Shown: positions 1 to 64,000 of the stretch, one piece after another | Layout of the letters: each line of letters begins with the position of its first letter | Numbering within the stretch: position 1 is the stretch's first letter | NCBI RefSeq assembly: GCF_022045235.1 | Contig: NW_027266266.1 | Location: 5,890,001-5,954,000, forward strand | DNA from: Haliotis cracherodii | Taxonomy: Eukaryota | Length of the DNA stretch: 64,000 nucleotides | Reading direction: 5' to 3' | The notes under the pieces: model-generated | What the model was told of the DNA's origin: nothing | The model's database searches: none | Seen by the model: only the letters and a program-made list of their open reading frames with translations | Program-made: the position numbers and the translations under genes

Positions 1-701
1 CTGCCTCATAAGGTATGTTACAACATGTGAAAGTTGTTAGCGGACTGCAACATGATCTTACGTCCCTGCATTTGCACATACAGTAGCGTACTCCTTTGAC
101 ATTGCCATTAACTATAATTAATTGTGTTGTCCCATAATTTGTGATGCCACCCGTTACTATTACGCTTCCACTCCCACAAGGACACCGTTGAGTATCGCAA
201 AAACGTTCTCCTGGATGCCACAGACACTTACACGACCATCAGAGCTGTCCAGATGAAACCTGGACTCATCTGTGGAAAGGTTATTTTCCCAGTGTTGTCG
301 TGAAGCCTCAGACGCTGACCACAGAAAGCTGGGCGTGCCTGGCGGTGACGGGAAAACAGCATTGAGCGTATCACTCGACGTCAGGGCCGGATGTTGTGCT
401 TCCTCAATTGGTTGTGTACGATTCTGCAAATACTTGATCTCAACCCAAGAAGTGTCCAAATTGTCCAAACTGGCAGTTTGGTATCAATTCTATATATGGT
501 TGTCTTGTTGACGTAACGTCACTCGTGGACGACCGGCCAGTGGCAAGTCGTGTGTGTTGCCCTGCTGTGGATATAACGACTCCAAAGAAGTGATATTGCA
601 TTTCGACGAACATTAAAAATCTCTGCCAACTTCATTTTGCGCCAATCCTAGTGTAGCATGCCACAGACGCAAAGACATTGGTGTTGAGATAGCCGTGGCA
701 T
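1..701 (-). mobile_element. Degenerate Tc1/mariner transposase remnant, running off the left edge
   Basis: Minus strand reads MPRLS... from ATG at 701, then GRPRVT and 'STDESRFHLDSSDGRV' (first D of the DDE triad). Contains stops and frameshifts. Confidence 0.8.
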
Positions 702-850
702 TGCGTGAGCGTTAAGTACAGTTAAACACAAATGTTTTAGGACCACCTGTTAGTTAAACAATTAGTGTGTGCTAATCACATTCAAACCAAACACGCGTGT
801 AACTAGCATGATTATGTATCGAAAGGTGATTTCTTTAAAATCAAAATATA

Positions 851-2349
851 TACTCTTCAAACAAAGAAATGTTACATCAAGTTCCAAGGGGATATATTTT
901 ACTTTGAAAGGCAGTATCACAAAGAACAATAACAAATACATGGTCTGAGGTCATAAGCGAATCATGTCTCCAATAAGACTGATACCTTGATCACAAAACG
1001 AAACGGCAATGATAATGAACAGCACGAGGTGGTGTCAGATTGTTAATACCGGGTATGTACACCATTAGCGTCTACCACTGCCTGACATCTCCTACCCATA
1101 GAAGCAATGAGATGTTGCACTGTGCGTTGTGGGATATTCTGCCATCCCTGGTGTAGGACCTGGAACAGTTCTTGGAGTGTTCCTGGAGGTGGAAAATGTT
1201 GTCGAACTCGCCTGTCAAGAACATCCCACAAATGTTCAATCGGTGAGAGATCTGGTGATCGGGCAGGCCAGGGTAGCACACTGATGCTGTTTCTTTGCAG
1301 GTACATTGTACTCCTGACACACACGTGTAATATGCGGTCTGGCATTATCAAGCTGGAAAATCCCTCACTGACGATGCAGAAATGGCACAACATTACGTTG
1401 CAAGATCTCATCCCTGTATCGTACGCCTGTCATTGCACCTGCAACTTGCACTAGACCTGTTCGGCCATTGTGAGTGATACCGGCCCACGGTCGGCCTGTT
1501 GCACACAGTGAGCAGCGTAACGTTCATTACGCCTCCTGTAAACCCTGGCCCCTCCATCAGCCCTGTTAAGCATGAAACGGGACTTGTCACTGAAGAGGAC
1601 TGTTCTCCACCATGCATGTGGTCGAACACGATGACGATTACTGCACTGAAGGCGTTCAGCGTAATGACGTGGGGGTCAAGACGTTGCGTCTAACAGGTCT
1701 ACGTGCTCGGATTCCTGCTTCTCTCAATCGGTTGCGAACTGTCTGATCGGAGATGCGTCTCAACCCAGGTACGCTGTTTACTGTTTGTGAAGCTCTTCTA
1801 AAGCGATCGCGAAGATGCTAAAGTCGGATGTAGCGATCTTGTACAGGGGTGGTAACTCTTGGTCTGCCTGCTCTAGGTCGATCATTAACACTTCTTGTCG
1901 TTGAGTACCGTATCCATAGCCTGTTGATGGTTGCGCGGAACACACCATGGCTGTGGCAACAGTTTGTTGAGTCTGTCCTGCCTCCAGACGGCCTATTGCG
2001 TTGTGACGTTACTCTTGAGTCAGACGTCGCATTCTTTCATAAAGCAATACAGACAAACAGGTGAAGTGACGGGATTGAAAACCCTGCAGCTTTATACCCC
2101 TTTGTCACACACTGACTGCACGTGCAACGGAGTAAAGTTCAGTTGCACGTGCAAACATTGGGCACATGTGGATCATTTTGTCGACCGTGTCTCGTAAGTG
2201 ATTCGTTTTGGCGTCATGTTCATTCTTTTGAGTACTACTGTGCAGGAAATGGCCCGCTTTCTAATTATGCATAATATTTTCAACACTTTATTCACTCACA
2301 ATAATTTTGGACTGATTTTTCTGAATGTAACATTTTTTTTTGAAGAGTA
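851..2349 (-). mobile_element. Full-length but defective Tc1-family DNA transposon with terminal inverted repeats and TA target duplication
   Basis: Inverted repeats TACTCTTCAAACAAAGAAATGTTACAT (from 851) and ATGTAACATTTTTTTTTGAAGAGTA (to 2349) are flanked by TA. The transposase runs from about 2032 to 1043 with WPARSPDLSPIEHLWD and ends GVHTRY*. It has premature stops and frameshifts. Confidence 0.9.
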
Positions 2350-5300
2350 TATATGTATTCTTATTGAACTTAAAAAAAAGCATAGTTACTTTTTTCCGTT
2401 GGTATATACACCATATACACGCTTATTGTTTTCTATTATTAATTTTTAAACAATATCTTTTTAGCCACTTAAAGCATGGATTTACTTTTAGACATAACCC
2501 CAATACAGATATGAGCACCTGTTCATGAATGCATTGGCGAAAACATATTCCGAGGTCGATATTCTGCTGTAACCAAGGAACAAACCCGCTTTTAGAGAGA
2601 CTTAACAGGGTTATCTCATGTTTTATCTCCATGTAACAGAAAGTGTCTAAATGAAGTTTGTGGACAACACGTATTAGTAGACGTCTTACAAGAACTACAT
2701 GTAACGTAACGTTATGTGCAACAAATCAGCCGAACACGTTTGAGGTCGAAGTATTAGTATTGCGCGCGCACGTTTTGTGATAGCGTGTGTCAAATGTTTG
2801 ACATATATTACCGGAGGGAATTGGAACACATTATTGCTACACGTCGAAAGTTTTTCATGGACAAAATGTTTTTTACGCTCGGCAATAGGGACTACTGGCA
2901 TCACTGTGTTTGTTCCATAATGTTTCCGTGGTTTGCTAAGGTAATCAATTCGCATGTCTAGCAGGAATCGCAAAACTAGTCAGTTCTCCATGCGAAACTG
3001 ACACCTAGCCTGTCTCCTAGTCTGTCTCACTGTCCCCAAACTATATTAAGTTCCCTTTCGCCCAGCCCCTTCTGTAAGACAAAAGTCTAAATGAAGCTAG
3101 TTTAGATTTTACTCAGGTTCCGGGTCTGTTATCTGACTCACGTAAGGGGTCGGATTTCTGAGTAAACATATCAAACTGTCAGGGCTGGCTGGACCAACAT
3201 CTTGACCAGGAATCTATTAACTATTTTAGCACAGAAAGCAAAGGCAAGAAACTAGAGAGGCTAGAACCTATAGTCCTGCACCATGTGTGTGAAATATGTA
3301 TGGGGCCTTGCACACAGTCTATAATCTTCAATAGGCAAGTCTAGCTATAGCTGCCTTTAATTCAAGACTGCTTATAAATATTATTTAGTAAATATTAGTA
3401 TTTCATTGCCTTAACCGTGGTCTGGCTGGGGGTCCTAACTTTTTCAAACACATATGGCAGCATGTGCTCCATCTTAACTATGATTAAGGCTTAATTCTAA
3501 AACACAGGTATTTTATTTTGGCCTGGCGAGGTACAGTTTTTATGTATCAAATGATTGTAACTCCAGCTAGGGATGGCAGGAAATGTAACACCCTTATTTG
3601 TAATGCTCTGGTCGCACGAACTGATAGGCCACATATTAGCAAATGTAGTTCCATGAGTTTTGTACAACACACGTTTCTTTAAAGGACGACATCAGCTGAT
3701 TAACGTTTTCACGTCCCCTTGACGCTACACTGATGCAGTTATTACACATGATGTGTGTATAGCAGTCTCCCGGTATAAAACCTAAAGGCTATCTTCAAAT
3801 TGAGACAGTTTCCGGTTTTTTTCTCTTCCATTGTAACGTATTCTTCTGTAAAGAGCTTTATCTCTATCCTTCCGACATATCATCCAAAGAGATACTTTTG
3901 AAACTGAATCTGCCATCTCACTCCAGTGAGTAATACCATCCGGGCGATCACGACACTGGAGGCATGTGGGTTGTGAACGAGGTGCCACGTGGTCAGGCCG
4001 TCTTACCTTATTAAGAATATGATCACCACTTTTAGAAGGTATATGCATATACACAACCCAGGAGCTGGGCACTATGAAACTTAGCATCCAGCTCACAATA
4101 GAACTGTCCACGAGCTTAGCTTTTGCTCTTGGGTGATAGCTCAGGGGTGAAGTTTAAGAAGACAACAGCCATGTTCATTGTTGCAGGTTGAAATAGGTCG
4201 AAATGCTACAAGTAATGGTAATCACGTGACAGAACGCCCACGGGGACCGTGAGGACAATATGTTCCTGGGTGCGGAGATCCGCTCTGTCACTTACACTCA
4301 GTCAGGAAGTTGGACATCTGTAGCGACAAGAAATGGGATACGTCCAGAACTGGGTTAAACACCATAGGGAATTATATCTGTCGCATGCAACTATGTGTTT
4401 CATTGACAAATAGTTCATTAGAACAAAATCATCTGCACTTCTGGTGTTTTTTAGTGCGCCATTGGCAGTGCTACTGACTCGATATCCGCCATTTGTAGCT
4501 AAATATAGCAGCGTATAAAAGTGGTAATGCAGAACTAAAGCGGAATACAATTTCTTCTTTTTATACAGATCGGTAATGAATAAGTGTAAATTCCTATACA
4601 ATGGTCGTGTTTCTTAGTATCTGTAATTATTACCCATTGCCATGTTTAATTTCTAACCACGATATCAATCCCAAATGTATTATTCAATTGTCTATCATAT
4701 GATAACCTTCGTGACATGTTTTATAATAGAGTAAAGTTTCTGTTAAATATCTTGGCCACTTCTGAACACAAAGTTTTCCTTAAAATAGCAACAGCCAAAT
4801 GGAAATAAAGATGTTATGCCACTCATTGGTGGCGATATAAGTGTAATAATTCAAGTTTTGTAATGTGGATATAAAACCTCCTTGGATGTTTGTGTTATGC
4901 TATTTTTTAAGAGTCATAAGAGTTGGACATATTTCTTCTGATACGCAGGAGGCAAATATATAGGAGTATACACTGATGACATACGATAGGCGAGGATGTT
5001 CACAATATATTTGTGGGAGGGTATGTATAGTAATGTAATTGTAATAATTATTTTGAATATTACTGAGTGTGTCATTAAACATCAAACAAAGAATCTGATA
5101 CTCAACATTCTAAGACCCAGTACCTCTCAGCCCTCTGGCAACTGATGTGTGTATTTTTGTTTGTAATCTTAAGTCCCATTTTATTAATTTTTTTATGATA
5201 ACTATCATGTTATTTCTTGTGAACATTGATCAATCGGAAGGGGTGCTAAATGGGATTGTTCACAAACCAATATATAAGCAAATATCGCCGTGGGCGCTTA

Positions 5301-5532
5301 TTAGAGCGGGGCGCTTACTACGTCGAATAGGGTATTACAGTTGGGAACTTAACACGTGTTGGTCAAATTAACACATTTGGAGACCATTATAAAAACGACA
5401 ACAACAGTGTTATACATAGCAAGCGATTCAAAGCATGGTTTCCATAGCGACGATGTCAACACACTACCAGGTAATGCTGCATAGCTATTAGTGTAAAAAC
5501 CTCAAGCTGAAGTCCAATACGATTTGATGCAG

Positions 5533-5610
5533 TTATCCTGTCGTGTTGTATGCATCCTTCCGAAATCCTCCAGTTGACTCCGGTTTAAACTGGATCACGA
5601 TGAAAACATA
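5533..5610 (-). pseudogene. Orphan, 5'-truncated last exon of a GRL gene (YVFIVIQFKPESTGGFRKDAYNTTG*)
   Basis: Paralogous to GRL exon 4 at 6953-7051 and followed by the same 3' flank. The acceptor and first codons are missing. Confidence 0.8.
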
Positions 5611-6384
5611 ACATAACATAATTGTACTGATAGGTTCTTAATGCAGTGGTTGGTAGCTCTGTTTTGATATCTGGAATTCATTGTCCAAATTTGAAAACTA
5701 CAGCATTTTATCGAGAGTGAAAATGCGCGAACATGATAACAGACATGAAGTAATATACAAAGTAAATGCAAGGGAGGATAACGGTGACTGTGTCAACTAC
5801 TCTTTTCCGCCACAAAACCAAGCTTTGAATTAAGTTCATTGATTTCTGTTCCACGTGGATAAGAGAGTGGGTGAGTGCGGGAGTGAGTGAATCGTTATCT
5901 CGCCTTTGTCATGACGTACTAACTCATAACGGTAAACGTTGGCTGCACTATTGGATATAACACGATCCTCATGTTTCCTTTGAAAGGTTGGTGCTGATAC
6001 ACGTTCATACAGTCATCCACAACATTTTATCTCACTTAAAATTAAGATTCTTACTTCTAAGTGGTTAAGGAGTGAGCAGTTTCCCAGTGAAAGAATTTCC
6101 AGTACATACAGCAAACTAGAGAAAGATAAATATGGTTTCAATTTTTGTTTACCAAGCTGAGGTCGTTATTCATTCTCTAGATCACAAGTAGATCTAGACT
6201 CAGTCAGATTCAGGACATGATGCTTTTACCGTATTATTGCTGAATTTGGTGTAGCACCACATCCACGTTTTGGTCCTCCAATGGTGAGTGAGTTAGTGGG
6301 TGAGTATGTATTGTTTGACATTTCCCAGAAGGATGACAAAGTGGACACAATTTATGGATAACACCTTCTTTATTATACTGTAAT

Positions 6385-6424
6385 AGCGACGTTTCGGTAT
6401 AGATCCTGATACCGTTGTCAAGCA
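6385..6424 (-). ncRNA. Minimal hammerhead-like motif in a solo Penelope terminal-repeat remnant
   Basis: Minus strand GC-TTGACAA-C-GGTATcAG-GAT-CTATACC-GAAA-CG-TC-GC followed by AATAAA. Same motif as the end of the Penelope element at 25755-25794. Confidence 0.5.
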
Positions 6425-6952
6425 AGCCTGAATACTGAACATTAAACAGAATTATATATGGAAGGTAAAGGATTAATAGTAACAACAATTTTCATATATG
6501 AGGGAGTTTAACATGAGTCGGTTATATAGAAACAACAGAAGGATAATATTGTAACGACATGATGGACAGAGAACACATGATGACGAAGCGAATAATACGG
6601 GAAGACAATTCAACCGGATTAAGTATACATACTCGTAGGTGGTAAGAGTTGAAAAAAACCCTATTGCTTGAGTTCGGGGATGAGATGCGATAGCCGTGAT
6701 CTCTGTTGATTCATGGCTTGTGGCGGCGAATCTTGACTGCTTCTCTTTGTTTTCTCTCATTATTCTTGGTATCATTTCTTTTAGATTTTAACTCTATCTA
6801 TTCACATTCGGAGACCATTATAACAACTTAAAACACGGCATGCGTTTCACAAGCATGCTTTGCAAAGCGACGATGTCAAAACATTACAAAGTAAAGCTGC
6901 TCAACCATTAGTGCACAAACTTCAAGCGCAAGTCAAATACGACTTGATGCAG

Positions 6953-9900
6953 TTATCCTGCCGTGGAGTTTGTTTCCTGATGCATTCCGTCAGTTGATTC
7001 CGGTTTAAACTGGATTACGATGAAAACATAAGCGAGGAGGGTCCCGATGATCTGTGTCAACAAAGAAGAAAGGTAATGGAGAACAGTATACATTGAGGAC
7101 AAAAATGTCTTGATCTATATGAAGTCCACGTACCTTTAGGATCGTGTCCTTCGTGATGGTCATTAGGCCTAAAGCACTGATTCCGATATGCCGTTGAGAC
7201 AACTTGTTTGCGAACAGTGTGACCTGGGTGAACAATTCGTAAGAAAGAGGGAATATTGACAAGACACTTCATAATCATTAAATAACATATATATTGTTTA
7301 ATTACATCATCATAATTTAAACGTTCCAAAATGTTATGTTTATCATTGGCACATATTAACATTTATCATATCAAATATGTTCAGGAGCATTTCATTTCAA
7401 GTTTCGGGTGCTTGAAGACAATTATTCAATTTAACAGATAAAACATGTAGGATGTTTAACACATAAAATTTCCAATCTGTTAAATTAATATCGTATATGG
7501 TTACGTGTTCCTATGAGGCATTGTCGATCCCCAGTATCCGATGTATCCATGAGTGTATTAGCGAGTGAATTGTGTCTTATATATGCCAAAGTGATGACTG
7601 GGAATATTTTTGTGATCATTGAGGTATGATTCGAGAAACTGACATGCCAAATGTGTCAATCCGAGAAACCAAACTACCACACGTTTGTTTGCACACAGCA
7701 ATATTTCAGCTATATGACTGGATTATAAATATAGTCAAGTGTGGACCAAACAATCAAGTGATTGACATCATGAGCTCCGATCTACGCAATTTGAATACAA
7801 TTACCACGCCTAACGGACTCAGTAGGCTAGGACAGAGGGCGGTTGGTCCAAGCTGACAAATTCAGTTTCAATCATGAGAGAAAGTTCCTGGAAACATGAA
7901 GACATAGTTGCAAAGTGACGGTTAGAATGAACCCAAATGGATACGGATTCATGCGTTGACTCTGATTGTTTCATTATAACGATTTACCAGTGCAATAATT
8001 CTGTCTGGCATCTTTCTCCCAGCCAAGTCATGCAGAATGTTCAGAGGTCGGTGTGCCTGAACAAAAATATTCCAGTTACTTTGTTAAAAAACTAATCTTA
8101 GTTCATAAATAAAACATTTAAATTGACACAAGATCTGATTACATAATACATTGAGTATAACGAAGTCACTGGTGGTAGCTCTACGTAGGCCATTCCTTTA
8201 ATTATTCCCTCGTTATGCCTTAAGTCGCAGAGACACATGGAACATTGCTACAAGCTTTAAGTGGAAACAATACAATAATCACCCCCGTTTGTAATCCCAT
8301 ACGCATTATTGTTACTATATTATTGTTTTATATGAAAAAATTGTAGACTTACGATATACGCTTTATTGTTACTACTTTCCTTAACATGAAGGCCCTGTTA
8401 CTACATTTATTTACATTAAGGCCTTGTTGAATCACGATACACGCATTATTGTTACTACTTTCCTTAACATGAAGGCCCTGTTACTACATTTATTTACATT
8501 AAGGCCTTGTTGAATCACGATATACGCATTATTGTTACTACATTCATTTACATTATGAACTTGTAGATTCGAGACATACGCATTAATTTTACTACATTTA
8601 TTTACATTAAGACCCTGCAGAATCATGATATACGCATTACTGTTACTACATTCATTTACATGAAGACCTTGTAGAATCACGATATACACATTATTTTTAC
8701 AACATTCATTTACATGAAGACCTTACATGAAGACTACGATATATGCATTACTGTTATTACATTTATTTACATGAAGACCTTGTAGAATAACGATATAAGC
8801 ATTATTGTTACCAGATTATTTTACATGAAGACCTTACATGAAGACTACGATATATGCATTACTATTACTACATTCATTTACATGAAGACCCTGTAGAATC
8901 ACGATATATGCATTGTTGTTACAACATTTATTTACATGAAGACCTTGTAGAATAACAATATAAGCATTATTGTTACTACGTTCATTATTTACATTAAGGC
9001 CTTGTAGATTCCCAATGTACACATAATTGTTACTACAATCATTTACATTAAGACCTTGTAGATTCAAGACATAAGCATTGATTTTACTACATTCATTTAC
9101 ATGAAGACCTTGTAGAATCAAGATATATGCCCTATTGCTACTTCATTTATTTACATTAAGATGCTGTAGAATCACGATATACGCATTAGTGTTACTACAT
9201 TCATTTACATGAAGACCTTGCAGAATTACGACATACGCATTACTGTTACTACATTCATTTACATGAAGACCTTGTAGAATTACGACATACGCATTACTGT
9301 TACTACATTCATTTACATGAAGACCTTGCAGAATTACAACATAAGCATTACTGTTACTACATTTATTTACATGAACACTTTGTAGAATAACGATATAAGC
9401 ATTATTGTTACTACTTTCATTATTTACATTAAGGCCTTGTTGATTCACGATGTACGCATTATTGCTCCATTTATTTACATGAGGACCTTGTAGAATCACG
9501 ATATTCGCATTATTGTAACTATATTCATTTACATTAAGACCTTGTACTATCACGATATAGGCATTATTGTTACTACATTCATTTACATGATGACCTTGTA
9601 GAATCTGGAAATACGCATTATTGTTACCAGATTCATTTACATTAAGACCTTGTACAATCACGATATATGCATTATTGCTACTACATTCATTAACATCAAG
9701 ACCTTGTAGAATCACGACATAGGGATTATTGTTACCAAATTCGTTTACATAAAGACCTTGTAGAATCACGATATACGTATTATTGTTACCACATTTATTC
9801 AGATAAAAAACCTTTTAGAATCACGATGTGTGCATTATTTTCACCACATATATTTACAGTATGACCTTGTGGAATCACGATATACGCCTTAATGTTACGA

Positions 9901-12158
9901 CATTCATTTACATGAAGACCTTGTGGAAATACGACATACACATTATTGTTACGATATTCATTTACATGAAATCTTGAAGTATCACGATATATGCATTATT
10001 GTTCCTTTGTTAATTTACATGAAGACCCTGTAGATTCACGATATACGTTTTATTGTTACCACATTTATTTACATGAAGACCTTGTAGAATCATGATATAC
10101 GCATTATTGTTACCACATTCGTTCACATGAAAACTAGACTAACATATAGTCTCTGAAATGAACATATCATACAGAAAATAAAAATCTAATAAAAAGGGAG
10201 CCCAGTGATTCTCTTCATTCTGATACTGCAGTAATCTAGACTTGCCAAACATTATAGACTTGCATGGGCTGTAGTTGATATAAATGTATCAGGGTCTGTA
10301 AGACAGACTACATGAAAACCTTTAAGAATCACGATATGTGTATTACTGTCACCACATATATTTACAGTAAGACCCTGTAGAATCATGATATGCGCATTAT
10401 TGTTACTACATTGACTTAGATGAAGACCTAGTAGAATCACGCCTTAATGTAACGACATTCATTTACATGAAGACTTGATAGAATCATGATGAACGCATTA
10501 TTGTTACTTCATTCATTTACATCAATAACTTGTAGGATCACGATATTCGCATTATTGATACTACATTCATTTACATAAAGACCTTGTAGATCCCGATATA
10601 GGCATTATTGCTTCCACATTTATTTACTTTAAGACCCTTTAGAATCACGATATGTGCATAATTGTTATCACATTCATTTACATAAAGACCTTGTTAAATC
10701 ACGATATACGCATTATTGTTACTACATTCATTTACATCAAGACCTTGTTGAATCACGATATACGCTTTATTAGGGTTCGCCATATCAACAATTAACCGTT
10801 GTACTGCTTTTATTCAGTGGAACCCTGCTAGTCCGAACTAAACTGCCGGGCAAAACATAGTATATCCCCGTGTTGGATGGTGGCCAAAAATGAAGCAAAA
10901 GAGAATGGTTATCCGATGGTGATGAATTTGATACGGGTATAAAAGTTGTATTTTGGACCTTAAGTCTGCAGTGTTTCGGCGAATGTTTCCAGACTACTGG
11001 CGTTTTAAGACCGTTGTGTAATGCTTTGGTCAAATCCAATCTTCAAGAGTATATTTTCTTTTGCCCGGCAGTTTATACCATTCTCAGTGAAATAGACCGA
11101 GATGATAACATGTCCAAACAAAAGAATCATAGAACCCCTTGTATTCATATAGACATTTCATAAATTTATCATTCAGAATATGTGATTTCTGTCTAACAAG
11201 GTTTCAATGTACAATTCCACAATTACATTGTAACACTCACCGCTTCGTGCAGCCGGATACCAAGGTAGGTGAGAGTGACGAGATGCAATGTGGAAATGTA
11301 CACAGCAAATGCCGCAAAGACAAAGTAACCAAGCGAGGGGACGTCGTTGATGAAGAAGTACAGGCAGAAACACTCAATCAGAAAAGAGCTGAGATAGGCA
11401 GCAGCCACGTGTATGGATATGAAAGAACACACATATTCCACCAAGCCTGTCAGTGTTGCATGGTATCCTCGAATGTCCTCAATATCCTCTTCTTTGACGG
11501 ACCCTTCAGATGCCCGTAACAGTCTCAGGGTGCAAACATCATATTCATAGGTGAGAAGGAGGGAGATGGACAAGAATAGAAGCAATAACGAATGGTATAT
11601 CAGAATGATATAGCCAATAATTATCACATTCAAGAAAAGTAAAGGCCAATATAGTTCCTTGGATGTTTCAAGCGTCATGCCTGTATTGATTCCATTGGCC
11701 ACACAGGTGAAAGCCGCGAAGATTATTATACATATACATGCCCTTTTTACCCTCTTCCTCAATGTAGTGTTTGGAACACAACTGTTAAACTTCAACCGTG
11801 CTTCATGGAGACGTTCGCGGAATATGCGTAGCTTGCTGTGGATGTTGGTACTGAGGCCCCAGAAGGTTATTGATAACAGAATTACAATGTGACTTGTTAG
11901 CAAGATACTTGTTTTCGTGATCGATTCAGTATACGATGTTATCACTTCGATAAACAATAGAATGAAAAATATGCACACCAAACTTGAATATATGCTGGAA
12001 GCAACAGAGGAGACGGTGCACCGTTTTGGTGACTTCGACTGCTGATAGTCCCATGATAACCCAGACGATGCCATCAGTCTCTGGACACTTGTCAATGTTT
12101 CCTGTACATCATCTGTATCACTGGATGTACCAACGGTATTTTGAAAAACCTTCAACAT
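6953..12158 (-). CDS. Gustatory receptor-like (GRL/7TMIC) chemoreceptor, copy A, 391 aa. Exons 12158-11241, 8056-7988, 7223-7134, 7051-6953
   Basis: Exon 1 (306 aa, six hydrophobic segments) ends HEA|gtgagt. Exon 2 is AHRPLNILHDLAGRKMPDRIIAL, exon 3 VTLFANKLSQRHIGISALGLMTITKDTILK, exon 4 IIGTLLAYVFIVIQFKPES...AG*. All introns are GT-AG, phase 0. The TM7 [T/A]YhhhhhQF motif is the GR/GRL signature. Confidence 0.88.
7690..7850 (-). mobile_element. Partial SINE-like element of the same family as 48820-49090, in GRL-A intron 2
   Basis: Reverse complement contains TTGCGTAGATCGGAGCTCATGATGTCAATCACTTGATTGT...ATAGCTGAAATATTGCTG, matching the body and tail of that family. Confidence 0.6.
8298..10770. 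repeat. 54-bp minisatellite, about 40 diverged units, in GRL-A intron 1, interrupted near 10135-10310
   Basis: Consensus TACGCATTATTGTTACTACATTCATTTACATGAAGACCTTGTAGAATCACGATA. It gives 18-aa periodic ORFs on the minus strand. Confidence 0.95.
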
Positions 12159-12396
12159 TTTCGACTGACTGGATTATAAAAATATAGTGTATTCTCTTCG
12201 GATTCTAGACATTCATGTGGTTCTGTTCTCAACTCAGTATCACTATTATCTTGTGTAACAGTTTCCATGACGATGCATCAGTAAACATACAACTCAGAAC
12301 GCATATTTAAATCCCCAAGAGATTTCAAATTGGATATGGGCGAGGCGAGCCTATCTAGCACTAGGAAGATAAAAAATGCAACATTTATTTGTTTGA

Positions 12397-12459
12397 GAAA
12401 CGCTGCTGGCACGTAATTCCTAAAGCACAGCTTTAGGAATTACGTGCTAGAAGCGTTTC
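12397..12459. repeat. Inverted repeat / hairpin with an 18-bp perfect core, about 30-bp arms and a 3-nt loop
   Basis: GCACGTAATTCCTAAAGC-ACA-GCTTTAGGAATTACGTGC (12409-12447), extended by GAAACGCT/AGCGTTTC. Confidence 0.9.
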
Positions 12460-13589
12460 AATAAACATTCTGAGCCGAATAATTCATGAAACCAATGGGT
12501 TCTTGATGAAGTAGATGATAGGTCGGTTGTTATACCTGGCATTAGTTGTCCACATTTGAAAACTACCAGCACGTCATCGCCAGTTAAAATGGGACGAAAG
12601 CTTTGACTGTGACCACTTCTTTCTGAAACCAAGCTTTGAATGTGACGTAGAATACCTCACTGTGCAATAAGGTAAATTGATTTCTGTTCCAGAAGAACTG
12701 GGGATCTCTGTGTCAAATTCTATAATGTCTTCAATATGCATGGTAGGATGAATAAGTCAGTGTGTGAATGAGTGAGTCAGGGAATCATTTTCTTACCTTT
12801 TTGCTGACATATTAAATCACAAGTGCTGAACCTTTGAATACTCGTACATAATACCAACCTCATGTTTTCTTTGAGACGTCGGTGCTGACACATCTTGTAT
12901 TAACCGGTAATTGTTAGACACGGCGTTTACATATGTCATCCACATTGTTATGTTATCATGTCATTCAGGAAGGGCGAGAGATAAACAGAAAGGGAGAGGG
13001 GCAGAGAAACAGAGGAAGAAATAGATGTAACAGTTAGTTAAGTTATTCATGATGTCGGTAGTGTGACGTACAGTGTAATGTCCATATCCTTCTACATGTC
13101 TAGATATTACAGTTCGGAAGAGTAAAAGTAATAGTTGGGGTGTGGATTTAATTTCAACAGAAGTTAGCATTAAAACGGTATCAACCAGCGAGTTCTGGCA
13201 TGATAAGTATTCTGTCGGGGTATGCCAAGTTGTACCTGATGATAGCTCATTACATCAGAGTGTGTCAACTTAAACCGAACGTACATTTAATACCAAATGG
13301 AAATGGGCGAGGCGAGACAAAATGTCCTTCAACGTGATCAAATAATAAAGCATTGATTTGTGCTTGCACGTAATTGTCTAATCGGTTTGTTGAAATATCT
13401 GGGAATAGTTGTCAACATTTGAAAACTTCAGTTTGTCATCCCAAGTCAAAATGTTGAGTGAGTATGATATCAAACATGAAGTAATATATAAAATGTGAAA
13501 TGGCAACGTCAGAGAATAGCCAGTCTCGATCATCCCGCGAGACAGATTGTCTTGGGCGTAAACACAAAATAACAGAGGAAATTATATGA

Positions 13590-13790
13590 ATGGATTAAAA
13601 GTGGTGATGACACCATGTGTTTGCGAAAAGGATCCGCAAGTCCTGCCCTACCAGTAGTGCCCGCCACTCGCACAATTTGTTGACAGAACAGTATGCGTTG
13701 GTTGCCTGACAGCGCACCGCACCATTCCTGCCATGCGACGGCATGTGAACAAACCAGACAATTAGATGATGAACAGGACATCCAGTCACA
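13590..13790. repeat. Unclassified interspersed repeat. Other copies near 21330-21510, 29995-30150 and 63795-64000
   Basis: Shared GTGATGACACCA(G/T)GTG..CGCGAAAAG..GCA(T/A)GTCCTGCCCTACC..CAGCACCCGCCA...TTGCCTGAC...CCTGCCA(T/C)GCGA in four places. Confidence 0.7.
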
Positions 13791-15294
13791 CAGCGCATTT
13801 ACTGATATTGTTGAAACTAAAAACGATAGGTTACTTTCATATAAGTATTGAGATTATGTTAATTAGAAGTAAAGGCTTTCAAGAAATATCCTCGTTTTGC
13901 AACACAGTGATGGACAGTTTTAAAGTCTCCGTCCGAACATTTCTTTTGTAGATGACTCAGCATAACTGATCGAAATTACAGAGTTAATGATCACATCGTT
14001 CAGTGTCCATTTTTAGGATATTGACGGCTGTTTATGATTGCTGCGCCTCAATAAAAGGGTGAAAACTCACGACGTATTGTCTCTCTTTGAACACGATATG
14101 AACGAACCATAAGTACGTGCTCCACACTTTACACAGTTGGTAACAACACAATACATCAAACAAGGATGTCAACCACAAAATGTCTGGAATTTAAAGTCGT
14201 ATCTTCAGATCAGGCAAGTTATACACACTGGTGGCTCTTTTCATTTCAGTACAAGTATCGCTTGCACTTGACACCTACAGGTGAATGAGAGGTATTTCAC
14301 GCCAAATTGTATTATATATCATGGCGATTATAGATACAGTCGACCACTTAATATACCATAGTCCATCAAGTAATAAACCATTAGCACTGATACATGTTAT
14401 ACCTGAACAATCTTATCTGTGAAAATATTGGTTTATTTATTAAACTAAACTTTTAGAGGCACTGTAATTCCATGTGCAGAGTTTAGACCTTTGGGTAAGC
14501 CATAAACCTTTGATCGAATCCTGGTTTGACCTGATTATGTTTCATGCTTTGTCAGCACCATACCCGTTTCACCAAAGTGGTAAAAACATGCATCAATTTC
14601 CTAACGCACTAAGCAGAAACGCAGTGATATAACAGGAATACTGTTATACACAGCCACGTTAAACAAATCTCATTCACTTACTAAATCCTGCACCACTTCG
14701 GACTTCCCTCCAACACCAAATTAATCGGAATTAATTACAGGAAATGTAACTCGTTGATATAAAGCTCGCGTTCTGAGGGAATCATCTTTACTAACCCGAG
14801 CTCAAGCTTGATTTGAAACGGGAACGTGTTTTGTATCCTATTTATTACCAAATCAACATACTTCCGCCATGTCTAACATAGCAAAGAGCGTATGAATATA
14901 ACAGGTGCAAAATGTAAAATGTAAACAGAGCTACAAGTCAGTACCAGCATCCCTAAAATAGTATCTCTGTGAACTGACTATACAGAGAAATTAAAGATTC
15001 TGACCCAAATAGTTATATTTGTATATCAAATTAAATGACACAAAATTGACCACCTACACAATTTTGAGGTCAACATCATCAAATTTGCCCATGAGCCATC
15101 GCCTTCTGGCATTAGATAATTAGTGCATTCAAACTTGTTACAGACAAGACTAAAGAATGCATTTGTAAAAATCAAATATGTGAGGAAATAAGTTTATGAC
15201 AGGGCTTGGGGTTACCGATTGATAGAACCGGGATACTTCTATCACGCGTCTAGATGAAGTTTGTGGTTGAAGTGTTTGTTTTGGCAAAGAATCA

Positions 15295-15320
15295 CTAACC
15301 CTAACCCTAACCCTAACCCT
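15295..15320. repeat. Short interstitial (CCCTAA)n tract. Paralogous tracts at about 28564-28605 and 40456-40520
   Basis: Direct hexamer repeats in the same flanking context (GAATCACTAACCCTAA...TTCAGTG). Confidence 0.85.
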
Positions 15321-16123
15321 TCAGTGGACTCACGGTATTAGTATTCATTCAGTTATTTACTTTACATTAAAATGTCCAATCCCCACCTGCATGGCAGTTC
15401 GAAATGGAGCGGCAATTTCGGATGTGGCTTTTTCCCCCAAAATATGTTATCAACCATTTACTGGGCCTAACCACCCGATCCATCTTATGTCCTGGGGATC
15501 TATTCTGACCAGGAATCCCGACGGGGTAGCAGCCATTTACTCGTCACAGGCGTTGCTCATGACAGTGAATGAATACTGCTCTTGAAAGCTGCATCGAACT
15601 CTCCTGATCTGTCTTGATAACTGGTTTGTGTACAATTAGAAGACTGGTCGATCTTTTAGGTCATTTAGAATTAATGAGATGCATGTGATTGCACTTACTT
15701 TTGCCTATGAGCATCCATTAAGAATGTTTAGCATAGCGCCAATGACTCTCGTGTGGTTTTGTAGAAAAAGTAAATGTCCATATAATTAACATATGTATGT
15801 TATTGTACAATAACACAGGGAGGGGTGTTGTTTCGTGTGTCTCGAACAACTGACAGCTCTTTGTGATTCTTCAGGGTTTCTCCACTTAAAATCAGTGTAT
15901 TGACTATGAATATATCTAAGTCACATGTTTTAATCAATCGAGCCTGCATTTCGCTGATTACATGTGAATCAATATTTAAAAAGTTGTTCCATTATCAATG
16001 AACACTTTCAAAGGCAGTTCAAAGCATGGTGTTCACAGTGACGATGTCCAAACATTACAAACTAAAACTGCAAAACCATTAGTGCACAAACTTCAAGCGC
16101 AAGTCAAATACGACTTGATGCAG

Positions 16124-16410
16124 TTATCCTGCTGTGGTGTTTGTTTCCTGTTGCATTCCGCCAGTTGATTCCGGTTTAAACTGGATCACGATGAAAACAT
16201 AGGTGAGGAGGGTCCCGATGATCTGTGTCAACAAAAAAGCAAAGTAATGGAACTACAATGGGTTATTGGTAAAGATATATACATAGTATATATACTATGT
16301 TAGAGTGCACTGTGACGTCAAAACATCGTAACGGTAAACTTGTACACTTGAAATCACATGCGTGAAACCGACTGAGTAAATTATACAGCTCATCTTTGGA
16401 CTTTTGTATT

Positions 16411-16468
<58 letters not shown>

Positions 16469-19400
16469 CTATATATATATATATATTGTTTATGTTTCAG
16501 CGAAAAATCTAAATAAATAATTCAACGTACCGTTAGGATTGTGTCCTTCGTGATGGTCATTAGGCCTAAAACACTGATTCCGATCTGACGTTGAGACAAC
16601 TTGTTTGCGAACAATGTGACCTGGGTTCGTGAGAAAAAATTAAGCTATTGATAAGACACTGCAAATTTATTAACTTACATAGATAGAGACATAGATAACA
16701 ACATAATAATTGAAACGTTTCAAAATGGTTATTTTTTAAAGTAACATCATTTAACAGCATTTATCAAATGAAACATCTTCAGGAACATTTATCATGTTTA
16801 AGATGCTTGATGACGTATATCAAATTTAACAGATATAACGTGTAAAGTAAGAAATGAAACCTGGAAACATGAAATGTGTGAAGGTGAGATTGTGTGTTAC
16901 AGAAGCATGTGGGTGGTTGAGGACGTCTCTGGCGGGTCTAACGGACAGTAAGGCCATCTCGGTGAGAGAATGTACATGTATTTGTTGCCTGACACAGGAC
17001 AATCCTGAAGAATTCTGGAAAATTCTGAAGCAGGGCAGAGCTACCAGTAATATAAGTCAGGAAACTAGTCCCCAAGACTGGAGCACACACTTCTCTAATC
17101 TGTTGAATGTTGATATGGGTGAGGTTACGTGTGACGCGAGCCAACCCGAATCATGTATACAACCGGATCCATACACATCTTCAGGTCTGGTGTGAAGGCT
17201 GACCCGAACAATTACAGTGGCATATCACTGATAGACTCTTTGTATAACAGATACACTTCCATTTTAAACAATCGGTTACGACAGTGGTGTGATCAAAATT
17301 ATGTAATTCATGAGATAAAAGCAGGATTCAGAACAAATTATTCCACTGCTGATCATATATTTTCACTCCATGCAATGATCCAGAAATATGCCTGCAAAAA
17401 GAAAGTTACTGTTTGTTTATTGATTTTTCAAAAGCTTTTGATACTGTTAAACATGACGTATTACTATCGAGCCTTAAAAATGGGGAAATCTTCAATATTC
17501 TTTCATCAATGTATTCACATCTATCAGCCTCTGTAAGAACTTCAAATGGATTGTCTAGTTACTTCCATTGTTATGTTGGTACTCGTCAAGGATGCATCTT
17601 GAGTCCCCAGATGTTTATTATTTTCATCAATCAACTTATTAGTATGATGGAAGAATATGTTGGAGAAGGTATATATATATATATCTCCTGATGCAAATAA
17701 TCTATTTACTCTCATGGTTGTTGATGATGTTTCTGCAGTCGCCGATACTGCATTACAATTACAAAAATAGAGAAATTGGTTTGGATTTTTTTGTCTATTA
17801 ACTGGTATGAAAGTAAATGTGAAAAAATTAAGGTTGTTGTGTTTTGTAACCTTGGGGCACTGCGACACTATGCGAATTGGTCTCTTCACGACCAGAAGCG
17901 TGATGTGGTGTCACTTTATAGATATTTAGGTATAGTATTTACACCCAGACTAGTTTGGACAAAAGCACAGTCCTGCCTTGCATCACAAGCAAATAAAGCT
18001 CTAATGGCAATATACAGGTATCAAAAGAGAGTAGGTAATATTAATTGTACTAATCTTTACAGGGTTTTTGATGCAATGGTTACACCAATATTGTGCTATG
18101 GGTCATAAATCTGGGGAGCAACATATTGCAAAACAATTGAAAATGTTTAGATAAGAATGTGCAAATATGTCCTGAAAGTTGGTAAAAGTTCATGCAATAG
18201 TACAGCACTGGGTGAATGTGGAAGAGCTCCACTTCAGCTCACATGCATGTCACGGTCAGTTAAGTACTGGTGTAGATTAATCACTCTGGTGAGTGAATGA
18301 GTGAGTGAGTAAGTGAGTGAGTGGGGTTTAACGCAGCTTTTAAAAGTATTGCAGTTATATCGGCGTGTCAGCTTAATGTGGAAGGAAAGCCCGAAGTGAT
18401 GCAGGTCTCAGTCGTTTACCACTTTTTGTGAAACCCACGAGCATGGGTATGGTGCTGACAAACCTAGAAACATAATCGGGGCGAAATTGGATTCGAAGCC
18501 ACAATCACAGGTTTTTGGAGTGCCCAAAGAGACGCAAGTCTGCAAAGCGAATCGCGGGGCCCAAGACGACTGGGCAACCGCGTCCCCTCAATCTGGATAG
18601 AAATAGGCTACCTCATCAATGCTATTAAATGTGAAAGTCTCTTGATGATGCTGGCAGAGTCATATAGGCTACACATATCAAACATATTCTATTTAATTTG
18701 GGTTTGGTTTTGTATGGATTCACCAGTATGTTGGGAATATTAACATTTTTATGAGATTTTTTTAAAGAAGACTTGTTGATAATTTTAAACAAAATTGGTT
18801 TTCTACACTACACGCCTCTCATTAATGCATCTTATGCATTGCTATTCCTTTACATTTGTAAATTCATTTCACAAGATTTAGATGTGGCAATTTTAGACTT
18901 ATGACAGAAACTTTAATATACCATACCATTTAAGACTATGTCCTCATTGTAGGCTAAATGATAAAATGGACTTAGAAGACGAGATTCATATTTTACTTGT
19001 ATATGATGCAATCAGCGTTTTCATATATATGTATATATTTCAGATGAGGTTGAAGTGTGGTCTCTAAATGAATTGTTAAATGTTTTCTTACCATTGCAAT
19101 CATTCTGTCTGGCATCTTTCTCACAGCCAAGTCATGAAGAATGTTCAGAGGTCGGTGTGCCTGAATACAAACATTCCAGTTACTTTGTTAAAAAAAATAA
19201 AACTTTTAAATTGACACAAAATGGGATTACATAAAACACTGAGTCTAGGGAAGCCACTGGTTGTCCCTAGGTCGCCCATTAGTTAAATCTTTCTCTCGTT
19301 ATGCCTAAAACTGCAGTGACACATGGGACATTGCTGTAAGTGGAAACAATACTCATCCGAGTTTGTAATTCCAAAGGAATTATTTTTACTGCATTCATTC

Positions 19401-20828
19401 GCTTTGAGACATTGTAGAATCGCGATATACTTTTATTCGGGTTCTCAATGACTATAGATAACAATTATTGGTATTTTACTCTGTGGAATCCTGCTAATCC
19501 GAATTGAACTGCCGGGCAAAAGAAAGTATACACCCATGTTTGATGGTGGCCAAAATGAAGCAAACAAGAATGGTTATTCAACGGTGATGTATTTGATAAG
19601 GGTATAATGGTTATATTTTGGACCTGAAGTTTGCAGTGTTTTGATGTTTGTATTCAGATTACTAAAGTTTGCAGAACGCTTGTAACACTTTAGTCAGATC
19701 CAATTTTCAAGAGTATACTTTCTTAGCCCGGGGGGCTATTCCACTCTCATTGACATCGACCAGGATGATAAAAGGTCAAAACAAACGAAAAATGTAACAA
19801 CTTGTAATCCTATTCACATTCCATAGTTTTATTATGCGGAATATGCGATTTTCTGTCTGACGGGGTTTCAACGTACAATTTCACAATAACATTGTAACAC
19901 TCACCGCTTCGTGCAGCCTGACACCAAGGTAGGTGAGAGTGATGAGATTCAGGGCGGAAAAGTACAAAGCAAATGCCGCAAAACCAATGTTCAAAATGGA
20001 GGGGACGCTGTTGATCAGGATGTACAGGCAGAAACACGCAGTGAGGAAGCAGCAGAGAAAGGCGGCACCCACGTGTATGGATATGAAGGAACACACATAT
20101 TCCACCAAGCCTGTCAGTGTTGCATGGTATCCTCGAATGTCCTCGATATCCTCTTCTTTGAAGGATCCTTCAGACGCCCGTAAAAGCCTCAGCGTGCAAA
20201 CATCATATTCATACGTGAGAAGGAGGGAGATAAACAAGAACAGAAGCAATAGGGAATGGTAAAGCAGGATGATATAGCCAGCGTGTATCGCATTAAAGAC
20301 AAGTAAAGGCCAAAATATTTCACTGGATGGCTCAATCATCATGCTTAAGCTGATTCCACTGACCACACATGTGAAAGCCGCAAGGATTTTTAAACATATA
20401 CATGCCCTCTTTACCCTTTTCCTCAATGTAGTGTTTGGAACACAATTGTTAAACTTCAACCGTGCTTCATTGTGACGTTCGCAGAATATGCGTAGCTTGC
20501 TGTGGATGTTGGTACTGAGACCCCAAAAAGTTATTAATAACACAATCATAATGTGACTTGAAATGGCGAGACCTGTGTCCGTGAAAGATTCAGCTGAAAT
20601 GTACGATGGTATCACCTGGATAAAAGATAGAATGAAAACTATGCACACCAAACTTGAATATATGCAGGAAGCTACCGAGGAGACGGAGCACCTTTTTGCT
20701 GACTTCGACTGATGATAGTCCCATGATAACCCAGACAACGCTATCAGTCTCTGGACACTTTTCAATGTTTCCTGTACATCATCTGTATCACTGGATGTAT
20801 CAACGGAGTTTTGGAAAACCTTCAACAT
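16124..20828 (-). CDS. Gustatory receptor-like (GRL/7TMIC) chemoreceptor, copy B, 393 aa. Exons 20828-19905, 19160-19092, 16620-16531, 16222-16124
   Basis: Same structure as copy A (924/69/90/99 bp, phase-0 GT-AG introns). The last exon is IIGTLLTYVFIVIQFKPESTGGMQQETNTTAG* with the canonical TYhhhhhQF. Confidence 0.9.
16411..16486. repeat. (TATC)n/(TA)n microsatellite
   Basis: Direct inspection. Confidence 0.95.
16990..19010 (+). mobile_element. Degenerate non-LTR retrotransposon reverse transcriptase (CR1/L2/RTE-X-like) in GRL-B intron 2
   Basis: Frameshifted RT motifs: DPNNYSGISL, AGFRTNYSTADHIF, FIDFSKAFDTV, GTRQGCILSP, YRYLGIVF, PILCYGS, and a C-terminal EDEIH. Confidence 0.88.
18290..18590 (-). 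mobile_element. tRNA-derived SINE with a V-like domain, nested in the LINE remnant
   Basis: Reverse complement of the family at 51861-52138, with an (ACTC)n tail. Confidence 0.85.
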
Positions 20829-22539
20829 TTTCGACTGTCTGGATTCTGAATAAATGGTGTATTCTCCTTGTAAGCTAGACCTTTATATGGTTCTGTCCTC
20901 AACTAAATATCATCAGTATCTCGTGTAACAGTTTCCTCGACAATGCATACAATACCAAAACGTACATTTAATTGCCCAAGAGATTCCAAATTGGATATGG
21001 GTGAGGCGAGCCAATAAATCAATCATCATGATCAAATACCACAACATTTATTTTAAAAGCCTTTAATGGACATTCTGTACCGAATAATCAATGTAAATAA
21101 AGAGTTCTGAATGCGGTAGCTGATGGGTCTGTTGTAATATCTGGCATTGATTGTCCATATTTGAAAACTACCAGTATGTCATCCCAAGTGAAAAAGCTGT
21201 GTGAGTATATCAAAGATGAAGTCATATATAAAATGTATAATGTCAACGCCAGAGAATAACCAGTCTCGTTCTTCAGACGAAACAGATTACAATGGGTGTA
21301 AAACGCAAAACAGAAGTGGAAATTATATGAATGGATCACTAAGAGTTGTTCACGATACAAGGTGTTTGCCAAAATGATATGCAGGTCCTGCCGTACCAGA
21401 AGCGCCCGCCACTCACACACTTTGTATAAAAAGGTATGTGTGGGTTGCCTTACACAATACAGCAGTACTCCTGCCATGCGACGGTGGTATGTAAATAAAA
21501 CAGACACTCCACTAATGGACCAGAAATACAGGCTGATGACAGCATTTACTTAATTAAAGGGATGAAACCTATGACTTTGTCAACTACTTTCTGAAACCAA
21601 TCTGAATTTGACGTTGTAAATACCGCACTGTGTAATGAGGTTCATCGAGTTCGAGAATGTCATCAATATGCATGGGAGGAGGAATAAGTGAATGGGTGAG
21701 TGAGGGAATCACTGTCTTGCCATTTTACTGACATATTAAATCAAATCATGGTCAACGTTGGCTGAACCATTGAATACCCGCATATAACACAAACCTCACG
21801 TTTTCTTTCAAAGGAATGGACAAGAAATTCAGTAACCCGACAGCACATATACTGATTTTGTTGAAACTAAAACTGATATGTTAATATCAAGTGTTGAGAT
21901 TCTGTTGTTTAAAAGTCAAGGCGTTTAAGAAATATGTTCGTTTTGCAACACAGCGATGGGCTGTTATATGACCGAATATAGAGTAAATATTACAGTGTAA
22001 ATGATTACATCATTCAACGACTCAGTCTGTGTCCATTTTGGGATATTGGCAGCTGTTTATGATTGCTAAGACACAGTAAAAGGGGGACTACTCACAACGT
22101 ATTATCTCTCTTTGAACACGATGCGAACGATGCATAAGCACTTGCTCAACACAGTGCACAGTTCGTAACAACACAATACATAAAGCAAGGATGCCAACCA
22201 CAGAAGATGAGTAATAATAAGTCGTATCTTCAGATCAGGCAAGTTATACACACTGGTGGCTCTTTTCATTTCAGTACAGGTACCGCTTGCACTTGACACG
22301 AACAGATGACTGAAGGGTATTTCACGCCAAGCTGTTATAACATTATCATGGGGGTTATAGATTCACACAAATCTGGTAAGTAATACTGAAAACAAATAGA
22401 CAGTCGACCACTTAAAATACCACAATCCATCAAGTGATAAAGAATTAGTACTGACAAATGTTATACCTGAACAATCTTATCTTACCTTTAACGGCAAGCA
22501 TGGGTTGCTGAAGACCTATTCAACCCCGGATCTTGAAGT

Positions 22540-22701
22540 AGTTGTAATAGTAGTAGTAGTAACATTAGTAGTAGTAGTAGTAGTAGTACTATCCCGGATC
22601 TTGTAGTAGTATGATAAGTAGTAGTAGTAGTATTAGTACTAGCCCGGATCGTGTAGTAGTATGATAAGTAGTAGTAGTAGTTTGATTAGTAGTAGTTTGA
22701 T

Positions 22702-22762
<61 letters not shown>
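22540..22762. repeat. (TAG)n microsatellite with interspersed CCCGGATC units
   Basis: Direct inspection. Confidence 0.95.
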
Positions 22763-22962
22763 CTATGAAATACTCAAAATGACATTTTTAATACGAAGGT
22801 TCACAATGTAATTTATATTTCCACTGTCCATGCCCCATGTATCTACGTGTCGAGAAGTAGAAGTTGGGGCCTATAACGTATTCAAAATGAAATTTTAAAA
22901 ACGAATTTTCACAATGTAATTTACATTCAAACTGTCCTAGCCTTCCTACATGTATACAGAAC

Positions 22963-23375
22963 ACGGGTGGCCCAGCCGTTTACGGTGCCGTCATGCTGTG
23001 CAGAGTTGTGTGTCACGAGTCCTCGTATGTTCGAAACCCAGTTCACCCTAAGTACCTTTCTCATAGTAGTTTGTCAGCACCATACCAGTGATCTTATCAC
23101 CAAAGAGGTAACTGTCTGAGGCCTGCAGGGGGAACATTGGGCCCACTTGTCTCAGGCGCCGCAATTCCATGTGCAGAATTTAGACCTTTGGTCACGCCAA
23201 AAACCTGTGATTCGGGATTCGAATCCCGGTTCGTCCGGATTATGTGTCTAGGTTTGTCAGCACCATTCCCGTTTCACAAAAGTGGTAAACTTCTAAGACA
23301 TGCATCACTTCCCTTACGCACTCAGTTGAAACGCCGTGTTATACCAAGCCTGTTAAACCAATCTCATTCACTCAC
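22963..23375 (+). mobile_element. Diverged head-to-tail dimer of the V-like SINE. Paralogous dimer at about 50315-50730, partial copy at about 14455-14680
   Basis: Two successive tRNA-like heads (GGTGGCCCA...GTTCGAAACCC and GGGCCCA...ATTCGAATCCC), each followed by GTTTGTCAGCACCAT. Confidence 0.7.
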
Positions 23376-23914
23376 AAAATCTAAGTCCTGCACCACTTTC
23401 CTCCAACATCAAATTGACACACTGTGATGTCACTGCATTCTCGGAATTAATTATAGGATATGGAACTCGTTGATATAACGTTCATGTCTTCAGGGGAATC
23501 ATATTTACCAGTCCCGAGCTTAAGCTTGATTTGAAACGTGAACGTGTTTTGTATCCTATTTATTACTGAATCAACATACTTCCGCCATGTCTAACAGAAC
23601 AAAGATCGTATGAATACAACATGTGCCAAAAGTAAACAGTGCTGCATCAGTCCCAGCATCCCTGAAATAGCACCTCTGTGAACTGAATGTAAAGACGTCT
23701 GAAGAACATGGGACATTAAAGATTGTGGCTAACATTTAATTCCATTTTTGTGATATATCCTTATCTTACATCATTGAAACATGATTGAAGGGGACTGAAT
23801 TAATCTGACTCTCTGTCGCTACGTTTGGCAAGCAGCTACTGTCGTGCTGTTCAGTCAGCTCCACGTCATTGGGTATTAAGAGAGCTCGAGTTGGAAATAT
23901 GATAATAAGGAGTA

Positions 23915-25560
23915 AGGAGTTAATATTTATTGTCTCATCGGTAGTATTTCAGCCATATCGTGACTAAAACAAGTTATACATAAATAATACATAAATTTAT
24001 ACTATAAAATCTCTTGACAAAGGACAGTAAAAAAACTAAGTTATCACAGATAGAGATTTAAAACTAGTATGTAACCATATAAAATTGACTATTCATAATG
24101 ATACATGATAAACATGGACTGTACATCACCAGCAACCAACGTTAGGCCACCGTACTGGGGACGATAAGGGCCTTCAGTACCTTTGTTACCCTCATGAACC
24201 ACAGCAGGATTTACATCATCCCTTTAGTCACTGTGGATAATTGACAGGGTTTAGCCGTAAATTAAAACAAACAAATAGTCTACGATTAAAACACTAGTAG
24301 ACATAGAAGTACTTTGAATGACATGGACTTACGCTTCTTCAACCCCCACCAAGGGCACAGCCACTGACAATCTCAATAAATTATCATACAAAACCAATTA
24401 TTAAAATAGATAACTTTCTTCATCAAACTTTATCTATTAATTCTATTTCCGTTAAGAAAAAAACGATAATTAAATGAGCACTTATTTGATTAAAAAGATC
24501 CTTTATGTGTGGAACTTTGAAATAGTTTCCCCTTGTAATGGAAAAATCAGCACTGTCAAGGAGGACATGTTTGACCGTGATTCTTTCATTACAAGGGATA
24601 ATGAGGATCCGCACCTTCCAATAGATATTCATGAGTATATCTACTATTACCAATACTACTTCGACAACCCAAGTAGGTGAAACAGATGGTTGGTTTGATT
24701 TGGTGTATTTTATGTATTCCTACTTGGAGGTCCCTCTTCTTTTGCATTAGATTTTGGATGATACATCTAATAACAGGTTTGTAATCAGTGTATGTATGGA
24801 TCAGAAGGGGCGTGGCAGATCTGTTGAGTTACCACTGTGTTACCTTCTATGGCTAAAAGACCAGGCAACCAATAAAAGACGATATTGTATTGGCCAGTAG
24901 CAAAATTATTGTACACTTCAAAAATATCTAAAATAATTGAGTCGAAGAAATTTAATTAAGTGCCTAAAGACAGGAAAGAGAATAAAAAAGATGATAAACT
25001 GCTTATATGCAGACGCGTTGAATATATACCAAGGCTGTAAGGAGAGCATGGGCCTCAGCAGTAAAAATAAACGTTTTATCCAACGACAGTGGCACTTGCT
25101 ACCATCAGTAAAAATTGAACTATGAGTATCGTATTTATTCCTCAGCTGTGCATATTCCTGTGATATACCAGTTGAAATAATCCAGTTGATATAAAGTTGT
25201 CAGATTATATAAAACGTGTCAAGGAAATGTCTCCTGGTCTCACCAAAACTACCAGAGAGGAGTAGACAAGATATAGGAGAGATATTATCCAGGTCCAGAT
25301 TTGCAGCAGTAAAACTGGAACTCCAAGTGGAGGAACCACTTCTGAACAGTTCTGCATAGAGGGGATTAAAAACGGAGTCATCAGCAGGAATGGAGGGATT
25401 TCAACGTAATTTAGAGGTAAGTCAGTGCGTGATGTTGTGACTGAAGGAATTCACAATTTGTGCCAGTGGAGACCTTGCCTTGCCAAATTTCATAATTATG
25501 CTTCATGTACATATGAGGAAATCCAGCATTTCACATAGTTTTTTTCCATGTACAAAGTAT
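23915..25560 (-). mobile_element. 3' part of an I/Nimb-type LINE (degenerate RNase H region, C-terminal Cys/His motif, 3' UTR)
   Basis: Contains 'PCNERITVKHVLLD', a C-terminal motif typical of I-group LINE ORF2. The 3' UTR is shared with 44525-45160 and 54093-54785. Confidence 0.7.
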
Positions 25561-25699
25561 ATTAAAGTTACTTTCATTTTTATCATATAACATGTGATAG
25601 ATTCAGTTGTGGCAGAATGATAGACCGTAGTAGAGTAACTTGAGTTAAGGGAGGTTTTGGTTGGCAACCAGCTATTTTTTCATCTGTAAATCGACTATC

Positions 25700-26795
25700 A
25701 TTGTTAGGAAGAAAGACAAGTCCCATGGATGAACATCTTCTTTATTACAATCAGTGCGACGTTTCGGTGTAGATCCTAACAACTTTATCAAGCAAGTGAT
25801 GGATAGTGCTGAACAACATAGGTATATATACTTATTAACATCAATGTTTATACAGTAAATTGATTGATGGACACAGAGTGCTGATTAAGATAATTGGAAG
25901 CCAGTGAATGACTAATGGGACAGGGTAAACAACCACGGAAGCTCATTGGGATGATTGGAACCCAGTGAATTAGAAACCAGTGAATTGCCTGAATTGTCCG
26001 ACTGATTGTTGACCAGGATCGTGATGTTGTTCCACTGGATGTTGTGATCGGGGTGGGTTTGGGTGTGGTCGGTCCTGTGTTCTTTCATTCTAATGGGTAG
26101 GGGCCTGGATGTTTCACCTACATAGGAGTCGCCACAGTCACATTGTATGTGATATACGACACCAGCTGGGTCTTCTTTCTTTGATGAAGAGGGCCTGCCA
26201 TTGGCACTGAGGATGTTCTGGATTGTCCTGCCTCTCTGGAATACTGTATCAATGTTGGCGTGGTGTTTGAGCAGTCTTTGGATTTGGTGGCTGACTGTTC
26301 CAATGTAGGGTAGACTGATAGCAAACGGGGCTGTCTGTTGTCGTGGAGGCCGCTCTCTGGGGCTGAGGATGCTGTTGATTGTTTGTTCAACTAGGCTGGT
26401 AGGATAATTGTTGAAGTTAGTGAAGACATGGCGGAGGTGGTTGCGTTCAGTTTGTAGCTGTTGTGACGTGGAACAGATGTTGACGGCACGTCGGGCTAAG
26501 TTGGCGATAATTCCTCTCTTGAATTGTGGTGGATGGTTGGAGGAATGGTGAAGATACTGATCAGTATGGGTTGGTTTACGGTAGACACTGGTGTGGAGTT
26601 TGTTATCGTTGTCTGTATTGTCTGCACTCTTACATCTAGGAATGGTAGTTGTCAGCTTCTTCTTCCATAGTGAACTGCATAATGGGGTGTTGGGCATTCA
26701 GGTGGTTGAGGAGGGTTTTGGTGTCATGGTCAGGTTGGAGAATGACAAAGGTGTCGTCGACTTTCCTAAACCAGCAGTGTTCCTCTCACAAGACT
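25700..26795 (-). mobile_element. 5'-truncated Penelope-like element (RT C-terminus + GIY-YIG endonuclease) with terminal repeat
   Basis: ORF 25912-26697 has VYRKPTHTDQYL, LPYI and GVVYHIQCDCGDSYVGETSRPLPIRMKEH. RKVDDTFV lies just upstream in another frame. Confidence 0.9.
25755..25794 (-). ncRNA. Minimal type-I hammerhead-like ribozyme in the Penelope terminal repeat
   Basis: TGC-TTGATAA-[AGTTGTTAG GAT CTACACC]-GAAA-CG-TC-GCA. It has stem I, a variant core, stem II and the palindromic ACGT in place of stem III, followed by AATAAA. Confidence 0.6.
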
Positions 26796-27430
26796 AAGAC
26801 ATTCGTGTGAATCCTTTTACCCATTGTCTATCCGATTGTGGAACTCTATTCCGTTATCAGATTGAAATTCTACGATTTCTTGTTTTAAAAATTCTTTACA
26901 AAAGCACCATCCCACGTCACCTGCGTACTTCGCATATGGAAAAAGAAAATATAATATCTTGCACACAAAACTGAGATACATGTGCAGTCAATTTGATTAT
27001 GATTTATATAGAATTGGTATAAAGATCACCCGAACTGTACATGTTCAAATACATGTGAAAATGCATATCATTATCTCATGGAATGTACATTGTTTAGTCA
27101 TCAGCGTGAAATTCTGTTAAACAGCCTCAAAAATATTGTTCATAACACACCTGATGTACACTTACTGTTATACGGCAATGCAGTATACGTTGTTACAGAA
27201 GATGAAGCTATATTTAAGGCAGTACAACATTATACATGTACAAATAAAAGATTTGTGTAAAGAACTGTTCATTCAACAATGTATCTCTATGTCCCCTCTA
27301 TAGTGCTGTATGCATATATATTGAATTTGAAATTGTGAAATTTTTGTAAATACCAGGGAGAGGGCATTCTAAGTTGGAAGAACTTGTCCCCCAATCCCAT
27401 TCACTCCTTGTGAATAAATATGTTTAAATC
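26796..27430 (+). mobile_element. 3' end remnant of a CR1-like LINE
   Basis: Degenerate LWNSIP, ENAYHYLMEC, LLLYG and AIFKAVQHY..TNKRF*, followed by a 3' UTR ending AATAAATATGTTTAAA. Confidence 0.65.
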
Positions 27431-29263
27431 ACAGATGATGTATGGAGGGCGGTTTCTTCTAGGTCCGTCATATAGATTTCTGTGATGAAAGGAGACAGCG
27501 GGGATCCCATGGGAAGGCCATGTGTCTGTTGATAGATCTTGTCTTGTCAGGTAAAGTATGTGGAAGAAATGCAAATGGTCTTTCTTCATCACACAACTTC
27601 TAAATGCCACTGAAAGAAGTTATCATTTTGATGCTTTAGTTTTACTACCTCTGATTTCCTTTGCCACTCAGGGCAAGATGTGGAGCATGCTACGTGATTG
27701 TCAACACAGTTGCAACACTTGACCTCTTCTTGACATGTATATCCCTTCTAAATGCCTTTCAAAGACTTAAAGATTAATGGTCAAACTGCCAATAATGGCC
27801 GTGGAGTGGATTGGGGACATACACATTTGCTCTGATACTGAAATAACCATCCATAATGCATTGTGGAACTGAAGTATGGGCAACAGTTGGTGATGCTGAA
27901 ACCATTGTCTTTGTTTTGATAAATGCAAGCGACAAAACGCTTTCCAAATTAAAAAAAAGTCTAAAGTAGCAGAATCGATTGTACGATTCTGGCAATATGA
28001 AGAGCATCTGTTTATGAATCACTATCAAATAGTATTGATACCAAGTGTTCACGAAAAGGTAAACGTATCCGGTGGCACCTATCACAAACACATGCAAGGC
28101 AATTCAATTGGTCACCCCCAAAGAAACAGGAACAGTGTTCCGACATGACTTCAGTGTCCAGCGAACAGACGCAGAAACGTCAACATTGATAACTGACAAA
28201 AGCGTCAATATGTTACTGTAACACCGAAGATAAGAGTATCATTTTTCGATTTTACCACAATTTACAGGAAATGAATTTACTTTAATTGGTTGATGATCAG
28301 AAGCCTTCTACCGGGAGCAGGACTGTTTTGGAAAATGGTCAGCATCGTCAGATTGGCCCATGAGCCATAAACTTCTGGCATTAGATAATTAGTGCAGTCA
28401 AGTATGTTATAAACAAGACAAACCAATGTATTTAAAATAAATCAAATATGTGCAGAAATAAGTTTATGACAGAACTTTTTAACCGATTGATAGAACCGGG
28501 ACAGTTCTATCACACGTCTTGGTGAAGTTGCTGGTTGAAGTGTTTGCTTCGACAAAGAATCACTAACCCTAACCCTAACCCTTACCCGAAACTTAACCAT
28601 AACTCTTCAGTGCACTCAACCACCAGACTCTCCTAATCCGAAACTCACGCAAAACAAGTTGCCAACAATTTGGTCGCTTCTTACAACCAGCAATGAGATG
28701 CAGGGGACACATTCAACACCATTCCCCCCTCCCATCAGGGTAATACAGAGCATTATCATTCATTCAGTAATTTATTTAACATTCAAATTTCCAATCCCCA
28801 CCTGAGAAGCATAAGAGTTAGACAGGGAATGACAAATTTTGGATGTGTCTTGTTTCCCCAAAAACGTTATCAACCATTTACTGGGCCTAACCACCCGTTC
28901 GATCTAATGTCCTGTATAGTGTCCTGGGGATCTATTCTAACCAGGAATCCCCTCGTCCAAGCATTGCCCATGACAGCTTCGTGTGCCCAGAACTACAGAC
29001 AGCTCTATGTGTTCTTCAGGGTTTCTCCACTTACAATCAGTGTATTGACTATGAACGTATCTATGTTACCTGTTTTAATCAATCGAGCCTGCATTTCGCT
29101 GAAAACATGTGATTCAATATTTAAAAATTTGTCCCACTATTAATGAGCACTTTCAAAGGCGTTTCAAATCATGGTGTCCACAGCGACGATGTCAAAACCT
29201 TTCAAACTAAAGCTGTTTAGCCAGTAGTGCCAGTAAGTTCAAGTCCAATACGACTTGATGCAG

Positions 29264-32198
29264 TTATCCTGCCGTGGTGTTTGTATCCTGCCGCATTCCA
29301 CCAGTTGATTCCGGTTTAAACTGGATGACGATGAAAACATAGGTGAGGAGGGTCCCGATGATCTGTGTCAACAAAAAAAGCAAGGTAATGGTTATTGGGC
29401 TGTAATGAAGAGATATATTTTGTTATAGGTTTCAGCAAGGAAAAGAGATGAATAAATAAATTCAACGTACCGTTAGGATAGTGTCCTTCGTGATAGTCAC
29501 AAGGCCTAAAGCACTGATTCCGATCTGACGTTGAGATAACTTGTTTGTGAACAATGTGACCTGCGTGAACAATTCGTGAGAAAAATAAGCTACTGATAAG
29601 AAACTACACATTTATTAGATGTCATATATATTATTTCATAACAACATAATAATTTAAATGTTCCTATTTAATTTTAACGTTTTTTATCATAAGTAACAAC
29701 ATTTATCAAATGATATATCGTCAGGAATATTTATCATGTTTAAGATGCTTGAGGACAATTATCAAATTTAACATATATAACATGTAGGGTGCTTCATTAA
29801 AATCAATTAATATTTGTATCAAATCTGATTATGTGTTCCCAATGGGGATAATGTGGCAGTATGCATCCCAAGTACCAAAAGTATCTTAGAGTGCATGAGT
29901 GAGTGAATCTAAGCTTTATCAACCCAGTCAAATGGTCCTGTATAAACATAACAGATTCTACTGGGCGTAAAAGGCAAAATAGAGGCGGAAATTATATGAA
30001 TGGATCCCTAATCTGTGATGACACCAGGTGTCGCGAAAAGAGTAAGCATGTACTGCCCTGCCTGTAGCATTTGTCACAGACACATTTTGCATGACAAAGT
30101 ATCTATTTGTTGCCTGACACAGCATATCAGTGCCCTGTAATGACTGGGTATGTTTGTTTTAATTATCATTGAGTTGTGAAGCGAAAAATCAGAACAGCGA
30201 AAAATCAGATCTGGAAGAGGACAGCGGGATAGAGCTAGTAAAGTCACTTACTGCAAGTTTCAAACATTAGAGGAGTTTCCTGCGAACTGGAAGGCACAGT
30301 TTGCAGTGTGAGTTAGAAACGAAACCTTGAAACATGAAATGTGTGAGGGTGTTATTGTGTGTTGCAGAAGCATGTGAGTGTGTGAGGACGTCGGTTGTTG
30401 CTTAATGTTTTATATTCTTTGGGATATAAATATTATTATAGTATATATTTATATACAACAGTAATCCAGATATGTTCAAGTGCGGTTTATTTTTTCCCTG
30501 ACCAGTGGATCCCTAAGCATTTAAATCCGAAAAGGACATTAATCTATTTAGCCAATGCAGGGAATACAATTCGAACGCACACATGCACGTACGTTCACAC
30601 ATAGAGAAAGATTAACTACAAACAATTATACTAATAACGTATTAAATATCATACATCATATGTCTTAACCGTTCTTATATACCACATTGGCATGCATAGA
30701 AGAACCGTTACATTTTAATAGATGCAGTTTCTGTGCAGTCGGTGTGCCAATATTTTAGTGTCTTTTTCAAACAAGTAAAGTCTGGTTTTCAACATTGTAG
30801 TACATGTATGGAAACTGCTACAGAAAAGCATGCATTCCATGCAAAAGTTGACTTACATGCAAGCCCCATGCATTTCACTACCCAAGAATGGGTATAAAAA
30901 CATGTGCGTTTACGGGATTTCATATGCATTGTTTAGCATCGTGCTGACAACAACCACTCAGAAAAACAACAAAATGACGCAATTATTCAACATTACGAAA
31001 TGCCACGCCTGTCCGAAAATGAGCGTCTGCGAGCCATTGGTATGCTTGAAGCAGGATCGAATCAACGTGATGTTACAAGACAATTTAACGTCCACAGAAA
31101 CACCATTTGGTATTTATGGCAACGTTGGCAACAGACGAATGCAGTCAGAGACTATCGACGGAGTGGCAGGCCACGCGTAACCAATAATCGACAAGACAAC
31201 TGGATTCGAACAACAAACCTTCGAAATCGATTCCAGCCAGCAATAGTGACTGCAAGAATCATCCCCGGCCTTCGACGAATATCTTCACAAACCGTACGTC
31301 GTCGCCTCAGATGTGCATGGATTGTCCCCAGAAGAGCCACCAGACGTCCCATTTTGACAGGAAACCACCGTTAAGCATGTTTACAGTGGTGGAGATAGCG
31401 TCTACGCTGAACGGCCATGCAGTGGGGACAAGTTCTGTTCACTGACGAGTCTCGTTTTCACCTCAGGCACAGCGATGGACGGATTCGAGTGTACCGACGT
31501 CGAGGTGAACGTTACGTCAATCATTGTGTCATGGAAGAAGACCGGTTTGGGGGCGGCAGCGTTATGGTATGGGGTGGGATTACAGCAAGACAGAGGGCCC
31601 GTTTGATTTTAGCAGAGGAAAATCACTATGGACAGCGCTACCGCGACGATCATCGGCCCTGTTGTTCTACCGTTTTTGCGTCGTCATGGCCCAGGCATTA
31701 CCTATCAACATGACAACGCCCGGCTTCATATGGCTTGACTTGTTCAGGACTCTCTTCAACAAAACAACGTGAATGTCATCCCCTGGCCGACTCGCTCCTC
31801 TGATCTCTCACCAATCGAGCACATGTGGGATGAGATTGATCGGCGCCTTCGACGTCAACCATGGGTTTCACAGACACTCCAGGAACTTCGAAACATGCTC
31901 AAGCAGATATGGACAGATATCCCACTGGACTTTTTGCGACGCCTGGTCCATTCCATGGGACGAAGATGTGTTGCTTGCATCGCAACCAGAGGTGGACACA
32001 CACGCTATTGATTTGTAAATTGACATTTTGCCATGTTCATGTTTTTTTAAGGAATCACGCATTTTCTGAAGTCAGTATGTCAAATTAAATCATTTGAACA
32101 GGAGTCTTTTATCTGTTGCAAACCGTAATTGTTTCAGATATGGTAAAAAACATAACTTTGCATTAAATCATATTCAATGTCACAGGAACTTTTGTTCA

Positions 32199-32272
<74 letters not shown>

Positions 32273-33908
32273 CAGATGAGGTTAAAGTGTGGTCTCTTAA
32301 TGAATTGTCATAATGTTTTCTTACCAGTGCAATCACTCTATCTGGCATCTTTCTTCCAGCCAAGTCATGCAGAATGTTCAGAGGTCGGTGTGCCTGTATA
32401 AAAACATTCCAGTTACTTTGTTTCAACATTAATTGTAATTTATCAATACAAAATTCAGACTGACACAAAATCGGATTACATAATACAACGAAGCCACTGG
32501 TGGTCCCTAGGTAGACCATTATATAAATCTTTCTCTCGTTCTATCACTAAAACTGCAGTGACACATAGAACATTGCTACAAATATAAATACCCCGTTTGT
32601 AATCCCAAAGGAATTATTATTATTATTCGCATTGAGACACTGTATCACGATATACACTGTATTAGGGTTTGATATCGATAGATAACCATTATGGGGATTT
32701 TACTAATCCGAACTGAACTGCCTGGCAAAAGAAAGTATACTCCTATGTTGTAGGGAGGCCAAAAATGAAGCAAGCTAGAATGGTTATTCGATGGTGATGC
32801 ATTTGATACGGGTATACTGGTTGTATTTTGGACCTTAAGATTGCAGTGTTTCGGTGAATGTATCCATATGAATAACGTTATGAGTATTCCTATACACATT
32901 CCATAGATTTGTTATTCAGAATATGCGATTTTCTGTCTGACGGGGTTTCAATGTACAATTCCACAATAACATTGTAGCACTCACCGCTTCATGCAGCCTG
33001 ACACCAAGGTAGGTGAGAGTGATGAGATACAGAACGGAAAAGTACAAAGTATATGCCGCAAAAACAATGTTCAAAATGGAGGGGACGCTGTTGATCAGGA
33101 TGTACAGGAAGAAACACGCAGTGAGGAAGCAGCAGAGAAAGGCAGCAGCCACGTGTATGGATATGAAGGAACACACATATTCCACCAAGGCTGTCAGTGT
33201 TGCATGGTATCCTCGAATGTCCTCGATATCCTCTTCTTTGACGAACCCTTCAGATACCCGTATCAGTTTCAGCGTGCAAACATCATATTCATACGTGAGA
33301 AGAAGGGAGATGGACAAGAACAGAAGCAATAACGAATGGTATAGCAGAATGATACAGCCACTATATATTGCATTCAAGACAATTAAAGGCCAATATAGTT
33401 CATTAGATGTTTCAGTCGTCATGCTTGTAGTGATTCCAGAGGCCACACATGTGAAAGCCGCGAAATTGATAAAACATATACATGCCCTCTTTACCCTTAT
33501 CCTCAACGTAGTGTTTGGAACACAACTGTTAAAGTTCAACCGTGCTTCATTGAGACCATCGCAGAATATGCGTAGCTTACTGTGGATGTTGGTACTGAGG
33601 CCCCAAAAGGTTATTGATAACAGAATCACAATGTGAGTTGATAAGGTCATACTTGTGTTCGTGAAAGATTCAGCTTTCGAATACGATGGTATTCCCTGGA
33701 TAAAAGATAGAATGAAAACTAAGCACACCAAACTTGAATATATGCAGGAAGCCACCGAGGAGACGGAGCACCATTGAGCTGACTTCGAGTACTGATAGTC
33801 CCATGATAACCCAGACAATGCCATCAGTCTCTGGACACTTTTCAATGTTTCCTGTACATCATCTGCATCACTGGATGTACTAACGGTATTTTGGAAAACG
33901 TTCAACAT
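29264..33908 (-). CDS. Gustatory receptor-like (GRL/7TMIC) chemoreceptor, copy C, 393 aa. Exons 33908-32985, 32393-32325, 29560-29471, 29362-29264
   Basis: Same 924/69/90/99-bp exon structure with phase-0 GT-AG introns. The last exon is IIGTLLTYVFIVIQFKPESTGGMRQDTNTTAG*. Confidence 0.9.
30700..32200 (+). mobile_element. Tc1-family transposon (defective transposase 31000-32011) in GRL-C intron 2. Left boundary uncertain
   Basis: MPRLSENERLRAIGML...GRPRVT, VLFTDESRF, GGGSVMVWGGI, QHDNA and WPTRSSDLSPIEHMWD...GGHTRY*. One stop and a frameshift. Confidence 0.92.
32200..32270. repeat. (TA)n microsatellite at the right end of the Tc1 element
   Basis: Direct inspection. Confidence 0.95.
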
Positions 33909-34996
33909 TTTCGACAGAGAGGATAAGAAATAGATGATGTACTCTCTTTGTAAGCAAGGCCTTCTGCTATTTCTGTTCTCAACTCAATGTCACCAGTGTC
34001 TGGTCTAACTGTTTCCATGACGATCCATGCAACATTCAATTCCGAACATACATGTAATTCCATCAGAGGTTCCAAACGGAAATGGGCGATATGTCATTCA
34101 GCGTGATCAAATAACACAATGTGTATTTGTTTGCGAGACTCTTCGTGCACATAATTGGGCTAATCTGTAAAAAGCCTTCAATGGACATTCCATAAATGTG
34201 GTTATCTGAACCGAATAAAGAAGGAAGCTAGGGGATAATTGTCCAGTCACACTTTCCGTAAGTGTACTAATAGGTTCTTAATGCAGTAGTTGGTAGCTCT
34301 ATTGTGATATCTGGCATTAATTGTCCGCATTTTGAAAACTACAGTATTTTATCCAGAGCGAAAATGTGTGAAAATGATAACAAACATGAAGTAATACACA
34401 AAGTAAATGCAAGGGAGGATAACGATGACTGTGTCAACTACTTATTTCCGCCACTAAACCAAGCTTTGAATAAGGTTCCCTGATTTCTGTTCCACGTCGA
34501 TAGGAGAGTGGGTGAGTGCAGGAGAGAGTGAATCGTTATCTTATTCTAACTCTTAACGGTAAACGTTTCCTTTAAAAGGTTGGTGCTGATACACGTTCAT
34601 ACAGTCATCCACAGCATTTTATCACACTATAAATTAGAATACTTACTTTTAAGTGGTTACGGAGCTGGCAGTGTCCCAGTGGGAGAATTTCCAGTACTTA
34701 CAGCCAACTGGAGAAAGATAAATATGGTTTCATTTTGTGTTTACCAAGCTGATTGGATTCCGTCATAAACAACAGGTCGTTATTCATTCTCTAGATCACA
34801 AGTTTGCTAGACCTGGATTCCGTGAGATTCAGGACATGATGATTTTACCGTATTATTGCTGAATTCATGTTTTTGTTCTCAAATGGTGAGTGAGTGAGTG
34901 AGTGGGTGAGTATGAATTGTTTGGCATTTCCCAGAAGTTGACGGATGACAAAGTGGACACATTTTATAGATAATACCTTCTTTATAATACTGTAAT

Positions 34997-35036
34997 AGTG
35001 ACGTTTCGGTATAGATCCTGATGCCGTTGTCAAGTA
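34997..35036 (-). ncRNA. Degenerate minimal hammerhead-like motif, paralog of 6385-6424
   Basis: TTGACAAC-GGCATCAGGATCTATACC-GAAACGTC, inside the duplicated block 34260-35290 that matches 5615-6830. Confidence 0.4.
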
Positions 35037-35586
35037 AGACAATACAAAATTGTATATAGTAGGTGAAGGATTAACAGTGGCAACACTGTTCATGTATGAT
35101 AGAAATTAACATGAGTCGGTTATATAGAAACAACAAAAGGATAATATTGTAACAACATGATGGACAGAAACACATGATGACGAAGCGAATAAAACGGGAA
35201 GTCAATTAAACCGGATTAAGTATACATCGGTGGAAAGATTTGAAAAACATTTGGAGGCCATCACAAAAACTTAAAACATAACATGCGTTTCAAAAGCGTG
35301 GTTTGCAAAGCGACGATGTCAAACCATTATAAAGTAAAACTGCTCAGTCATTACTGCCTAAACTTCAAGTGCAAGTCAAATACGACTTGATGCAGTTATC
35401 CTGCCGTGGAGTTTGTATCCTGCTGCATTCCACCTGTTGATTCCGGTTTAAACTGGATCAAGATGAAAACATAGGTGAGGAGTGTACCGATTATCTGTGT
35501 TAACAAAGAAGCAATGAAATTGACTTGTAATTGCTTATTGGGCAGTACTGAAGCTAAATATATTCTGTTATAGGTTTCAGCGAGGA

Positions 35587-35747
35587 GGGCGGTCAGGTAG
35601 CCTAGTGGTTAAAGCCTTAGCTCGTCACGCTGAAGACCCGGGTTCGATTCCCGACATGGGTACAATGTGTGAAGCCCATTTCTGGTGTCCCCCGCCGTGA
35701 TATTGCTGGAATATTGCTAAAAGCGGCGTAAAACCACACTCACTCAC
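35587..35747 (+). mobile_element. Short tRNA-derived SINE with an 11-bp target site duplication (TTCAGCGAGGA)
   Basis: A box TAGCCTAGTGG, B box GGTTCGATTCC and (ACTC)n tail. TSDs at 35576-35586 and 35748-35758. The matching site in GRL-C intron 3 is empty. Confidence 0.92.
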
Positions 35748-36002
35748 TTCAGCGAGGAACAGAGATGAATAAATGAATTCAAGGTACCGTTAGGATCGTG
35801 TCCTTCGTGATAGTCATAAGGCCTAAAGCACTGATTCCGATCTGACGTTGAGACAACTTGTTTGCAAACAGTGAGACCTGGGTGCATGACAAATATGATA
35901 TTGACAAGACACTACATATTCATTAAATTACATATATTTTGTATAATGACAACATAATAATTTACACGTTCCAAAATAGTTAGATTTGACATTAGTAACA
36001 TT

Positions 36003-37010
36003 ACGCATTTGAGGAAGCTTACTCAGGAAGCTAGGATCTCCGCTTCGCGTCATAAATGACGCTATAGAAAAGTCGTTAAAAATTCCAAGAAATACTCTCT
36101 TGAAACCTAATGAAAAATCTGTGGGCCATCAAATTATACCGTTTGTGTCCACATTCAATCCTAATAACTGTGATATCATGCCAGTCCTAAGGAACAACCT
36201 CCCAATTCTACAGCTAAGTGATAAAATGAAACAAGGACTGAATAAATTTGAAATTATAAAAAGTACCAGGCAACCAAAAAATCTCAAGCAAATTCTTTGT
36301 TCAATCAAATATTCTTGCACGGAGAGTGTACCATGTGTAAGTAGATGTAACACACCAAGATGCGGCACGTGTAACATCATAAGTGAAGGTACTACTTTCC
36401 TTTTTGCAAATGGCATTGTGAAAGTCGACATGAACTGCTGCAGCAAAGATGTGGTATATGTTATGAGATGTTCGGGATGCGGCGAAAACTACATCGGTGA
36501 AACCAGCATGGAATTAAAAGATAGAGTCACTGTACAGAAACAGTAGATTAGAGACCTTAATGTTCGATGCTTACGTGTCAGCAAACACATTGATGTTTGC
36601 GGAAACGGAAAATTTAGTATTTTTCCGTTTTATAAATTGTATACCAGTAACAAGCAGCAGAGGCTGGAAAAAGAACAAATCTTCATCCAATTGATGAAAC
36701 CCAAATTGAACTCTAGAATGTATTAATAGATTTGTCATTTCAATCGTAAATGTTACACTGCTACTTTACAAATACTGTATGTTTTAATTCAAATGTCTCC
36801 CTACAATTGTTAAATTACTTGGTGTTGTCGCTGGAGTGTGTAAATACATAATGACGTCACAGCTTTGATTTATGACATCATCGTAAGTATGACGTCATTT
36901 ATATGTCATTGTCAGTTACACTGAAGAGCTGTCATGAGACAGCGAAAGTACTGTCCGAAACTTATATGAAGGAGACACTGGACTAACGTGGACTTTATTA
37001 TTTGATTGTG
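36003..37010 (+). mobile_element. Penelope-like element 3' fragment (Cys-rich linker + GIY-YIG)
   Basis: IPFVSTFNP, CNTPRCGTC and VVYVMRCSGCGENYIGETSMELKDRV. A hammerhead-like motif follows downstream. Confidence 0.88.
36915..36955 (+). ncRNA. Minimal hammerhead ribozyme-like motif
   Basis: ACA-CTGAAGA-GCTGTC-ATGA-GACAGC-GAAA-GTAC-TGT. It has the canonical CUGANGA/GAAA core and a perfect 6-bp stem II. The cleavage triplet is ambiguous. Confidence 0.65.
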
Positions 37011-37754
37011 GTTAGTTTGTTTTAAACTAATCACAGTTGATAATAAAACATTTTAAATTGACAAAATAATCGGATTACATAATACACGGACTGCAACAAA
37101 GCCCCTGGTGGTCAACAGGTGCCCAGTAGTTAAACATTGTTCGTCACAGCATATGAGGCCAAACTCATGTTCTCGAGGGAGGGGACCTCGTTGATGATTT
37201 TGTACAGGCAGGATTAGGAAGGAGCAGAGAAAGGGAGCAGCCACGTATATGGATATAAAGCATCACACATATTCCATCTAGCCTGTCAGTTGTCCATCGT
37301 ATCCTCGAATGTCTTCAATGTCCTCTTCTTTGAAGGGCCGCTCAGATGCCCGTTACAGTCTCTGGGTGCAAACATCATATTCATCGGTGAGAAGGAGGGA
37401 GATGGACAAGAACAGACGCAATAGGGAATTAGTTAGTAGAGTGACACAGGCACGGTATATCATACTCAAGACAAGAAAGGCCAATATATTTCATTGTGTA
37501 TCTCAATCGTTATTGCCTGCACTGAACCCAGGTGAAAGCTGAAAGGATTATAAAACATATATGCCCTCTTCATCCTTAGCTACCGAGGTATTGGTGCACC
37601 GTTTTGCTGACAACAACTGCTGATAACCCCATGATAACCCGGACAATGTCATCAGTCTCTGGACACTTGTTTCAGTGTTTCCCGTACAGCATTTGTATCA
37701 CTGGATGTACCAACGGTATTTGGAAAACGTTCAACATATTCGACAGAGAGGACA

Positions 37755-37925
37755 CTGTGTCAAATTTGAAAATGTTCTCCTCATGTCTACCATAAAACTT
37801 TTTGAAAGTTTCACTGATGCCTTGACTGTTGTTACCTTGATCAAACAACTTCTGAGCAAGAGTTGGTGGACGCTCTTTGAAATCTTTGTTGTAAGAGCAT
37901 GCTCTATTGTATCTCAAAAGTTGTA
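37755..37925 (-). mobile_element. Fragment of a retroelement RT C-terminal region (Penelope-like)
   Basis: QLLRYNRACS..KDFKER...LAQKLFDQG...FKKFYGRH motif. Confidence 0.6.
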
Positions 37926-38519
37926 AAATCCATACACCACAGGCTGGAGTTACTCAAATATTGGCGCCAGAACAACCACATTGCCATCTCTCCTACCTGA
38001 CATTTATATTATGGAGACACTATGTTGACAGTTTTAAATCTTGAACCCAAAATTGTATCTCAATAATTTTCTTTCAGTGTTTTCTGCACTTTGACTGGAT
38101 CACATTCAAAGATGACTCAATTGGTGACCTCTCGCATGAAGGTGAGGAAAAAAAGATTTCTAGCTTTGTTTGTTTTCTTCTTTCTCTCGACTTGTAAACG
38201 ACTTGTTTCTCAGAATATGGTTTAGGCTGATTCACATAATGATAGAATTGGTTTCAAAGGGATGTTTCCTTGTCTGTTTGTAACGTCACACTCAGTGATA
38301 CAAGTACTCCAGCTATACTCAGCCAAAAACATAGGGGATAGTAGGCATCATCAAGACATATATTCAGATCTATAGTGTATTGGCAAATGGAAATGCTATG
38401 TTCATATCTGCTGGGGAGTAGGCAATCAGATCTAATGGCTTGGGTAATAAGATGGCAGCGAACTAGGTCGTAAAAGAGGTCGGGGTCAAATTCGAAATTT
38501 TCGTTTTGGAACCAATGTC

Positions 38520-38880
38520 ACTAATATCAGGTAAAACCACCTCTGTTTGCCAGATATACACGAATTCTTCGAGGCCAATGTCAGCTTGACTCCTGTTGTT
38601 CCATTCATCAGTGAGAGCAACAAGTGTGGTGGGTTGATTTTGACGTTGACGTACTCGTCTGCCAATCTGTAGCGCAGTTCGGCCAGTCATTATCATACCA
38701 GGCCATACTATTTTTGACTTACCCCCAAAACTCGATTCCATCGTTCATGTAAGCCGAGAGCAAACTTCGATTCGTCAGAAAAAATGACATCAGTAAGTTG
38801 TGGGGTGACACGTGGACGTTGTGCGCGCAAAAGTCATCTGAGCATATGATTTCGCACCACCTAAGCATGCACTCTAAAAC
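38520..38880 (-). mobile_element. Highly degenerate Tc1 transposase fragment
   Basis: Remnants of FSDESKF, FGG.S..VW.G and RRVRQR. Confidence 0.6.
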
Positions 38881-39219
38881 TAGTTGCCTGTTGCAAGCGG
38901 CCGCTCATCTGAGTGGCAGGTTGCAGCCGATTTCTTAATGTCATCATTCTGCCTTATCTGTAGTGGGATGGAGTTCTTGCCCTTGAGCGTCCAGAGCGGC
39001 GTCTCTCATCGTCTGTTTGTAACGCCACACTCAGTGATACTCCAGCTATACAAAAAAATGACATTAGCTCAATGTGCATACGATTTCGCACTGCCTGAGC
39101 ACGTACTCTTACACCAGTTGCATTGTCGCATACATGGGTTGCTGAAGACCAATTCAAACCCGGATCTTCACAGGTGTCCAATGGAATGATCCCACCCTAC
39201 CCTCGTCAACTCAGTCTGA

Positions 39220-41890
39220 CATGTGATAGATTCAGTTGTGGCAGAATGAGAGACCGTAGGAGAGTAACTTGAGTTAAGGGAGGTTTTGGTTGGCAACCAG
39301 CTATTTTTCACCTGAAAATCGACTATCATTTTGATGCTTTAGTTTTACTACCTCTGATTTCCTTTGCCACTCACGGCAAGATGTGGAGCATGCTACGTGA
39401 TTGTCAACACAGTTGCAACACTTGACCTCTTCTTAACATATGTGTATCACTTCTAAATGCCTTTCAAAGAATAATGGTCAAACTGCCAATAATGGCCGTG
39501 GAGTGGATTGGGGACATACACATTTGCTCTGATACTGAAATAACCCTCCATAATGCATTGTGGAACTGAAGTATGGGCAACCGTTAACAGATATGTATTG
39601 GTGATGCTGAAAGCATTGTCTTTGTTTTGATAAATGCAAGCGACAAAGCGTTCCAAATTCAAAAGAAGTTTAAAAAAGCAGAATCGATTGTACGATGCTG
39701 GCAATATCAAGAGCATCTGTTCATGAATCACTATCAAATAGTATTGATACCAAGTGTTCATGAAAAGGTAAGCGTATCCTGTCCCACCCGTGGCACCTAT
39801 CACAAACACATGCAAAGGCAAGTCAATTGTTCCTCCCCAAAGAAACACGAACAGTGTTCCGACATGAGTTCAGTGTCCAGCGAACAGTCGCAGAAACGTC
39901 AACACTGATAACTGACAAAAGCGTCAATATGTTACTGTAACACCGAAGATAAGAGTATCATTTTTCGATTTTACCACAATTTACAGCAAATGAATTTAGT
40001 TTAATTGGTTGATGATCTGAAGCCTTCTACCGGGAGCAGGCCTGTATTGGAAAATATTGTTATCTGAATATTGTTATTCAACACGGTTCTTTTGCATTTC
40101 AGGTTTAACGAGGTTGTCGTAGTGACATGGTTAAAAATAACATTTAACATTTTTGTTACCCGCCCACTATCGAGTGTCTACAAAGAACAGAATACAGGAT
40201 GTTATACTCCAGCAAATATGACACAAATAGTTATTTTTGTATTCCAAATTAAATGACACAACAATGACAACAAACAAAATTTAGAGGTCGACTTCTGGCA
40301 TTAGAGAATTAGTGCAGTCAAGTACGTTATAAACAAGACGAACCAATGTAATAAGTTTATGACAGGACTTTGTAACCGATTGATAGAACCGGGACAGTTC
40401 TACCACGCGTCTAGTTGAAGTTGGTGGTTGAAGTGTCGGCTTCGACAAAGAATCACTAACCCTAACCCTAACCCTAACCCTAACCCTAATCCTAACCCTA
40501 ACCCTTACCCGAACCCTAACTCTTCAGTGCACTCAACCACCAGAATCTCCTAATCCACAGACACGGCGGCGCAACTCAGGCAAAACAAGTTGCCCACAAT
40601 TTGGTCGCTTCTTACAACCAGCAATGAGATGCAGGGGACACATTCAACACCATTCCCCCCTCCCATCAGAGTAATACAGAGCATTATCATTCATTCAGTT
40701 ATTTATTTTACATTCAAATTTCTAATCCCCACCTGAGAAGCATAAGAGTTAGACAGGGAATGACAAATTTTGGATGTGGCGTGTTTCCCCAAATACGTTA
40801 TCAACCATTTACTTGGCCTAACCACCTGATCCATCTTATGTCCTGTATAGTGTCCTGGGGATCTATTCTAACCAGGAATCCCCTCGTCCAAGCATTGCCC
40901 ATGACAGTCAACGAATACTTCTTAATGCGGTATCGAACTGTCCTGATCTGATTGATCTTTTAAGCCATTTTTTACTTTTGCCTTTGGGTATATATTAATA
41001 CTGTTTGGAATAGCGCCAGAGGCACTGGTGTGATTGATGAAATATTGAAAATATAAATGTTCATATTATCAACATATATATAGTGTGTATATATATACAC
41101 ACTGTACAATACCTCAAGGATGAGACGTTGCTTCGTGTGTTTAGAACTACAGACAGCTCTTTGTGTTCTTCAGGGTTTCTCCACTTACAATCAATGTATT
41201 GACTATGAACGTATCTAAGTTACCCGTTTTAATCAGTCGAGCCTGCATTTCGCTGAAAACATGTGATTCAATATTTAAAAAGTTGTTCCACTATTAATGA
41301 GCACTTTTAAATGCGTTTCAAAGGCATGGTGTCCACAGCGACGATGTCAAAACCTCTCAAACTAAAGCTGTTTAGCTATTAGTGCCAAAACTTCAAGTTC
41401 AAGTCAAATACGACTTGATGCAGTTATCCTGCCGTGGTGTTTATATCCTGCCTCATTCCACCAGTTGAGTCCGGTTTGAATACATAGGTGAGGAGGGTCC
41501 CGATGACCTGTCAACAAAAAAACCCAAGGTTATGGTTATTGGGTTCTAATAAAGAGATATATTATGTTATAGGTTTCAGCAAGGAAAAGAGATGAATAAA
41601 TTCAACGTACCGTTAGGATAGTGTCCTTCGTGACAGTCATAAGGCCTAAAGCACTGATTCCGATCTGACGTTGAGATAACTTGTTTGTGAACAATGTGAC
41701 CTGCGTGAACAATTCGTGAGAAAAATAAGCTATTGATAAGAAACTACACATATATAAAATGTCATATATATTGTTTTATAACAACATAATAATTCAGATT
41801 TAAACATTACGTCAATCATTGTGTCATGGAAGAAGATCGGTTCGGGGGCGGCAGCGTTATGGTATGGGATGGGATTACAGCAAGACAGAT
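39220..41890. repeat. Segmental duplicate of the GRL-C 3' region (matches 25591-25700, 27625-29660 and 31512-31592)
   Basis: Long near-identical colinear blocks, including the CCCTAA tract, GRL exons 3-4 and a piece of the intronic Tc1. Confidence 0.9.
41424..41700 (-). pseudogene. GRL pseudogene, copy E. Exon 3 41700-41611; exon 4 41507-41424 with a 15-nt in-frame deletion in TM7
   Basis: Exon 4 reads VIGTLLTYVFKPDSTGGMRQDINTTAG*, lacking IVIQF. No exon 2 was found upstream. Confidence 0.85.
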
Positions 41891-42609
41891 CATATGAGAC
41901 CTGCATCATTTCGGACTTCTGAAGCTGATAGGCTTTGAAGTGACTTGAATAGTGTTAAACCAAACACTTCTTATCCTGACAATGTGGAACATTATCATGC
42001 ATCATCATCACCTTATTCAGCATGGATGTAGGCCATCGACTCATACAGCTTAAAGTCCCAACCGGACTATAAATAGCGCGGTATTTTGCGAGACCTGACG
42101 GTTTGACAGACGTTGCGATGATCGGTCAGCGAGTTATTCGCTGGGGATCGCGTGGACTTATAGTCCCTTAGCTTCTTGCACGAAATCCTGCGGTATTTAC
42201 GTCATCACTTTAGCTATCGCTATACTGGCCAATATTAAAGTATATTCAACAATGAGTTGAATATATGCTTGACGGTGAACCTTAATTCACAAGGGATACA
42301 CATAGGAGATTCGTCCTCCTCTGTCTTAAGCAGATATTCGTGGGCAAACCGACTGTGTCCAATACGTCATCGTCGCAAAACGACCTCATCATGTCTTGAC
42401 TGACAACCCAAGTTGGATTGACCGATTGTTGGTTTAAATTCGTAAGGTGTATTACTTCCTACCTGGATGTCCCACTTCTTTTGCATGAGATCCCGAGTAT
42501 AACTGTTGGTTGGTTTGAAATCACTGTAGAGTTGAGATGACGGTTTGTCAAGGGCTGTTTTAGCTGTAACTGCAGTTACTTATTATGCCTACATGACTTG
42601 GTAACCAGC

Positions 42610-43450
42610 AAGATCATTAAAAAGTTCTAAACTGTCAAGGATAATGGTGTGATATGACGAGACGCTTTTAAGTGTCTGATGTCAAGGCAGTGAATCTGAA
42701 AGATGATGAACGTTTTCGATTAGTTTTGATGTTCAATATGTTTGATGTTAAGACAGCTATGGCCTCAGCAGTAAAGATCGGACTATCGCCTGGGATTCTT
42801 GAGGAGACAAACGTCCATGTTCGAATCCTCAAAGGGTTTCCTTGTACCAAATCCGTCAAATGTAGGCACAACTTGCAGGGTATCACCGCTACGAAATTGG
42901 CGTGTGTAGGGGTGTCAAAGTCTGTTCTAAACCCATTTCCGACCTTGATCATTTTCGAATCCCCAAAGGGTTTGCTTGTACCAACTCCGTAAAAAAAGGT
43001 CACCGGACATCGCCGCTACGACATTGGCGTGTTCCAGGGATGTCCAAAATATTAATCAAATATTACCACCAAGCGGTGTTACTTTTAGCATGCAACCAAG
43101 AACAAAAGATGAGGTACATATGTCCGACAAACTTCATGTCAACTTTCAATTGTTTCTGTGGAGAACCTTACAAGAGATGATCTTTAAAGTAAAGTAGTCT
43201 GTTCTAAACCCATTTCCGACATCGAACACGTTCGAATCCTCAAAGGGTGTGTTTGTACCAACTCTGTCAAAGCATAGTCACCGTTTGCAGGACATCGCCG
43301 CTATGAAATTTGCGTGTTCCAGGGGTTTCCCAAATATTAATCAAATATAACCACCAAGTGTTGTTACTTTTTCCGTGCACCCAAGAACAGAAAATAAGAT
43401 GCATATGACACACTAACTTCATGTCAACTTGCAATAGTTTCTGTCAACAA
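42610..43450 (-). mobile_element. LINE RNase H fragment followed by imperfect tandem duplications. Related piece at about 44060-44240
   Basis: 'SRIPGDSPIFTAEAIAV' is an RNase H motif. GTTCGAATCC(T/C)CAAAGGGTTT...GTACCAA...CATCGCCGCTA recurs several times. Confidence 0.55.
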
Positions 43451-43452
43451 AC

Positions 43453-44010
43453 TAACAAGATATGATTGTTAAAGTAAAATTTCGTTGAAAAACATGATCA
43501 AAATCAAAATCCAATACAACCGCAACTAAAACAGATATCCAAAAACGGCTTTGGAGTTTGCTATGCTGTGTGTGGAGACAATTCTCAGAAAGTTTGGAGC
43601 ATTTCATGCAGTGGACTCGGTGTTGTTTGCATTTGAAGACAGGTACCCACAAGACACTGTGAAAACCTTGACTCCAATATGGCTGCCAAACCACGTGACC
43701 AATGACCAAAGTCAAAGAACAAAATATGTCAAGCATCCAAAGCAGCAGACATGTGTAAAGTTTGAAAGTAATAGGGCAAAATATAGCTTTAAAAAATGCT
43801 TGTTTTTCAGTTATTTGCCCTTGGTCTTTGGGCCTACGGCCTTGGAATCTGGTATCTGGTACTTAAGTATCTGCATAAACACACAAAATTTGAACAAAAT
43901 CGAGTCAGTGGTTATTATGCTAGCTCTGGTACAAAAATCGGCGGAATAATAATAATATCAAATCGAACGATGACACTAGGGCTCTTCAGCCTTTCGGCTT
44001 GATGACACTT
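43453..44010 (+). mobile_element. Putative non-autonomous element (Helentron/MITE-like)
   Basis: Non-coding block that starts AACAAGA and ends in an (AAT)n tract and a short hairpin (AGCC-TTTC-GGCT). It interrupts the 42740-44240 repeat array. Confidence 0.35.
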
Positions 44011-44524
44011 CAACATGCTGTCACTTCTTTGTCATTTGAGCTTCAGTCAAACGGATTAGCGTTCTGAGTTTGTCAGGACCCCGGGTTTCTGTCGCATTGC
44101 TTAGATAAAGTGCCGAACCTGTTTCCGACCTCGTCCATGTTCGAATCCCCAAATGGTTTGGTTGTACCGACGCCTTCAAAAGTAAGGAAACGCTTGCGAG
44201 ACATCGCCGCTTCGACGTTGACGCGTCCCAGAACTTCCCGGGAGGTACTACACCCATTTCAGACGCCTTGCGTCTGATTTCCTTGCCAAGAGTGGAAATA
44301 ATATCTATCTGGAAATAATTTATTCCTGCCACTATGTCAAAATCAAAGACTATGTTTATGTAGTTGTCCGCACCATTTCAGTGCCAGTGGGTTTCATAAA
44401 AGTGGTAAATGTCTGAAGCGTCACTTTGATCTTTCCTACAACATGCATGAGGCTGACCCGTCTTATTACAACTTATTGCCGTCCAAAGCAGCGTTAATCC
44501 ATACTTACTGATCCTATTGGGGTT

Positions 44525-45160
44525 GAGTGAGTGAGTTTATATTTAAAGTCACATCGGCAATATGTCAGCCATATCGTGACTGTCAAATGTAACACATGAA
44601 ATACATTTTAAAGTATAAAATCCTGTCGTCAAAGGACAGTACAATAACTAGAATATCGCTGGTTTATATAAAACTTGTTTGGGAGCATGTAAAAATAACT
44701 ATCATTCAAACACCACATATAAAAATCGGCTAAAGATCGCCAGCAACTGAAGACAGATCACCACTCTAGGGACATTGGGGATTTACAGTACTTTTGCTAC
44801 CTCCATGGACCTTAGCAGGATTTACATCAAGTGTTGGCGATTATTGACAAATTTAGCCAAAATATAAAACAACATATATTCTACGATTAAAACCGTGGCA
44901 GAAATAAATATGCTTTGAATGACATGGTCATACATACCATTTCCGGGGGACAATCTTTTTACACTACTTCAACCCCCTTCGAAGATAAAGCCAACAATCT
45001 CAGTTATCCAATTTATTCTACCAATATTTAAAAGATCATTTATTAATTACAAAATACGTTTCAGAATTTATTTAACAATTCTATGAAAAAAACAAAAAAT
45101 AAAATGAGATCTGACATAGTTAAAAATATCCTTGAGCGATGAAACTTTGGAATATTGATC
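44525..45160 (-). mobile_element. 3' end of an I/Nimb-type LINE
   Basis: Colinear with 23915-24540 and the reverse complement of 54093-54785. (ACTC)n tail. Confidence 0.75.
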
Positions 45161-45740
45161 CGTTGTATCATGCTACACCCGCTATGTCAGCCCCTTTATT
45201 ACTCGATTTATAACTGGCTGAATATTTTGCTTTGCTGGGAATAGAATATGAAAGATATACAACAAAGAAATTTGTTACAGATTTGGACAACGGACATCAA
45301 TTACGATTAACAGACATTGAATACCACGTTTGGCAAACATGATGATGTTATCAGAAACAATCGGTTGGTTCACTAATGCTTAATAATGTAATAAAATATT
45401 GATATTTCTGAAATACCTCCTTATCAACTCGTTAATGACACAGGTAAATACTTGATTGTCATACCAAACATTATATTCCAGAGTAGATATGGGCGTTTGA
45501 TCTTTTTCCTATTTAAATCAAATACATTTATGTTTACACAATGCTTCATAGTCACATCATGATGTGTGAAATCAATGTCGTTGTGACAACGAGGATATAT
45601 ATAATCATATTTATTTCTATCATCATGACAAACTACCCATAATTACCACTGACTTTAATCCGTCCAGTTTTGCTTGAAGCTTTAAGCACGAGTTATTTCA
45701 TTCACATTTGTCAGTAACAGTGTCTGTTCCTTACTTCAAC

Positions 45741-46200
45741 ATGTTATGTGTCATTGTTGGAATCTATTTTGGTCTTTACTGTGTTCAAGGAAGCAGCATG
45801 GAAGCATCATTTCACCAGCATATTATCAACAACTATAATAAACATGTCCTTCCTGGAGGTGTAGGCGAAGCTGTGAATGTATCTGTGGATGTGGTGTTGA
45901 ATTACCTCCTAGGTATCATTACACCAGCATATTTTCAACAACTATAATAAACATGTCCTGCCTGGAGATGTCAATGAAGCTGTGAATGTATCTGTGGATG
46001 TGGTGTTGGATTACCTCCTAGGTTTGGATGAGAAGAATCAGATATTGTCAACAGGGATGCATTTAATTGTTAAATGGGTGGATAAAGCCTTATCGTGGAA
46101 TGAAATCGAATTTCCAGGTCTGCATGAAATATTTGTCCCAGATACACAGATATGGATTCCTGAAATCGCCATCCCAAATGCCTTGAGAACAAACACCCGA
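45741..46200 (+). pseudogene. N-terminal fragment of a Cys-loop ligand-gated ion channel (nAChR-like) subunit with an internal 109-bp tandem duplication
   Basis: Signal-peptide-like MLCVIVGIYFGLYCVQG, then NYNKHVLP, VNVSVDV, LDEKNQIL, WVDKALSWN and IWIPEI..PN. Similarity stops before the Cys loop. Confidence 0.8.
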
Positions 46201-46606
46201 GCTACCCATTTTTATGCTATACAGTTTTTCTTTTTCTTCACACACGCACGCACGCACACACATACACACACACACACACACACAGACGTTCGACCGAATA
46301 ATATCATCTGCTGACTTCAACTGTTCACCTAATTTCCACTAATGTGTGTTACATGGATAATATGTTCATGGGCTTCTCCACTGAATGTATAGTGGGAAGG
46401 ACTACTTCAGTTGAGGATAAGTAACATAAATAATGATGATATTATTATGATATTATTGTCATTATTATTCCTTCAGATTATTAAAAAAAGTTGTTATGTT
46501 TTCATGTTAAACATAGAGAAAGAGGTATGGAGATTTTTAGCATAGACATTGTTAAAAATATTTGTTTGTTGTTTAATGGCGCACTCAGCAAGCTAAGGAT
46601 ATTACA

Positions 46607-46682
46607 ACATACATACATACATACATACATACATACATACATACATACATACATACATACATACATACATACATACATACAT
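46607..46682. repeat. (TACA)n microsatellite, with a (CA)n tract at about 46238-46283
   Basis: Direct inspection. Confidence 0.95.
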
Positions 46683-48819
46683 AAGTGATATAAAAAATGT
46701 ATAGTCGCTATTCTTAAAAGTAAGCATATGTTAGATTTATCAACCAGAAATATTGCACACCAAAGGATAGTCATGTATCATGACACTATTCTATGTCGAA
46801 GTCAACGATATTTGTGTATGCTATTGCTACATGATTGGTTATGACACGGATTCGTCATGATAAAGCAATGAGAAATTGACATTTGATGATATAAGACAGC
46901 TACGCGATAGATCGCAAAGAACAAAGAGAAGGAAGCGATATTTATTTCACGATAAAACATTGTTCTATCGTGACGTCATTTATGGAGATTCGAACATGCA
47001 CTCACAACTTGAGGCCGTCCTAAAGTTGACGTTACTTGTGAGAGGGAAGTGTCTAGTGAGTTGTTATCAATAGATGTAGCTGGGGAAGGTAGATAAATGC
47101 AATGCCCGAACAATCGCACCCGAAAGTGAAAGCGAAATGACAATCGGTATTGGGAGAAAAGGTACAAATAATCGACGTGAAAATTGTGAGAATATGCGGG
47201 AAATACCAAATTCAAACCCTCCTGTTCATAAAATGGATTGTTCTGGCATTGCCGCGGTCGGATTCTATTCGGGGAGTCATCATTATTTAAGTACGGGTAA
47301 ATATTTGTAAAGCGTGTACTTTTTCCTAATTAATAAACACACGGTACAAGTCAAAATAGAGAATTGCATCAGACATCATTTTGGTCATTGATACATCAAA
47401 CCTGTAAATGCCGTCTGCACGTCCAACACCAAGCCCAAGCCAGGGCCGGAATCCTTTAAACCCCCTGAGCGCAAAACTTGCCGAAAACCAAAGTTCTGTT
47501 TATTATTACATACATTTACCCCTAATCTAAAGTAATCTTTACTATTTCTGACAGTAATGTGTGATAAGTCACGCACCAAACCTATACTCTTGATATACAT
47601 GTTGTTCTCACTAAAAAAGAAACTATTGGGCTAACAAGATACGTATATTAATGTGCCATGCTTTCCTGATGTGCTATCATTCAGATTTGAAATAATGACA
47701 TAAATAGTTGCCACTCATCCTTCAATATATTTCAAGGTCGGGTTAATCACAAACATATTTGAATATATACAACAGCTATACTTACTTATCTTACAGCTAT
47801 ACATACTTATTTTTTCTTAAAGGCATCAGGTTGTTTGTCATATAGACCCCGTTACAAATATGTCCAATACAGCACATAATTTGGCAAAATGAAGAAAGTC
47901 TCTTGGCTCCTTTTTCTATATTTTATAACTATTGTTTAACAACTGTTTTTTCTCTGTAAAATATGTTCATTTCAGAGATTAGATGTTATTCTAGCCTCAT
48001 GTCTGTTGTACGTTCACTGCATCAGCGTTGACATTAAAACGATATTTACATATATAAATACATACAGATGAAATGCTTAGCATTTATCTTTTAAGGAAGA
48101 ATGTGGGACTTGCTTAATACATATACGTATATGTCGACATATATGTATGGATATTTGGATGAATATAGATATACCTCCTTATAGATAGTGATCGTAGATG
48201 ATTGTGGTTAAAACGAGAAACAATATTTAAATTTAAGAGGAGTCCAAGTGAGATGGAAATTTCAGTCTGAACCTGTTGAACATCGAGGCTTGTTTCATTT
48301 GGGGCTATAGCATTGCAGTAAGGCCTGGGCGGAAGGGAAAATAATATGGTTCAGGGACTGTGAGACAAACTACTTCACGGTCTCTATCGCCGTCGTGATC
48401 TTTAGAGCTACGAAAGTAGAGCCATCTCAGACAGCGACTCGACACCTGTTTGCACCCATCAGATGCCAGTCACTACAGTCACTACTTCTCTCTCCAAACG
48501 AAAAAAATACGAAAAATGTCGGATGTGTATATTTTTAATCTAATTTACTAAAATTTAAAGTAATTATATGTGTCTCATGTTCAAAAATGTATTAATGGTA
48601 TCTGTGATGCTGGTACCGTTTTGTGGCCATTGTGTAACTTTTGTGGAGTTATAACGAATATCAAATAGTCTTGAAATGTGGATTGTAAAAGAGTTCATCA
48701 TTGAACCATATGCAGTCTAACCCATTTAATTGGCGTGTATGGATATATTATCCATTTACTTATACACACTTATTATGGACATATACAGAATGTTATTGGA
48801 CCTTATTATTAAAAAAAAT

Positions 48820-49090
48820 ACCCTAGAAGATCCGGGGTAGGATAGGTCTTCAGTAACCTTGCTTGCCGTAAATGGTGACTATACTTTTCGTAAAAGGCGA
48901 CTAAAGGGATCCGGTGGTCAGACTCACTGACTTGGTGGATGCATGTCATCGTATCCCAATTGCGTAGATCGGTGCTCTTGATGTCAATAACTGGATTGTC
49001 TAGCCCAGACTCGATTTTTTACAAACCACCGTCGTATAGCTGGTATATTGTTGAGTGCGGCGTTTAACAACAAACAATCAAACAAAAACT
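48820..49090 (+). mobile_element. SINE-like element with a non-tRNA structured head and (AAAC)n tail
   Basis: GAAGATCCGGGGTAGGATAGGTCTTCAGTAACC...GGCGACTAAAGGGATC...ATAGCTGGTATATTGTTGAGTGCGGCGTTTAACAACAAAC. Multiple copies in the window. Confidence 0.8.
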
Positions 49091-49167
49091 ATTATTAAAC
49101 ACCTTCCAACAATGAAAAATTAAACTTTTATTTTCTATAGATCTATATTTAGTTTATTAAACATTGA

Positions 49168-49831
49168 CTTGCCCTTTTTACCCACTTCCTCAATGTAGTG
49201 TTTGGAACACAACTGTTAAACTTCAACCGTGCTTCATGAAGACGCTCGCAGAATATGCGTAGCTTCCTGTTGATGTTGGTACTGAGACCCCAAAAGGTTA
49301 TGACACTGTGACTTGAAATGGCGAGACTTGTGTCCGTGAAAGATTCAGCCACCAAATAGAATGCTATACTCTGGATAAAACATAGAAATATACGCACGTC
49401 AAACTTTAATATATGCAGGAAGCTACCGAGGAGACGGTACACCTTTTTGCTGACTTCGACTGCTGGTAGTCCCATGATAACCCAGACAATGCTATCAGTC
49501 TCTGGACACTTGTCACTAGGGAATTGGTTAGTAGAGTGACACAGGCACGATATATCATACTCAAGACAAGAAAGGCCAATATATTTCATTGTGTATCTCA
49601 ATCGTTATTGCCTCCACTGAACCCAGGTGAAAGCTGAAAGGATTATTAAACATATATGCCCTCTTTATCCTAAGCTACCGAGGTATTGGTGCACCGTTTT
49701 GCTGACTTCGACTGTTGGTAGTCCCATGATAACCCAGACAATGCTATCAGTCTCTGGACACTTGTCAATGTTTCCTGTACATCATCTGTATCACTGGATG
49801 TACCAACGGTATTTTGGAAAACCTTTAACAT
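49168..49831 (-). pseudogene. Scrambled GRL exon-1 remnants (two joined partial copies)
   Basis: ATG at 49831 (MLKVFQNTVGTSSDTDDVQET...). The part 49515-49690 shares the deletions of copy D. The part 49168-49515 is a second exon-1 piece (FWGLSTNINRKLRIFCERLHEARLKFNSCVPNTTLRK). Confidence 0.85.
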
Positions 49832-50314
49832 TTTCGACTGACTGGATAATAAATGTATGTTGTATACTCCTTGTAAGCTCGACTTTTTATGGTTCTCAAT
49901 AATGACACCAGTATCTGGTTAAACAGTTTCCATGACGATGCATCACTTAATATACAACTCTGAACGTACATCTTATTTCAAATGGAAATGAGCAAGGCGA
50001 GCTAAAATGTCGTGATCAAATAATAGAACATTTATTTGTTAAAGAGATTGTGCTTGCATGTAATTGGTGATTGTCTAATCTGTAAAAAGCCTTTAATTGA
50101 CATTCTAAAAGTGTAATTATCTGCACCGAGAAAACAATGAAGCGATGGCGTAATTTTTCAGTCAAACTTTCCGCAGTTGTACTGATGGGTTCTTAATGCA
50201 TTAGCTGAGGTGTGTCGTGATATCAGGCATTAATTGTCCACAATTGTCAGTTTATCATCCCACGTGAACATGCTAAGTGAGTATCGCTCCACGTACCTAC
50301 ATGTATAGAGAACA

Positions 50315-50900
50315 AAGGTGGCCCACCCGTGCAAGGTTCCGTCGTGCTCTGTGCAGAATTATGTGTCAGAAACGTATCCTCGTGTGTTCGAATCCCAGTT
50401 CACCCTGAGTATTTTTCTCAGTGTAGTTTGTCAGCAGGATACCCGTGATCGTATCACCAAAGAGGGGAACGCATAAGGCCTGCAGGGGGCAGAGGTGGCC
50501 CATTTGTCTGAGGCGCCACAATTCGATGCGCAGAGTTGAAACCTGTGATCGTTGGTTCGAATCCCTGGTTAGTTCTCATTATGTTTCTAGGTTTGTCAGC
50601 ACCGTACCTGTTTCACCAAAGTGGCAAATGTCCGAGACCTGCATCACTTCGGGCTTTCCTTCCACATCAAGCCGACTCGCTGTGATATAACTGGAATACT
50701 GTTTAAAGCGGCGTTAAATACAATTCAGTCGTTTAAATTACATGTTTTAGAGCAGGATTCGTGTTTTTGTGTGAATAGAAACATAATTGGGGCGAACCGG
50801 GATTCGAACGCACATTCACAGGTTTCTGGCGTGCCTGAGGGTCTAAACTCTGCACAGCAAGTTTCAGCGCCTTAGACGACTGGACCACCGGTGCCCCTTA
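50315..50900. mobile_element. V-like SINE dimer (+, about 50315-50730) followed by an inverted 5' copy (-, about 50775-50900)
   Basis: Similarity to 51861-52138 on both strands. Confidence 0.75.
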
Positions 50901-51860
50901 TCGAGTGTGTGTTTATTTGTTTTTAAACGGCCCTGATGTTACACTTCCAACTGAAATAACGTCGATTAACGGTCCCAAACATTACGAAACAACAATTTCC
51001 TTATGCCTTGTGGCGCCGAAGGACAAATTTCTGTTTGTCCACGGGGATACAAAGTGTGAAACCAATTTTGTGTCCCCAGAACCCCACAGCTGGACAATAT
51101 TATCTATAAAACATAATTTTATTTACAAGCTTGACAATGTTTAATGCTGGTAATAATGCCAACGATCGCCTTAGGGACTCGTCTGTATGATGTCTGGTAG
51201 ATGAAAGCAACAAAACTCATCTCCTTAACCCAAATATATAGCGACAAAATGTGTGCATAATCATGAGAAATCTCTAGTATATCATAAACATGTGTTTCTG
51301 AATCACTATATTTCCATATCTATCATTTCAAACAAAAAATACCCCTTTCATGATCAACCGTTGACATTTTATGTACAATAATATCATCAAATATATTATA
51401 TTGATTGTTTCGTTGTTGTATGTCTACAGGAATGTAAATTATGTATGTCTGTATATATGTATATATAAATCATAATGTTTTGTCTTTTAAAATTGCATCT
51501 GTCCCGCAATGGAACGTCTCTGTAATAAATATTATCTTATCTTATCTTATCTATCAAATAGTGATATTTCTAGGTGTTTGTGAAAGGATGAGCGTATCCT
51601 GCTCCACTGCTGGCATCCAACACATGCAAAGGCAGGTCAATTGTTCACCTGCAAAAGACACGGGAACATATGGCACAAGTCAATTTAATGTTCAATGTCT
51701 AGTTTTTCAAAAAATGTTATTTATCGCCAAAAAGATCGTTATTTCGTTACCTTGCATGAAGTGTGAACTCAAATCACTGATGAAATACAGTATGTCTTTC
51801 GGCTCCGATTTCTTAAAGTACTGTCGCTCAGACTGTTACCATAGCAGTTCTTTTATTTAA

Positions 51861-52138
51861 GGGGGGCACGGGTGGCCTAGTCGTCTAAGGCGATTCGCTG
51901 TGCAGAGTTGCGTCCCTTGGGCACGCCAGAAACATATGATTGTGGGTTCGAATCCCGTTTCACCCCGATTATGTTTCTAGGTTTGTCAGCACCATACCCG
52001 TGCTCGTGGGTTTCACCGAAGTGGTAAACGTCTGAGACCCGCATCACTTCGGGGTTTCCTCCCACATTAAGCTGACACGCCCCGATATAACTGGAACACT
52101 GTTAAAGGCGGCGTTAAACCCAACTCACTCACTCACTC
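51861..52138 (+). mobile_element. Full-length tRNA(Leu)-like SINE with a V-like central domain and TSD (TTTTATTTAAG)
   Basis: A box TGGCCTAGTCG, then TCTAAGGCG and B box GGTTCGAATCC. CCCGTGCTCGTGGGTTTC...GGTTTCCTCCCACA resembles the V-SINE domain. (ACTC)n tail and flanking direct repeats. Confidence 0.88.
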
Positions 52139-52924
52139 TTTTATTTAAGAAATATCGTTCACAACTTGTTATCCTTTTTCAAAAATATTCTTGTCAAATA
52201 ACAATGCCTTTAAATGCATAGGTCTACCTTCAAATCAACAGATCAAATCAAGCTTGAGGGCAAACGTTTGGAAACCTGAGCGCACACACGGATGTAGAAA
52301 GGACCGTGATTGTTCGTACTATAAGGCTATGCAGTTTCCGATATCTGATATGAATAAGCTGTTCCCTCAAATGTCAGCGCCGATCCTCATCCCCGCGTGT
52401 AGACAATGTGTAAAGCCTCGAAGAGTTAGTGTGCAACGCAGCGGACACGAATTCATCGTGGGAACTCGCGTGCGTGCGTTGGGCTCCACATTCTGCACGC
52501 GCGTGACACTGCAGGGGAATGTTGCGGTATGTGCAGTGCTAATGGTAGTTGTAATAGCAGTAGAAACACATGGGTAGTAAGTAGGTCTGAACTGGTATTC
52601 ACATCTGTCTTGTAGCGAAAGAACAGTGAGTGGTTGAGTATTGTTTCTGGTTGCCGTTGTTTGCAATATCCCCGCGGAGATATCAATATGGGGATCACAC
52701 ATTGCACTCTTTTGGACTCCGGGTTAGGGAGAGAGAAAAAAACGTTTTGCCATTAGGTTGTGTGTGTGTGTGCTTAGTGACGAGTATATATATATATATC
52801 TTAAAAGATTAGTCGAATATCATCATCATCGCCCTCCGGGCAGTTACTGTTTGATATGTTATGAAAAAATGTGTTATGAATAAAAGAAGAAAAAGTATTC
52901 GTCTATTCCTCTCAGAGAATACCG

Positions 52925-53225
52925 ATATCCGTGATGTACTGGATGGGACGTCTGCCCGGAGAGCGGAAGGTCGGGGTTCGATCCTCATGCGTTTTACCAA
53001 AAGACGTTAAAAGATGGTACCTGCCTGGCATTAAGGGCTAAAACAAGGACTGGTCGGCTCGGAGTCAGTACACTGTATCTGAGTGGGGTATTCATGTTAA
53101 ACTGCGGCATGTGGTGTCTGTGGGCTAGCACCATAATACCGGCATTAGTCAAGACAAGTACAAGCAGCCACACATACACGTGCATGCACGTTGCTATATG
53201 AGTTAAACCCCATTTCACCTCACAT
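52925..53225 (+). mobile_element. Diverged tRNA-derived SINE, possibly Meta-domain type
   Basis: B box GGTTCGATCC, central GGACTGGTCGGCTCGGAGTCAGTA...GAGTGGGGTA, and a tail ending GTTAAACCCCATTTCAC. Confidence 0.6.
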
Positions 53226-53609
53226 ACCAGAGAAACGAGAAAACGATGTCTTGAAGAAGTGACCGAAAACTAGTCTGTCATACAGACCCTGGAAAAACAT
53301 ATCCAATACAGCCCATCCAAGTCTATAATAGTTGGCAAGTCAATATTACTGCTGTCTCTAGGCTCCTTTTTATTATATTTTATTAAGTTAATTTATCAAC
53401 TGTTTTTTTTCTGTAATTGTTTTGTTTTAGAGACTAGATGTCTAGCCGTAAACATATTCTGTCATTTGAATATATACATTGGTAATCAAAATTTCATTGG
53501 GAACTGTATCGTCCAAGTTAACGAGGTTTCACTGTGTGTGATCTATACATACATTTGGTGCCAAGTTGAAGCAGTATAACGTACACAATAATAGGCAACT
53601 CGTTGAGAA

Positions 53610-53860
53610 CCTCCGTGAAGAACCGGGTTATGATTGGTCTACACTAACCAATGCTTGTCGTTTGAGGCGACTAACGGGATCGGTTATGCAGGATTGCTGA
53701 CTTGGTTGAAGCATGTCGTCGTAACCCAATTGTGTTGATCGATGATCATGTCAATCACTGGATTGTCTGTTGCAGACTCGATTATTTACAGATTTACAGA
53801 CAGTCGTTATATTGTTGGAATATTGCTGGGTACGGCGTTAAACAGCAAACAATCAAACAA
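53610..53860 (+). mobile_element. SINE-like element of the same family as 48820-49090
   Basis: CCGTGAAGAACCGGGTTA...GCTTGTCGTTTGAGGCGACTAACGGGATC...GGCGTTAAACAGCAAAC. Confidence 0.8.
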
Positions 53861-54092
53861 ATGTCGTGTAAACGTGATAAAACGCCCACAGCACTATGGT
53901 CCTAAACTAAGGAGAATTGTGTCCGAAGACATAGATTCCAACACTTTTCATTTCCAGAAGACGCAAGGCTTTTTATTCACAGTCCACCTCATCTTAGGGT
54001 ACATTGTGTCAAGATCATATCCGTCTCCGCCCAGATATTTCCAACTCATCCAACCTACAACGTGTCAAGATCCTTTCTGTCCCCCGCCCTTG

Positions 54093-54785
54093 ACCGTTTT
54101 GATTTTTCCACAACAAGGGATAGATATTTCAAAGTTTCATCGTTAAAGGATCTTTTTTACAATATCAGCTCTCATTTAATCGTTAGTTTTTTTTAAAGAA
54201 ATAGAACTTGTACATAAATTTTGATAAATGTGTTTTGTAATTAATAAATGATCTTTTAATATTGGTAGAATACATTGGATAACTAAGATTGTCAGTGGCT
54301 GTACCTCGAAGGGGGTTGAAGTAGTGTAAAAGGATTGTCCCCCGGAGATGGTGCGTAAGTCCACGTCATTCACAGTTTATTTATTAATACCACGTTTTTA
54401 ATCGCAGAATATATGTTCTTTTAATTCGGCTAAATTGACAATAATCGCCAACACCTGAAGGGATGATGTAAATCCGGCTGGGGTCCATGCACATGATGCA
54501 GGAAGCTACAGTTCTGTAAGTCCGCATGGACCCTAGCATGGTGATCTACCTTCAGCTGCTGGCGATCTGTAGCTCTATTTTATAAGGTATTGTTCTGTAT
54601 AGTGATGCATTGTTATGGTTCCACGCTAGTTTTAAATCATAATCTGTGATAAGACTAGGTATTGTACTGTCCGTTGTTGACAGGTTTTTATAGTTTCCAT
54701 TTATTTATTATATATGCCCTTTGTAAGTCACGATATGGCTGAAATATTGCCGATGTGACTTTAAATTTTAACCCACTCACTCACT
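54093..54785 (+). mobile_element. 5'-truncated I/Nimb-type LINE 3' end inserted in a 56-bp minisatellite
   Basis: Shared 3' UTR ending CACGATATGGCTGAAATATTGCCGATGTGAC..TAAA..(ACTC)n. Flanked by TGTCCCC(C)GCCCT direct repeats. Confidence 0.75.
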
Positions 54786-54789
54786 TTGT

Positions 54790-55025
54790 CCCCCGCCCTG
54801 ATATTTCCATCTGATCCAACACACAATGTGTCAAGATCGTTTCCGTCTCCGCCCTGATATTTCCCACTCATCCAACACACAATGTGTCAAGATCGTTTCC
54901 GTCTCCGCCATGATATTTCCCACTCATCCAACACCAATGTGTCAAGATCGTTTCCGTCTCCGCCATGATATTTCCCACTCATCCAACACACAATGTGTCA
55001 AGATCGTTTGTCCTCCGCCCTGATA
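54790..55025. repeat. 55-56-bp minisatellite, about 4 units, plus about 1.5 units at 54005-54092
   Basis: Unit CCGCCCTGATATTTCCCACTCATCCAACACACAATGTGTCAAGATCGTTTCCGTCT. Confidence 0.92.
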
Positions 55026-55832
55026 TTGCTGGAATAATGGATAACTTTGGAACAAGTGTATAAATATATGAAAGAAAACGTCTGAATCAGCTGATGACTC
55101 ACTCCATCCCTTCCTACCGGGTACCCAGTGTTTGCTGCTTGTTGATCAGATGCAACTTTGCAACAAGTGTTTACATCGCTGTAAATGGAGAAATATATGA
55201 CACATTGTTCAGAAAATATATATTTTATTTCTCTCACCATGACACTGTCTCAATGTTACATCAAAATGTATAATTTACTGATATACCCCATAATTTAAAA
55301 TTGACATGGCCAACACACTACATGCAGGAGCACAGGCACAATATTAATCTGGAACACCCGAATCTTTCACATTATTCCGGTAATGCCATGCCGAACAAAT
55401 TAACTATAGTCATATAAATGAAGCCTGGCGTCTTCACCTTTTTTGAGTAGTATATGTTATATAATTGTAATCACCTCGTGACAAGTTATCTGGAAATACA
55501 TGTTAACAAATGTATGACTGCATGTACTCATTTTCACGGGTGTGATGCGTGTTAATATCAGTGAACTTTTGACAGTAGTCGGACCCGGCATAACACAGGC
55601 TATATGGTGATGCATCTATCAACATAAAAACACCTATGTCCTTTGTGGTGCGACGTTCCTATCCCAGTGTTAATAGCAAATTCCTTTTCATTAAATCATC
55701 AAAACATAACGAAGCGTCGTATTGCAACATTGAGAACATGGTCAACCTTATCAATGCGGTCTTCATTAACCCCGTCAGAGCTTGCAGATTAAAGAACAGG
55801 TTCACACTCGAGTCATGTAGTTAGTTCGCAAT

Positions 55833-56028
55833 ACTACCAGTCAAACAGTTCGTTCACAAGACTACTAGTCAAACAGTTCGTTCACAAGACTACTAGTCAA
55901 ACAGTTCGTTCACAAGACTACTAGTCAAACAGTTCGTTCACAACACTACTAGTCAAACAGTTCGTTCACAACACTACCAGTCAAACAGTTCGTTCACAAG
56001 ACTACTAGTCAAACAGTTCGTTCACAAC
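55833..56028. repeat. 28-bp minisatellite, 7 units
   Basis: Unit ACTACTAGTCAAACAGTTCGTTCACAAG. Confidence 0.95.
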
Positions 56029-56249
56029 TTCGTTCTTCCGTTTCAAATGTTATCCCACTGAGCGAGAGATAAATGATGATTTGTCGAAGATGCATGACTA
56101 GGACTAGTCGTGTAATTTGTTTACAACATCCCTATTTGGGTGAGTGGGGTGGGGTGGGGTGGGGTGGGGTGTTGTGGGGGAAGGGTCGGGAATAACAACG
56201 CGTTCACTGTATGCCCACATCTAATGAAAGTTCACTACACTGATTGTTT

Positions 56250-56515
56250 CAATGCGTTTAAATGCATAGGTCTTCTTTCAAATCGACAGGTCAAATCAAG
56301 CTTGAGGACAAACGTTTGGAAACCTGAGCGCACACACGGATGTAGAAAGGACCGTGATTGTTCGTACTATAAGGCTATGCATTTTCCGATATCTGATATA
56401 AATAAACTGTTCCCTCAAATTTCAGCGCTGATCCACATCTCTGCGTGCAGGCAATGTGTAGCACCTTGTAGGGTTGTAGGGTTGTAGGGTTAGTGTGCTG
56501 GGAAGCGGACACGAA
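56250..56515 (+). repeat. Direct duplicate of about 52203-52452
   Basis: Near-identical block (…GGAAACCTGAGCGCACACACGGATGTAGAAAGGACCGTG…). Confidence 0.85.
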
Positions 56516-56540
56516 TGCATACATATGCCCTATACTGCTT

Positions 56541-56706
56541 CGGGCGGTCGGGTAGCCTAGTGGTTAAAGGTTCGCACGTCACTCCGGAGGCACGGGTTCG
56601 ATTCCCGACATGGGTACAATGTGTGAAGCACATGTCTGGTGTCCCCCGTCTTGATATTGCTGGAATATTGCTAAAAGCGGCGTTTAACCAAACTCACTCA
56701 CTCACT
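56541..56706 (+). mobile_element. Short tRNA-derived SINE (family of 35587-35747)
   Basis: A and B boxes, shared body, (ACTC)n tail. Confidence 0.88.
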
Positions 56707-57621
56707 CCTATACCGCTTCACCCAGGAACCCTATTCTTTAGCGACCGCCGCCATCCCGGAGGTAAAAACAAAGAAATCTAAATCGCCACACTCAAAATGA
56801 ACATGAATTTGAATTCACTTTCATTATTTTATTTTTAAGTTTCCCTGTGTTGTTCAGTCATAGATTTAATTCTTTAAAATAAATGCACTTACACAAATTA
56901 TTGTTAACACGTTCAGAAAACGGTATCATGCAATCATGGTGTGTTCGCTATAAGGCCAGAGTACATCTTGTGTGTACACCATAAGGCAACAGTGTATATA
57001 TTCTCACTCAGAAACATATCAACAATGCAAGTATTCTACACAACTGCGTGTGTAGTCATTGGTTTAGATCAAATAAAACAAAATATATACAAAAATCTGG
57101 TGTTGCGCTGTACCCATCACAATAAATATCTCGATACGTGCGCACTCTAAAATAGCGATTGAAATTGCGAAAGACGTCATTTATAAACATTTGTATAAAG
57201 AGAGACAGCCTCAATCCAATAAATAATTCAATAAATATTATGATAGGCCACTTAAAGAAAGCCTTGTTTCTCATCACCGAATACAAATTGCCCCTTCCCT
57301 TGATGTGATTTCATGCTAAATTCGGTTTCGGTTCCGCATTTCTAAAGTTATTTCCTGTTGAGCAGCCATGTCGTTCGTACTCGCGTTAAAATCAGATCTT
57401 TGGGCTCTCTACCGCTGCAGTTACTTAGAGTAACTAAGCCAATCGCCATGTTGTAAAACATATATTCCTGACATAGTCTGAAAATACCCTCTGACAGTTA
57501 ACACAAGTTAACTGGTATATATCTCAAGCGAAAATATGATTGTTTCCTCTCTATAAAATAGAATATTTCATCACTAAATTTTTAAGGATATTATTCATCA
57601 GACCTGTGCTCTTGTTTTAAC

Positions 57622-57775
57622 GGGGCGGTCGGGTAGCCTAGTGGTTAAAGCGTTCGCTCGTCACGCTCGATTCCCGACATGGGAGCAATATGTGAAGCGC
57701 GTTTCTGATGTCCACTGCCGTGATATTGTTGGAATAGTGCTAAAAGCGGCGTAAAATCATACTCACTCACTCACA
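57622..57775 (+). mobile_element. Short tRNA-derived SINE with an internal deletion
   Basis: GGGGCGGTCGGGTAGCCTAGTGGTTAAAGCG...GCGGCGTAAAATCATACTCACTCAC. Confidence 0.85.
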
Positions 57776-58674
57776 CTTATTTTGGCGCACTGATCTGACA
57801 AGATTTGATGTCCTTAATTGGTGATGAACAGAGTGCATAAACATTCATTGCTATGCGTGCGAAGTCTTGCCACCCATCACTCAAGGTAACGTTAATATTT
57901 AGTCAAAATATTCGACATTTAAGGACCGACCATTTGTTATTTGGGGGTGGAGGTATCACTGCCCTCCTCCCCGTAATAGGAAATGGTCACTCCCTGGGAA
58001 GAAACAGGCCGTTAAGGAATCAAGGGTAGACGTATTCAAGCTTGTCAGTGCAGTGGAACCTCGTATTCTCGAACTAATGTCAATGCACAGTAGGCCTTTT
58101 GATAGGTGATCGTTATGTGAAATGGTGGTTAGCCTTTGTGTGCCGTGAAAACGTGGTGGGAGAGAACGGCGAGAGGAAATATTTGAAACATTTATGTTGG
58201 TTACATGTTTGTATCTCAAATTACACCATATCTCGAACCTGAAGGTTTGGTCCTTCGGATTCGAGATAGAGGGAGTTAACTGTAGCCTTCTCGCCTAGGC
58301 AAAATCGTATCTATATCACTGAATCCGGCTATGATATTATTACGACAATGAGGCATGTGTACTGTAAGCCCATGTTCTCTGGTGGGATGGCACAGCATTG
58401 GTTATTGGAGCTGATGATATATAGTGTAGTTACTGTTGATTTATGTCTCATGTGTGACAAAAGTTGTATACAGTACATAAATATTCTCCCTGATGTGTTT
58501 TTTTTGTAAATTACTTGTTTTCGACAGTCTATAGGTGAAGTAGTGCTGATTTAACATAAACATTTATCTCTCCGACATTTCGCTTGTATCAAACTACGGA
58601 TAAATAGAAATACATTTCATAATCCCACGGTCTTCGAGTAAATGAGGTTGCACTCTGGATTGTCTATCCTAATC

Positions 58675-61600
58675 CTATTTCTTCGTTGCTCTCTCTTGAT
58701 CAACAACCTTCGTCAACAATTGAAAGAGCTCTGGTGTGACCTTGACCTTGTCGGCAGAGGTCACCTCTAATTTGACGTCGGCGTACGTGAACCTCCCGAC
58801 GCAGAATATCGACCACAGAGGTTTGTGAATACTGATCCTCTCTGCTTTACTCACAACCGTGTTCGAGATCAGATCAAGAACGTGAAGACGGCGACGATCA
58901 AAATCAAGAAGCATGCCAAACTGGAAGTCCGCGTTTACCCCAGCGGCGTTCTTGCAGCCACCGAAATGCGCCAGATTTTTACAGCAATATTTGATTTTGA
59001 TGCATAGCTCATGGTGAAGGTCGCATCCAGCCAGAACGAGACTGGAATCAATTCTTTGACTGAGGGGAGCATCTACGGGTGTACCAGTCAAAGCTGCCTC
59101 AAATAACATCTTGTTATCAGGAACACGCTGTTTTATGTGAACCTTGGTTTTCACAACCCATAGCATGAATCCAGTCCCGTCCAGAGCCGTGTCCGCCATT
59201 GATCCGGGATAAGCGCGCAGACGACATCCGGTGTTAGGTAGGGGGCGCTCAGGAGCGTAGTTGACCATAACGCCCTCTGGTGTCACGGTCCTATCTGGGT
59301 GAATAGTCTGGAGATCGAATGACAGTCTTGGACCTGAAAAAAATGTTCAGTGATTGATTTTGATTGATTTTGATAATTGACTTTTACTTCTCTGGCGCGG
59401 CTAAGGGACCTAACCAGTGCACGCACCACGATTACATGAGATTACTAGATAATTACTAGATAATGTGCGTCCATATGCAAGATGCGTCCATACAACTTCT
59501 TTATTAAATGGGGGCATTGATGGCCCAGTCGTCTCAAGCACCGCAATTCGCTGAGCAGAGTTGCGTCCCTGGGCACGCCAGAAATATGGATGTGAGTTCG
59601 AATCCCAGTTCGCCCCGATTATGTTTCTAGGTTTGTCAGTACCATACCCGTGCTCGTGGGTTTCACTACAGTGGTAAGCGTCTGAGACCTGCATCACTTC
59701 GGGCTTTCCTCCCACATTAAGCTGACACGCCGTGATATAACTGGACTACAGTTCTAAGCGGCGTCAAATCCAACTCACTCACTTTTTATTAAATTATACA
59801 TAAAATCACAAATGCTCCGATTTTGTCGTTTTGTATCCGATTAGCTCCCTTGACATTTATTTAAAGCATACCTTAAAAGATCTCACATTTGAAACTTTAA
59901 ACGTCAAAGAAATATCTAATTTATTACTTACAGCTAATGCGGATTGTTCCTCTGTCCTCATTGGCCGGAATCATGATGACCCGGTCGTCATGACAACCTG
60001 AAACAGATATGCATTATTCAAGGAATGACGGGGGAATGCCACGAAATGCAGAAATGTTTCCCTTAATGCCAGGCTGAGTGTTGTGTACTTTGAAACTGAG
60101 AACGGATTTCTATGAAGTTAATCACCAAAAATGCAAATGTAATCAGTTGATATAATTCAAACCACAAATTCTCCAGACATGAGAATACCCTTACAAATTG
60201 ATAAAATATGTACATTTTAGGAAGGGCAACGTCTCTTGACTTTTCACTAATGGGTTCGTTTTCGTAATCGACAAACACATATCTAGTTATTTACACAATG
60301 CGCCTAATGCATATGGACAAGCTAATGTATGCCGTTTTGCCATACACCAGGCGTACCTCATCCATACAGATAGATAATCGTATAATGCATTGCGTCAGAA
60401 ACTTGAGTGTCATTGAGTTAGCTGGCCTTCTACGAGCAGAGACTATTTCAGGATTGAATCGATCGGAGCACGGCTTTCCGATGTCAGGCGTGTTTGCTAC
60501 TCACAGACAATGTCCCTGACCGTCTTCAGATCCTTGCCCTGTTCCTCCAGAGTGGTGATTACGTCCAGGTCATGACCTGAAACAGTCCATTAGTTCCATG
60601 TGCATTGTATGTTATAAGTGGGATAACGCCACAGGGTTTCCGTACAATAGTCAATTTGTGCGAACAGTGTATGTCTCCAGTTGAGGGGGCAAGGGTGGCC
60701 CAGTCGTCTAAGGCGCCGTGATTCGCTGTGCAGAGTTGCGTCCCTTGGGCAACTTATTTACAGTCTATTTACTTGTATTTGATACAAATTCTCTTCATAA
60801 CATATTAGTCTTTATATTCAATTTCTTCTTTTCGTAATTTTGAGCATTTTAAGTTTATTAGAAGCACATGAAAGTCAGATTATATCTAATAACGATAATA
60901 AATTCTGTCTTGGAGTGTTATGGTTTTTTTTACGAATAGTGAGAAAATGGCATTAATATTTTTTATTCCATTAGATAAGTACAGCAATTTGAAAGGGCAA
61001 TAGAAACTTGACGCGTGACTTCCCCTTTCACTGGTATGTTTCGTAAACCACAACAATAATGGTAGGTATGTAAGACCACATAGTCCATATCATATCGGTA
61101 TTGTCATTGATTCCTTACTTATCAGACCCGTGAAGATCCAGAGTAGAATAGGTCTTCAGCGACCCATTCTTGCCGTAAAAGGGAATTATAGCTGGAGTGC
61201 GGCGTTAAACAACAAACAAACAAATAAACAAAAACTTACTTATCAAAGTTACTTTTTCTCATGAGCATATACGGTCACCTACCTTCCGGGTGCAGAGATG
61301 GCTTCATTTGGACTTCCTCTCGTCCCTTGCGTCCTGTCGGCTTGTAGGTGACGACCCGTAGCTGTCCCGCCGTCTTCAGTAACGTCTCCACCATCTGCAG
61401 ATTCCAGGGAGAGAATACAACACCCTGTCGTGTGGTATGAACTTGGCCATTGGGAATGTCAAGGACGTTCTTGAGGGAGTTGGACACCATCGGGAAGAGC
61501 TGCAAGAACTCAACGTTGTCAGCCTTAGATTTAAACTCCTTTGCATAGTCGGTCGCTGTGTTCAGCATGGACAGGCGACAGTCGGTCGAATCAGTGTCCA

Positions 61601-62489
61601 CCGTCGCTGATGTTGCAAGCGTGGCCGAATCACGATCCACCTCAGCCAGTAGTTCTGTGCGACGGTGTTGCATGATATCCATGAGATGGTCGAATACTTC
61701 ATTGATACTCTCTTTGGCGGTTGTCTCAGAGACTTCGTTGCTGTCCGATTTCAGTTTCAAGCATTGGCCGTAGTCTGTCAAATGTCTGTGCTTCTTTCGC
61801 GCTTTGGACAACAGTTTCCCAGTTTGTTTGATCCTAGTTCCAAAAGCCTCTTGTATTGTGAGAACATTATGTGTGTCCTTGTCATGACCTTCCCTGATAC
61901 AAATGTTGCATACGACCTGTTTGCATGTCGTACAGTACAGAGTAACCTTAGAGAAACTATGATCTTTGCAGTAATGCTGTTTAAAGTCCTTGAGTTGTCT
62001 GGCTTTCATGTTAGGTACTGCAACGGTGCTGTGACGTTTTGTCTTGGTTTCCTCCTTATGTACGTCACGGCATACGTCACACATGTATCCATCACAGTTC
62101 TCGCAGAACCACGTGGACTGCGTCTTCTTGCAGACCAAACACGGAAAGCTTAGGCCCTTCTGGATATGCTGGTACTCCATGGTTTTGATCCGTATCAGCT
62201 CAACCGGTAGATCCACCGTCCCTCCATCTACAACAGACTCGTCGATGACGTCAATGGACTCGTTGGTTCTGTTCGCTTGGGGCATAGTAACTGATTGTCG
62301 GCATACAGGGCAACGGAGGTGCGAGGAGCTCTCAAGGCACAGCTTTGATGCGCACGCAGAGCAGATTGCGTTCAGGCAGCAGCCCAACATCCGGGGCTCG
62401 CGGCCGTTCATGGTGAAGAGGTGCGTGCAGAACAAACAGCGGAGGAAACGGGTCCGGGGGTCAAGGTTCACGGTCTCCGACATCGCCAT
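58675..62489 (-). CDS. TRIM-like protein (RING, two B-boxes, coiled coil, divergent PRY/SPRY-like C-terminus), 645 aa. Coding exons 62489-61283, 60576-60505, 59333-58675
   Basis: Exon 1 has CLFC...CCLNAICSAC...CPVC, CLVC..CENC..MCDVC..VH..H and CKDH..YCTTC..VCNIC..GH..H, then a helical region. Phase-1 GT-AG introns join a 72-bp exon (GHDLDVITTLEEQGKDLKTVRDIV) and the last exon (CPRLSFDLQTIHP...FGMLLDFDRRRLHV...PLWSIFCVG) in frame. Confidence 0.88.
59510..59783 (+). mobile_element. Full-length V-like SINE in TRIM intron 2 with TSD (TTTATTAAAT). Head-only copy at about 60685-60752
   Basis: Matches 51861-52138. Flanking direct repeats are present. Confidence 0.88.
61125..61234 (+). mobile_element. 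Internally deleted copy of the non-tRNA-head SINE with an 11-bp TSD (CTTACTTATCA)
   Basis: TSDs at 61114-61124 and 61235-61245 fix the 5' end at GACCCGTGAAGATCC. (AAAC)n tail. Confidence 0.85.
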
Positions 62490-64000
62490 CTTGAATAGCT
62501 GGAACTAAGAATCAAAACTTTTCTTTAGAGAATAATTTAAGATTAACGCCGAGGCATGTCAGGGCAGTGCGGGAGAACGGCTAAAAATAATGAAGTCTCA
62601 TACGGTTACCACTTTGGTGGCGCCCATGATGACGGACATGGTGATGTGAACACTTACTAGTGCATGCAAATCATTTTATAGCATCGAATACATTTCCATC
62701 TACCCAAATTAAAGAAGTGTTCTCAGGAACGATATGGTATAAATTTTCCTTCTACCATTTCATTCTGTCCAACTAGTACTGTGGCATACAGGATACCTCG
62801 CTAACTCTAATACTTCGATCTATTGCTTAATATATTGCAACTTGGTGCTACAACCCTGATCGACTATATGGTCTAATATCAGTGTATACCTTTCAATGTT
62901 CCGAGATTGATGCGGGTGCGAATATTGTAAATATTAATTACAAATACGTGAAAATGGGCAACATAAACCAGTATGGTAAGAATAATCGTGCCATGTAATT
63001 TGATGTTAATAATATAATCGCTGCTCACAACCAAATTACTTGTGTTTCAATAATTCTTGACGAGATATGTTATAAAGCACAGCGGTGTCAAAAAGGTATG
63101 AACATACAAAAATATTCTCCAGACGAAGAACAGTTCCCAGCTAATATGTTACCTATATGTTCTCACGCTTTTGCCGTATATAGAATAACTCATCGATATA
63201 CCTGGTATTACCTACCTAAGTGTTATATATTCTGTCAGTGCGTCACCTTAACGTGATCTGAGTCGTCAACTTCATAGGATGTGTCATACATGTAACATTG
63301 CCGGCCGTATTACTGTATCACGACATTGATATTGGGACCACGAGTTCGGTGCCCTTTTCTTGGTATATTTAGTAACGCGGTAAAAACATTAATACAAATT
63401 ACAACAGGATATATGACATGTACAACTTCGTGATCGAGACAAAGAAAAAACTTTTTTCTTCAAATATCACGTCTTCTGCACTCGGTCTGTCTAGACTTGC
63501 TAATTACGAAGTAACATGATCGGAGTGACATGGGTTATTTGCTTCTGTAAAACCACGGACCAGGTCGCAGTGAAATCGTTGAGTTATCAACTTCCCCAAT
63601 GACGATTCCTGCATTGGCCATTTGCCGTATGTTACCGAGGTCCTGACTGACCGGGTTTCACTTTCCCACACGCCTATACATGCAGCATCCACATCATTAG
63701 ACATACATTGTCAATGCAAGAGTATAACCAGCCTAGATTTTCTGCCGAAACAGATTCCACTTGTCGTAAAGGTCCAATGGCGGTGGAACGTTTATGAATG
63801 AACCACTGAAAATCAGTGATGACACCAGATGTTCGCGAAAAGGGTAAGCATGTCCTGCCCTACCGGCAGCACCCGCCATTCATACAATTTGCATGAATAA
63901 GTAAGTATTTATTGCCTGACGCAGCACGGCAGTACTCCTGCCACGCGATGGCGGACTGTAAACAAACCAGACAATCAAGTGATCGAGGAACCAGAAATTC

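Follow-up and report, generated by a model that had tools for sequence, protein, structure and literature searches.

A tandem array of gustatory-receptor-like genes, candidate chemoreceptors, in the genome of the black abalone

Introduction

The closest well-described relatives of the genes reported here are insect gustatory receptors (GRs). Gr64a and Gr43a of Drosophila and Gr9 of Bombyx have been solved as tetrameric, sugar-gated cation channels. The family also senses other stimuli: nematode LITE-1 and GUR-3 and the fly receptor Gr28b(D) are members that sense light and heat. We know of no established receptor for feeding, spawning or larval settlement on coralline algae in abalones. One of these animals, the black abalone (Haliotis cracherodii), is of conservation concern.

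Gustatory-receptor-like genes (GRLs) have been known in Mollusca since 2015 (Robertson 2015; Eyun 2017; both as cited in PMC7746228). NCBI and UniProt already label abalone and limpet members "gustatory receptor" and abalone paralogs "gustatory receptor-like". An initial reading of the locus, made from the sequence alone, had called GRLs outside arthropods poorly characterised. Its novelty is lower than that, since molluscan GRLs are in the literature (PMC7746228) and databases name members of the family. Our literature search found no paper on the GRL repertoires of abalones or gastropods.

Here we analyse a stretch of 64,000 nucleotides of the H. cracherodii genome (contig NW_027266266.1; called the window, all positions below refer to it). 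We interpret the region as a tandem GRL array with three intact genes and the remnants of two to four more, whose likeliest role is chemoreception. We hold this interpretation somewhat more firmly than we doubt it. Local duplication and decay would have produced the array.

Results

Three intact genes and the remains of others

The array spans positions 5533-49831 (about 44 kb). It contains three intact paralogs, A, B and C, all on the minus strand, with 391-393 codons and a common four-exon structure. We built the gene models by tblastn with the exon-1 open reading frames and with each small exon, followed by inspection of the splice borders.

Exon 1 of gene A lies at 12158..11241 (306 codons, from the ATG to RLHEA followed by GT). 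Exon 2 follows at 8056..7988 (23 codons, between AG and GT, phase 0), exon 3 at 7223..7134 (30 codons, phase 0) and exon 4 at 7051..6953 (32 codons plus the stop, encoding AYVFIVIQF). In gene B exon 1 is found at 20828..19905 (308 codons), exons 2 and 3 at 19160..19092 and 16620..16531 (tblastn and splice borders), and exon 4, which encodes TYVFIVIQF, at 16222..16124. Gene C has its first exon at 33908..32985 (308 codons), the second and third, again from tblastn and splice borders, at 32393..32325 and 29560..29471, and the fourth, with the same TYVFIVIQF, at 29362..29264.

In all three genes the length of every exon is divisible by three, hence all introns are in phase 0. All introns start with GT and end with AG, and internal stops are absent from every exon. 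The first exons encode proteins that are 77-81% identical between paralogs, far more than expected by chance (tblastn). Within the blocks that the paralogs share, exons 2 and 3 do not stand out as open frames, since conservation extends into the introns; these two exons were located by tblastn guided by homologs. The introns also carry transposon fragments and one minisatellite.

Besides the intact genes there are four groups of remnants, D, E, F and G, again on the minus strand, which together represent two to four further genes. In pseudogene D the exon-1 remnants (37735..37145) contain several stops and a large deletion, leaving a gap in the match at about residues 54-160. Exons 3 and 4 of D (35877..35788 and 35494..35399) are both still open, and tblastn with the exon peptides did not find an exon 2. 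Pseudogene E consists of exon-1 remnants at 49831..49673 (residues 1-53) and 49510..49158 (residues 24-146) within 49155..49831; it carries a stop and a frameshift and is partly duplicated.

Remnant F comprises an intact exon 3 (41700..41611) and an exon 4 (41507..41427) from which an in-frame deletion of 15 nt has removed IVIQF. F may belong to E, as its 3' end, or be a remnant in its own right. Remnant G (5619..5536) is an orphan exon 4, truncated at its 5' side and lacking a splice acceptor; it lies 1.3 kb below gene A. A strict search for the pattern TY.....QF misses gene A as well as F and G, all of which are recovered by tblastn with exon peptides.

The sequence-only reading had thus described the layout correctly: the span of the cluster, the three minus-strand paralogs with identical exon structure and three C-terminal phase-0 introns, the restriction of the open-reading-frame track to exon 1, and at least three decaying copies. 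Its guess at a probable mollusc was also right.

The genes belong to the gustatory receptor family

Queried with single exons, the GR profile 7tm_7 (PF08395) gives sub-threshold matches that are co-linear with the model: exon 1 of gene C matches model positions 19-307 (E 0.31 or 1.3) and exon 4 of gene B positions 352-368 (E 0.12). The first exons of A and B have no match. We used full-length natural homologs (P0002-P0006; P0003, from H. rubra, is among those with 58-63% identity to the window genes) as stand-ins for the whole window proteins. Six full-length Haliotis homologs, which share 55-63% identity with gene B, reach 39-82 bits on 7tm_7, above its curated cut-off of 26.6 bits. Five of the six also exceed the cut-off of Trehalose_recp, and both profiles are common to abalone proteins and insect GRs. 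The odorant receptor profile 7tm_6 is matched by all six, weakly, and the match to 7tm_7 is far stronger. With the H. rubra homolog as the query, phmmer reaches the solved Gr64a at E 9e-8.

The predicted fold points to the same family. The AF2 model of the H. rubra homolog (pLDDT 84, pTM 0.85) has helices S0-S7a/S7b. A Foldseek search with this model gives 23 matches at E<=1e-3, each of them an insect GR, OR or Orco chain. In 22 of these E is <=1e-4, with TM-scores of 0.65-0.79, and the next matches have E>0.1 and TM-scores below 0.2. Insect GRs align with the model along its whole length (TM-score 0.70-0.79), and MhOR5, Orco, AgOR28 and AaOR10 share the fold at 0.65-0.73. The sequences have diverged widely: in the structural alignment the solved GR chains are only 11-15% identical to the homolog. 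The abalone proteins are also shorter, with about 392 residues compared to 450-490 in the deposited insect GR chains.

The window genes themselves carry the family's signature. According to PMC7746228, introns at the 3' end and the TM7 motif are defining features of animal GRLs. The motif TYhhhhhQF, read in the paralogs from the sequence alone, is present in the last exon of B and C as TYVFIVIQF, but gene A has AYVFIVIQF, with T replaced by A, a substitution on which that reading was silent. In all three genes the last intron sits six codons upstream of the motif, as it does in insect GRs; that the intron positions are equivalent to those of insect and cnidarian genes is taken from the literature (PMC7746228) and not from an alignment. 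In an alignment of 54 family sequences G347 and Y371 are nearly invariant, and they are the sole residues besides the start methionine that are at least 90% conserved. Y371 is the Y of the motif, and A, B and C each have both residues.

Taken together, profiles and predicted fold of the homologs and motif, intron phases and topology of the window genes support the assignment to the GR/GRL family (7tm_7, 7TM ion channel superfamily), as had been proposed at the outset. The family that contains the window genes also includes the GRLs of Lottia, Patella, Crassostrea and Aplysia.

Predicted topology and assembly

The window genes encode six hydrophobic segments in exon 1 (TM1-6) and one in exon 4. 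Lysine and arginine together number 19-25 on the proposed inner side, compared to 1-3 on the outer one. This charge distribution fits a protein with seven transmembrane helices and a cytoplasmic N-terminus, the orientation anticipated from the sequence.

Seven hydrophobic helices would also be found in a G protein-coupled receptor (GPCR), whose N-terminus lies outside, and one rotifer relative was named "G protein-coupled receptor" by its depositor. That the window genes are GPCRs is nonetheless next to impossible in our judgement. The positive-inside count favours the opposite orientation, and there is no GPCR among the Pfam and Foldseek matches, every significant one being a GR, OR or Orco. 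We hence reject a GPCR identity on the grounds of Pfam, Foldseek and the distribution of lysine and arginine.

Four copies of residues 172-395 of the H. rubra homolog were modelled as a complex, with an ipSAE of 0.56 compared to 0.00 for the best of three controls. At least 84% of contacts agree between runs, and partner pLDDT is at least 69. The interface is formed by residues 313-344 and 229-236 (end of S6, S7a and inner end of S5), as in the anchor domain of Orco. When the prediction method was calibrated, 21 of 30 proteins solved as one-chain pairs passed the mark, compared to none of 23 solved as single chains; the calibration used two copies of mainly microbial proteins and is only roughly valid for a four-copy model. 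The score may also stem from the prediction model's memory of solved GR and Orco complexes. With these limits, the close homolog is predicted to pack as a tetramer through an Orco-like anchor region, and its four-fold assembly via S5-S7a would be shared with insect GRs.

The product of each intact gene is most likely a subunit of about 392 residues that crosses the membrane with seven helices, its N-terminus inside the cell and its C-terminus outside. By homology to insect GRs, ORs and Orco, four subunits would surround a central pore lined by TM7b with the TYhhhhhQF motif, joined by a cytoplasmic anchor bundle to which helices 5-7 contribute their inner ends. Binding of a small molecule in the half of each subunit that faces outward would open the pore. 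Channel activity, ligand gating and chemosensory expression of A, B and C are inferred.

The intact copies are constrained, their outer parts less so

Synonymous divergence (dS) between A, B and C is 0.17-0.26. A synonymous divergence of around 0.2 means that the duplications in the window cluster are not recent.

In exon 1 dN is smaller than dS for the intact copies (Fisher p 3e-4 to 0.045), with an overall dN/dS of 0.42-0.66. For the inner two thirds dN/dS falls to 0.26-0.46. Judged by these substitutions, the intact copies are under purifying selection since their duplication.

It is possible to see the array as dying, with A, B and C as unexpressed relics that have not yet been disabled. 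Two to four of their neighbours are already broken, transposon fragments and a minisatellite have invaded the introns, the motif of gene A lacks its T, and searches of public protein collections returned none identical to the products of A, B or C. Yet all four exons and six splice sites have stayed intact in each of the three genes despite a dS of 0.17-0.26, and the purifying selection on exon 1, strongest in the inner two thirds, acted after the duplications. We consider such a state of the array quite improbable.

Constraint is not uniform along the protein. In the seven paralogs on chromosome 3 the outward-facing third has a dN/dS of about 0.92 (0.65-1.19), compared to about 0.36 (0.18-0.46) for the rest. 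The residues that vary are grouped around the outer ends of TM1/2, TM3/4 and TM5/6. Since the paralogs differ mainly in their outward-facing half, they most likely detect different ligands. However, relaxed constraint instead of selection for new ligands could have brought dN/dS in the outer third close to 1.

Birth-and-death evolution, as proposed for the cluster from its sequence, agrees with the mixture of intact and broken copies, the range of dS and the faster change on the outward-facing side. To call the cluster "actively evolving" overstates the case at a dS of about 0.2; a sister cluster on contig C36 does hold copies that are 99.8-99.9% identical.

The family is large in the black abalone

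A profile search of the H. cracherodii genome found 56 near-complete first exons, 54 of them without stops. The genome carries at least about 54 such genes, spread over more than 10 clusters, of which the window cluster is one. The count is a lower bound, with 108 further candidates left unscored. In comparison, spionid annelids are reported to have far fewer, two GRLs per species (PMC11730519).

Three H. cracherodii proteins at NCBI match paralogous loci of the genome exactly. Three public gene models for paralogs of this genome are truncated at the 5' end, with an internal methionine as the start and without the first three helices. Because public models are truncated and searches of the collections did not return the window genes, automated surveys will undercount the family.

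The nearest relatives outside Haliotis are proteins from limpets (Patella, Lottia), a mussel, a nemertean and a rotifer, with 21-33% identity. The abalone subfamily forms a clade of its own; of 187 representative clusters, only 3 attain E 1e-30.

Discussion

What do these channels detect? The likeliest role is the chemoreception of waterborne or contact cues, with putative expression in sensory tissue. Insect ORs offer a parallel: they too occur in tandem arrays with pseudogenes, and diverge in the part that faces the ligand.

Alternatively, the genes could encode true GRL channels that serve something other than external chemoreception, such as development or the sensing of internal nutrients, light or temperature. 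The family offers precedents beyond the light and heat sensors introduced above. In the cnidarian Nematostella a GRL acts in body patterning and not in sensing external chemicals (Saina 2015, cited in PMC5850775).

To our knowledge, GRLs without a chemosensory function are usually few and conserved. The abalone has at least 54 tandemly clustered genes, intact and broken copies stand side by side, and divergence is concentrated in the outward-facing half, which is the pattern of a chemoreceptor array. We thus take a non-chemosensory role to be unlikely, though the most serious competitor to chemoreception.

A broader scenario can be put forward tentatively, with slightly more doubt than belief. 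Abalones, and perhaps vetigastropods in general, would have built a large insect-style ionotropic GR repertoire independently and would be diversifying its ligand-facing halves. Algal food and the cues for larval settlement would then be sensed by these channels, and not by GPCRs or IRs alone.

More than 50 such channels would be a concrete set of candidates for the senses that abalones use in feeding, spawning and settlement. A repertoire of this size would add a second large radiation of the channel family outside arthropods, in which the diversification of ligand pockets could be studied.

Names in the databases should be read with care. The automatic NCBI name "sugar taste 64a-like" is no evidence for sugar sensing. 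The "GRL" of the apple snail denotes the GRL101 family of GPCRs, which is unrelated to gustatory-receptor-like genes.

The gene cluster

The window holds a real, well-formed cluster of gustatory-receptor-like (GRL) genes of the black abalone, Haliotis cracherodii. Its ORF list contains three long, mutually similar minus-strand reading frames of 311-330 codons and a shorter, related one near 49.4 kb. Searching the window with these ORFs by tblastn yields three complete copies (protein identity 77-81%) and further broken copies at 37.1-37.7 kb (D) and 49.2-49.8 kb (E). The motif TYVFI[VL]IQF occurs on the minus strand at 16.2, 29.3 and 35.5 kb. With full-length abalone proteins as guides, tblastn locates three further exons below each large ORF, two of them small and internal and the third terminal.

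The intact genes, A (6953-12158), B (16124-20828) and C (29264-33908), have one common structure on the minus strand. Exon 1 finishes in ..RLHEA followed directly by GTGAGT. Exons 2 and 3 have 23 and 30 codons, and exon 4 has 32 codons plus the stop. All introns are phase 0 and GT..AG, and reading all exons of the three genes revealed no internal stop. The motif of gene A has AY where TY is expected. There is no N in the 64,000 nt. The sequence-only reading had described three intact minus-strand copies with an identical four-exon structure, plus at least three decaying ones; tblastn, the motif search and the reading of exon borders bear this out in detail.

Intron 1 of gene A is 3.2 kb long (vs 0.6-0.75 kb in B and C) because most of it is occupied by a minisatellite (8479-10771; 54-bp unit, ~30-40 units, 72-80% matches), which also causes a spurious repetitive ORF at 9143..9769. 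Short interspersed repeats are inserted in intron 2 of gene B (18307-18597; the window has further copies, of 75-86% identity, at 50.4-52.1, 59.5 and 60.7 kb) and in intron 3 of pseudogene D (35500-35780).

Four broken copies lie on the same strand. In D (35399-37735), exon 1 is broken and exon 2 is missing, with exons 3 and 4 still open. E (49155-49831) is made up of fragments of exon 1, which show a stop, a frameshift and a partly duplicated stretch. In F (41427-41700), exon 3 is intact and exon 4 lacks the 15 nt coding for IVIQF. G (5536-5619) is an exon 4 that is truncated and stands alone. E and F could belong to a single gene or to two. Between them, on the plus strand, lie exon fragments of the ligand-binding domain of a Cys-loop (nicotinic-type) receptor (45708-46314, Neur_chan_LBD E 4e-15), with a 109-bp tandem duplication at 45806-46023.

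Family assignment

Searched singly against Pfam, gene C exon 1 (E 0.31 or 1.3 over positions 19-307 of the GR model 7tm_7) and gene B exon 4 (E 0.12 over positions 352-368) stay below threshold, and the remaining window exons have no match. For family searches, full-length natural Haliotis relatives stood in for the spliced window proteins. Six of these, sharing 55-63% identity with gene B, reach 39-82 bits against 7tm_7, for which the cut-off is 26.6. All six also match the OR model 7tm_6, more weakly, and five match Trehalose_recp. A plain phmmer search with one of the six, the H. rubra homolog P0003, picks up the solved Drosophila Gr64a (E 9e-8), and P0003 also falls among 7tm_7 clusters in a language-model atlas.

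Close protein matches of the window genes in the public collection are all from Haliotis. A scan of 1.84 billion representative proteins gives 187 clusters at E<=1e-3, but only 3 of them reach E<=1e-30, so the abalone genes form a well-separated subfamily. Named matches outside Haliotis come from the limpets Patella and Lottia (UniProt 'Gustatory receptor'), a freshwater mussel, a nemertean and a rotifer. In an alignment of 54 sequences, only G347 and Y371, besides the start Met, are at least 90% conserved; A, B and C carry both. We are almost certain that the GRL assignment holds.

Fold, topology and assembly

By hydropathy, exon 1 of the window genes has six hydrophobic segments and exon 4 has one. 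With the N-terminus inside, inner segments carry 19-25 Lys+Arg and outer segments 1-3, a pattern that fits the inverted, N-in topology of the GR family. The seven-TM, N-in arrangement expected by the sequence-only reading is thus predicted for the window genes. That reading had also proposed comparing an AlphaFold model with Orco and GR structures, and on P0003 the two match. The AlphaFold2 model of P0003, built on the 54-sequence alignment (pLDDT 84, pTM 0.85), has an N-terminal helix, six long helices and, in addition, a final helix that is split. Foldseek gives 23 PDB matches at E<=1e-3, every one of them an insect GR, OR or Orco chain; full-length TM-scores are 0.65-0.79 for the 22 at E<=1e-4. 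Matches beyond the 23 have E>0.1 and TM-scores <0.2.

Four co-folded copies of P0003 residues 172-395 score 0.56 (best of three controls 0.00), a pass that may be memory of solved relatives. In calibration with two copies of mainly microbial proteins, 21 of 30 that had been solved as same-chain pairs reached the mark, and 0 of 23 that had been solved as single chains did so. Across the four-copy runs at least 84% of contacts agree, with partner pLDDT of at least 69. The confident contacts (residues 313-344 and 229-236) are the S6 inner end, S7a and the S5 inner end, the same elements that form the anchor domain of Orco. These models, of a homolog ~60% identical to the window genes, show likeness, not function.

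Evolution of the subfamily

The genome contains 12 intact first exons of the window-gene subfamily, seven on C3 (the contig of the window), four on C11 and one on C56; C11 has a fifth, partial match. All intact ones finish in ..RLHEA followed by GT. The seven C3 copies group together in a maximum-likelihood tree (support 90/90), and the sister of their group is a pair from H. rubra and H. asinina (100/98). This suggests, with other species incompletely sampled, that the C3 duplications postdate the split from these lineages.

Among A, B and C, exon-1 dS is 0.17-0.26, hence their duplications are not recent. The exon-1 dN/dS of 0.48-0.63 indicates that all three have been constrained since duplication (Fisher p 3e-4 to 0.045). 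Amino-acid differences are concentrated at the outer ends of TM1/2, TM3/4 and TM5/6, and the inner loops and exons 2-4 are near-invariant. When residues are partitioned by hydropathy and topology alone, median dN/dS is 0.92 (0.65-1.19) in the outer third and 0.36 (0.18-0.46) in the remainder. The ligand pocket of insect receptors is situated in their outer half, and the divergence of the outer third therefore fits tuning to different ligands. Relaxed constraint may produce the same pattern. The best reading of the genes is a tetrameric ligand-gated channel that is tuned by its outer half and serves in chemoreception, which we regard as reasonably probable by homology.

Genome-wide repertoire and public annotation

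An alignment profile run against the whole 1.18-Gb assembly finds 56 near-complete first exons, 54 of them stop-free. These numbers are a lower bound because 103 of 211 candidates were scored. Many TM7-region exons adjoin these first exons. Clusters lie on C3 (six places) and on contigs C67, C45, C11, C36, C12, C7 and C56. Pfam's own model finds far fewer copies.

Duplication apparently continues in the family as a whole. Five first exons lie on C36 (691120-748205) with ~13-15 kb spacing; the three middle copies are spaced exactly 13,056 bp apart and are 99.8-99.9% identical, and the outer two share 95-97% identity with these. Either tandem amplification has taken place here very recently or the array is an assembly effect.

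GRLs across animals, including molluscs, have been published (Robertson 2015; Saina 2015; Eyun 2017; as cited in PMC7746228 and PMC5850775), and the TM7 motif and 3' introns are named there as recognised hallmarks. NCBI calls abalone members 'gustatory receptor for sugar taste 64a-like'. Hence the kind of gene is already known. Spionid annelids have two GRLs per species, according to a 2025 annelid genome paper (PMC11730519). The literature searched contained no paper on an abalone or gastropod GRL repertoire. The novelty lies in how large the repertoire is in abalone, in its pattern of constraint and in gaps left by public annotation.

As to these gaps, a homology search of the public protein collection returned no model of A, B or C. 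Three NCBI H. cracherodii proteins of 219-231 aa (P0007, P0008 and P0017) match first-exon loci at C3:6.456 Mb, C3:12.37 Mb and C11:18.46 Mb (L001, L004 and L007) letter for letter. They start inside an open first exon of 308 codons, at a Met near residue 163, and consequently these models are without TM1-3.

Other features of the window

A single 404-codon ORF (61275-62489, minus) makes up a TRIM-like gene; its N-terminus is RING-like, and it also encodes B-box zinc fingers and a TRIM coiled coil. A further minus-strand ORF downstream (58675-59286), which has no Pfam match, is perhaps part of this gene. Transposon debris lies at 1043-1411 (minus), 17153-17536 (plus), 25912-26697 (minus), 31000-31374 (plus) and 36100-36546 (plus). 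It includes pieces of Tc1/mariner-type transposases, with matches to DDE_3 and HTH; one such piece sits within the second intron of gene C. A number of other debris ORFs match nothing in Pfam, and two of these have, by eye, a GIY-YIG-like motif, as in Penelope-like elements.
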